From Phallusia mammillata (Eukaryota), in assembly GCA_965637545.1 (NCBI GenBank), contig OZ281499.1:6076001-6140000 (forward strand): DNA of 64,000 bases, in the 5' to 3' direction. Positions 1 to 64,000 of this stretch are shown here, one piece after another. Each line of letters begins with the position of its first letter. The first letter of the stretch is position 1. The notes under the pieces were generated by a model. It saw only the letters and a program-made list of their open reading frames with translations. It had not been told where the DNA came from and did not search any database. A program made the translations under genes and the position numbers.

Positions 1-330
1 CAATCTCAACGAAGCAAGAGTGCGGGTAAGTTTAAAAATTACATTTGATTTCCAAATGCTTTGTTTGAACTTGCAACTCAAAAATTTCTACTTCTATGAA
101 ACAATTCCTACCAAGCAAAAATTGGTCAAAAATGTAAACACCAACGACTTAAAATTTAAAATTCCGACATGTTTGTTTGTTGCCTCATCGTCCCACAGCT
201 CGACTTAATCGTGTCACGCCTGTGATAACGGCGAGTGGCTACGTCACAACCCCAACACGTCACAGGTGTTGCGCAGCGACGACGAGCGGTTAGCTGGCGT
301 GTTTATTTATAAACGATTGCTACTTGGCTC

Positions 331-344
331 GGCGCCAATACACA
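331..344 (+). promoter_or_regulatory. FoxH1-type site AATACACA (337-344) abutting GGCGCC in the last Pitx intron; candidate Nodal-responsive left-side enhancer
   Basis: Motif seen directly inside a CpG-rich island (~210-480) that also has CAGAC (420-424) and several ACGTCA/GCGTCA half-sites. Function inferred from the FoxH1-dependent intronic ASE of Pitx2. Confidence 0.45.
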
Positions 345-776
345 TCGTAGTCGCGCGGCCTGTCCAGAGGGTCAAGATGTCCACTAACGACAGCCCACGC
401 GAACTTGTGACCTCAGGCACAGACTGCTGCGTCACGTGGCGTTGGATCGATGAATTTGGTTGCCCATGAAATAGGGTCCGTCGACCTTAGCTGTTTAACG
501 ACCTTGCAAACGCACGTTAACCAATAAGTTGTTTGCGACGAATTGCACTTTTCTTTATTCATACGTAGTTAATTTTCAGTGACACATAAAAAATTGACAA
601 TATTTTCAGTCAAAAATATATATTCTTTTACCTTGCCATTCCAAATCGTAAAAAAATCGTAAAAAATAGGCAAGTTAGACCATAAAGGATGACCTTTCAA
701 GTGTTACAACGAATAGTTAGTTTGTAAAATACTTTTTCTTACTTCTGACTCTGACGCTTTGCATCTGTTTCTGCAG

Positions 777-1274
777 GTTTGGTTCAAAAACCGACGGGCA
801 AAATGGCGCAAGCGCGAACGAAACCAACTCAACGATTTCAAGGGTTTTGGTCAGTTCAACACCTTTATATCGCCATACGACAGCGATTCACTGTACCACG
901 GGTACAACTGGGCGAGCAAAATGACTGCAGCTGGCGGGACCCTGGGTGGCAAAACCTTTCCATGGGGTCTCAACTCACATATTAACCCTTTAACGACCCA
1001 AGCTCTGGGGTTCCATAACCCTAGCCCCATGGCAACCAGCATCGCAGCAAATTCAGTGATGCCCAATATGAACATGGGTAACGGACTGACTGGATTGGGC
1101 GCAGCGGGCTCTACAAATGCCAACCCCGCATGCCACTACAACCCAGGTGTTTCCCCGTATATGTATCGAAACGGCACAGATCCATGTTCGTCATCAATTA
1201 CGTCACTGCGCATGAAGGCCAAGCAGCATTCGACACCCTACTTTGGCTATCCGTCGTGCGAGTACGCGCCATAA
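777..1274 (+). CDS. Pitx: Pituitary homeobox (Pitx) transcription factor, last coding exon
   Basis: Acceptor ttgcatctgtttctgcag (AG 775-776), then VWFKNRRAKWRKRERNQ (end of a paired-class homeodomain plus the Pitx RERNQ extension). C-terminal OAR-like DPCSSSITSLRMKAKQHS; stop TAA 1272-1274. The intron position Q|VWF is the conserved Pitx one. Confidence 0.97.
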   Translation, partial: VWFKNRRAKWRKRERNQLNDFKGFGQFNTFISPYDSDSLYHGYNWASKMTAAGGTLGGKTFPWGLNSHINPLTTQALGFHNPSPMATSIAANSVMPNMNMGNGLTGLGAAGSTNANPACHYNPGVSPYMYRNGTDPCSSSITSLRMKAKQHSTPYFGYPSCEYAP

Positions 1275-2194
1275 CTTTCTGGTGTCATATGTGAAGAGAA
1301 ACGATGTAGTGTGTGTAACGTATGTCCCTCGTCGTTGTCGTTTCTTGTTTTTTAGCTTTTACAAAAAGACGAAAAATTATTTAAGCGCCATCGCTCGCTG
1401 CGTCCGGCCATTTTTCCTATTCCCTTGCCCACAACTTGTGTGGCATTGGGCGGAAATTTGGCCGACGCGCGTCCATTCATAAAAAAGACGACATCGGCCG
1501 CCGAGTGAAGCAAGGTGATGACGTGGTGACAATCGCGTTGTAAGTTCCAAATCGCGTCACCACAAAGCGCGCCCTTCATCTCTAGAACAATATATTTTCT
1601 ACATAGCGTTTTGTTACTTCGAAGCTGAACAAAACCGTCAACAAACGACGACGATATGCAGTTTCCCCCCGTTGATGTTCCTTTAAAAGCGTCGTCGTAT
1701 TCATTTTTGCCCGTCGTGTAGCTGTGTACATAATACGCGAAGTGTAAGAGCCCGCGCATTTTTTACCCAGAGAAGCAGCCTGACCGATATATATTGTTGT
1801 ATCCTTATATTACTTTGCATTGCTGCAGCGCGTCTGGTATTATTTTTATCGGATCGGGTTATGAGTGTTGGCGTTGTCTATGCGCGTAAATCGCCGCATC
1901 GCCCGTTCGAACAGTTGACGATCTTATCGAATTTTTACCAGGCCGTACTGCTCCCCGCTAGCGCCTGAAACTCGTACACATTTATCGCACAAACCGCAAA
2001 TCCCTATCTCCATTTGAACATTTACCGTTGTTGTATTTATTTGCCCACGGACAAATCTTAAATCATGTTTTCAAATTCTCAAGTTTCAGTTTGTTTGACT
2101 CATATATGTTTGTTGCGAACACTGTTTTGGGTGAAATCTCATATGTGACTCTTCTTTTGGAGTGGGCAGGAACTTCAAAGTGACGGTATTTGTC

Positions 2195-2218
2195 TGACGT
2201 CATTACCCATTGACGTCA
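2195..2218. promoter_or_regulatory. Tandem perfect CRE palindromes (TGACGTCA x2)
   Basis: TGACGTCA at 2195-2202 and 2211-2218, about 85 nt upstream of the exon-like segment at 2303. Confidence 0.55.
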
Positions 2219-2273
2219 CTATTGCATGTCATCTCGAGTTTGATTTGAATTTGTGTTTTGCGCCGCGAAGACG

Positions 2274-2279
2274 AATAAA
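2274..2279 (+). terminator. Candidate Pitx polyadenylation signal
   Basis: AATAAA about 1 kb after the Pitx stop, followed by a GT/T-rich tract (ttgtttgtttagtgtttt). Confidence 0.4.
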
Positions 2280-2302
2280 CGCAATTTAACTTGTTTGTTT
2301 AG

Positions 2303-2368
2303 TGTTTTACAAAAATGGGATTACTTTTTCGGATAATAGGACTTTTTATAGACTTCGATAACAATAAT
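2303..2368 (+). other. Candidate 5' exon of the distal gene X isoform, carrying a uORF start
   Basis: Branch-like tttaac (2285-2290), acceptor ttgtttgtttag, ATG 2315, donor gtaagt 2369. A 120-nt GT-AG intron to 2489 gives a 29-aa uORF, MGLLFRIIGLFIDFDNNNSRWTSSGANSL*. Confidence 0.5.
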
Positions 2369-2626
2369 GTAAGTACCATTTTTTTCGAACTGTTTTGCAC
2401 ATTTTAGCGTTCCCACCCTGTGAAACAACAGCGAATTTTGTTTCGTTTCCGGTCCTTGCTCCCTTTCCGACCTGAAATAACACTTCAGTCTCGATGGACT
2501 AGCTCTGGTGCGAACAGTTTGTAATCAAACAGCCGTCGATTATAAACAAACGTTGAAAAACAAGGAAAACGGGTCCCCAGGGCTGGGTGCCGTGGTGTAC
2601 TGGGAACTGGCGCACGCCTTGGTTTG

Positions 2627-2762
2627 ATGCCTTCGCTGGCTGTTGCACATTCAACTGTTTCGGAGAGCGATATTGAAAAGTACCAAAACAGCAGCGAGTG
2701 TTTAACGGATTGCAACGATGTTTTAAAGAAAAGTGGACAAAAAGTTAAAAAAGATAAGACAG
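2627..2762 (+). CDS. Candidate first coding exon of the distal gene X isoform (MPSLAVAHSTVSESDIEKY...KKDKT)
   Basis: Exon 2489-2762, ATG 2627, ends phase 1 at ag|gtttaa (weak donor). The phase fits exon 7360. Confidence 0.45.
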
Positions 2763-5700
2763 GTTTAAAAAGGCGAACATTTTGTAGGCGTGTACCTACG
2801 AGAAGCTGTAGCATAAGTTTTCAGTCTTAGTGACGAATTTAAAATTTTTAGTCAGTTAAGATGGCCAAAAAAAGGAATTATTAAAATCCGTCAAAGCATC
2901 ACGGTATCGCGCCCATCTTTATTTTCCAACCGTGTCTGTAAACGCGCACGCCGCGGCGGCGATATCTGACGCGTAAATAAACGACGTTTAGTGAGTTGTC
3001 AATAGCCCGGTCGGAATACACAAACGCGTCTGACTGTTACGACATAACGGGCACGCGTGGCTGTGGGACAGTGGCGCGCATTTAATTTCATTACCGCTAT
3101 TTTGGCATTGACGAATGCATGGAGCGCGAAGGAGCAATAAATTATCGCTGCCTAACGACTTCCAATCAACATCTGCTATAATCGAATCATTTAGAGCGAG
3201 TCAATCGAAACCGTTTGATGGCGAAGTTTTGTAAAAAATGCCCTCATGACTTATGACTGCACGAAAACATGCAACAAGGTATGTACCTAAAGTGCCACAA
3301 TTATAACAAGTTGACTATTCTGAAAACATACAGTTTAATGTTTTTGTTTAAATAGCCTATAGAACCATAAAGTATAAAAGCCATGCCGCGAACGATTGAA
3401 AAGAATTCGAGATGATAAACAAAAAGTGTCACCGCATAATCTTCTGATAGAAATGAAGAAATTAGCCTCTACAACAAAAGCTGCCCAGGTTTAAAAAAAA
3501 TACTTAAACACGCGTACATAAATTTTCCGCTTGTTTTCACGCAAGGTCATATTTACAAGAAACTATACCAAAACAGATTGCTCTTTAATATATTGACGAT
3601 TAGTTGCAAACCATAAAGCGAAAATTTCACCAAATTGGGAAAACGAATTCTTTTGTAAACGCATTTACTGCAAATATACCAAACAATAATTACATGAGGT
3701 GATCACAATACAATTGTTTATAAACCGCCTATTATTTTATTCTCTTTCATGCAAACGCCGCCCACAGTCCAGCACGGCACTTGTTATCTCCTGAAGCTAG
3801 CATTCAACTAAAACCCAAAATCGGCTTGTGGTTAAAGCCAAATCTAGTCAGTCATTCTAGCCCATATTCCGGATTAAAATAACCTAAAGTCTGATGCTAG
3901 GCTATATCACGATTAGATCGTACCTTCTGCAGTGTATGGCTTTTGTTAACGGAAATTTTACGGCGTTTTAGATAATTTCCGTGTTGTTTTGTGGGTAGCC
4001 ATATCTCAAAGACTAGCAGCTCACAGTAATACAGCCTAGTTTTAAGTTACCAACTGGCCTACCAAGCTAAGTTAGCCTGGAGCAGTTTAAACACAAATTA
4101 TACATTAGTAAAAAAATATCTGCCACAAACTGACAAATAGATTAAAGCTAAACATACTGATAAATCGAGACTGCTGTAACTGTAATGACAAGAACAAATG
4201 TTATGACCAGAAATTAACATTGTAAAAACAATAATTTGTGATGTCACAAACAAAATGGCGCTCTTTATTGGCAGTTTCGCTTGGCTAGTTCTTTGTTGAG
4301 GGTGGATACGAGGTGAACAGGCTATCAGGCGGCTGTCTTCTCCAATTGAAACGCCAATTTAGAAAAATTGTCTTCAACTGCGGTAAATGTGTTATTTGTT
4401 AAACTGTGCGGTAACAGGTACGACATCTGTAAAAAAGAAAGTCAGCTTATGGTTTAGTTATAAAAATTTGACCTTATAAAGTGTGTTTAAATAACAATAG
4501 GTTGATTTTATTGGTTATTTTTCGTTGAAAAAAGATACAGCCATGATTTTGCTTGTAGATTTGGTTAGTTTGATGAGTTACATGAAATAAATGTGACAAG
4601 TTGTTTACGTCCGAGTTAGCCGTTATTAGGTTGAAAAAGCAGCCCTTAATTAAGGCCAGACCCTGATTTCAACATCACCTTGGGGTAAAATTTATTGGTC
4701 TTACAAAACATAGGCTCTATACAATCAATATAAACAGGTCTGTTGGTGATGAGTTCATGCAGTGGTAAAACAATTAGTTCAGGCTTGTCAACTGAGCCCG
4801 CCGCATTTGTGTATTAGACTGCCTTGCTGTAGAAACATGTGGGTTAAACTGAGCTGGTGTACGCATCGTCGGCACGTCCTATTGACATTTTCTCTTATCA
4901 GAGCACAAGCTTGCTCATACAGTGGATTTTTGACAGGTTTGCAGTGCAGTGTGACTGTGTAACAGGTTATATTCACTTCTTCGTCAAATATTAGCAGTAA
5001 ATATTGATTTTGAAAGTTGTTTTGTCGGTTTTTAGGTTACTCGAACCTTAACAGGTGCCTAAACAGGTGCGTGTGAAGATAAGAATGTGTTGGCTATTGC
5101 TTGATTTTGCAGTGTATCTGTAATATCATTGTTACTTATATTTCAAATGTTGTTTTCAGCAAAAATATTTCCTCTGGTGATCAGAACGTTAAATTTTGTG
5201 GATCTGTATTTTGCAATCGTCTCAAAGAAAACTTGGATTTATACGGATTTAAATCAGCTGTCCACACGACTACTGAAGATAACTGCACAAATCATCAAAG
5301 GTATATTTGAAATTATATTGTTGTTTACCGAATTTATTTTTTTCCAGTGTTTTATTAGTGTTAAACCTATGCTTTGATGTCAAAACCACTATATTTCACA
5401 GAAAAATATTTTTACCAAATAGATAAGACAAACTTATTATAGCTTATTTACAGTTTATATCTCTTTTTATATTTTAAACATACAATTTGTGCATAAGAGG
5501 GTATTTGAAGGTCTATTGAAAGTGGTAAATAGCAGCATTCAACAAACAGCAATTTTGTGTGTTAACTCGTTTTTTCCTCAGTTTAATCACAGTTTAGAAA
5601 ATTTTAAATGTAAAGAAAATCGTAAAGGGAAAAGTAACTTGGGTCCATTTAATTTGTTATGCGTAAGTAAAAAGATTACCACATGTGATGGAATGTAGTT

Positions 5701-7359
5701 TTACTACGTAGTAGTTTGACCTTTAATAGGTACATTTTACGCTTTTACCCGTTTTCCAAACCTAATAACCCATATTCCACTAAAAGCAACGGGGTTCATT
5801 TAGCTGAGTTTTAACAGTACCGTGGGCTTAAACTGGGCCACGGAATAGTCCTCAAGTTAATCCCCTTGGCGTCGTTACGATATCACCACCAATGCCGCGT
5901 CGTACGTCCAGCACTCGGCGCTGAGTTCGTTTATTTGTACAACACCGTGAGGCTGCTGCCGACATATAGCTTGGTTGGTGTAGAAATCAGTGACCCAACA
6001 TATAGATAAACCTGTTTGAGAACATATCTTTTTTGGTCTTCTGTTTTGTATGATTGAAACTGTTGGCAAACATGTGTCTTGTATAAATTACGGAAGTTGC
6101 TGATTTTATTTTTAAATTCTAGTTTAATTTCGAAGCCTGAAACAAAACCGTTTTTTCGTTGGTATCTGCACCAAAGCGGCAACTATTGTCGTTGGACGTT
6201 ATGATCGGTCAGCTCTCATTTACGATAATTATTTGTCATATCCTGGTAATCAAGGGTTATTTCCTGCTTAGTTTAAATGTAATTTAATTAAGTTTGTAGG
6301 TTTATTACTAAATTTTTACTCGATTAACTTTAGGTAATGCGAATTAAATGTTTCCTATTAGAGCTAAGCTTGTATAATGAAAATAAAAATAATCGTTTCA
6401 CAATTAAAGCAGATTTACCCAGGAGATTGTAGGATCAGAAATGATTTGAGAAATTGTCATATCTTCGTTTCCTGGCAACAAAGCGGTTCAAAATCGCTGA
6501 AATTTTGTAATAAACCTAAGATACAACTTAAATTGCTCACAAATTTACTTTGAAACTTATAGTTAACGAAAACTATTCGCTTGTGTCATTTGAACTTTAT
6601 GAACGATTTTTTTTTGACTTGAAGCCTAAACCAACAATTTTAGTGGCAATAAATTACGGATTTTGAAGAATAAGTTCGCACTAAAAATGTAAATCCTGTC
6701 CAAAGCAGAACGACTTGGCCAGCTGATCGCCTAATGTGCGGTTTTCAAGGACTCATAAAGTCCTAAATCCATGCCACACTTCCGAATTTAACATGTGCCC
6801 CTGCTGTGAGGCTAAGCTAGCAAGACAATTCTTTACTTAACATCCGGATCCATTGTCTCGCCTGCTAGGTGGTGCACAGCGTGAGTCAGATTGTGATGTC
6901 ACAAGCTGGACTGTTGCCTCATAATCCCAGCATATGTCATAAAGTTAATGGAGCTTAGGTGGGCTTAACGAGCACTGTTCAACGGTCTGCAGTTCTTTGG
7001 GAAATGTCCCTGTGACATATGCCCAATTGTGAACAACCTGGATTGTGACTAATGGTTGTTTCCATGAAAAAGTTTTACATTTAAGCTAAAAATTTTGACG
7101 AGAATTTTTGCCAAATCTTTACAAATGATAAAATGTGACAATGATAAAATGATGTAATACGTTGGGTTCAAATAAAATCTTGTATTATTGTACAAACTGA
7201 CTTCTAATTTTTTGCCTGATACTCATAAACTTCCTGTTTGCTCAACCGGTAAATATATAAACAAATCATGCTGACCGTTATTTATTTAGCGTTTTAATGC
7301 TGACCGTTTTTACATGTGAGCAAAACCAACTTATTAATGACATGTGATGTTTGTTTTAG

Positions 7360-7446
7360 TCAGCTTGGACAAGCGTTGTACCAAAGAAAGAAGAAAGGAT
7401 TTCCTGGAACAACTGTTAAAGCACGTAAAAGCGACCAGCATGGAAG
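7360..7446 (+). CDS. Candidate coding exon (V)SLDKRCTKERRKDFLEQLLKHVKATSME
   Basis: Acceptor tttgttttag, donor ag|gtatgt, 87 nt, phase 1-1, open frame. Joins in frame to exon 45385. Confidence 0.6.
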
Positions 7447-10400
7447 GTATGTAGCCCTGTGGTAAAATCATATCTGTTGATTTTGAAAAACAAACGTTTT
7501 ACAGTCCTGGTTTAGAATTCTTTGAAATGACATTTAAAGCAAAGTGTATGATTAGAAATTGAAAATATATTGAAAGGGATTCTTTTGAATTGCACTATTT
7601 GGATTTTTACGGTATGCAAAATGACCTTATGCAGAAATCAACAGTTCGTTTTCCTTGTCTGAGTACAGGAAAAGCTAGTCAACTCTTGTTGAACGCCTAG
7701 GTTGCGTTGGCCTGTCCCCGCGCCAAAACCACGCAGACGGAACGAGTGTGATTCTAACAAAAGAATAGAGAAAAGAGAAATTCAGCACCGCATAGCGTTT
7801 AGGTCGTTCGTTTACGCAAAATTGCCAAGCTTGGTAGCTCAGGGGCCAGCGGTTAACTCAGCGCGTGTGGGACAAAATCCGTTTCGAATCAAGTCTGCGT
7901 GATTATTTCCACGCGCAGTAAGACGGGCATATGTCATTCAGTGAGAGTGCCATAAGAAGAACGCGGATTTAGGGAATTACGTGCCGAGAAATTTCACCGA
8001 TGTTCACTGGCTTTAAGCGTAATCCCGTAATGCCTTAATGGACGGTTTGTTTTATTCGAAGGGAATTCCCCGGTAATTCTGTGACGTACTAATTACCTGT
8101 GCGGGGTTAAAATTAATCTGCTGTGCAAATCGCTCTGTTGTGCATTTGCCATTTGTGTTAAATTATGCCCATTAGTGATCAAAGGCCTGCGGATCCTTTG
8201 ATGGTCCAAATTGATTTGAAATATTTTTGTTCCTGTCATTTTACTTTCTAAATTTAGAAATTTGATGTTGTCCCAAAAGTTGCAAAAAGATTATTTTGTT
8301 TAAAGCGATTCAGAAAAATTTAATGCAACTATTTTGTATGCGGCTTACGTTTTTTTTTCGCCAAGATGGTTTGCAAATTGCAAACACAAAATATTGTTTC
8401 CAAATTAAGTTTGATTTGATTTTGTTGTTTCTGTCGTTTTTTGTAACCTGAGATGTTGTTTAAGTTAAAATCGCTAAAATGGCAAAAAATAACGGAAGGA
8501 AGTGTATATGCAACGTTTTGTGGCCTAAGCTGGTTAATTCTCGATAGGATCGTTTAAAAATTGCTAGCTCAAAATGTTGTTTTAATAGTATATGTTTTGA
8601 TGGTATATATTATAAACACTTCTATTTCATATTTGATAAAGTGAGACTGAAAACATTTTATGATTCATTGTTGTCAACTTTCAAAAAGGCAAAAAATATA
8701 GTTGTGGCTTCTTTAAATATTACCAAACATGAGACAAAATGTTATTATTTAACCAGACATAAGACAAAATGTTAATATTTGACCAAACATAAGACAAAAT
8801 ATCCTATGAATAGTCATCTTACGCCTTGTGAACTCACGGAATCTTTATCTGCCAAACAAGCTGAGTCTTTCAAGGTATTTCCAGCAGCCGCATGGGCGCG
8901 TTTCGCGGTTTAAAATCTGCTGGTAATTTGAACGATAAGAAAATTTGTCGGCATCCAATTTTCTTGCCTGTCCACCAGAGAAAATTCGATACCTGGCATT
9001 TCTTACGGCAACAAACGTGATTTGACTTGACAACGGGATTAGGTCCCCTTTCGTCAAATAATTTCCCAGCACTGGTGGTCTGTGTTTTACAGAATGATAC
9101 GCTTAATGACTTCGTGCTGAGTAAGATTTTTGGTTTCAAAACATTGGTGTTTGTACCAAAACATAAATTTTCATGGCTCATTACCAAACAGTACGTTAAT
9201 TAAATGGCGAATTGCCAATATCTGCTTGGGCTAAAAAAATGTTTTTTTCAAAACCTTTCAGTGTTGTACACTTAAAAGCATTTTGGATTGGTAAAATAGG
9301 GTGCAAAGAGTTTCTGTTAATATGATGAAAAAGTAGTCTATTTTAAAATGTCTGAACTCGATTTTGATTATGGAATAAAAAACAACAACAGAAAAGCATA
9401 ACCTGGATTCAAAACACCAAAATTACATGTGTGCTATCAAAAACACTAACAATGGTTAAGGTATATATTGACACAGTTAGAAATATGGGTTTAACTCTGC
9501 ACAACACAAGGTTCATTAGGCAAGTTCAGAAAATCGAAAGTGGTTGAAAATCAATACCAGCAGTTTGCGAGCCAAGTTTAATCAATCTACCACAGTATAG
9601 CTGTGTTCTCTCTTTAAGACTAGATCAAAAATTCCAACCTAAAACTTTTGCGTTTCTTGCTTTTTGGTTGTGGTGACCCAGAACGAGGGCTATAAGCCGT
9701 GTTATCTTAACGGTGCCCATGGTGAACAAGTTTAGGGTCAACGAATAAACACGGCGTCCACAGCGCGTATATTGTATTACTCTTCTTGTGCTCTGCTGTA
9801 ATACAATTACCGGATTAGGCTGGAAGCGAAGACGGTTGGGTAAAAAATTCTTGTTTCGGCGGATACTTTGGTAAAAGTGGGCTTAACAAAATGAATTGAG
9901 CTTCTTTGACCCGTGGGTTAAGGCGATTTTGCTTTAAAGCAGCTGAACAACCATTTTCGTGCTGTATTTGACCTTGCTCGTTAAGGTCTAACCACGTTTT
10001 CAATTGAAACAAATTAAAGCCCGAGAGGAAAGATAAATTGCGGGTTAATAAGGGTACACCAAAACAAAGCGTCATTTCTGATGTAAAATACAAACTTTTA
10101 TTTTGTTTTCCAACCAAATGTTTCAGCCAAATTCCAACTACTATAAGAGTGATTTGATGGCACGCTACTATTGTTTTACGTTGAATTTATTTTGTGCTGA
10201 TTTCAGCATTTTTTACAAAACTAATATTTTGATTATTTTTTTTCTCCATTTTTTTAACTTTTTGACTTGACTTGCAATCTTAACAAGTTTTCAAAGTTAG
10301 CAATATATAAAAAGTACATAAACCATTTTAAAACCCACAAAATTATCGTATAAAAAAATCAATCTGTCAAAATGTTTGAAGAAGGCTTTTGAAATACAAA

Positions 10401-13400
10401 TGTACATGGCAAAAACGCTTAACAAAGCATCTACATTTTATCCCCCGTGATTTTAATCACTATCGACACTAAACGCTGACGAGAAAAAGTTACACGCGAC
10501 GCTAACGAGTTCACGCATCCATACAACACTTTTAGTGGACACAATTCCACCATCTGACTCCCACTGTGGTCCAGGCATCACATACTTATCGTGGATGACG
10601 CGAAATACCGCTAAATTTAACCGACCGGCAAAGTGTTTCAACGCCTAAATCTGGGCGGTGCGAACACGGCTTTGAGCCAGTCGACTCAAATCACCTGTCA
10701 AACTTAATTTCAAAACCAACTCGCCACACTTGCCACCCTGCAGCGCCGGGCCTAATGTGTGGAAAAGAGACAGTAAACACATTCGCGTTGGCAATGTGTG
10801 GTCCTCAGAGAGTGAGCCTTCTTAAACAACAAAAAAATTTACACGCTTAATCTCTTTTTGCCCTGGCCTATCAAGAGGTGTCCTGTTAACAGGCGTGGAA
10901 ATCGTTCCCTGGTTTTCTTGGCCTTGGTATTTCCATCAAAACTTTGCCAAATTGGGGCAGCGTAACACATTTACACACTTAATGTTTTACATAAGCTTTG
11001 TGCAACAGGAAGACAGTCTGCGATCCTGCTATGGGCAAGGTTACTCCAGATAACCCACAGTTATGTGTGAATGTTCGATTTGTTTGCAGTTTGTAATTCT
11101 TACCCCTCTTTGTTGGTTGCAAACAGCAACATTTTTGATGGATATTTGTATGTTTGAATTGTTTCGACTGCGAAAACTCCAATTCAGTAACTTTTTGTTT
11201 TTAAAATTGAATAGTGCTTTATTGTTCCTTGCTTTTGGAAAAAAGAAACACGTTTATTGCTTGCTTATTTTTGGATGTGGTGTAAAAAGCTTACAAACGT
11301 GTTCAACGTAAGTATGTCTGTTTAAATTTTTTTAAAACATTTGAAATCAACTTTAACCAAACCAATAGAGCTCCAATTTAAAACAAAAACTTTCAACAAA
11401 ACTGTTCAAACATTGTTGTTCCGTGTAAAACATTGTTCTAGCGTGAGAGCCACTTGTAACTTTGCCACATCGGTTTACCACTTCCCTTAAGCAATCGTAG
11501 TCGTCCGTTTCGACGCAGCGATCAGCGGCTGTAGACAAACCTGTGTATTCCGCCATTTTGTTTGCAGGTCGTGCAGAGAGCGGCGACAAACGGTTTACAA
11601 TGCTCGATTAGGTCGTCACAGTTGCACAACAATAGCAGGGCAAATTTGCGGAAACGGATTATGACCCATGTGAGGCCGCTGTTCTGACTCTCTGATCTCT
11701 TCAGTTGTGATGTCACTTTCCAAGGCTTGTGTCGTCACAGATTATAACGCGGTTTATGTTTTATTTTTTGTGACATATTTGCGAAATTGAAATAACTGAT
11801 TTAAAGCAACCACCTTATAAATCTAAATGTGTTGATGACTTGCTATTTTTAGTGAGCTACTATCACAAAACAACTGCCTAAGGAACTGCAGTTGGATACT
11901 AACTTTTTTAGACGCGGATTGATATATTATTCATGTGGTTTTAGCCTATTAGGGTGCTGTCAAACATTACTAATAGAGAAACATGTTCTGGGTTGCCATG
12001 CTGCGCGTTTATGCCGCAGGCTGGACTTGATTGAATGCTGCAATTTCTTCGTTCGATCCAAATTTATAGCATACTGTAACGACTGCTCTCGCGCGCCACG
12101 TAGCGACCAAAATGTAAAATGCGGTAAAGGTCATTAAAAATGCATTTGCAAAAGTTGAAAATGATGTTTAAGATAGTTTAGACCGTGAAAAATTGGTTTA
12201 CCATTGCGATATGCTTGTTATCGAACAGTTCCTGGCAGAAATGTGTGCACCGTTTTGGGGTCACTGATCACTATCAACAGGCCGTGTTGCTATTTTAAAT
12301 TCACATTAGCTGTGGCTAGCATTGTAATTTTTTTATTCAAACCTCAGTGTATTTAACTCCATGTTTTGGTCATATTTTAAGATAGTTTAAACGTGTAAAG
12401 TGTCAACTTTGTTGCGTTACCCTAAAGAGTTTCAATGTACCAAATGTAGACACAAATTTAGCACATTCATCAACACTGTCAGACAACTACTAAATGCCGC
12501 ATAGCAGACTGTTTCAGTGTTTTCCCAACTCGGCGAAATCAAAATCAGCCGTACGTTTACCCAACAAGCAGAGAGCAGATCTAAAGCGTGTGTTTATGAA
12601 TCGGCGCAACATCTTCAGGCTAATCTCTAGTTTTGCTTAGCAGAGTTGTGGATTGTTTAAATCGCTTTCAGAGATTACAAAATCACGCATATCCGTGTGT
12701 CATAGGGCAGCACAAAAATGTTTTATATCTTGTGGTAGGATTGTTTTGATGTTTGAAATAATAAAACCGAAAAGTAAAACCCTTACAGTCAACTGTTCCA
12801 ACAGCTACTTATGTATCGTATTTTGCAACAATTATTTAATCAAAGTTGTACACAGATAATTGTATTTATAGACCTTACCTAAGCTGACAAACATAGATGT
12901 TTAATGTGGTAAATAATTCTGATTGCAAAAACTTGTATATTTTTTTTTGTAACTTGTATATAGAATATTTTATTAATCAATATTAAATGTGTTGTTTTGA
13001 ATGCAAATACTTGGCTTAATGTCGGAGCAAAACAGCCCGGTTTTCAACTGCATGCTACTTTGTACACCTTAACACTAGTCAGGTGGACTTCACTAACCTT
13101 GTTGTTGTTGTTTTTGTGTGGAGCAAGGCGAAGTCGTTATCGGTTCCCTGCAGCAAATCACGTAGATGACTCATAGACTTCTGTCGTGCGGTTGTAACGC
13201 AACATTTGCAAAACGATGTGGTCGATAAGTTTACCTAATTTGCTTTGAGCGTGGTGTAAGTTGGGAGATTTGATTTAAGCGAACTTGTTATTGTAGCATA
13301 GTTCATTGGAGTGGCTTAAACAATTTACAAACTCATGCAAAGAAATTTGGTGTTGTATGCCTAAGAAGTATGCTTTTTAAACATTACAAAGTATGCGCAT

Positions 13401-16400
13401 TAGAAGGTATTGTATGTCAAACAACGTATGTCTGGACAATGGTACCAAGCAATTTCACAACTTTAAGAAGCTCAGATTTTAAAACCGTGATAATGAAGGA
13501 ATTTAACTTAATTATTGTGGTATATTTTGTTGGTTTTAATAAGGTTTAAATAAATGACCCAGTGTACACTTTGAAAAATGCATTGTATTAAATTAAAGAC
13601 GACTGTAAACACTTCATTCACCATAGGAGCAGGTCGTTTGCACGAACATACACAAATCTCTGGTCCTTCTCCCTAGTAATCTCGCAATGTGTCTGCAAGT
13701 TAATCCCTCATATCTGGAAGTCCCATTTCGTCAGATAGTCCGTCTGTGGCTCTTGTGTTTTAAGGCCCAGACACGAGTGCATGGACAATTTGCTCCCCTC
13801 ATGCGGTATACCACCAGATTTGCCCTTCTCGTTTAGATCAAGGTCTAGAATTTTCTAGAGATACTCTGGTGCAGATAAGGCGAAAACCACACATATTTTT
13901 TAACGATATTTGATATTGGTAGATGTACAAGAATTTTTTAAAACTAAGAAAACATAAATTTGACAATACACTTTATCAAAACAAAACCCTCAAAAACTAA
14001 ATTTTAAATTTAGTGAGCTAAAATCATTTCTTTATTTTGTTTATTTGTGTATCCGGTTTTGAAGAAACAGTGTCCTTTGCATGCATTTATTGAAAAAAGA
14101 AAGGTTGGACAAGGGTTGCATTTTATTTAAAGACAGTGTTATTGATGAAACTTCTTTTTGTTTCCTTTGTAAACACGTGACCTAAAAATTGACATTTTAA
14201 ATATTGTATTTCGTTTGTTAAACTTGTAAGCATATTTAGTTGTACTAGACACGGACTCGAAAAGTAGCTGAACAAATCCAAAACTGCCACAGAGCTTGTG
14301 TACAGTAAATACATTGTAACAAAAACTTTGTATCAGCCGGCGTTGTTATTATCCGGGTTTATAAATATCGGGAAATATCTTCTGGTAAATCGGATTGTAA
14401 TCGATTTTTTCAAGCAAATCGTTATCAGCAGCAATTGTCAAAGCTTTTTTAAGAATAATATAAAGCCATCGTGGAATGATCATTCCGCTAGGTGACACTA
14501 AATTTAAATGCGATCAAATATCATTTTTTTCATGAACAACAAAATCTGTGCATATAGTTTGTCGATTTTCAAAACACTAAACAGCCTAAAGTAAACAATA
14601 TTAGTCACTTTCGATTACTGCAAATATTGTCGGAGATGTGCCAGCAAAATCTGTCTCCGTTTATTCAAAGTGTCAAACTGTCATTTGATGCTTAGCACTA
14701 CTCACAAACTGGCAATTGTTAGTGTCAGTTTATGGCGTATTAATCGACTCAATGCAGCATTAAAGCTGTCTCATCGGCTAAGTTATATGTTGTGTCTGTT
14801 GTTATAACAACGGATTTGCAGTTAGACGGTAAAATTGCATCTTCTGGCGACCTTAGGCAATATTTAGTTTCTAAAGTTTACCGTCAGCAATCGTTGATCT
14901 GTTCACGGATTTTGGCCGACTTTTATTGTGATTTTGTAAACTTGGAAACAAATCCATAGCGTTGTGTGGTAAACTCTGTTAATCTACGACAAATCACCTA
15001 CAGCGTGGTGCTCTGACTCACTTAATGTCTTTGTGGTCTGTGATTAATTGCCCGGCTTAGTTAATATTCTCTTTGAAGGCCGTTTTTACTCGTGTGTTAT
15101 TTGAACCTCAGCTTAAATTTGCTTAAACGATTGGTTGTTTGGTATTTATTTGTAATACTTTACAAAATGTTATGATATGATACAAAATGTTATGATATTC
15201 ATCGTACAACAACCAGAATCAATAAACACGGTTCGTATCAGTAAATAAAATGTTGTTTTTGATTGTCTTGGCTTAAAACGATTGTCTTGTTGTGATTAAA
15301 TTATTATGTTGTTGTTTTTAATATTTTTGGCAATTGTTATCAACCAGATAAAATAAACTTTGTTTACCTAAAATTTCCTTGTTATAAATAACGAGTCATT
15401 CTTGCATTGTGTAATTCATACAGTTCGACTTTAATTGTCGACTTTTTTCTGTGTTAACCTGACACACCTAAATTGTAAATTACATATTCACAAGAAAGAA
15501 TAAGCTACGTATATTCGGTTACGATTAGATAAAGTCAAAAAAAAAATATTCTGTGCTAAATTGTTCTGTAGTTGTTTAGTTTCCACAACATTTTTTTCGC
15601 ATTTCAATCCCTTTTTTTCTTCCATAAGGGTTCTTACATGCCTTTCTCGTGCATTTTTTACAACCACTCAGCTGTAGATAAAGGCAAATTGGTGTGAACG
15701 TATATTTGCAAAGCACTTAAGCAAACGTCCCATCGGATGCAAATCCTACTAACAAACCACGATGATTTTTTTGTTTGCGAGTCAATTAAACGACCGCTGA
15801 AATATTGATGTAATAATCCCTGTACCTTACTGCGGTGGATCTGTCCTTCTAAATTTTGTTTGCATGCAATCAAAAAATAACATATGCAGCTATTGTTACA
15901 GTAATCCTTTCTTTAAAACACTTTAAGTATTTATTGTTTGCATGTGTGAAAATTTTCCGTGCTTAAAGTTGAACAAGATTACTGTAATGTGCGCCTAATA
16001 CATCGTAATTCTTAGCAATTATCATGAATAAGATTGTAGGTTTGCAAACTACATGTAAATGGGGCAGACTGTGGCAGATTAGAAACAACGACCAAAGACT
16101 TAATAATTTAATTTTCTGTTTCTTGCAAATAGACCATCAGGTTTAATATGGAACTTTATGACATTTTAGGGTTATTCCCAACTGCTTTTGTTGGATTAGC
16201 TTTTAATTAATATCTTTTTAGAAGCTTTTAGCATCTTGTAACTTCTAAGCTATTGCAATCCTGCCTTTATTGGTTGAACAATATCTCAACAAATGAATAG
16301 TTGAAACGGCGGTAAAACAATGCATTTGCCAGAACAGCATTATTTAGTTTAAATATCTGATAAGTTTATGCGGTTTTCCTGTTATTTTATCAAAGGTCAG

Positions 16401-16603
16401 TTTGCTTCTAAGTTTTCGTGTCTGTGTATGGTTACCTTTTGTGCAGAATTGTTTATGAATTTTTATGTTTGAATTGATACTGGTAGAAAACAACAAATTG
16501 TCTGGTTTTGCTAAGTATACAATGATCTATTCACATGTGTGCGAATGGTTCATTCATATTTGCCTAAACGGTATTTGTATTGCTGTCCTGTATTGTCCAC
16601 CAG

Positions 16604-16639
16604 GTGGCGACTTGGAGGTCACCAGAACGCAGATGTTTG
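16604..16639 (+). CDS. Candidate 36-nt cassette exon (G)GDLEVTRTQMF
   Basis: Acceptor ctgtattgtccaccag, donor tg|gtaaga, phase 1-1, no stop. Overlaps a CTCF-like motif. Confidence 0.3.
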
Positions 16640-19600
16640 GTAAGAACAAATGTTTAACTTCTAATTTTATTGACAGAATGAAAATCACAGAAACAATTTC
16701 TAAATAAATTGAACATACGGTTGACACAAGTTGCTGATAAAAGGTATTTGATGCAAGTTCTTTTCAGAACACGCATAATTTTTTACAAGCTTATAGGCTG
16801 TTAAGTCAATGTGACTTTGTCTTTCCTGTTTTTTTCTCAAAACAGCATTGTGTGGCCTAGGGTAAAATGATGAAATATGTTTTAATTTTTTACCAATAGA
16901 AAGTAATGCAACAAGTACAATGAGTTTTCAAAGGGCACTAGTGACCAAATTCGACAAATTTTAATGGTTATAATATTTAACCAAAAAAATCAAGTTATCA
17001 ATCCTGCTATACAATAAACACACACAAAAAAAAACAAAATAAAACACCTTTAGGCTCAACGTCCAACATTCACCACATCAACCTGGGGTGACGTAAGCAC
17101 CTAGTAATGTCGCAGTATTTCGTCGCGATCACTCATCGCTTTCAGTTGCTCCCTGTGGGGCTTTTCAATTCACCACCAGGTCCTTGGGGCTCGTTTCAAG
17201 GGTGCCAAGTAAAGCGGCGATATTAAGTCTCGTAGCTGTCAACTCCTAGCCAAATTTGTTACATTTTTTCGGACTCGCCCCATTGTGGGTGTCCAGTGTT
17301 GACGTGTGACGTTGTCACTGTGTCCCATCAGCGTTCTGTGTTTTGGTGTGTGAGGTCTTTGAGTTTTGTTTGTAATTTGTTTCACTGCTGAGACAGGTGG
17401 AAAGGAGGGACGGTTTAAATTTAATTAGTTTTTGGATTCTTTATCCATTACCAACAAAAATCTTTGAATACAAAAACATCCTTTGGGGTAACAGGGATGC
17501 TTAACAAGGATATTTTTGGGCCAGAAACCGAAAAATTTTGTCAAATTTCAAATACCTTTACAGACCAAAATTTATTTCAAATGTTTAAACTTAACAGCAA
17601 TTTTATCTTTGACATGTCCAAAATAAGCTTATTTCTATGAAATGCTTTCAAAACGTGAATGTTTTTGAATTACTAAACCTTTAGATTTTTTAACACAACG
17701 TTTTGAAGTGAGCCTCTTATTTGAAATACTCTGATTTAAAATATTTTTGCAGTTGTAAAAAGTTGATGATCAGTACAGAACAATACATAATGGTTGATTT
17801 CATTCCTATTTTATGCACTTTATTATTTTTGCTTAAATTTAGCGCGAAATACCGTTACATGTGAATTTCTGCTTCTGGTCATTTGTAAGCATGAATGTGC
17901 TTTCTGAGTAAACATGTCAAGAAATAGCAAAAAAGGAAATTCGTTGGGTTTACAATGCACCGTTCGACGTATTCTAGGCAAGGAAATACAGGCCCATGTT
18001 TGCGTACGTTGTGGGCAATGCCTCAGGTACACCCGCCTGTTCAGTTTGCTTGCGTTGTTATCGCAGCTTAATTGCATGTACCTTTAACGTTTTGTAGCCT
18101 TTTTTCTGTTTTGCATTACCATTCTTTTTGTTGGCTTCATTTTGCCTGACAATGACAGCAGTTAGTGTCAAATTTTAAAGCGGCGTTATTGACAAAAAGA
18201 TAAAAAAATATTATTTATCTGTTGTCATGGATTTCAGAACATTACACCGATGTCTATTTAACTAGTAAGTCATTTTGCGTTTTGTTTTTTGTTCCATTTC
18301 ATAAAGAAGTGGCTCAAAAACTTATGACACATCTACCTTGCTTTAGGCCATCGGCAACTATTGTTGTTTGATCAATATTTAATATGGTATGTTTTGTGGT
18401 TAGGTGGCGCTGTGGTGTTTCGCTATAAATCAAATAATGGTAAACTTAAGTTTTACATAAGACCTTATATTTATACTCACATAATAAAAAAATGTGTTTT
18501 ACCACCAGCATGAAATGTAGTTTCAGATAAACATTTATTCAAATCATATTGATATCATTTTTTGTGAACATCGCAATTCGTAAGTATTGATTTTTAAGTG
18601 CTTCTGTAAATTTTGGAAACTTACAAAACACCCTTAAATATCTTCAGTTAAGCCTAAATTTGAAACTCATTGCTGGCACAATCATAAACCTGTGAAAGCC
18701 ACTAAATAATATTTTCTCAAACTGTCCTATCGCGACATCTCGTGGCCACTTTCGCATGTTTTTCAAGGATCAGTTTCAAGCACAGGGAGTTTGCGTGGAC
18801 ACAGTTTAAAAGAGCTGTTTCTTTGTTGGGCCAAGTGCCATTGAAAGGAAGCCTTAAAATGCGTTGTTTAGCGGAGTGGATAACAACGCAAAGAGGCAAG
18901 ACCGTGGTGTTATTTTAATCCGTAGGCTCAGCGTCGATTGTTTAGTGCTCGTCCTAACCTGTCTCCCTTAATCCGTGGCACAGGGGCTTTGCGGACGCCC
19001 AGAAAACTTATACTTACTGTGGCCTGAGAAAACAAGCGATTGTATTGCGGGCGAAGAATGAATAAATGAATGACTCTCATAGTTGTAAAGGCTCATAAAG
19101 TTTGAGCACACTGCCGAAATCATGTTTTGTTTTCTGACCTACAAAGATTTTTAGCACTCAATTAAAAAATTCCAGTCAATTATATAATTTATTGATTGTG
19201 CTACTTTTACAATTTTTCTGGTTTGTTAGTTAAAACCTGCGGAAAATGCAACTGCAGAAACTACAACAATCTAACTATCAAACAAACAGCAGTTTTTTAA
19301 TAATTATTTACATGTACATAATTTCTTGGAAACCGAAATCTATGTTAGACGCTCAGCGATAAATTTCAAAGTACATATTTTTAAACTTTATTACCAAACT
19401 GGCTCAATATAGGCGGCGAATTGATATTACCACTATTTCCAATAAACTGTAACCACATTAAAACCCACCAAGTGTTACTATTATTCTTTAAACCGAGTAG
19501 GGAACAACAAGCACGGTGGCCAAGGGTTAGTCTGCGTACAAAGCGTCCGAGGTTGTACTTTAGCCTCCAAGGCAATCTAATTGCATGTGTGTGGTTTTTA

Positions 19601-22600
19601 TATTGACGGCCCACTGTCATCTACCAATCCACAGCATTTTTTTTGCGGCTGACTGAAATCCTTTAAGGTGTCTAGGCTTGGCTGGGATCAACCGTAACTG
19701 CTAGCAAGTGCTCCCTTGGGGAAGTGGTATTGAGTAGAGCGGCTTTACTTTCAGCGCCAGGGCAATTTGCTTTGAATGTTGAGTGGCGTTCGATATTGTT
19801 TCATGTCGCAGCACCAACTGGCTGCAGTGTTAATTGCTTTTTTTCACATGACGCACGAATCTCCATGTTAAGATGCCCCATTGGCTATTCTTGGCCACGA
19901 TTTCGTAACTGTCCAACAGTGACATTTTTGGAGGTTATATGACTGACATAAGTTTCGATTAACAAAACTTTTGGACAAAACCTTTCTGTTGCACCAAGCA
20001 AAGTTTTTGTAGTTTAACATCAGCGTGATTCACAAAATAAAACCCAGATAACATGATTTAATAAAAAAAAGTAATATTCATTGTGTAACGAATTCACTCT
20101 GGACGTAAAGTGTTGTGTTGTCGATGTAAAGTGTTGTCTTTGTTTGTGTCCACTAAATTTTGATTTGTAACCTACATAAGAACCATGCCGTTTGGTGCCC
20201 CACCATGAACTAGATACCTGTAAAAAAATGTTCATGTTGTTTCAGGGGCTAGGGTCTGGGTGCCCCACAGACCCTAGGGTCAGTCTCTGTGTTGTAACCC
20301 ACCACAGGCTTTTATGTTTAATGTCCACTGCTTCATTCCTCATCTTGACTTTCAAACGTTACTCAATGTTGAACCGAAAACAACCACGTCGAGACCTCAA
20401 AAACTAGCTTCTTTACATTTTAATAAATCCGGTACCACGCAGTTTTTCTCTTTTTCTCGGTGTTTGCTTCCAAATCGGGGTTCGGGTCGTGTGCCGTCGA
20501 CCCCGCACCGGATTAATTGATCTTTGAGACCTGGCTGAGACAAATCCCATCAGTCATCCCTCTCACGGCCCCTGCTTTTCAATTCCCGCTATTTGTTCAG
20601 TAATCAGGCTCCAAGGCAAAAACACACGTATGATCAAAAAGAATGCAAGTGCGGAATCAGTCGCTACCGATACCGATTACTCATTGATGTTGTTAGGTGT
20701 AAAAAAGGTCCAAATACGACAAACACAAAATGCGCTATTTTTTAACATCCTTATTAGGAACCTTTCGTAACGTTCGTAAAAGATTTTGAAATGAAGCTCC
20801 GCCTATAGTAAAATTGTGTAAGATTTTTAAAATTACTTGTATTTATTATCCGAAAAATATTTTTCAAACAAAGCGTTTTTTTTTTTAAATAAAAACAGGA
20901 TTTATACGATTATAATGCTTATTCCTTGATGATTTTAACCTTTTATTGGTCTGTTTCTTGATCAAAGTCTAAAATGGCATTCTTTTCAATTTTTGGGTCA
21001 CGCTAGATCCACTTTGAACCGAATCAAAATACCGCAACTTCAATCTGACGTCACTGCACATACGCCCAAGTATCAATACGATCCCACCAACCTCGTTTCA
21101 ATCAACGTCGTGCAACCAAACACACTTGCAACCGAACGCATCTCGTGCTATTTTCCTTTTATGAGCCGCATAAAGACAGCACTTGCAGCTTCTAAAGTTT
21201 TGTTTGCAAAGATGCCGGTTTCCGGTGGGACACCCGCAAAACAGTCGACAAGTACTCGTCCATCTATGTCAAAGGCCCCATCGTACCCAGCAAACTCAAT
21301 ACATTACCCCTTGCACACAAACCCGCTTTGATTAATGTAGCAACTTGACCAAATTCCAGGGTAAACCTTCATCAAAGCGCCTGTGTTGTTTGCTAAGGAA
21401 TAACTTTTCATCCATTTTGCCGGGAAGGTGTTAAACCTGGTATTTGCATTCCGGTCTACCAATCTATCAGCGCGTATTGCTTTGTCGTGTATGAATGGTA
21501 AGATGGGCTGTTATGTGCGTCAGGCAATTCGAGTCACAAAGCTTTGTAGTTTGCGTAATTAATGTTCACTTGATGTGTCTATAGGCATTTTACGGCGGAT
21601 TTATTTTAAAAAAGTTTCGCACTCAAACGTTTGAAAGGCATTTTGTGTATCGGTGCGCTATAAGAAAAGCTGTAAATAGATATAAAATAAATAGACATAC
21701 ACTCGCATATATAGTGTTAACATTAAAAATTGACAACCCCTAATTATTAATTTTATGAATCAATTATTTACTGCTTTAAAAATGTCATTAATTTACTTTC
21801 CTTATTTTTTAGACTTCAACAACGTCAAGAGAGACATCTATTTTCACACAGCAATGCTGACAAGCTATCATCTTTTGCTAACATGTCGCAATTAGGTAAG
21901 AGATGACAGGGTTATTTTACACACCACATTACGCAGTATACCCATTAAACGTTGCTGGAATATAAAAACTATATTAGTGCATTAACAGTTACAAAACCTG
22001 TTGTTCGCTTCTGCAAAAATGCCACAATTAGGTAAAAAAATCATATTTACACACTAGGGACATTTTACACACTATATTACATAATGTTGCAGCACGCACT
22101 GCTAATTAGTAGCAGATAAAGTTGCTGTGATATAAACCCACAATATTTGCAATATACAATATTACTGTATAAATGTTACGAAACGAAACCTTTACATTAA
22201 AAAAAGCAGTTTTGACAGCTGGGACTGCACACTGCAAGTCCGTATTCTATTGCTCCCATGCAAATCCTAATTTATTTGCACAGTTCATTATTTATACTCC
22301 GCAAAGCCTAATCCCCTTCGACCAACACCAAAAATTGGCTTTTGCTGAGTCCCAAAGCACGCGAAACGACCCAACATGAAGTGGAAATTCTGATCCAGGT
22401 CCACGCGGGCGGCGGCGATTCGACCGGACCCCGTTTTCTGGTCCTGCGCGCCGGCTATTTTCACAGCAACCGCCCCGTGACTGTGCAAACACGCCCCCGC
22501 CTTGCTTGGGTGAAAACCGAACGCTGGAGCCTTCAGCACCGGCCAATATCACTCGATTTTACATCCAACAGTCGCATGTCCACCTTTCAAACCATGCCGA

Positions 22601-25600
22601 TTTGAAAGACAACAACCAAAATCTTTCAGCAAGCCTTTACAAATGGATGTTTAAATTGCGTCTAAATTGTCCTGAATTGCTACATATGCATCTTCTGTGC
22701 TTCAATGTGAGCAAACAACCGCTGTTTACCCTTCCCCGTGCAATCACTCGTATCTGTGCCAACAGTGAGATACGGAAACGTAACGTTGCGATCATCCAGT
22801 GTACGTGAAATCATCGTGCGAGCTCGGGATGTATTTATTTACACGAAGTCGAAGGTCAAGAACGACTCACTCCATAGGCACGAACATTGAGGACTGGTGA
22901 AAAGCTGGATTAGGAGTCTTGCTTCTTCGAGGTGTGGCCCACTCATTTGTGGCTAGAAATGCGCTAAAACTTTCGAGTTCCTAATGCACGAAATGCGTTA
23001 AGAACGCCGGGTTGTAAAGCCGTCCTAAATGAAAGCGATTGTAGCCCGAGAGTGGCTTAACATACTGGTGGGATGGTTTCTTAAAATAGTTTGTCTAAAC
23101 TTGCGTTCTAAAACGCTATAAAATTTTCATTCCTAGCAACCAAACAATCATTGGTTTGTCCTCTTGTATAACACCTATTTAAAAATTATACAAAGTTACA
23201 ATTCCAGTGGTTTTGAGGTCAGGATTCTACCGTAATGTATTAATGTATTTTAAAACTAAAGAAGGTCTTAATATCAATGTAGCGCACATTTTTATTTTTG
23301 CCTTGGTTGAATCGATTCGAAAATTGGTGTTAGGAATTTTACGAAATGACCCGGTTGCATAACTTCAATCATTTGCGAAGCGTTATGAGAAACAAACTAT
23401 CAAGGTGAAAAATGGTCTCATAGGTGAAAAATGGTCTGATAAATTTTGCAAAATCAGGGTTGCAATAAATTCGATAGCGATAGATGAGTATCGCAATCGA
23501 AGGTGCTATCTGTATCAATTTCAGTCACCGATAATCGATTTGGCAATCATCACCTCAAATCAATCATATTCCACGTTCTGCCAAGAATAACCATAAAATA
23601 TGTTAACCTAAAAGCTCCGCTGTTATGCTGGAGAAAGGAGTGCAAGAAAAAAAAAACATTGGGTGGACAAGATTTGATGAAAGTTGATCTTGTGTCGTTA
23701 GAATCTTGTTCCATTTATCTTCTTAACAACTCCAAAAGTGTGATGTTTCACTGATACAGCATTGGGGCGTATTTTATCCCAATTATCGGTCCAATATAGC
23801 TTCGCTTATGTAAGAGCTTCCATATAAAGCATGTGCAGCTCTGCTTGGAAGAAATATTGTGTATGACCACCTTTTTCAGCCGTCCCTCTTAAAAAAGGCC
23901 ACCTCTTAACTGGCAATACAAACGAGTTAAGTAAATCAAACTAGCTTACGTAATACTGGTCAAAGCGTTTAAACTTTAACTTTAAAACTTTAAAGAAAGG
24001 GTTTACACAAATGAGCTTAATATACCATTTTGTTTTTGTGTAGAAATTGCACTTCATAGAAAATGTGTTCAGTAAGATACAATCTTACAAACAAATTAAC
24101 ACCACAGGCATACGTCAGACCACACACACACACACACCAGCTAACGACTTACCACCATCAAAAAGGATCAGACAGTACCGCCCTTTCACACAGCACGTAA
24201 TTGCGTTGAGCCAGAAATATCTCAGCAACCTTTCGTAACCTTGCCATCTTGTCTTTAAAACGCGATAGCATCCTTGGTGTTGATTTGTTCGTTGCGCGCC
24301 ATTTGCCAAACCTCAAAACAGAACCTGGCCAAAACAAACCGCGGTATTGTCCATTAAGGCCAACAGTGGTCACTCAATCGGTTTGTTTGTCCAGCACTGT
24401 CCACCCACAAAGCGCATCACATCTCGTGTCTGTCTGCACCCTTTAGCGCCTCCAAACGACCGACCGCATCGGTTTCAGTGACGTATATGATGGATGGCGC
24501 ACGTCGTCAAACCCAACAGGTATGCCTTGTTTTTACTGGTAAACAGTGCACTGGGGCCAAGGCAACGTTGAACGAAAGATCTTGGTTCAAGTTCGACTCT
24601 CTCAGCCCGGTGTAATTTGAGCGGGCGTTTCCACACGGCTGGTCTAACCAAATCAAGGCGCTTTGAAAACATGCGCAGCCTTATCGACTCCCAGGGCGCG
24701 GACCTTGTTTGTTCTGTGACGAAACAATGGCCATTCTTCGACGTGAGCTCGCTCGGGTCTGGGACCAGGCCAAGATCGTTCTAGCTCATTAATCCGGGCT
24801 AGCGAATTAGGGGAAGGCATACATTAGCCGTTGAACTTCTAGTTGACGTTTGGTGATCTGGTTGCAAAAGTCATACCCGGAAACCACGCTAGCTCCACTT
24901 TCTACGGAAAGAAAGTCGGAAGAATCCATTGTCGAATTAGCTTGCTCGGTTTGGTGTTTGTCAGTAGAAAATAGCTGCATCTTAATTGCCTGTAAAGTGC
25001 TTTGCTGGGCAGGTATCCGTGTTGACGGCAGCAAAGGTAAGCGCCGCCGCTTTGCTGTGGCAGTACTGATGATGAATTGCCTGACCATTACTTTCTTGCC
25101 TTGATGTGGTCGACCCACGCATGGGGTGTTGATGAATGTTTGTCGGTGGAAACAATGTCCGATTACTTTGTTCTGTCGCATTCCCAGAGGTAAAAAAAAC
25201 CATGTGCTACACACGTTTTGATGGCTACTATTGTTGATTCGGTAAATTTTTCAAATGTAAACGTGACTTCTACACGTCCACGTTTGTGCAATTCGAAGAC
25301 AAGTTGAGACAAGTGCATGTTAACTAATGTATTCATTTAAACGTTAGAATTGAAGCACTATTTCTAAAGTATTTAATTGTAATTCGGGCACATCAGTATT
25401 TTATTTGGTGATTTTAACGACATGCCAAAATTATCACAAATAATGATTTTATACCCGATCTTAGACAAGTATGGTTTGGACATGTTCTTAATTTTGCAAA
25501 CACAAATCAAGTGTTGATATAAATCTACTTTTATTAAAAAAATATTCATCTTCAAAGTCAATCTGGAAAAAAAATTAAACCATTCTAAAACTGAAGCAAT

Positions 25601-28600
25601 TCGTTTTCCACCGTGTTCTAATCCATACTGATGACGTTATCTTTTGGTAAGTTACCTTTCGTGAAAGACAATCACGTTCTCAACAGGAGCCGCAACGGTG
25701 AAAATCCAACCAACGGTCGGGTTAGCGGCCAAACGCCAGGGCACAAATCCTTTAATGCCGAACCCTCGATGGGCCAGATCATCTCCTCGTGCTGTTTGTA
25801 TTCACCAACAACTTAAAACGGTGGTTAATCTCGAACGAGCGAACTGGATTACCGTGCTCACTGACCCGTGACCCGCGAAACTGGAGACTGATTGCGACGC
25901 CAATGCCCTACCGATCGCTCTTCGGCAAAACTATAAGGTTTGTGGTGAACCCAACCCAACGGCCATGCAACCATTGTGGCTTGCGACGTTTTTGCGGCGT
26001 GCTGGATTATACAGGATTACAAGGACAGATAAACAAAACCCGACCAAACCACTCGAAGTCCTCGTTCGCCTATAGGTATCTGGCTCTGCTCACTGGCGTG
26101 TTGCGAAAATCAGCTCACCAGGAAATCCAGGATCTCTTGACAAAATCCGGGTCTTACTGGCGGCGGGCGAAAGCGATTTGCAGTGGATTTGTCCAATCCC
26201 TAAATCCGATACTTAGGATTGCTTCGGCACACGATTGGCATTGATTGTAATGTCGAAAGTAAAGTTTTTAGGACCTATAAAACCCAACAGCGTGTTGTGT
26301 TATAATTACAAGTTTTAACAGTTTGAAAATAAAAATAAGGTGTAAAATTACAACTTTTCTGGTAAATTTTCTGACTGTTTGCACTTAATCACTGTGATCT
26401 AAACCCAACGTAAATGTGTGAAACGTGCTCTATGAGTAAATTGAACATGTTTATATAAGAAGTATAGAACCCTGTCCACAAACAAATTTTTTTTATGTCA
26501 GACAAATCAAAAAAATAACTCTTCCGAATTGAAAACAATGGGTTATTTAAAAACCCGCAATTAATGTAAAAATCGTTGGCACAACTCCTTTACAAAGTGC
26601 GTAATTCGACACGCAAAATAAAATCTTAAGTCGGATGTTTTTTGTACCGGGATATTATATAACTTATATTGGTCAGGTTTCCTAGAATCAATTCTTATCC
26701 ATTATTCCCACGCAATACGTCGTTTACAAGTCGTTAAACAAGCTTCCATTTGTGAGCTATGCACGACCTGCGAAGGTCCAAGTTCAAAATTTAGGTCACA
26801 ACGTCATGCTACATCGTAAACCTTAGGCAGTTGTGGTGCCTTTCGAAATAGTGAACACGTTTTACCTTGCTGATAAATGACAGTGTTTTTCAGTGTCAAC
26901 CGCCTGTGCAAACAAAAACGAGAATTTGTTAACTCTTGGTTACCTCAGTTCGATACATTTGAACAACTGTGTCAATGTGGTTCATTTTTTTCAAAATTGC
27001 GGAACTATTTTGGTCCTTAAATGTGTAAGCTAAAAATATTTTGAAAAATAAAAAAGACCTGATTATACACGAAATTAAATTTAAGGTATTAATGCAATGC
27101 CGACAAATTTAGACGCATAAAATTGTTACTCCTATGAAAAACGTCAATTCAAAAGGACTTTTTATAGAAGATTTCATTGCAAATCTGTTGGTGATTACAT
27201 TATGCATTAATGAAAACTTCGAATTTGTTTCTGTTTTTTTTTAACATGTTTGCCAAATCACAACTTCTTCCTAATTGTTTTGTTTTTACAACCCAAATGA
27301 GCTGATTTGTTCGAAACAATATGAAAATTTGATGTGCGGTATCACATCAAACACGCACACATAAAAATATGACAGAATACGTTCGCAAATTTTGTAAACT
27401 TCCTTCATTTCAGACCTTACGGTAGACAACTGTATCAAGCCGAAAACTCGTGAGAACGTACGCATGGCTTTTGATGACGATTTGTTTGTATAGCAGCTTA
27501 CGTTGAATCAGCAAAGTGGTTTCTAGTTTAATCCAACAGAGATTTCACAAACCAACATCACTGATACACTACATGCCACAAATTATGTAAGTTGAATTTC
27601 TAAGTGGGTTATATGTTGATCAGGTACTTTTGTTGTTGAAAATGTTGCCAAATTTTGAAAACGTTTTCAAGGAACTTTACTAACATTTGTGAGTAAAAAG
27701 TATATGAAGAAAAACTAGCTGATGTGTTGGCAAAATTAACAATAAAAAAACTGGTTTGAATACAAAAAAACAGTGTTTTCTATTTAAATAAGATTTGTTG
27801 CGTAGAATTGGATAAGAAATCAAATTCTTATTCATACTTTTCAATCTACGAAAGGACATCAAATTCTTAACATTTTTTTGGAAAAATTTAACAAAAAAAC
27901 ATTACGTGACAATTAAACTATTTCAAATAATCAATATGTCCTTGTTTGGTCATCGCACTGTAAATTTCGAATTCACCACACCTTGACCGCAAACAAATCG
28001 AAAAAAAGTCGCCGAATCGACACTTCCAAACGTTTTCACGATTACATCATCCCTAACAAAACGAAACACAACGACATTCCACTTTTCATCACTCCCACCT
28101 ACACAGCGAAAAGTTGACTCAGACTCTTCAGCTCTCCATCTTCATATCGACGTCACCGCGATATCGTTGCTATGACAACACGGGCCAGGGCCGTCTGATA
28201 AGGAACTCGGGGTGTAGGGGGTTCATCTTGAGGCCATCAGTGCTTGGGGTGGTCTGGTACGATGGATTGCCTTCCTCATTCATTCTTATGTTATCTTATT
28301 TATCATTGACTCGATACGGGAAATGGAATAGGTGCTCCCAGCATACAGTCGATCGTTGGTTTTTAAAAGTTCTGTATAGGTTCTAAATAATTGTGATTTT
28401 TCTTTCTTTAGGACTTTAGAGACGAAAAAATTGATGGTAATAATTGGTAAATTTGTGTTTGCATTTTGCATGGTTTCGGACCAGTTTTAACGCTGGGTAC
28501 AAACAAGGCTAAAATTGTTTAGCAGTGTACATTTTTTTCTGTCCCTAAACAACTAGACCCGCTTTGCTCAAATACTTCGTAAATACGCAATAATGAAAAT

Positions 28601-29802
28601 TTGGTATGGCTTGGGGTAGATAATGGGATGAATACGAGAACACCACAAAAGTTGACAAACGTTTTGGGTAAAAGTTGAATTTATGCTCCATTACTTCGGA
28701 AACCAAAAATCTTTCAACGCTGATAGGCTTGATTTCGACGTATTCGGTGCTTAGCAAAATCACCGAATACAGTCACCCTCAACACTCAATCAGGCGTACA
28801 AGTGTGTTTGGACGTCTCGCCGTCGATTACAAGGCCCCTGGCTCATCAGTCAATCCTCTTACCGACGGCAAAACGACAATAAAAGCAACACAAGGCCCCA
28901 GGCATGACTCAACCCCAGCCAGTCAGTCGCAAGTCACCCAGAATGTCAATTCTCCCAACACACAAACCGCATAAACATAAACTCAACACAGTCATTCTGC
29001 TCTCTCGACGTTCCAGCCCCATTATGACGTCACAGAGTCCATTTGCTGTTGTTTTTTCGCGCTTTGGAAAATTTTGCGCGCTGACTGCACTTTGGTGACC
29101 GATCGATCACTCGAGGCCGGACGCCGAAATCAAACGCGTCCTCTCGCCGTTTGTCGAACGACACTCAAGCTAAAGTGGGTCAAGCGGGCGAAATGGCGCC
29201 ACCCGCTGGTTGATAGGGGACCTGATATATTTGAATATTTTTTTGCCAGGCCAACCAATGTGCATGTATGGAATTTGGTTTGAAGCTAATATTCCAGTCA
29301 TACGACTGTATTTTTGCCTAATCATTAGTATCTGAACACCATGACAAAATTCATTGCATTTTTAGCCTCGCACCCTTTTACGTTTTAAATATGTATAAAA
29401 AAACATTGCAATAAACTTAGAAAACGTTTTTTTATGAATCAACCAATTTCTGTACTTCGCAAGTTTAGTTAGCATTTCATGACTTAACTTGTTCCTAACT
29501 TCGATTTAACAGGCCAAAACCTTGTAGGTAAACACACCGTTGGTATCAAACAATACACTTAACCATACTTCATTCAACTTTTGCAGACAAGCAAGCTGCC
29601 AACCGCGTCTGTTCACACAATAGAATTCTCCGACATACGAAGCACGTGGTCCAAGTTGTCGCTGTGACCTTCAGTTGACCCCACTGCTGGCAGAAATCGA
29701 TCAGACCTTAACAGCAATCAGGACCAAAGCCCGGAGGATCAATCGCTGCTCACCAGTGTTTGAAATGACTTAATTTCCTATGAGGCTGGATTTAATTTCC
29801 AG

Positions 29803-29808
29803 CGCCTG
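29803..29808 (+). CDS. Candidate 6-nt microexon (cgcctg) with downstream Rbfox sites
   Basis: tttaatttccag|cgcctg|gtaagt; TGCATG at 29824-29829 and 29850-29855; frame-preserving. Confidence 0.45.
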
Positions 29809-32020
29809 GTAAGTGATGGTTATTGCATGCAACGAATAATAGTTAATATTGCATGGGTACTGGGTTATGCTTTGTTGCAGAACTGTTCCCAAACCTCATT
29901 GGCAAGTTTTCGCTGCCTTTAAGAAGGGTCTTAGAAATTTGGAAATAATTTAATATTACTTTAAGTTTCTCAAAGGTGATAAATAGCACCGTTTGATTTA
30001 GAAGAAATATAAAAACTCTTAGACAAACATACTTAGTTACAATAGGATCCTTACGTTTTTTTACGTTTTAGAATGTACTCAGCAACATACAAATTTAATG
30101 TTGGTTCTACTGAGTTATCTATTGTAATTAACTCTTCACTCAGTGTACTCGAACGTTCAATTCACAGGCTACAATTCAGCAAAGCATTTAAAGCACCATT
30201 GCGTACGAGTGGTGTCAGTCAAATTGATGTCCACCGCCGTTGGCAATTGACCAACTCAAAACCACTGTCCAGTAGCGTCCACATGTCTAATTACCTTTTA
30301 TTGTGACTTGAAAATCAAGTCCTTAACGCCCAGCTGGTTGATGAGATCAACCGGACCTACCCGACTGTATGTAAAAATAGCGAACGGGTTGTTAAAGATT
30401 TAAAAGTAATCCGTCTTAATCGAGGAGCTTTGTGAAATCCGCCACAAATTGCGATACGCAGCTTTGTCTGTGATAGCGGAGGGCCCTCGACCAGGCAGCC
30501 CAGGCATTCTCTGGCTCTCTTGAATTGACGCCAGGCGCCGAGAGAATCACCGAAATGAATGTGCATAAGTTTAGCATTGGATAGTAGTTTTTTGCTGTTG
30601 TAGGAATAAACTATAGAGGTAAATCTCCCAAGAACTGTTTTAAACTGAAGACAAAAGTTATGCACGAAATTGCTTTTTTTCTTTACAATTTAAATGGCCC
30701 TTTTTCACATGATAAGTTTAATTAGGAAACTGCAATTTGGAATTATGTTCTTTTGTTTTAGGATTTTTACACTTGGAAATTATTATGCATCCCTTTACGG
30801 ATTTTTAAATATTACCCTTCGGAGCCTTTGTGTGTCTTGTGAAAATCTTTCAATAGCTAACATTAACTCCACGTGTTATTATTGTTGTTTCAGTTTTCCA
30901 GTGCTAGACATACGATGTTGGTACGACCATTTACCTCTAGAAAAGAAAGCACATATCACATCAAACTAGTCTTCTATAACCGGTAATGTATGCATATAAC
31001 ATTACACCTTACGTTTACACACTCACAAAAACGTATAGCTTCCCTTGTTACTTGCGTGAAGAAGTGTTTTTAAGAGTTTTGCGCACTCGCAAGTTTCCAA
31101 TACGTAAAAAGTTAGCCAAAAATCCTTAAATGACAAATTCTTGACATTTCCTATTGAACTTTTTATACAACTCGTAAAAAACTGCCCAGTGGCCTGCAAA
31201 ACAATGTCTTTTTCACACCTAAACAGTTTAATCGTCAATACATGATTTAAAAAAATGCAAACTCCTACAAAACGTGCAAGAATGCACAGACAGTGCCTTT
31301 CTTCAAAGCCAGCAAGGGGTCAGTCGATTTGATTGGTCCTAACGACTCCCGCCCGAACCTACAAGCAGCCAATTTAATGCAACCCAAAACCGTAATCAGC
31401 AGAACACATATTTGACCACGAAGCAGCATCAAAGCTATAAGTTCCGGTCAGCAGGCAACACTGAATGGTTCAACGAATCACGTGTCAACGGGGTCAAGGT
31501 TCGGATTGTTTCTTTCACAAATTAGTATGATGGGATAACAGTAAACAATTTGTTAATTTTTTTGTTAATCAAGGTCATACTTGTGCGACATTTGTTAAAA
31601 AAAATTGTTAATTTTTTTTTCAATAAATGCATGTTTAGAGGCAAAATTGTGTTAAACAAATACCGCACAACTATGGCCTTGCGATCAGTCTTGAGTGAAA
31701 TCAAGCACTCATGGTAAGGTGCAACGGTTGCCTGATTAAAAACAACTCCTACACCATTTTTACATAACACTGCAGCACGCCAAATAATCAAGACAAACGT
31801 TGCCGCCCAAATCGGTCAAAGTGTTTTGCTTGGTCAGCAGCCTACTATCTCGGTCTATTCAGAAACACGCCTGTTTCCTGCTACGACCACACGCATGAAT
31901 TTCTCTGCCCCACATAACCCCCTTCTGTACCCTGCCATCATTTATCACTATTACTCCTTTCCAAGCGCACCGACGGCGAAAATTCCATTAAGATTAATTG
32001 CCGTCCAGCTGTTGGTGTCT

Positions 32021-32046
32021 TGACCCCTGACCTGCACCCTTGACCC
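32021..32046 (-). promoter_or_regulatory. Nuclear-receptor DR1 element plus a third half-site
   Basis: + strand TGACCC c TGACCT gcaccct TGACCC; the first two half-sites read AGGTCA g GGGTCA on the minus strand. Confidence 0.45.
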
Positions 32047-35000
32047 CCGCGGCGTCAGGCGATAGCCTTGTGCTCGCCAATGCGAGGTCTGATTGCCAAG
32101 GCCTGGTGCGGATCACGTAGCACTTGAACTAGGACGATAGGGGACCCGTCGATGGACAGTGTAAAGGATCGTTAGCCTTATCGCACTGAGGAACGTTAAA
32201 ACCCAGTCCGTGAGAATGTCCAGTGATACATTGTACAGGTGAAAGTAATACGCTGTGTGGTGCCTCGTTGACTCTTCCCGTAAGCTTCGAGGCGGTCCCG
32301 TCCAAGGGCAAGTGTACCTTCATTGGCCTGTATGTTGAGTGATTTATAGCTTTGTGGCTGTGTTGTAACAACCGCCAGGACCTACCGTGGTTTTGGCTCC
32401 GGCGATTTTTGTCTTGCTGTTTTTACTACGTCATATAAAATGCAAAACTTATAAAAATGTCCATTAAAAAGAAATAGTTAATAGGCCAGAAAACATGCAC
32501 TTTGTTCAAAAACACAAAAACATAGCAGATAAATTGTTTAAACAAAATGCTAAAATAGGAACCATACTTTAGTCTGTGGTAGTTTGGTCACTTTACTACT
32601 GAGAAAATTGTTAAAGGCCAAAATCTCTTTTACACCGTTTTGAACAAGTTTTAATTGGATTCAGCAGGTGAAAATGGTCGTATTACCAACCAGTACGTTT
32701 CGAATAGTTTGACTGAAAGCTATACTATATAGTAATATGAAAAACTTTAAGTTGTTTAAAACAGTGGTTGCTCCCTGTTAATGATGCCGAAATTTGTAGC
32801 GAACAATATAACTTTTACGACCTTCTAAAGATCAAACAACAACCACAAAAAACGTTGCGCCGTTTCAGAAATAAAACAGGAAGTTTTGAACGAAAGATCA
32901 ATATGATTTTAAAGCGCATACCTGTTTTGCAAAAAAAAACTGTAACTTCAAAATAAAACGTTGAAGATGTTGTTTACAGTAATTTAGCATCACACTCAAC
33001 TCTTTGAAAATTCTTATATCTTTAGTGCGTATCTGTACCTCTAATGGGAGAACACTCAATCACGGGAACAACACTGCGGAATGTTCCCAAGCTCCAGCAA
33101 AGTTATCTTTAACAATCGAGACCTTGAATTTGACGCAACACAGACCCTTTGCTTACGCCGCTAATTGAATCTAACGGATGGGGGTTGCACAACTAATGAG
33201 CCCCCCAAGAATCACCACACCCTTTGTGCTAAGTTTCTCTGTTGGCGAGCGTATCAATCACTGTTGTGTGTTTGACGGGCGATTACGAATTACAACACGA
33301 ATTTGTGCCCAGTGCCAGAAGTTTGCACGTTTAGAGGCAAAAGTAGGATAAGGGTACAGTTTTTTTAAGACCCGCTTTTTCATCAATGTTTAGTTGTGAT
33401 TTCGTACCTAGAATTATGAGATCTTTGTCCCTATGTAGTTTTTTTGTGAAAGTGGTAACTTTCATTGGTTTGTGTAAAAGACAGCCCAAGCAGGAAAACT
33501 CAAACAATTGGCCACCTCTTCGTAAACTTAATTCATTACATCAGAAACTTCATAACATACTCTTTTGGTCAGGCTTCACGTGCAAATCAATCCATCAACC
33601 AAAAATTCTCTTTAAATTTTCCCTTTTCCTCAAAACATATGTGGCCCATAGTAACCTTCGGTTTGTTAGGTCAAAATATAGTGTCTAAATTTATTGCTGT
33701 CACGGTGCAATTACTCATAGATTTTATTTGTAGCTTGAAATCCATTTTTTGATCATAACTTTCTCCCGCGATATTTTTCATGTCAAAAAAAGTTTGCTCG
33801 AAGCCCTTCATCTCTGGAACAACCGAGTACAATAGATTGCGACGCGCGTAGACCCGATCGCGAACTAACGTTTTGAGATCTAATCAGCCTTTTATTTTGG
33901 GTGTGCAGCGACATGGCGGCCAATAATCGAACGACCCCTTGTCATTGACAGAGCACCTTCGCCAATATTTCTACCTCAATCCCGGTGGCGCAAATTTACT
34001 TTTACCGGACCTAGTGTGATTGGCAAACAGTGCTTCTGTGTTATCGCCTAGTGTCAACAGGTTGCAGCGAGAGAGACCACTACGGAACGGCGCCAGAGCA
34101 CAATGGCACTAGTGACGTCACAGGGCCATCGTTCTGTCTGGCTGTCATTTGGCAAGTGCCACTGCCCGCCCTGCGAACCCCCTTCTTTCATGCTGACCCC
34201 GCAAAACGAGATCGGAAAACAATACCGGAGCGATAAACCGCTTTTTTATCGATGTTTCCATGCTGTTTTCATTGTCCGAGCCGCAATAAGCGTCGTGTTT
34301 TTGCTCACAGAAGCAAACAACACTGGCCTTATCTATATACTGTGTGCATACAGTAGTGCTGATATATCAAACGGCGGAAATATCGCCTTTTGTGTAAGGA
34401 AAAGTGAATATGGAAGCGATAATTTTCTAACAACAAAAGTGATTGTGCGTTCTGTTCCCGAACTGTCACTCCAGCCCAATGGATTCTCACCATCTTTTAC
34501 ACTTTTGACCCCTTTCTATATTACCAAAACACACTTGACCTAATGTACACTGCAGCATAGTCAAAAGCACGCCATTTTTTCTGGCATCTTTCATCAGTAT
34601 AATGCAAAAAATACATTCCTAGAGTTGCAATAAATTTCCATTGAAATTACTGTTTACTGTTTAAAATTAAATGTAGATCTAGAATAGTTACATTCATTCA
34701 AACAAATAAATTATTAAAAATGTACACTTCGAAAAGAAAACTAGGTATAGTATCTTTCTAAAGTTTTTGTTAGTCGTATTTAACAGTCCTATCTGTTTAC
34801 AAATTGGAGAGTCTACCCAAACAATCATAGTGACCATTAACTGCCACATAGCTGTTATCTACTTTACCCAACTGACTGTTACAAACAAAACATTTTTCCA
34901 TTTTTGCAGTGTACTATTTTGTACCGGCTACAAGTTCAAATATAAAACACAGTTCCATTAAGCACGCATAAACAAATCTAAATCCTATTGCATTTTGCTT

Positions 35001-37018
35001 TTCTGTATGCAGCTGTACGTTATACGTCCCCGTGTCAATCTCCTTACTATTTCTATTGTACGCAGGAATTTCTTACCCTCGGAGAATGACCCCGAAGTCA
35101 GTCATGCGTGAAAGGTCGAAATCAGCTACGTCACCGGTCAAGCATGTTTGATTCCAACGAATCCTGAACAACGCTGTGAAGCAAGCAAAGTCGTGAAATG
35201 CTGCTTTGGGATTGGAAATCTTTGATGCTGGGGGCGTCGACTCTTTGGTGCACGTTTAATCTGGCGGCAAATTTGTAATTCTGTTTTGCATACTGCTCCT
35301 AGACTTTGTAGTTTGATGTGGTCACTTGAAAAGGGTTGGTAATTTCTTAATTGGGTTATAACTCGCAGTAGCATACTTGTGGGTATTCTTGAGGCGTATT
35401 TTTTTCGCCGCTTGTCTTGATTTTATTTGTTTCCATGTAAAACGAAATACATGAATCTTTTGTTGTTTGTTTTCTGGTTTTTGCACGTTTTTGTTATCAT
35501 ATTGATATTCGGCGTAAAATACACGGACAATGGCCTAAACATAGCTAAATTGTCATCAAAGCAAGAATTTACTCAATTTGAACCGAAAGTCATCCCCATT
35601 GAAATATTGCATAAGAAGTGTTTTTGGTATAAAAGTGTAAAATTGGTGCAAACTTTAACCAACCAAGACCAATTTCATTTTTTAGCATGTACATTTTTTT
35701 ACGTTCAAGCATAACAAAACACAGAAAAAGCTCTTCACTTTAGACAACTGTTCATTTCCTGTGTCCAAGCATTCAAGACCGGGCGTGACCGTTTTCAGCT
35801 GCTCGACTAGTTTGTTTGCTGACCATTAGGCGACAAGTACGCCCACGTTAACTCGGTCTCTCAAAAGTGGCGATCCCTTAATCCCTACCCTGACACATAA
35901 CGTTTTCACTCGTCACCGATTTAAGCCTTATCACAGTGGCCGCGGAGCAAATCGTAATCGCAACGAAGCCCAAACTGTTGTTGCAAAGTCTGTTTACGCA
36001 ACGTGCTGACGGCGTACTCTCCCTAGACTAGCCTTTGCCTGAAAAACACCTTTCTTTCAGCATCAGCACATCAACGATGCACTCTACGGAATCTCGTATC
36101 GTGTTCTCGCCATCAAGGCTTTGTCGTTTGTATCAAAATCGGACGCACGGCGATATCAAAGCCACACGGCACTTTTAGACCCCCATGGGTTTGGGGCCCC
36201 AGGCACGTTCGGCAAACAGAAACGGAGCTTGGCTGGAAGCGGGGCGCAACATTCGACCAGGCCACGCTGCCGCCTTGTTATTCGTGCGAAACCACGCGTA
36301 ATGTACAAGAAACCTCAAAACAGAATTCGTGATTTCACACGCATTGGGGGTATGATCGTTCCTCTACGTATTAGTGCATTACCAACTATTTACGGTCCGT
36401 CCTGGTATTGACTAAAAGCATTTATTAGAAAGTGCGACCCTCTGATGTCAAATACTTACGTGCTGCTGACCGGAGGAGTTTTAAATATTGGGCAAGTCTT
36501 TGCTTAGCACCTTAAAATTCCCACGACGCACTGAACCCAATGCACAGTTTAAAACCATATACTTAACGTAGCTACCCACTGTCCGGGCTTCCGAAGTTTA
36601 AAATCTGACTGCAATCACATTATTTTTTAGGTTTTTAATTGCTACACAAATATAGTTTTATTTTTAAATTATAAACTAAGTCAATGCGCTTATCATTAAA
36701 CTTTTGTTGAGCGCATTTTTCACCATAGTTACTACAAAACACTCTGACTAGTGTATTCACACAAGTTAACAAAGACATTTTCCCAGGAGAATTTAATAAT
36801 TTTACATGTATCACACGTAGCATTAGCAAACTTTCATTTTTAAAAAAGGTGTTTTGTTGAAATCGGAAGCAGAAAGATATTACACCTGGCCACTGTTGAC
36901 CCAGAACAATTCTAAAACCCAATTTCAATTCCGAACTAGTTTGAGAAAAGACAAGAATTACCCCAACTCCGTCGAAAACAAACAGTTTTAGACACTTTTG
37001 TTACCCGTTTTACTAGTT

Positions 37019-37437
37019 CAGCGGTTCCCAAACTGGGGTCCGCGGTCCTTTAGGGGTCCGTGAGGCAATTTTGGGGGGACCGCGAAGCGGTTGAAGTAAT
37101 TCTATAATCTTATTTGGCGTCAGTTGGTGCCACTAAATATGTTTAAATCAAAGTAGAATTGAGAATCGACTGTCTCCATTGCTAAACAATGGCCTTTATT
37201 GAATGACAAATATCAAAAATGCAATTGTTCGCGCACAATCGTAATGTTTTTGTCCTGTTTGTGATGTCATATGCTGTCTTTGGATGATTGTTATGCGCAA
37301 TTTTGCATAACTAGCTAAAATCCTGCAATCAACTTTCGTTTTTTGAAATACACATTTAAGCTTAAGGACCGCGAGCCCTCGAAATAATGGCAAAGGGACC
37401 GTTTTGAAAAAAATATGAAAAAGTTTGGGAACCACTG
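37019..37437. mobile_element. hAT-type MITE (419 bp)
   Basis: 16-bp TIRs cagcggttcccaaact / agtttgggaaccactg (1 mismatch); perfect 8-bp TSD tactagtt (37011-37018, 37438-37445). Confidence 0.9.
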
Positions 37438-40400
37438 TACTAGTTCTTCAGACGTTTCAGTCTGTTTCGTGTTTGTTGTGTTAAACTCACGCCAGAAGGA
37501 CGTGCTTACTAGAAGGTGCTTTAGGTTCACATAAAATATTTTTATTTAACGAGCTTGTTACAAAACATTCATATATTCCACATATATATATATTTTAGTA
37601 TCGTTTATATTTATCCGAATTGTTTTGGTATTTGGTCTGTTTCTCCCTAGTAATACAAAATTAATAGTTCCCTAAAATGATGACTTGAAAAGCATAATTC
37701 GTTTCATGAAAATGAGCAACGAATATAATTCTGTTAATTTGTAAGAGGACTTGATGTCGCATATGGCTATCTCCAATATTTTGTGGCATAAAACATATGA
37801 TGTTTAGCGACATATAGCGGAGAACAGTTTTACACTTGTATACCGGTAAGTCAATGTCCAATTACTCTTTTCATGTTTTTTTTTGTATAAAAGGATAAAC
37901 CTAGCTGTTCGTTTTATGTAATGTATCCATTAGTCACAAAGACACTACAATTACCCAGTATTGCGCTGTTTTAAGATTTATCAACAATGAACGCCACTCA
38001 CCATTTGGTTTTCTCATAGGTCGAAACACTTTATCTTTTCACAGATTTACAACAAGCAATTCAATATGTGAACAACACAACACGTGAAAGGGAAGATGAC
38101 ATCATTTTTTCCACAGATTATGGACGTTTATGACATCACAGTCGAAGATTGTGGAGCAACTGGTAAACGGCGGCAAATACATAAATACTTCACCAATTTC
38201 TATGTTAAGCATTGTACTACCATCTTAAATTTAAGTACAAACATTTATCGTAAATATTTTTTTAATTTTATTTTAAATGTAAAGGCCACTTTGATATACT
38301 TGCTGCTTGTGCATAAAACCGAAACTTATAGGCAGGTTATCCCATTTTTTTGTTAAGTTACCCTGCGTTATACACTTTTTTTAAATTTCACCTGCATTAT
38401 AACAAATCTTGTAAAAATCCAACATTGATAACCAATAAGCGGCAGTGACCAAAGAAAGCAAGACATGTTTCGGTATCAAAACGATCAATTTACACAAAAC
38501 TGTTTAAATGTATATGCAATCAATCAATCAATCATTCAATTTTATTTTGTTTACAGCGCCCATAAGTATTCACAGTAATTCACAATAAACGGGACAAGTC
38601 AAAGCGTTGCCACACGTGGTTATAACTTGTAGCTGACCCCAATATGCAAGTTTATATGTTCGGGCAAAAAGTGTCTTAGCTGCAAAATTATTGCTTTTGT
38701 TAGTTGGTAATACACAGCTAAAAGCAATTTTCAACCTACATGTAAGAGGAATTTCATTGCCTACTTCGCAGCCAACATATGCCTCCAAAATTAACGTATT
38801 GTCAATCGCAAATTCAATGATTTAGCGGCTAAATTTTTTGCCCATAACTTTCGATAGATGTCGCCATCGCTTTGGTTGGTTTGACTTTTATGGCCGATTT
38901 GCAACATGTATGAATAATTGGTTGAATATCATCGGACAATAGTACTTGAATTTTTAAGTTTAGAGTTGAACCAACATTAACAAACTATAACATAATTCTC
39001 GGAGCACTTTGCAGGCTAAACAAACAAACAAATAATGCGTTTTAAAACATTAAACGTCATCAGAAACTACTAGTGACCCCTGGACTTTTATTTAAGGGCC
39101 ACTGCTTTAGCGAAACACTACTGTGCCGTGGCACACTGTTATGCATTGTAAACTATCCACAAATTTTTCAAGTCGACGAGATGCAACCCCCAAAAAGTAA
39201 AACAAGCACACGCTTTACAAAATAAGCAACCAAAAACATTCAGCCAAGTTCCTGTCCACTTTAACTTTATTTTCAATTACGAATTTTGTTTATTGCTTAG
39301 CTACTACATCACCTAGCGGCCATGTCTTCGCTCAGAGCTATCAGTATAGTATACTTATTATAACATTCAATATAAACTCCAGATGAGTAAAAAATGGAGC
39401 TGTTTGTTTGCATCACATCCAAGTTTCAATCTACCATGTCGCGTGATAACTTTGAACGAGTTTAAAATTCAACTTGGTGTGTTATCATCAATGCATCGTG
39501 TTTTTGCACCAACAGTTCTAGTACTTTGCAATAGGATGTGCACAGGACATAGCTGCACACCAAACGAACTCAAATGCCCCCGGAAACACGTGATGTTAAA
39601 CTGATTCAGAGGATATACGACACATGTTACAAACCGCACATGCTGTCAAAACACATATGATGAGGGTGTAAACAGGGGTGTATTGTTGAAAGGTTTTGTT
39701 ACGGCAAAAAAGCTTAAAATACGGGCATGTGTTTGACTTTCCACGACGTAAATAGACAGTGTTTTGGTTGATTAGGTTAAGCTGAAATAAAAATTGCACT
39801 CAACGGGTAACTGCAGATGTCAATGCGTTTAGAATGGATTGCACATGTAACATTGCACAGAAATACACAAGAATGGCTTGTACAGGTTATTTGTTTTTTG
39901 CTTTGCTCAACTTTTTGTGAAAGAATGGTTATGCAAACATAAAAACTATAGTTTTGAGTAGCTAACGTGTCTCAAAGAGATTTAACCGAAACTGAATATT
40001 CGACCACTATGCCAAAACAATTAGGGCGATCTCGCCAAATTGCGCAGAATCACAGGTTGCCACTGCTTCAAGTAAACTCGCATACAAAGGTTTGAGAGAA
40101 GTCATTATAGTTCACAACATTTATTATTCTATTATCAAAATAATGTCTTACGTTGCCAGCACTTTATCGATACAAGGAAGAGTTAACCAACTTTATTTTC
40201 TTTGATCAATTGCTAAACGTTTAGTTAAGCACTGTTTTCACAATGCAAGTTATGGGCTTCAACCGAAATTTACAGATTGCTTAGGCTGAAACCTACAAAT
40301 TGCCAAAATACGTATTTATTTTAAGTGTATCCACTTGGACGTGGACATTCATTCAAATATATCACCCTGTCTGTTTGATTTAAGTGTGATAGCAATATTA

Positions 40401-41740
40401 CGTGCAGTTTGCGTTTGCGAAACCAACAGACAAAATGAAAAGATCACGTGTTTCAACCGTGACGCGCCATTCAGTAAAGCGCTTGGATAGTGTTGAAAAC
40501 TTTTTTGCCTTTTATGGAAACATGGGAATGTCGCAATTTGCGTTGGCCTAAGACTTACCTAGGGTGTCCTCTAATCGCTCTCAGGCGCTATAGAAATCAC
40601 GATACAATGACAATGAATAAACAATCTATTTTAGCGTAGACTAGTTTCGCTCGAGGCGTTTAGTTGAGTAATAATTATTGGGCAACGCGTCATGTTTCGC
40701 CTCAGATGTGAAACGATTTTAATAGCGATTTTGTACGGTCTCTCCATTGTTAAAGGCCTACATACACATTCCAAATGAGTTTTTCGCTTTGGATTTCCAT
40801 GATGCATGCTTTCGTTTAGGTTAGCAGTCTGAAAGCAATTCTCCATTATAGCAACTAGTTTTGGGGCATTGTGACTGAAGTCACGTTCCGTGCAGGAACT
40901 GCGAAAATTGTGTGTTACGTCAAAGAGCAGTGTTTTTGAAAATCGGCAAGTCTTTGTTGCCATATATGAACTCAAAGGTGTTTCGTAATTTGCGTCAACC
41001 AAAGAGTTACTTCGAGTCTTATCCAAGTACAGAGAATTTAACGAACACAAAATCCCAACAGAGGGCAAATGTGGGCCATTTCCTATGATGGACTTTTCTT
41101 TTTTAAGATCGGGTGATGTTTACGCAATAATCGTATGATAAACGCGTCACCTTGACGTTGAACGTCTGCCGTTCCAGTCAGACTGAATTTAGCGTTTACC
41201 AGTGACCGACTTGTGAAGGAAAGCCCGAGCGTTCCAATAGACCCTGCCTTGCCTGTGACGTCGACCACGGTGGCGCGACGTTATTCAATACATGGGGAAA
41301 TGACGACATGCGTAGGCCGGTTGGTCCTCTGCCTTTGTTTGTTGTTGGTATTTTTTGATGCAGTTTCGGTTAAAGTCGCCAATTAGTAAGTGAATTTATC
41401 ACAGTTGTGTTGGCTGCGTGGGTGAATACTGCGATCAAGAAGGTATAAATTGCCCTTCAGTGTAGGCGGTCGCGGTTTCGTGTCTTTGATCAAGTTAATT
41501 GCGTTTACAGCAACAACGTTTCATCTGCAACATTTGTTGCCAGTCATTGGTGTGACAAGGAAGAGTTTGAAAAGCTTCTGAGGCCTATCCTTTAGGACAG
41601 CAGTAAACAGTTATCAGGAAGATATCAGTTTCAGTCATAAGCATGAATGTTATATGGAGGAGAAACAAAGGCTCTGTAGTTCATTGATTAATTACAGTTT
41701 TTATGCCCTTGTTCAAAACTGCACATTGTATACAGTAGAA

Positions 41741-41902
41741 ACAATCGTGTTAAGAACTACCAAGCATTCAAGAAAACACGAGGACGTGGAAACCAGAGTC
41801 CTTTTGGCATACTTTTGGAGTTACAATCGTGTTACAAACTACCAAGCATTTAACAACACGGGGACATGGAAACCAGAGTCCTTTTGGCATACTTTTGGAG
41901 TT
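41741..41902. repeat. Two-copy tandem duplication (82 and 80 bp)
   Basis: acaatcgtgtta...ggaaaccagagtccttttggcatacttttggagtt repeated at 41741 and 41823 with a few differences. Confidence 0.9.
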
Positions 41903-43139
41903 CCAATGCTTCCGGCTTATCGTTAGAGTCACAGTCAAGCAAAGCGCTTGCAACTCTAGGCAGCTGTAGCGCATTTTTTTCTTTAGGTTCTTGTTCGTGT
42001 ACAAAGCCGTATAGTGAGGCATTCAGGATGTCACAGTTTGCTTACAGTGCTTGTGTTGTGTTGTTGTGGATGATATAGGTTGCTTTAAAAAATTATTGTG
42101 CTGGTAATTGTGTTTAGTTAAGTTTTGTTTGCCAATGCTTACATGTTTGTTTACATATTGTAATAGGCAGTTAATTTTTACCTTAATTTGCAAAATTTGA
42201 TGTATTTTTAGGATTTATAATGCAATTTTTTTTTATTCTTAGCAAAGGAAGAGCTATTTTGCAAGTTGCTGGTTTTCAGCCTTGCCAGCCAAACTCTTGT
42301 GTTAAAGTTAAACGAAGCATTGACTCATAGCACAAGCGCATTGGCTAATTCCCCTATCCCAAAGTAAATTATGCATTTCTGAAAATTGCCTAGTTAGCCC
42401 CGTATAAGGTGACGACCAATAAAATTGACATCAGTAATTGTTGATCAGGGCCGTCGTCGTTTTGTTAATTTTGACGCGTTTTGATTGTTAAATTTGTCAG
42501 AGACATTTCCTGATGGGTGGTTTACTGAGCTATGTATAACATTTGTTGCTAAGCGTTCATTTCAAAATTTCGCTGTTGTAACTGAACGTATGGTTCGTGT
42601 GTTGCAATTAGAAGTGCTCTTGGTGGTAATATAGCAAAATTATATTTTAGACCAAAAAAATGCAGTTTTCAAAAATACTGTTGTGATATATTTAATTGAG
42701 TAATTGTCAGTAATTAATTATTTGTTGTCACATAAGAGCTTACATTTGTTAATCTACTTGTAGTTCAGATTCAAAACCAACACATGTTACGTAGTGGAAA
42801 TTATGAATACGTAACTTTGTGAGTCTGCGGTTCATCATACGGGATATGATTTGTTTTCACTGACTGTTTTTTTGCAGAGGCGTGTTAAACAGTCTTTTAA
42901 AACACTATTTTCTATCAGACTAATAAGTTCAGCGTCAGAAATAAAACGAGGGCTTTTTTGCGGAAAACTTACTGTTGTTTCACAACTTTAACACATTTTT
43001 ATTGATCCAGATGCAAAAATTCAAAACGAAATAGATTTACATTTTAGGTTACAGAATTTGTTATCTGTAATTTGACCCTTCCATATTGTGTCATAATTTT
43101 TAACACCAAAACTTGAAAACTACTTATCAAATTGCCAAG

Positions 43140-43546
43140 ATGGACGAACATGCAAAAAGAAAGGAGGACATATACTGGAAGGCATTTGTGGGTTTCGTTT
43201 CGCCACAAAAACGCGTGGATACACCTGTGTATCGTCAGCGCAGCTTTGAATACATGGAACTGTCCGACAAGGCCTGCAAACAATCACTGGATTCCAATTC
43301 ACAAGACGATTGTGTTCCCAATTATGACTCAATAAATGCGAAAAACAGCACTGAGGAAATCGTTAAAGACAAATCCGAACAAAGATGTTTGATACAGACT
43401 GTTACGTCACTGATAGGCAATTGTGACCTCAATACAAGCCCAGAGGAGGACAATCAAATTTCTAAAAACAACAACAATAGCCTGGATTTTAGGGAGGAAC
43501 AATGCACTTTCGAATGCCAAAATAAGACAACGTTTTGTGAAACAAA
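43140..43546 (+). CDS. Gene X (uncharacterised, 533 aa), proximal first coding exon
   Basis: ATG in aagATGg context, MDEHAKRKEDIYWKAF...; donor aa|gtaggt, phase 2. The ten exons sum to 1602 nt = 534 codons with no internal stop. Possible upstream non-coding exon with donor gtaagt at 41386 and acceptor at 43047. Confidence 0.75.
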
Positions 43547-43828
43547 GTAGGTATACAATGGTAACTTTCGAGGGACCCGTAGAGCCAACGTTATGTGGTC
43601 TGGCATAACCAAACAATATTATCACCCATAGTGGGAAGTACATTAACCTTGTCTTAGTTTAAATCAGACTTACAAGTATACAAATTTTTTTTTAAAATTG
43701 CATGTAAAAAACATATGTTTTAAAGGCCATACTGTAAAAAATGCCCGTTTTTAACTAATTCGTAGTGAATAACAAATGTAATGAATGATGTGATACTGCT
43801 TCCTTACATGGTTGCTTTGTTTTGTTAG

Positions 43829-43956
43829 GCGTGAAAGTCGTATACTATCAACTTCATCTGTTGAATCAACGGAAAATGAAAATGAACATAACGAAGATTT
43901 AACTGAGACATTTACCAAACACAAAGAAAACTTGCAAACCGACAAAAATTCCAACG
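43829..43956 (+). CDS. Gene X coding exon 2 (RESRILSTSSVESTENENEH...)
   Basis: ttttgttag|...|gttagt, phase 2-1, open. Confidence 0.8.
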
Positions 43957-45384
43957 GTTAGTACACTTTTGGATATGAATTAGTATTCGATTTTTTGTTA
44001 GTAATTTTAGAATTGACAATTGAGACAGAAACCATTTTTTTGAGACAGAACAGAAGTCAGCCTCGAATTAAATCAGTTTTATTTAAGCCCGAACCCGACT
44101 CAAACCCGACCCATACAACTCTGTACCACGTTGTTGGTCCTTTTGGTTCTAACTCTATACAGTTTTGACCATATTGCTATTTCCGTCATTGCTTGTAAAA
44201 AATTTAAAAGTTTGAAATTTATCGTAACTTTAAGAATGTTAACTTTTAACTTGACTCGGTTCTGGTTTAGTCAATTTAATATTGAAATTGCCACTTGAAC
44301 ATGTGAGTTGATCCGGGTAAACGCTGTTGATTAATTAAATGACATCAACCCTGGTGCAGCACTGACGTCAATGTGATTAATAACGGTTGCTGTTTTGATG
44401 AAACTGAATTGACTTTATGCGAGCGTGCCAGAAATGTGACTGGATTTTATTCTACATTTATAAATCCTTTAGTGTAAACATAACTATTTTTTGTATCATA
44501 TGAAATACAAAACGCCCCGTATCATATATGTTGTTTAAATCCGCCTCAAACGTTGGCTGTACATAAAAACACAGGCCATTGGCGTTGTAAACTTGCTATG
44601 GATATTCTCGTGTGAGTATAGGAAGGGACCTCAATTGAAATCCGAATCACATGTTCTACTTTGATCTTTGCATGTTTCCCGACAGTTTCCGAAGCGGATG
44701 TTTTTACCAGAGACCGTGTGCTATATTTCACTGCGCTGCATAGCCACTATTTTAGTTGAATGGTACCGGTGTTCATTATATATATAGGACCTTGCGGTAC
44801 GATGACATTTGGCATTAAGAAATGTGTAGTGAACGTTTTATTTACTCATTTACCGAACGTTTATGTGTTTTTGTTTACGATATAATGCATATCAAGTTGG
44901 CACTATACATTTGTATTTTCTATTTCAGTCCCAAACGATCATCACGTTTGCCATCCATTAAATATTTAATCTCCTTAAAAGCGTTTAAACATCTTGGCTT
45001 GAATTAAAGCCTCGTTTTACATCTAGCTGTATTTATCCCAAAAAAGGACAAAAAATATTCTTGTTAATGACAATTATAAGTTCAAACTTGAATGCCTAAT
45101 GCTAAATACGGTTATCCTAATACCGGCATGCATTTCTCAGTCCTAAAAGTGTTGTTTGTAATCAGGTACATAGAAAATTCTGAAAGTTTTGAATATGAGA
45201 TTCACATGTATGAGTGTTAAATAACAATGAATAAGCTACTTCAAATAACTTACAAGTTTTGTGTCATTACAATTAATATTAAATCATCATGTTGCCTTCA
45301 GCAACTGACTTCTTGATGTCACGTGATTAAAGGTAGCCCTTGCCCCGTAAATCATTTTAATGGAATCTATTCATTCACATTCAG

Positions 45385-45493
45385 ATTTGCTCAGCGACGA
45401 TGAAAAGTCCAAACCAACTGATCCCGTTGCTCCTGCCGAGTTACAGCCTATGAAAGGTGATGAATTGTTTCTGGGAGATGATAGTTTGGAGGG
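45385..45493 (+). CDS. Gene X coding exon 3 (DLLSDDEKSKPTDP...)
   Basis: cacattcag|...|gtaagt, phase 1-2. Confidence 0.85.
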
Positions 45494-46692
45494 GTAAGTT
45501 GTTTTTAGGTTTGTACTAAGTATAAACTCATCAGTGACTAACAATTCAAATAGAATGAATGATAGTAACCTTCACCTCAACTTCTTTACTTTGGGCCAGC
45601 ATCCTTAAATTTACATAATTCACCCCTGCTGTCCTTACAGACAATTTCAAACGCCATAAAATGAAGGGAAATCAAGTGCTGAAATTCACCAATCTATATT
45701 TAGTAGAAAATATGTAAATTTTCCCTATTTTGAAGGACCACATCCACTAAATTTAAACAATATTAGGGGTCCAAATAAATTTACAGTTTAATCCGCAAAT
45801 AAATAATTTTGAGATTTTTATCACAAACTTGCTTCAAAATGTTATAGAAGTGTCGTTTAACCCTGACGAAAAGGGTGACCTTTGTGGAACAAATGTATTG
45901 CCACTCTTGTCAATTCAAAACGCTTTTAATACGCTTGACGTCAACAAAAGTTGGAATTTTGGCAAACGCAATAGTCACGAGTTCGACAAGACATGTTTCG
46001 CAATACAAAAGTCGAAGTACCACACTGGCATTTGTTTTATGTGTTTTCGGTCCCGCCACCCTTAAAATACAATGTTGTCACATTTTTTTTTGCCAGAGTG
46101 AGTGCTGTAGTTGCATTTATGACGTAATATTGGCAATCGTATCAGCCAGTTCCAGAAAACACAAAACGAAGGCGATTTCGTGCTTGCTGTGGTGTCTATT
46201 TTCGGACAGCTTTCTCGAAAAACCGAAAACCACAACCATCTTGGGTCGTACACATGCAAATCGCTTACTGATGACGTTAATTCGGCCTGGGAATCTTGCT
46301 TACGTCACCAAGTCGGAATTGTCATAATAGCTCTGTCTACAATTACAACGAAAACCGAATAGGGTTTATCATTGAATGGAATAAGCCGTAAACGTTGCTT
46401 CAGGATATCTACATTTGATAACAGGAAGTGTTTAATGCGATTTAAATGTCACGTTTTACACATAATGCCAATAAAGCCAAATATATAAAAGAATATGAGA
46501 CATTACTAATCAGCATTATTGCTTCAGCTTTGTTTAACCCATTGTCTACAAAATCTTAAAATAAATTGTTCCGGATTCACAAATAAAAAAGGGGTATTAT
46601 TTACACTGTTTTTTTTTTAATACAAATTATGAATAAAACCTTCTTCAGGGAATATAGTTCTGTCATATATAAACTGTCGCTGCCAGGCATAA

Positions 46693-46758
46693 TATCAAAT
46701 TTATAGAGCTTTTCTGATAATGTAATACAGTTGACAGAAGAGCTCTATAAATTTGATA
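46693..46758. repeat. 66-nt hairpin related to the tail of the Penelope-like family
   Basis: tatcaaatttatagagct (46693-46710) pairs with agctctataaatttgata (46741-46758). 46686-46726 aligns to 60086-60127 with about 7 differences over 41 nt. Confidence 0.75.
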
Positions 46759-46827
46759 GGTCTACCATGTTTAGTATTGTGTTTATTTACGCCATGTAAT
46801 TTATTAAACATGTTGACGTTTTTGTAG

Positions 46828-46968
46828 GTCTGACTTCCCGCAATTTGTTCCAACGCTTTCTGTCATTGCTGAAGAAGACGAAGGCGAGAGTCCCCGGCGG
46901 TCGCTAAGTGTCGCCCCGCAACACCACAGTTCCGCCAACTGCCTGGACGATGAAATACACTTGTCAGA
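46828..46968 (+). CDS. Gene X coding exon 4 (SDFPQFVPTLSVIAEEDEGE...)
   Basis: ttttgtag|...|gtaagc, phase 2-2. Confidence 0.85.
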
Positions 46969-47207
46969 GTAAGCTAATGTAGAGCAAGTCTATTTGTATA
47001 AGCTGTTTCAAATGTCACAAGCAATTTATTTCAAACACTGACACAAAGTAATATGATGTATATGTGTGTTTTTATGAAGGCCTGTTGGCGAGTCCATTGC
47101 CCAAAACTAACTTTAGTATCTAAGATCAACTTACATTTTTTATGTGTAAATTGCTACATATGTTCCCGTAAATCCGCCTTTATGGACATTAAAACGACAA
47201 TTTAGGG

Positions 47208-47423
47208 CAGTGGTTCTCAAACTTTTTTATTGTCGGGGCAAATGGTAGTTTTTTAAGTGTGTAGGGAGCCGCAAAAAAACGAAACCTTGACAAAATCACT
47301 AAAGATTATTACCTTGAAAGCTAAAATATCAATGTTTGGTGGTTTTCTGAGGTCTGGTGCGAGCCGCAAAATAAGTAGTTGGGAGCCGCATGCGGCCCCG
47401 AAAACCGAGTTTGAGAACCACTG
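47208..47423. mobile_element. hAT-type MITE (216 bp)
   Basis: Perfect 16-bp TIRs cagtggttctcaaact / agtttgagaaccactg; 8-bp TSD atttaggg (47200-47207, 47424-47431). Confidence 0.93.
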
Positions 47424-47640
47424 ATTTAGGGGCTTGGATTCCTATTAATCAAGACTTATTAGTCCATTTTGTCGTACAAGTGTCGAAACTATTTTTTGTT
47501 TCATTAAAATATATTTATCTGTAAACTGCCAGTTTAACACACCTAAGGCCACTTCAATGGTTTCAAATTAAACTTACGTTGAATGCTTCCATTTGTGAAT
47601 ACAATTCATGAATTAACTCCACCTTGTACTGGCTCCTCAG

Positions 47641-47776
47641 GAAACACGAATTACCTGGAAACGATGACATAATGTCAGCTCGTTCATTTGGTAGCTTGGT
47701 GCGAAGATCCAGCACACTGGAAAATCTCAGTTTGGAAGAATGCGATGAGATGACGTGGCAAACCCATGATTTTAGG
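47641..47776 (+). CDS. Gene X coding exon 5 (KHELPGNDDIMSARSF...)
   Basis: ctcctcag|...agg|gtaaag, phase 2-0; bridges the phases of exons 4 and 6. Confidence 0.8.
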
Positions 47777-47931
47777 GTAAAGGTCATTTGAATATGTATG
47801 TGTGTTTTCACAAGACGTAGTTTGCATAACGAACAATGGTGTATTAGTAATGCTTGTTCACTATTGCAAAACATTTATGCAAAAACCCTACTGGAAACTA
47901 TAGTAGAGCGTAGTTTTTTTTCTCTTTAGGG

Positions 47932-48267
47932 CAGTGGTTAGTAACATTTTGGGGCTCGTAACCTTTAAGCATACACGTAATTTCTTTGTATCTCTTTTTC
48001 ACAATTATAAATGTTTACTTACAGAAATGAAAAAATGTTATAGTTGACAAAAAACTTTCAATTATGATAACTAATGAATGTATCGAGTGAATGCATATAG
48101 TTACAGGATTTATAACAACAAATTCTTTTCACTTAGCAATATTTTTAACACCTTGACATTCATTCCACACTGAAACTTTACTTTTTTTACAATTAAACCC
48201 AAACAACCATTATTTTACCACTATATTTCATCCTTTAGTACTTCGTACTCCGAGTTAAGAAACCCTG
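47932..48267. mobile_element. Degenerate hAT-like MITE
   Basis: Ends cagtggttagtaac / gttaagaaaccctg match at 10 of 14 positions; imperfect flanks ctttaggg / cttttaag. Confidence 0.35.
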
Positions 48268-48486
48268 CTTTTAAGGTTTTTATGTTGCACAGCTGCGGCT
48301 CGGTGGTGGGTTTAGCGTAATTATACTGGTGTGTTTTCTTTTACTGAGTGAAATAAACTCAACTCATCACATACATAACCACAAAACAACCTGCTAAATG
48401 AACAACGTATTTGCGTTTAAGCTGAAATATTTGCGTTGAGTAGCAACAAAACAACAGTATTAGCAATTTTTTAAATTTAAATTCAG

Positions 48487-48626
48487 GCGCATCTTAAAAG
48501 TCACAAAACTGAAGAAGAATCCAAATCTGTGACTTCATCCCTGGTTGATGAGGATCGGCGACCGAGATGTTCGAGTACTGAGATGCGAGATGTTGAAGTT
48601 GAAGATCAGAAGATAGAAGAATCTTC
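48487..48626 (+). CDS. Gene X coding exon 6 (AHLKSHKTEEESK...)
   Basis: aaattcag|...|gtgagt, phase 0-2. Confidence 0.85.
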
Positions 48627-48889
48627 GTGAGTAACTATAAAAATAATTTTTCGTGCTGAGTTTTTTTCAGAAATGGCGACATACTAAATTTCTATTCACG
48701 CAGTATATCATAAAATCGGTCGAAAGTGACTGTTATGTGTTTTCTTAATGTATTTTTTTTACCTGAAATAACATTGACGTGGATCTGTGAGCCGAAACCT
48801 TGTCTTCTCAATGCCCTTTTTACATGATTCCGATGTCTTAATGATGCTTTTTGTTTTGAACTCTTAACTAATGTGTGATTTAATTATAG

Positions 48890-48985
48890 ACTGTCAAACC
48901 ATTCAAGTCTGGTCGACTCCGCTTACTCCTCACATGAGAAACTAAACACCCTGAGCAGAAGCACGCCAGACCTTCTGTGTGACAG
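48890..48985 (+). CDS. Gene X coding exon 7 (LSNHSSLVDSAYSSHEK...)
   Basis: aattatag|...ag|gtaagc, phase 2-2. Confidence 0.85.
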
Positions 48986-49545
48986 GTAAGCCAATAAAAC
49001 AAACTAATTTATATCTGAGTCTGGACGGTTGTTGACTCTAATCAAGTCCAGAGACCAATTGAGTCATTGTCTGGAACTCGATTGAAATCAGTTGTTTTTT
49101 AGGACTCAACCAATATAAGTAATTTGGATAAATGTTTATACAAAACCGGTTACTTATAATTTAAAAAAAAACTAATAGTGGAAAAATAGGAATATTTTTC
49201 GTTGTATATATTTTAGGTGTCCTGTTCGGAGAAGAGTGTTTTCAACTCAACTGGCTGTTAAAAACGATTTAGCAAAAACGTTTTAGAACTACTGGTTTAA
49301 TTAGTCGTTCATTTTCTTTTGTCGACATTTTGCTTAAAACGAATTCTGGGACCATTGAGCAGTGTTTATATTTCTGCAACTTCTAGGTCCAATAATTTCG
49401 TAATAAGGAGGTAAATCAAGTTTGTAGGTTGATATGACTCATTTTCAGTTCACGCCCTTGACATACGTGACTTGAGTTGGCTCTACGTATTACAACACGG
49501 CAAAATTAACTTGTACGTGATGATGAAAACCACGTGTTGTTTTAG

Positions 49546-49654
49546 CATGGAGGACTTGCAGTACATCCCGATTAGTTACGCAGATACATCGTTGAAGCGC
49601 AAAAAGCGAAGATGGCCAACATTTGGTGTTGGTGACTCACGAGAAAGTCTTCAT
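49546..49654 (+). CDS. Gene X coding exon 8 (MEDLQYIPISYADTSLKRKKRRW...)
   Basis: tgttgttttag|...|gtaagt, phase 2-0. Confidence 0.85.
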
Positions 49655-50047
49655 GTAAGTTGTAATGAATAGTGAACTAACATCCGGATGGTAATCTATT
49701 TTTTGTAAGTTACTGACAAAATTATATATTTGTTTTTTGTAGTAAACATACGCTGCAGAGGTTGAAATTAAAGCAAGATTAGTTTGTAATGTTTCTGAAG
49801 CAATATACATTTCGCTTTTTTTACTTCGAAGCAAACGGATTTAAAATTACAGTACCCATTCTATAATAACGCTTAGCAATTTAAAAATGGGGTTTAAAAT
49901 ATATCTACTTGTACTCTGTTAATTATTAACGACAGCTTATACTTAATTAAACAAAAATTGTGTCGTAGGACAATCAAACACACAAAAATACATGATTATT
50001 TTCATTAGTTTTCTGTGCTGTATAATTAACCCAAATTTTGTTTTCAG

Positions 50048-50167
50048 GCCAAAGTGAGTGGAAGTGGTTCATCTAAGTTTGGAAGTTTACGAAAACGTTT
50101 AACCAGGAAATTAAGCAAACGTGGTCAACGACCGAAACGAGATTCACCCGACTGTGACCGTATCAAG
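50048..50167 (+). CDS. Gene X coding exon 9 (AKVSGSGSSKFGSLRKRLTRKLSKR...)
   Basis: tgttttcag|...aag|gtaaca, phase 0-0. Confidence 0.85.
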
Positions 50168-50409
50168 GTAACATATTTCAAAAAACGTTACACACAGATT
50201 GATAAACTCCGGAAATCATCCCATGGTCTCCCTTTTGTAAACGCAAAGCTAGGATAAGCACTAGTTGACATATGAATGGCCGCGGCATTAAGTTGACCGA
50301 AGCGACCCTTTTACTCCAACCATTGTGACGCTGTATGTGCTTTTACCAAGCAAAATAATCTCAACTTAACTTTTTGTCAAACGAAAATCAAATTCGTTGT
50401 ATTTTGCAG

Positions 50410-50625
50410 CAGGAGCGAAATACAGCATCGACCTTACCTCGGTCGTCCAGCATTCGGCGAACCATTATGCGGGTTTTCAAGTTCCGAGGCCCAGAGAACG
50501 AAGCGTACATGGGTGAGGGCCGACCCCGCTCGTGGTCCCTCCCCACTAGAAACCGCCACACCACTGCAGTTGTCATGGAAACGGAGGACAGTGATGTTGT
50601 CGTGAGCGAATTGGCTATCATATGA
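50410..50625 (+). CDS. Gene X last coding exon (QERNTASTLPRSSSIRR...ELAII*)
   Basis: NAGNAG acceptor ttttgCAGCAG (exon start 50410 or 50413); TGA 50623-50625. Confidence 0.85.
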   Translation, partial: QERNTASTLPRSSSIRRTIMRVFKFRGPENEAYMGEGRPRSWSLPTRNRHTTAVVMETEDSDVVVSELAII

Positions 50626-50995
50626 AAATCTTAACCAAGGAATTTTGATGATAAGGTTTTTCTAAAACGGTGCGTTTAAAAGAACGTGATGTTTGTTGTA
50701 GCAAACTGAGAAAGAGAGAAATTGCAAAGTTTTACTTGCTCTACTGTGCTATATTTATATTCTTGTGTATTTTTGTGAACATTTCTAAACTTGCGAGAAT
50801 TCTTTATTCTACTGTGCTGTGTGTTTACAAAATGTGAGTAACTTATGTGTGCAAATCAATGAAATACTTTTGTGCGTTTTAGATTCAATCTACAGATCCG
50901 AATTTTTTCTCAACGTGTTTTGTATGTTAGCAATAACTTATCTGTTTGAAATGAAATTTTACGCACTTTTTTCTTTGGCGTTTTGCGAGAATCGA

Positions 50996-51001
50996 AATAA
51001 A
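50996..51001 (+). terminator. Candidate gene X polyadenylation signal
   Basis: AATAAA about 370 nt after the stop codon. Confidence 0.5.
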
Positions 51002-52384
51002 TTTGTATCTCCCATTTAAAGCATGGCCTGAAAACATTGGGTGAAGACCTTTAATCCAGGTATGGACAAAGAGTTTAAAATGCGAAACCTTAAGACACAA
51101 GTCATGTTGTCTGCAAATACAATATAATTAGTTTAGGAGTGTCACAAAAATTTATTCGTTTCTACACATTTATTAGTATTCCGAAACATCATCTGCTTTT
51201 AATGTGTAGTTTTTGTATTGCACACAAGGCCCCGGGGGTCTGTGAAATGGTTTTAGATGGTGCACGAAGGCAAAAGTTTTGTAAAGAAAAATGCTTTGTG
51301 TGGTGGTCCGTAAACCCATTAGGTTTGGAAGTGTGGCGCGTTGTTGTCGAAAGGTTGGGAACCAAACTCCTTAGTTGGGGTAGCATCCGTTTCTAAAAAA
51401 TACATATTTAAAGAACACACTATAAAACATTACTGCCATAAAACTTGTGTGCACTGAATACATCTTCAAGCCGTTTCCCCATTCGCTGTTCTCATTATCA
51501 GGTTGTCAACTGACCTTGAAGCGGGGGTTTAAATGAACACTAAGAAAAAAGGCAAATGCGCTTTTGTTTTGAAAAGTGTCGTAAAGATAACCACAAAACC
51601 ATAGTTAAAAACCTGCTCTGCTCCGTGGTAAAAAAAATAAAAAAATAGGGAGATGTCGTTGTTTGTTTAGTTGGTTTTTCAAGGGAGAGTCCCCTGGTGT
51701 TTAGTGTGGATGATCGGTGTGTCACAACTTTCGAATTTTCGATGTATTTGTTGATGGACAAAAACATTTGCAGTTTAGTAACATTAAAAAAAAGGTAACT
51801 TTTTCAGTTTATAAAGTTGCTTGTAGTAACCGATGTATGAATATTTGGTTTTTGCATTGAGTAAAAACGGCGTAATTTGTTTGTTTCGTTTATTGTATTT
51901 GGCTATTTTCTTTCCTTGCAAACATAAACATATATTTAGTTCTGGATATTATGTTAGCATTCTTAGCAACCACAATGGTTTGAATAACATACATGACTGA
52001 AAAGTATATTTTGTGTAACTTAAAAGGGCCAGGAAGTAGGACCAAGTTTTGAATTTTTTCATTGCTGTTGGCACTATTGGCAAATTACTACAGCCCTTAA
52101 TGGAATATATCAATTTTAGTTTCAGAGACTTATTAAGTCATCTTACATGGAATATTTCAAGTGGATATTGTCATATTTATTGCGAATACATTATTATGGT
52201 ATGTTATGTTTTCTTGCCTACTCTGCAGAGTGTGGCACATGCAGTGCAGTTTTTTTTAAAATGCCTGACGTTTTTTTACAACTGCTTATAAAAGTTTAGC
52301 ACAAATTACTGCCTAGTCCTTTACATCACTTGGTTATACCTGGGAAAAATGGTGTTGTGCATGGACTCAGTGGGGCATGCACAT

Positions 52385-53171
52385 ACCAGAGAGAAGCCAG
52401 CGCCCAATCGCTTTACGCTAAAACTAAAAAAGATGCGATACTGAAATTTGCACACAATATTCTACGCTTTTAAAGCTTTTCAGCGCACAAACTTTCGAAA
52501 AAAAAATATTTTTCAGTTATTAATACGCGTATTTTGAAATTAATATTCAACGATATGAACGTCATAACGCCAGGGGTGCTCCATATAATGTATTGCAAAG
52601 TTTTCTCCTGAACACAAGCTTCAAAATAAGCCCAAACACAATGTTCTAGCAAATCGGAATCGTGTCCAAATATTAATAACAATATGCCATATTCACCAAA
52701 ATCATATTCGATGTGCGCTGGCCTTAAAAATTTAACGCAGCTCTTTGAAATTGACAAATGATACTCCTTACATTCATACCTTTAAAATAAGCCATCACTC
52801 GAGCTTCTAGCAACAAGTTGGCTTTGCCAAATTCGCGGTTAATAATTCATAAATAATATCCAAAATATTAATATATATATATATATTTGGACACGATTCC
52901 GATTTGCTAGAACATTGTGTTTGGGCTTATTTTGAAGCTTGTGTTCAGGAGAAAACTTTGCAATACATTATATGGAGCACCCCTGGCGTTATGACGTTCA
53001 TATCGTTGAATATTAATTTCAAAATACGCGTATTAATAACTGAAAAATATTTTTTTTTCGAAAGTTTGTGCGCTGAAAAGCTTTAAAAGCGTAGAATATT
53101 GTGTGCAAATTTCAGTATCGCATCTTTTTTAGTTTTAGCGTAAAGCGATTGGGCGCTGGCTTCTCTCTGGT
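52385..53171. mobile_element. Non-autonomous foldback / Mutator-like element, 289-bp TIRs, 9-bp TSD
   Basis: Arms 52385-52673 and 52883-53171 are reverse complements with no mismatch in the stretches compared; 209-bp spacer; TSD catgcacat at 52376-52384 and 53172-53180. Confidence 0.95.
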
Positions 53172-53774
53172 CATGCACATGGGCCAGTCTGCAGAATATG
53201 ACAGTTTACTATGAGATCTTAGGGCTAAATGACTAGTGACTACTATATTCCCCGTGTGCATGTGCATAACCTCTGAGTGCATGCGTAAGACCACTTACAT
53301 TGGGTACAATTCAAGTTATAAACATAGGCCAGGCAGCACTTTATGCTAAATTTCTGGGTGCAATTGTACAAAAAATCGTGTGTAAATTTTTTTTCCATAC
53401 AAACCTCCCGCATGCAGCTGTCCCACTCTGCAGACTGACATGTGAGACATAGCAGTCCTGCTCAGCACCCAAAATCTTGCTGAAAGCTGCCATGTTTTGC
53501 AGACTGTTTTTTTTTGCTGGAACACAGGTTTATTTCAAAGCACATGTTTACATTAACATCTTGTGAATTTTTTTTTAAAGAACTAATGCAAATGTGATGC
53601 CATGATGTTTAAAATTTATTTTAAGTACATATATTTACCGAAAGTTTATAAAACTGACAGTGTGTTTAGGCTGATTTAGAAATGTGAGAAACTGGTGAAA
53701 TTTTTATGTAAGGTGTAAAAAACATCTTTCTCTGGTGTCACTTTTCAAACTTTGCTTAACATCAATTAAAAACC

Positions 53775-54072
53775 ATGGAAGCCACGTCTGAGTCACCTGT
53801 TAATGTAGAATTGTCTACTTCACCGCCGAGAACAGATGAAAGCCAATCACAGTCTGTCGTTGAAACTCAAACAACTACTGCTGGTGATGCAGAGGCAACC
53901 TCTACTCCTTCAGATGTTGAAAGCATCGCTTCTATGCCTGAATCCAACACAGACTCTACATCTAGAGGTAGCTCCATCACCCTGCCTTCTATCTTTTCTT
54001 CTCCAATCAAGAACCTAAGGTCGCTCACAAGAAAATCGGTTTCAAGCAAGGAGTCCTTGTTTTCTCCCACAG
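53775..54072 (+). CDS. RUFY1/2/3: RUFY alternative first coding exon A (S/T/E-rich N-terminus)
   Basis: accATGg start, MEATSESPVNVELSTSPP...; donor ag|gtgagt, phase 1, matches acceptor 56633. Confidence 0.75.
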
Positions 54073-55188
54073 GTGAGTTTTTTTGTGGTTTAAATTTTTT
54101 TGGATTTGTCAATATATTGATTTATGCATTCAATATCACTTTAGTTTAACATGGTTTATAATTTTTGCCTTTGGTGGAATTAAATCATTGCACATGTGCT
54201 TAATGAAGTCTAAATGAAGTCTGCTTTACTTTGTTAGGTACATACATATTGTTTTTCTATTTGTGTAAAAAATCAGTTTGCATTTACCTCAAATTTATTG
54301 ATAGTTGAATTTGCTGTACTACCTTTTAATGCATATAAAGGTTTATAAGGTACTTTATTGTCAGCTTGCAGAAAAACTCCTGACTGTTAAAATGGCTTTT
54401 TGTTGTTGTCAAGTAAGCACTTTGTAGTACACAAAACAATAGAATATGCAAAATTATTACTTTAGATGTACAAGAGCAAAGTATGTGACAAAGTCCAGAT
54501 GAAGTATATATACATATATATTAAGTAAATATCTTTGTCTTGTGTTTTTTTAAGTTTGCACTAGAAAGTGAATTCATTTTCAGAATGAAATCTTAGAAAT
54601 GAAATTTAAATATTATTTCTTTGGAATGGCATGTAAAATATTTCTTTTTACATTTATTGATGGGTGAAAATGGGTTTATTGATTAGTTAATTTAGTTTTG
54701 TGGAGTTACTGCAGAATTCTAAGATTTTTAATGTTGTCCTCATACGGAAGAAATACAAGCAATTGGATTTTTAATTTTTCTGGATAACAGTAAAACTCTT
54801 TGGAATTTTCCTGTAGGTGTTATGTGTTTTACTAACACAAAACTGGAATGATGTCATTTAAGCTGGATGTTAGCTCAGTCAGGCTGCTGTTAGACACACT
54901 AAATTATTCATTAGAGTATTGATCCATTTTTAGAAAAAAAGTGCAGCAAGTGCTATCGACCAGTGGGGCGTGTTTTAAAGCCTGTCTGTTTGCTAGGTAA
55001 AGCATAAATTGCACAATGCCAGTTGTTTTACTGAGATTGCTGCTTAAACTGCTTCATGTGTATTCATATTATCTGTAGAGTTTTATTTTGAAGTTATACA
55101 GCAATTGTTTAGCTTTTTAGTTGAACAAACTTGTTCACAGTTTTAGTTCTTCTTTTTACCTTCAAGTGAGATTTGTGTGCAAGCAAAG

Positions 55189-56326
55189 ATGCCCATTATC
55201 AGAAAAAGTCCAACAAGTCACCACAAGCACCACCCCTACCTTTCAAACAGACCAGGCAATGATGTACATTCAGGAGGACATAGAGACTACAGAATGGTGT
55301 CTCGTTCTATGCACAATATTTCACGCTCTTCCAGTGGCTGGTTAAAATCTGATAACATGCCCCGTTCCATGAGTGCTATTGACGAAAACAGCGAAGGTTG
55401 GAAGTTGCCATTTTGTGGTGTACTTTCTTCTACTGAAAACCATAATGATAATGGTTCAACATATGGTGTTGCTGATTCAGAAATAGACCACTATACAAGG
55501 CCAAGGGGCTTGTCTATCAGAAATGGAAGGCAGATTCCAAGATCTTGCAGTTACCAAGTGGGAGAAAATCAACCTGTCAGTCCTGTAAGTTGTTCTTCGC
55601 CTATTCCTGTGCCAAGAAGAAGTGGCACAAAGCGTAAAACCAGTTCCAGAAGCAGTGGTGGTTACTTTTTTGACAAGTACATGAAGCGATTTCGTGCCAA
55701 GTATGGTTCAAGATCTAGAAAGTCCAGTGCCACTGAAAGTGAGGCTAGCGAAGATATGAAAAGTGAAAAACAAGTCATAATTAATATCACCAGCAATCGT
55801 CAAGACATGGTATGCGACGAAAATGTGGAGAGAATCTTTTATGACACAATTCACCAGCATGATGGCAATAATGAACTTGATAGTTACCATCAAGACGACC
55901 TCTATCCATTGCGCTATGGTTCCTCAGCAAAATGGGATGCACAAATTGCCACTGTGCCGCGGTCAGCCACTAAGGACAGTGGCTGTGGAACTGTCACTAG
56001 CTCTGATATCAGCGAAATACAGCGCAAGGATGAGTATCTAACTCTATCCTCAGTGTTTCCTGCCAGTCCTCAAAGATTTTGGGGTGACGCTAGTTTTAAT
56101 GACTTGGATGAGATGTATGCTCAACCGGTGTCTCCTGTCCCAAGCATTACTGATGGTGCTGAAGTGTCGTGTCGCTATAGTGATAGTAGCAGTGAAACCC
56201 TGAAAGCTATGGAAACTTTGTATTTGTGTAACTTTAAAGTGGCAATAGAAGGAGATTGGCTCTGTCTCAAAGAGATTTGTGATGATGCTGTAGCCTCGAA
56301 TGCACTGATTGCAAACGCTGTGCAAG
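55189..56326 (+). CDS. RUFY1/2/3: RUFY alternative first coding exon B (379 aa, ends in a RUFY3-type motif)
   Basis: Long open frame ending AMETLYLCNFKVAIEGDWLCLKEI...AVQ, similar to human RUFY3 AMETIYLCKFRVSMDGEWLCLREL (recalled). Donor ag|gtgcat, phase 1. Confidence 0.85.
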
Positions 56327-56632
56327 GTGCATATTTTGTGTATTATGTAAATAAAAAGTCTAAATTCTTGAAGTTTTAATTTGTTTTAGATGTATACAGC
56401 ATGCAATAGAGTGATAAAATTCAAAACATTTAAACTGAGAAAAAGTATTTCCTAAAATGATTTTATTTTATTTTCAGCAAAGAGTTTCAGCAGCATTTGC
56501 ACATATGCCGTTTACTGTATGTTAGTAGAATTTTACACGTGTTTGATTTAAAATTGAGACTCTTTTTGGTTACAACATATAACTGCCACAAAAATCGAAA
56601 TTTCGTTAAAAAAATCTTTCATCTTTTTCCAG

Positions 56633-56719
56633 ATGAATTGGCAAAGAATGGAATTGTTGATGAAAATGCCAAGGAGGGAAACTCACAACAAATGAAAGTT
56701 GAACGAAGAAACTTGCTTG
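56633..56719 (+). CDS. RUFY1/2/3: RUFY common exon (DELAKNG...KVERRNLL)
   Basis: ctttttccag acceptor; ERRNLL corresponds to RUFY ERMNLM just before the RUN domain. Confidence 0.9.
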
Positions 56720-57455
56720 GTATTGTACCTAACATGCAATCAAGTGTTTCTATCATTTTATAACTATTTCAGAATAATCCTATAGCATTGCAATGTCAGT
56801 AGAAATACAGCACAAATGATTTAGGTTAATCACCTAGCAACTTTGTCAACATTTTTTTTCCTAACCCAGTCTAAAATTGTGTATGCTAAAAACAGAATTG
56901 ACTTTTATCCAAAATTGTCTGTATAAAATGAATATAAATACAACATTGCAAACAAAAAAGAAAAGGCCCAACAATATAACAAAAACATTAAAAATAAAGA
57001 TTAAATAGTGTTTTAGGTACAGTTTTATTTAGAGCTCTGAAAAAAAGTCAGGCATCATTTAAATCTAGGGTGTTTGAAATTGATTTAATTCCGGTATCAT
57101 TTTCTATCTCTGGCAAAGTAGGCTTTGATTTCTTATCAATTATTTAACACAAAACTGCAACCAAGCTTAACCTGTGCCGTGAAACACAATTTTATGTTTC
57201 CCACTTTTTGGTCAGATGTCCAAGACATTAGATCATCTCTCCATTAATTGTAAACATAGGTGCTGTTTTTGAAATTTCTATAGTTTTGACTTATAACAAA
57301 AATATATTTTTACACAAGTAAAACTTATTTCGGCAATTAATGGCAATAGACTGTATTTCAAAATTTTATAAATTGCATCACATTACTGTCTTATGATTGC
57401 ACATTGCACGTAAAACGTATGCTGAACATGTTTCATTTTATTTCTCATTTACAAG

Positions 57456-57587
57456 GTATGGCAAAACTGAGTGTAAAGAGCCTGATTGGTTCTTCCTTGT
57501 CTGCTGGACACACACTGGACAGTGATCATGCCCCACTACAACAATTCTTTGTTGTACTGGAATATATTCTGCGACAAGGATTAAAAA
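57456..57587 (+). CDS. RUFY1/2/3: RUFY RUN domain exon
   Basis: MAKLSVKSLIGSSLSAGHTLDSDHAPLQQFFVVLEYILRQGLK; donor gtaagt. Confidence 0.97.
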
Positions 57588-57707
57588 GTAAGTCTGTTTT
57601 CATTGTGGTAATCATTCACAACACATAAATATAATGTGATAATAGAGGTATATATAATAAAAAGGAAAAATCAAATTTAAACCTAACACACTTTATTTTG
57701 TTTGCAG

Positions 57708-57825
57708 ATCCAAAAAACTTCTTTGTTCAAAACAAGTACTTTTGGCCAGCATTAGAATCTATTGAAAAGTTTTACCCGGATGCAAAGGAGATTACCAACA
57801 GTGTTCGAAGCCTACCTGGAATTCG
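57708..57825 (+). CDS. RUFY1/2/3: RUFY RUN domain exon
   Basis: PKNFFVQNKYFWPALESIEKFYPDAKEITNSVRSLPGI. Confidence 0.95.
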
Positions 57826-58152
57826 GTTAGCATGCAAGCAAAATTACCAGATGCTCAAACCAATCTCTGTTAACATTTGACCATGAAACTATTTTTGCCA
57901 CATCTGCCATAATGCGCTGTGACCTGGCATCATATTTTAGATTTTTGGCTTTTGGAATGTATTATCAATATGCCATCTAAATCATATCTTATAAAAACTG
58001 TTAATAGACAAATTGAATTGTTTGTATACTTTGTTTAATTGCATGGGGATCGTCAATCCTAAAGGGAGCTATTTGTTAAGAAATTCAGCCAGATATGTGC
58101 ACAAAAAAGCTTGTGCTATAAGTTCAAGTAATGCAGCAACTTTGTTGTTTAG

Positions 58153-58254
58153 AACAAATTTGGGTAGAGGCCGTGCTTGGTTGAGACTGGCTGTCATGCA
58201 AAAGAAGTTATCTGATTATTTCAAGGTTTTGATCGAAAACAAGACCATTTTGAG
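58153..58254 (+). CDS. RUFY1/2/3: RUFY RUN domain exon
   Basis: TNLGRGRAWLRLAVMQKKLSDY (RUN signature GRGRAWLRLA). Confidence 0.97.
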
Positions 58255-58748
58255 GTTAGTATTAAACTTCCTAAACATTCCTGAATTGTTTCTTTCCTAA
58301 ACAAAACAGCTAGTAACACAAAGTCCCCTAAACACTGGTTAGAAAATAGTTTTGGCATAAATTACACACACCTTGTTAAACATTGTCATTGTCTGGTCTT
58401 GATGCAAAAAATAGACCTGCAGGGCTAAAATATAGCAGGTTTCCTAGTTATTTGAAACCAATAAATAAAGTCTTTAATTGCTGCTTTCTTAGGACTATCT
58501 TAATTGCTGTTTGCTTAGGACTGAAATGTATTTCTCTTTTTTGAAATTTTTGAAGGATGAAAACCTATCAAAAAAATTGTGTAATAATTCAGTTGGGTTG
58601 ATTTTGTTACCTTTGCACATTGGTTCTGTAAAAGATTTGAAAGAAACTTATCCTCCACATTTTCTGATTAATCTGTATCTATTTCGTAAATTTGCTGCAA
58701 TGAAGAGCAAAAAGTTCAATGTACTTCAGTTTTTAATCAACTTTTTAG

Positions 58749-58872
58749 CGAGTGGTATGAAGATGGTGCCTTGCTGATGAATGATGAGGCTACAGTTCTG
58801 GCCGGACACTTGGTGGGGCTAAACTGCATAGATGCAAACCTTTGTATGAAAGGAGATGATCTTGATAACCAG
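58749..58872 (+). CDS. RUFY1/2/3: RUFY RUN domain C-terminal exon
   Basis: [41 protein letters not shown]. Confidence 0.97.
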
Positions 58873-58944
58873 GTCAGTTCAGCTCAAAGCATGAACAAAA
58901 TGGGGAAAGTCAATTCAGCGGAGGATATCATTTTGTGTTGGTAG

Positions 58945-59075
58945 GTGACAGTAATTGACTACAGCATGTATATGATGGATGGCAATAGAAGTTTAGCTGA
59001 TGATGCCAAAGAAAATGAGGAAAATGCGATGCAAAAGCTAATGGACCAAAAGAACTACCTCGAAGAAAGAAACAG
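58945..59075 (+). CDS. RUFY1/2/3: RUFY exon, start of coiled coil
   Basis: VTVIDYSMY...LMDQKNYLEERN, after a 72-nt intron. Confidence 0.95.
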
Positions 59076-59481
59076 GTACAAAAGAGAACTACTGTAATAC
59101 CTTTCTACATACAGTGGACAATTTAAGTTTTGTTTGAGTGACACGAAAGTGCTAAATTGCAGGATGACCAGTTACCAGTAATTTTCCGCATGTGCTTAAT
59201 AATAGTTTTGTTGATAATACAAAACCTTATCCCAACCCAACTAGCACTCTCTGCAGCATTTTGTCTGTCATTCAGCAGAAAATTTAACATTTCAGGACCC
59301 AGCGGTTTAGTGTTGTCTGTTTACAATCCACAAACTAAATAGTTTTAACAAGAATGTTTTTTATTATTTGTTTGCAGAAATTTAGGGTATGGGCATAGCT
59401 TGGTCCATCCCCAAAAGCAAATCAGTGCAGTATAAAACTCATATGAAATGTAATAATTTTTGAGTATCTAACTTTGTACAG

Positions 59482-59662
59482 GCATTTGGAGACAACTTCA
59501 AGCGAACTTCGAGAACGGGTGGAGCAATTAGAAACAGAAAATCAAACGCTTCACACTGAATTGGCTGCCACCAAGATTTTGTTAGAAGACACTCAAAGCG
59601 ACAAGCAAAGAATGATTAATGAGAAACAGGACATGACAGCATTTCATCAGAAAACCTTAGAG
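59482..59662 (+). CDS. RUFY1/2/3: RUFY coiled-coil exon
   Basis: HLETTSSELRERVEQLETENQ...; phase 2-0. Confidence 0.92.
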
Positions 59663-59786
59663 GTTTGTTTCCTTAAATTTGGACTGAAACATACTTAAAA
59701 AAGGGTTTTATTTGTTTAATTACAGTAATTTTATTTTCCAATTAAATGTTGAAGTATTCAAATTGTAATTCATAATGCATGTTTAG

Positions 59787-59903
59787 GACCGTGAGAAAGA
59801 CTTGGATACTGAGAGGATGACTTTACGCACATCCAGAGCTGAACTGGATGAAATGTACACACAGATACAAAAACAATTGCGACATGAAACACAAATGAGA
59901 ATG
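59787..59903 (+). CDS. RUFY1/2/3: RUFY coiled-coil exon
   Basis: DREKDLDTERMTLRTSRAELDEMY...; donor gtaagt. Confidence 0.92.
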
Positions 59904-60085
59904 GTAAGTGAATAGATTTTAGGTTACATTGTCATTTTGGTGTTACAAGGAGCACAATGGTAAGATGTATCTTTATCTATATGTCAGTTAAGTAAAAACA
60001 AAAATAATAGATATTTCTTTCTAGAATATTTTTGTTTGGATGTGTTACTATCAACCAAACATCTTTACATAAGGTATTGCTGCAC

Positions 60086-60290
60086 GGCATAATATCAAGT
60101 TTTTAAAGCTCTTCTGGCAAATGTAATCTTATTCCAACTTTTCGACATACTACATAGGTTGTCTTCATCAGGGTAAATAACACTGAATGTACAGTGAACG
60201 ATAAACAAAGGAAAAGGAAAAGGAATGAACGCAAGCATGTCACAATGCAACGAAATAAAATTACATTTGCCAGAAGAGCTCTACAAACTT
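60086..60290 (-). mobile_element. Penelope-like element remnant with an inverted 3' tail
   Basis: Minus-strand hammerhead motif followed by aataag-attacatttgccagaagagct; perfect 21-bp inverted copy (60107-60127 vs 60260-60280) preceded by AATAAA 60254-60259. Confidence 0.65.
60129..60180 (-). ncRNA. Minimal type I hammerhead ribozyme motif (variant at position 15.2)
   Basis: Minus strand: ttatttacc CTGATGA a gaca[acctatgtagta]tgtc GAAA a GTT gg aataa. Stem II 4 bp; stem I cc/gg plus ttatt/aataa. Confidence 0.6.
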
Positions 60291-60362
60291 CTTTATGAAA
60301 AATATCTTTGGCTGAAATAATCCATTTTTAACCGATCATGAACTTTTACATTATTTTTGCAG

Positions 60363-60530
60363 GATGTTGAAAGAGAACTTGAACTTCAGATGTCGCTAAA
60401 GAATGAACTTGAAGTTGCTATGAGACTCCTGGAGAAAGACATTTACGACAAACAGGATGGTCTAATTACACTGCGAGAACAACTTGATAATGTCAAGGCC
60501 ATTAACATGGACATCTACAAAAAACTGCAG
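60363..60530 (+). CDS. RUFY1/2/3: RUFY coiled-coil exon
   Basis: [41 protein letters not shown] (typical RUFY segment). Confidence 0.96.
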
Positions 60531-60913
60531 GTTGGACATTTTTTGCATCTTTGTGTTGGCTGCTGCTGGACTTTATGTTAAATGTTAAAGCATTACAGTG
60601 TTGGTTCGATGCTAAACATCGCATAATAATATGCTGAGCTGTTTTAAATGTGCCAGTTCCCTTAATTTTTACCTTGCAAGAGAAATAAACCATTGTAGGA
60701 GCATGAAGTTTCAGGGTAATACATTAAACAATGTGATCATTTTACTAATTTGTCATATGTGTGGGGTGTCATTTTTGTCATATATCAAGTGATATGTTAT
60801 TAAGACATTACCTCGATGGCCAATCCCCCAAAAGAATATGTGGTTGTCTGAAATGTATAGTTTTTTATATTTATTTACCACATAAATTAAAATGTTACAC
60901 AAATAATTGGCAG

Positions 60914-61011
60914 GCAAAAACAGAACTGGAGGAAAAGAAAAACAGAACTATCGGAAAATTTGAGCAAGACACAAAAGAACTGGCACAGCAAATCTCTAAA
61001 CTACAAGAACA
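60914..61011 (+). CDS. RUFY1/2/3: RUFY coiled-coil exon
   Basis: AKTELEEKKNRTIGKFEQDTKELAQQISKLQE; donor ca|gtaagt, phase 2. Confidence 0.88.
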
Positions 61012-61419
61012 GTAAGTTGTTCACTTGAAATCCTAATGCTTTTCGGTAACTTCAAACAGTTTTATCTACACCCATGGACATTATCTGTTATATTTGAACG
61101 GTATGTATTAAATTGTCGAAGTTTTTAACACAGACTTTAACAATCAAATAATTTTAATGATATTAATATTTTAACTTATTGATGCATTTTTTTCTACAAA
61201 AAGATTTAAACCCCTAATTAACAGTAAAAATACATGCAATTATGTGTTAAACACTAAAATCATGATTTAAATTAGGTATCAATTAGGTATTATGTCTATT
61301 ATCAATATTCACTTTGGCATGACATTTAATCTGATTCATATTTTATCTTATTTTGTTCCTTTTATTTTCTACTCCCTGATTTTATTTCATTTTTTTCTGC
61401 TGCTTGGTAATCATCTCAG

Positions 61420-61477
61420 GAACAAATACAAGGAAGCAAAGGTGGAACAGAACAGATTAGATCTTGTATGGATCTAA
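61420..61477 (+). CDS. RUFY1/2/3: RUFY candidate alternative terminal exon (FYVE-less isoform)
   Basis: catctcag|g aac aaa...: phase-2 join gives KLQEQ-NKYKEAKVEQNRLDLVWI*. Confidence 0.5.
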
Positions 61478-62685
61478 AACAATTGTTGTGTGTCAGATTA
61501 TTATGTTGCATTGACAGATTGTTTTGGTGGTAGTCCAAGTTGAAGCTAAGACTTTTTAACAAACAGTATTTAATATAGAAAATAAGTTTGAACATAAATT
61601 CAGTGTTGCTAAAATGAATTTGCTAATTAAAACAGCTTACATTGTTTTCAGAAAAACATTTGTTATGTTTGTTTATGTTCCAAATATTTTGCCCTCACGG
61701 TTTGTGAGTGTATATTTGTGTTTTAATTTGCCTGCCCGAATACTACAAGCAGATAACCATTTCCTTTTTTAGCATAAATATAAATGCTTTGTATAATTTA
61801 ACTATTATTTCCCTCAGTTCAAACCTTTTGCATGTAACTTTTGAATTTTTTGATACTGCCGACTTTGCATGGTGAAGTTTAAATATTGAAGTGAGTTTAA
61901 ATGATTGCAAACTTTCCATTTCTGCCCACAAGCATGGTGATGTTAATATTATTCCACTTTCCTTTCTGGCTTGTTCTCATTATATACTTGTGCTTGTTTT
62001 TGTTTGCTTCGCTATCCTATTAAACTTTTGCCTATAATGTTTATTGTATATAATTGCATTGTTCTGTTTGACAAGATAAGTTCTAAAAAACATTATATAT
62101 TACAGGAAATCATACTAAGCCAGAACAATTAAAGGTGTTGTACCGAATTGGTGATACCAAGCATTCTTAAATCTGGAAAGAGTCTTCTTGCGGGTTTGAA
62201 TCCCATTAAAGGCTAGATTTTCCTGCATGTGCCTTGCCATTTGGGAATGCTTGGTGACCAGCTGATTCAGTACCACACCTTCAATGGGCAAGGTGTACTG
62301 TGATTTATATATGAATGTGCTGTCTTTGCATGGACGGTACAAGGCTGATCTCAGTTATCAATTTATGTTCATCTTAAATGATATTGCAGGGAAGTTTTAG
62401 ATATTACAGATAACCAACAACATGCAAAACACCTAGAGACAAAGAAACAGAAAACAAATTTTTTGTGCAGCAAGTGCTTCTTCATTTGCTGCAGGATTGT
62501 TTTTAGTTAACTTTCATCAGTATAATTTTGGTTTCTTTACAACTACCTCATTTCCTTTTCGCTCTGATTATTTTTTTTTACTTTACCCATATTTTGGTTT
62601 TGGTTTTTCCCATTTTTGTTTGTTAGTTTTGCTGTCTGATATTTTATTTGTTTTGTTTCCTTATCTTCATTACCTCACTTCCCAG

Positions 62686-62772
62686 GTTAAATGAATCAAA
62701 CAGACAGACAACTGTTGCAAGAGAGCAGGCTGATCGATACATTCACCAGTTGGATGATAATGAAAAGAAAAG
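62686..62772 (+). CDS. RUFY1/2/3: RUFY exon (long isoform)
   Basis: Strong acceptor cacttcccag; LNESNRQTTVAREQADRYIHQLDDNEKK; phase 2-2. Confidence 0.88.
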
Positions 62773-62898
62773 GTAACGGAACCATAGCAAATCTGCCAAT
62801 ACTTGCAATTGCAAAGTGTTTGGTAACTTTGAACTTCTTGTAACCAGATTTTCTAACTTTTGATTTAAATAAGTAACTGGAGATTTAAGCAAAAAAAT

Positions 62899-63004
62899 AC
62901 ACATTGACCATTAATGCACATTTGACCATTAATGACCTGCCTGCAGAAGGAATAAATGACCTGCCTTATACACATTGACCATTAATGACCTGCCTGCAGA
63001 AGGG
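62899..63004. repeat. Local intronic direct repeats
   Basis: cacattgaccattaatg x3 and tgacctgcctgcagaagg x2. Confidence 0.85.
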
Positions 63005-63064
63005 CCTGATGCTTTTGAGTTTAAACACTCTCAGCCTTTTAGCCAGAACTTTATATTTTTACAG

Positions 63065-63289
63065 AGGTGTGCTGCTCACTAACCTCCAGGTTGAACATGA
63101 GTGGAGACAAGCTCTTGAATCCCAGAATGAAAAGATGCAGCAAGAGATAACTTTGCTCCAGGAGAAGGTTTCACTCATGGAGTCACTGAGGGAAGAACTC
63201 CAACAGCAAAAACTGGAGTACGAGGACCTCCAGGAGTCATGCCGGGAGCAAGAAATGACAATTACTGATCTTGCCAGCCAACTTGGAAA
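63065..63289 (+). CDS. RUFY1/2/3: RUFY second coiled-coil exon
   Basis: GVLLTNLQVEHEWRQALESQ...QEMTITDLASQLG; donor gtaaga. Confidence 0.95.
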
Positions 63290-63424
63290 GTAAGACTCCA
63301 TTATTATTGAGTACCAATTGCGGAACTTCTGTTAGTGTGTGTTAAATCATTACATTACTTTCCATTACATTTTAGAGTAGTGTTTAAACTGTGAAGCTAT
63401 GTTTCAGTCTTATTTACATGTCAT

Positions 63425-63740
63425 TGTAGCGAGGTTTCACAAGCGAGGTTTCATGGAGTCGTGGAACATACATTCTCACACCAACACGATGAACGTTAAA
63501 ACGGACGTTCTAATGCCGATAACTTATCGGTCGCTTTTGCACCATTGAGCCAGGTGTTATCACACGACCATTGGTGCGCACTGCGTTATTTCTATCGCCT
63601 TTTTTGTGTGTGTTTCGCCGCCCTTTTCGCTTTATAATAACTTGTGTTTGCAATGTATGTCATTACCCTGATGAAGGTGTTTCGTATGGGACATCGAAAC
63701 GTTGGCATATTACAATAAAAAACTGCCGGAAGAGCTAAAA
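63425..63740 (+). mobile_element. CpG-rich Penelope-like pLTR remnant (boundaries approximate)
   Basis: About 20 CpG in 300 bp within a CpG-poor intron; ends with hammerhead motif, AATAAA (63714-63719) and tgccggaagagct, shared with the 60.1-60.3 kb element. Confidence 0.6.
63655..63712 (+). ncRNA. Minimal type I hammerhead ribozyme motif
   Basis: cc CTGATGA(63668-63674) a ggtgt[ttcgtatggg]acatc GAAA(63696-63699) c GTT gg; palindromic AACGTT in place of a stem III hairpin. Confidence 0.72.
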
Positions 63741-63763
63741 ATTCTGTTAATATGTCATTGTAG

Positions 63764-63890
63764 GTCCAAGCAAGACCTAGGGGACTTGCAAGAGGTTCAC
63801 AAATCAGTGACCGGCAGTGTCTGGGAAAGTGACAAGCAAGTTACCACTTGTGCACAATGTGAAAAACCATTTAACCTGTCCAGAAGAAAG
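63764..63890 (+). CDS. RUFY1/2/3: RUFY exon, start of FYVE domain
   Basis: ...SVWESDKQVTTCAQCEKPFNLSRRK (WxxD, CxxC, RRK leading to HHCR); the gene continues beyond the window. Confidence 0.97.
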
Positions 63891-63897
63891 GTAAGTA

Positions 63898-64000
63898 CAG
63901 TAAACCTCACATAAGCTGGATTTTGGTTAGGCTTTAATTAATCAACATCAGTTAATATGGATATTCGCCTTTTCTGGACAAATTTTAGGTCCAATTGGGT
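63898..64000. mobile_element. Possible left end of a Tc1/mariner (pogo/Tigger-like) MITE
   Basis: ta|cagtaaacctc...ggacaaattttaggtcc resembles such ends; the right end is outside the window, so TIR and TSD cannot be checked. Confidence 0.35.

Follow-up and report, generated by a model that had tools for sequence, protein, structure and literature searches.

Intergenic DNA or intron? The gene-free interval between Pitx and an orphan gene in Phallusia mammillata

Layout of the locus

Does the long gene-free interval that follows the developmental gene Pitx in the ascidian Phallusia mammillata separate two genes, or does it lie within one of them? The window (the whole stretch of DNA analyzed, 64,000 nt) carries on a single strand, in this order, Pitx, the gene-free interval, a gene referred to here as gene X, and RUFY. 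The original prediction placed a distal 5' end of gene X beside Pitx, with two segments, D1 and D2, spliced to the exon at 45385, so that the interval would become an intron of about 38 kb. If this start is real, the locus would be a clear tunicate case of a developmental gene's flanking desert lying within a neighbor's intron, an arrangement to which the conservation of synteny in genomic regulatory blocks is attributed, and, Phallusia mammillata being an experimentally tractable ascidian, the start is directly testable there. The features of the locus other than D1 and D2 are the following.

777-1274, + strand: last exon of Pitx (homeodomain end, OAR motif, and stop codon; Pfam OAR, 8.5e-11)
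2195-2218, no strand: pair of full CRE palindromes, TGACGTCA, with 16 bp spacing, just 5' of the Pitx poly(A) signal
2274-2279, + strand: likely Pitx poly(A) signal, the first AATAAA past the Pitx stop
2303-2368, + strand: possible leader exon between the acceptor at 2302 and the donor at 2369 (AAT/GTAAGT; strong, with a donor score of 3.9)
7447-41200, no strand: gene-free interval ("desert") with GC-richer patches holding CRE sites, among them those at about 21, 29, and 34 kb; CpG o/e, ~1
41300-41385, + strand: putative first exon, non-coding, of the proximal gene X form, with TTA/GTAAGT as its donor; predicted from sequence only
43140-43546, + strand: P2, first coding exon of the proximal form, with a strong Kozak ATG and a phase-2 end
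43829-43956, + strand: P3, second coding exon of the proximal form, with a phase-2 start and a phase-1 end, joining 45385
45385-45493, + strand: common exon with a phase-1 start, the proposed acceptor for both P3 and D2
46828-50625, + strand: remaining gene X exons, namely, 46828-46968, 47641-47776, 48487-48626, 48890-48985, 49546-49654, 50048-50167, and 50410-50625 (stop codon)
53775-64000, + strand: RUFY-like gene (N-terminal extension exons, RUN domain, coiled coil, and FYVE)

The last exon of Pitx showed 74%, 58%, and 59% identity to the equivalent exon on three other ascidian contigs. The CRE pair may be promoter-like or else belong to Pitx as a 3' element. Such palindromes are ~9-fold enriched over 1-53 kb of the window, and the promoter region of the putative exon at 41300-41385 holds TGACGTCG. 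The possible leader exon contains an 18-codon mini-ORF starting at the ATG at 2315, the codon score of which (-5.4) is not coding-like, and a search for a phase-0 partner of this mini-ORF (2315-2368) found none. We also considered and rejected an ARF/ARL-like gene with an MGLLF start at 2315: a P-loop is absent throughout the window, and the apparent match in a relative was a chance one. The desert (7447-41200) contained no Pfam-recognizable ORF, no Rfam family, and no snoRNA, miRNA, or tRNA; a young 420-bp repeat lies inside it at 37019-37437.

Gene X is a genuine orphan gene that evolves fast, and its proximal frame is open over 533 aa. When its last exon was compared with 1.84 billion public protein representatives, one spurious low-complexity match was the only result. 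A word search with P2 and exact-match queries with the ORFs of P2 and D1 in public proteins returned no match, the Atlas search was without a usable match, and Pfam matched none of the D1, D2, or gene X pieces.

Segments D1 and D2 and their proposed join to gene X

An alternative 5' end of gene X beside Pitx, which we regard as doubtful, would have D1 (or a leader exon) spliced to D2 and D2 to 45385, with P2 and P3 skipped and the desert forming a 38 kb intron. The product would be a 429-aa isoform or a shorter one initiated at the ATG at 7440. The two segments in question are as follows.

2627-2762, + strand: D1, ATG-initiated ORF segment of 45 codons (136 nt), with a phase-1 end at a very weak GT (CAG/GTTTAA)
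7360-7446, + strand: D2, candidate cassette exon of 87 nt, entered and left in phase 1; its acceptor (ttgttttag) and donor (AAG/GTATGT) are both good

The coordinates, phases, and peptides given in the original prediction turned out to be correct throughout, and several of the results obtained with them favor such a distal end. D1, D2, and the sequence from 45385 onward form an open frame of 429 aa, and the pentapeptide SMEDL is indeed created at both junctions, 7446/45385 and 48985/49546 (exon 7/8); our own post hoc estimate of the probability that a 5-residue repeat arises by chance across the new junction is ~0.003. Across 7.5-45.4 kb, no in-phase partner of D2 is better than 45385. Codon usage was scored with a model trained on RUFY and Pitx exons only, with GC-matched windows as the null. 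In the frame that the join requires, both segments were coding-like, D1 scoring 11.1 (a value reached in 0 of 1,807 null windows) and D2 8.2 (reached in 0.12% of windows), and the coding signal dropped away immediately past 2762, the proposed boundary of D1. GC-rich patches of the desert also reach raw coding scores comparable to those of D1 and D2. The splice sites of D2 likewise speak for the distal end, its donor scoring 5.1 on the donor matrix and the segment ranking second among 103 splice-bounded candidate loci, as does the promoter-like CRE pair located ~400 bp 5' of D1.

Credible splice signals were not present at every distal exon, however: D2 has them, but the donor of D1 does not qualify. 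With a score of -3.2, it lies under all nine scored gene X donors (-0.4 to 7.7) and does not exceed that of a random GT, and it is not credible. Alternative weak donors likewise yield in-frame chains, such as 2627-2699 followed by D2. Chance pseudo-exons with splice sites of the D2 grade amount to ~0.5 per strand and phase across 42 kb, and poly(A) signals are found 3' of D1 at 2880, 2976, and 3136. A splice from 7446 to 45385 must, moreover, bypass P2 and P3, both of which have usable acceptors, and the frame is lost if D2 is spliced to either of them. Introns of ~38 kb are rare in ascidians, and no protein record of gene X was present in the public collections searched; both facts tell against it.

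The possible origin of the segments by duplication was also considered. The resemblance of D1 to P3 is marginal: it is weak and ungapped (42% nucleotide identity; shuffle p ~0.001), and tblastn did not pick it up. No DNA similarity was present between D2 and the exon 7/8 region.

We keep the far-upstream start as a hypothesis and the exon join as a hypothetical gene model, among other grounds because one of the splice sites, the D1 donor, is not credible. That 7446 joins 45385 appears unlikely. We are similarly skeptical that transcripts of the orphan gene start ~50-350 bp from the Pitx poly(A) site, be it under a promoter driven by the CREs or in the manner of an operon, with the desert as a 38 kb intron. 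Were this the case, the overlapping transcription unit would physically lock the downstream regulatory landscape of Pitx to gene X, which would explain the lasting Pitx-gene X-RUFY linkage across ascidians.

Linkage in other ascidians and CpG domains

In a distant ascidian (species B), one 240 kb contig carries Pitx, the 3' exons of gene X, and RUFY in unchanged order and on an unchanged strand, with colinear counterparts for gene X exons 48487, 49546, and 50410. Since these 3' exons lie between Pitx and RUFY and the gene-free interval measures ~74 kb there, the linkage is conserved, and its retention over so long an interval is a point in favor of the distal start. Counterparts of D1 and D2 were not detected: no similarity was found in the 10 kb 3' of Pitx in three relatives or 5' of gene X in species B. 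The lack of counterparts is only weak evidence against the distal start, because the 5' half of gene X itself is equally unrecognizable there.

Two further results from species B tell against a distal start. SMEDL is not conserved, SASDF being found at the matching exon start, and an ORF at L013:6620-6994, which ends in the phase of P2 and has a donor close by on its 5' side, is a candidate counterpart of P2, although the weak similarity does not establish it as such. A D2-like stretch, "LRELKATS," located 5' of gene X in species B was rejected; it was not significant, and a donor was absent.

The CpG o/e of the gene X body was 0.97, as at the Pitx 3' end and in the desert, versus 0.39 for RUFY, the CpG-depleted body of which has a sharp onset at ~53.5 kb. 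Judged from CpG content, a single unmethylated domain takes in the Pitx 3' end together with the desert and gene X, and RUFY stands apart as a sharply bounded methylated gene. In Ciona, body methylation accompanies broad expression (PMC3827831). Belonging to the unmethylated class, gene X therefore appears unlike a typical broadly expressed bystander, which also weighs against the distal end. CpG o/e does not discriminate between intron and intergenic DNA here, since the body of gene X is unmethylated as well. The GC skew of the interval is like that of the gene X and RUFY introns to ~20 kb only and has the opposite sign from 20 to 40 kb. Irrespective of the join, the conserved Pitx-desert-gene X-RUFY order and the sharp switch in methylation type at RUFY mark out a candidate regulatory domain of Pitx.

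Nature of the interval and comparison with known systems

Taken together, the 42 kb desert is probably intergenic DNA, with D1 and D2 most likely not 5' exons of gene X. The gene X mRNA would start at the proximal promoter and have its first coding exon at 43140, while D1 and D2 would represent chance ORFs or pseudo-exons or, alternatively, part of a short separate transcript arising from the CRE pair past the Pitx poly(A) signal. The 42 kb interval would lie in an unmethylated, CRE-rich domain common to the Pitx 3' end and gene X and would presumably constitute a regulatory landscape. What the data show is the open frame, the scores of the splice sites, the codon statistics, the conserved linkage, and the CpG domains; the absence of the distal join and the regulatory role of the interval are what we infer. 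On the side of intergenic DNA we counted the D1 donor, the rate of pseudo-exons, the exon skipping, the poly(A) signals past D1, the candidate P2 counterpart, the missing similarity to D1 and D2, and the GC skew; on the opposite side stood the codon usage of D1 and D2, the splice sites and rank of D2, the fit of 45385 as a partner, the SMEDL repeat, and the CRE pair.

Least probable of all, and to our mind rather remote, is that a distal promoter feeds gene X via the P2 acceptor near 43048, or that spliced-leader trans-splicing discards the upstream stretch. The protein would in that case be the ordinary one of 533 aa, with D1 and D2 as an untranslated leader or uORF. In favor of this, an alternative first exon is usually spliced to the first acceptor shared by the transcripts, P2 has an acceptor 5' of its ATG in both Phallusia mammillata and species B, and the donors at 2369 and 7447 are strong and good, respectively. 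Against it, there would be no explanation for why the codon usage of D1 and D2 is coding-like in one specific frame, and the pyrimidine tract at the P2 acceptor is poor.

With intergenic DNA as the preferred reading, the locus can be set beside three known systems. It is like an ascidian spliced-leader operon in that an unpaired acceptor (2302) lies ~25 nt past the Pitx poly(A) signal at 2274, but, unlike in such an operon, the first ORF past this acceptor is the non-coding-like mini-ORF of 18 codons and not a plausible cistron. It is like genes with alternative distal promoters and mutually exclusive 5' exons in that each of the two candidate 5' exon sets, D1-D2 and P2-P3, has a phase-1 end compatible with the acceptor at 45385. 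Unlike in those genes, the proximal set has internal exons with acceptors that need to be skipped, and the distal first exon is without a credible donor.

The third system is the genomic regulatory block, in which a target gene is accompanied by bystanders (for a review, see PMC5728398). No conserved non-coding element was detected in ~10 kb per relative flank, at high divergence. The locus differs from such blocks in that bystanders are typically broadly expressed, whereas gene X falls into the unmethylated class and only RUFY bears the methylated, broad-expression signature. As for the proposal that gene X is a bystander of Pitx, its synteny is conserved in species B, and broad expression, assessed indirectly from CpG content, was not indicated. 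The locus is like a genomic regulatory block in that a developmental transcription factor gene, Pitx, is flanked by a long gene-poor interval and that its neighbors, gene X and RUFY, keep their order and strand in a distant ascidian.

Reading frame across the proposed distal exons

We rebuilt gene X, the orphan gene between Pitx and a RUFY-like gene, exon by exon; exons were strung together solely for counting the frame, and each one was used separately in similarity searches. The window spans 6,076,001-6,140,000 of contig 6 of the Phallusia mammillata genome, and its layout was as follows.

777-1274, + strand: last exon of Pitx, with the OAR motif (Pfam match)
2274, + strand: first AATAAA past the Pitx stop codon
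Between Pitx and gene X: desert without a recognisable gene
43.1-50.6 kb, + strand: gene X, multi-exon, without a known domain
43140-43546, 43829-43956, 45385-45493, 46828-46968, 47641-47776, + strand: proximal exons of gene X
48487-48626, 48890-48985, 49546-49654, 50048-50167, 50410-50625, + strand: proximal exons of gene X, continued
From 53.8 kb, + strand: RUFY-like gene with RUN and FYVE domains

The proximal frame was open over 533 aa. The original prediction had joined two distal exons, D1 (2627-2762) and D2 (7360-7446), to the exon at 45385. In the rebuilt model they replace the first two proximal coding exons, P2 (43140-43546) and P3 (43829-43956). This substitution indeed left an open frame of 429 aa, as claimed, and the exon phases that had been given matched those of the rebuilt model. 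The pentapeptide SMEDL likewise arose at the 7446/45385 join and again at the 48985/49546 join. We estimate the probability of this recurrence by chance at ~0.003 for a pattern noticed post hoc; no extended similarity was found around the two sites, and SMEDL was not kept in the other ascidian with this exon (species B), which has SASDF there.

Codon usage in D1 and in D2 was coding-like precisely in the frame claimed, the best of the six. With an independent codon model, trained on the RUFY and Pitx exons only and set against GC-matched windows, D1 scored 11.1, reached by none of the 1807 null windows, and D2 scored 8.2, reached by 0.12% of null windows; the coding signal turned strongly negative immediately past 2762. 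D2 was the second-best locus of 103 splice-bounded candidates, and its best in-phase coding partner anywhere downstream was 45385. Raw codon scores of this order were also seen within the desert, where GC-rich patches gave them on each strand and in several frames. A weak ungapped similarity of D1 to P3 (2657-2758 versus 43845-43946; BLOSUM score 43, shuffle p ~0.001, 42% nucleotide identity) was also seen; tblastn did not detect it.

The gene X protein was not found in public collections, where a search of 1.84 billion representatives with the last exon returned a single spurious match, and neither a word search with P2 nor exact look-ups with the P2 and D1 ORFs gave a match. The stretch at 2100-7600 occurs only once in the genome. 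At 37019-37437 lies a young interspersed repeat of ~420 bp, with at least 39 copies genome-wide at 96-98% identity.

Splice signals and the proposed distal start

By its sequence features, D2 is a respectable candidate exon, with good splice sites at its acceptor and donor ends (donor AAG/GTATGT, score 5.1); chance pseudo-exons with splice sites of this grade amount to ~0.5 in the interval for each strand and phase. The D1 donor (CAG/GTTTAA) is not credible: it scored -3.2, no better than random GT, versus -0.4 to 7.7 for gene X donors (nine scored), and no stronger donor was present within or just past the D1 ORF. The sole strong donor near D1, at 2369, comes after a mini-ORF of 18 codons, which lacks both a coding-like character and an in-phase partner. 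This segment (2303-2368) starts with an acceptor ~25 nt past the Pitx poly(A) signal and runs through the mini-ORF to the strong GTAAGT donor, an arrangement that resembles an operon- or leader-exon-like layout.

When D2 was joined to the acceptor of P2 or P3, a stop codon was met, and the frame survived only with 45385; a transcript from a distal promoter would therefore need to skip both P2 and P3, which are part of the proximal form. Such skipping is possible, though alternative first exons do not usually behave in this way. Downstream of D1 are three poly(A) signals (2880, 2976, and 3136), so that a short separate transcript is also possible. GC and TA skews resembled those of gene X and RUFY introns only to ~20 kb, near which the GC skew changed sign (+0.01 to +0.07 over 4000-20000, -0.04 to -0.09 over 20000-40000). 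The pattern is a weak hint against a single continuous + strand transcription unit, and the point of the flip may be where transcription or repeat content has a boundary inside the desert.

We moderately favor the reading in which the desert is intergenic and neither D1 nor D2 belongs to gene X. Splicing of 7446 to 45385, for which the frame and codon usage of D2 speak, is unlikely: the distal model depends on the non-credible D1 donor or some other first exon, plus the skipping of P2 and P3. Some other distal-start variant of gene X is quite improbable.

Linkage in related ascidians

A search with the Pitx exon retrieved contigs of three other ascidians from metagenome assemblies (species A, B, and C, with 74%, 58%, and 59% exon identity to Phallusia, respectively), and a RUFY exon search hit the 240 kb species B contig on which Pitx lies. 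On this contig, with one strand throughout, the Pitx stop codon (record position 128,137) is followed by a gene-free interval of ~74 kb (versus ~42 kb in Phallusia), by colinear counterparts of the gene X 3' exons at 48487 (shuffle p 0.06), 49546 (pairwise E 5e-6), and 50410 (SRSWSTP versus PRSWSLP, shuffle p 0.01), and, past gene X, by the RUFY N-terminal exons. The order of Pitx, gene-free interval, gene X, and RUFY is thus conserved, and the linkage proposed as a check on the original prediction was borne out in both order and strand. A candidate first coding exon in species B (6620-6994 of contig piece L013) ends in phase 2 like P2, to which it shows weak sequence similarity, and a donor-bearing segment lies near and upstream of it.

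Neither D1 nor D2 had a detectable counterpart in the 10 kb that follow Pitx in each of the three species, or ahead of gene X in species B; this absence says little, since the 5' exons of gene X itself are also unrecognisable in species B. No conserved noncoding elements were seen in the limited relative sequence compared.

Between gene X and RUFY, species B carries a hAT-type transposon with FAM200/ZBED5-like ORFs (2918-4327 of contig piece L012). The RUFY N-terminal extension of Phallusia is long and disordered (exons 53775-54080 and 55177-56330, one of ~385 codons), and its exons are partly conserved and colinear in species B, e.g., in a 99-residue stretch at the long exon's end that is 66% identical.

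In human, RUFY1 and PITX1 presumably share chromosome 5, RUFY3 and PITX2 chromosome 4, and RUFY2 and PITX3 chromosome 10, so that the tight ascidian Pitx-RUFY linkage may reflect an ancestral chordate one.

CpG content and CRE palindromes

From the 3' end of Pitx across the desert to the body of gene X, CpG o/e was 0.9-1.3 (0.97 in the gene X body); in RUFY it was 0.39 (0.2-0.5 along its body), with a sharp boundary at ~53.5 kb. Such a boundary points to a domain free of methylation next to a gene with body methylation and would put the RUFY start near 53-53.7 kb. Since the gene X body itself appears unmethylated, CpG content cannot separate an intron from an intergenic desert. Full CRE palindromes (TGACGTCA) numbered 7 versus 0.75 expected, all in 1-53 kb and none in RUFY.

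2195, 2211, 21046, 29025, 34113, 44363, 45936: CRE palindromes

In two other ascidians, the sequences flanking Pitx (L005, from the species B contig, and L006) held 6 and 5 per 20 kb, respectively, versus ~0.2 expected. The conserved Pitx-gene X-RUFY linkage, together with a CRE-rich domain that is unmethylated by its CpG content, is solid.

In Ciona, gene-body methylation is a mark of broadly expressed genes (PMC3827831), and in the genomic regulatory block model bystanders are typically broadly expressed (PMC5728398). By the CpG measure, which is indirect, a bystander or flanking role would fit RUFY, and gene X appears to share the unmethylated class with Pitx. Compared with a genomic regulatory block, it is RUFY, and not gene X (the bystander of the original prediction), that has the CpG pattern expected of a broadly expressed bystander.
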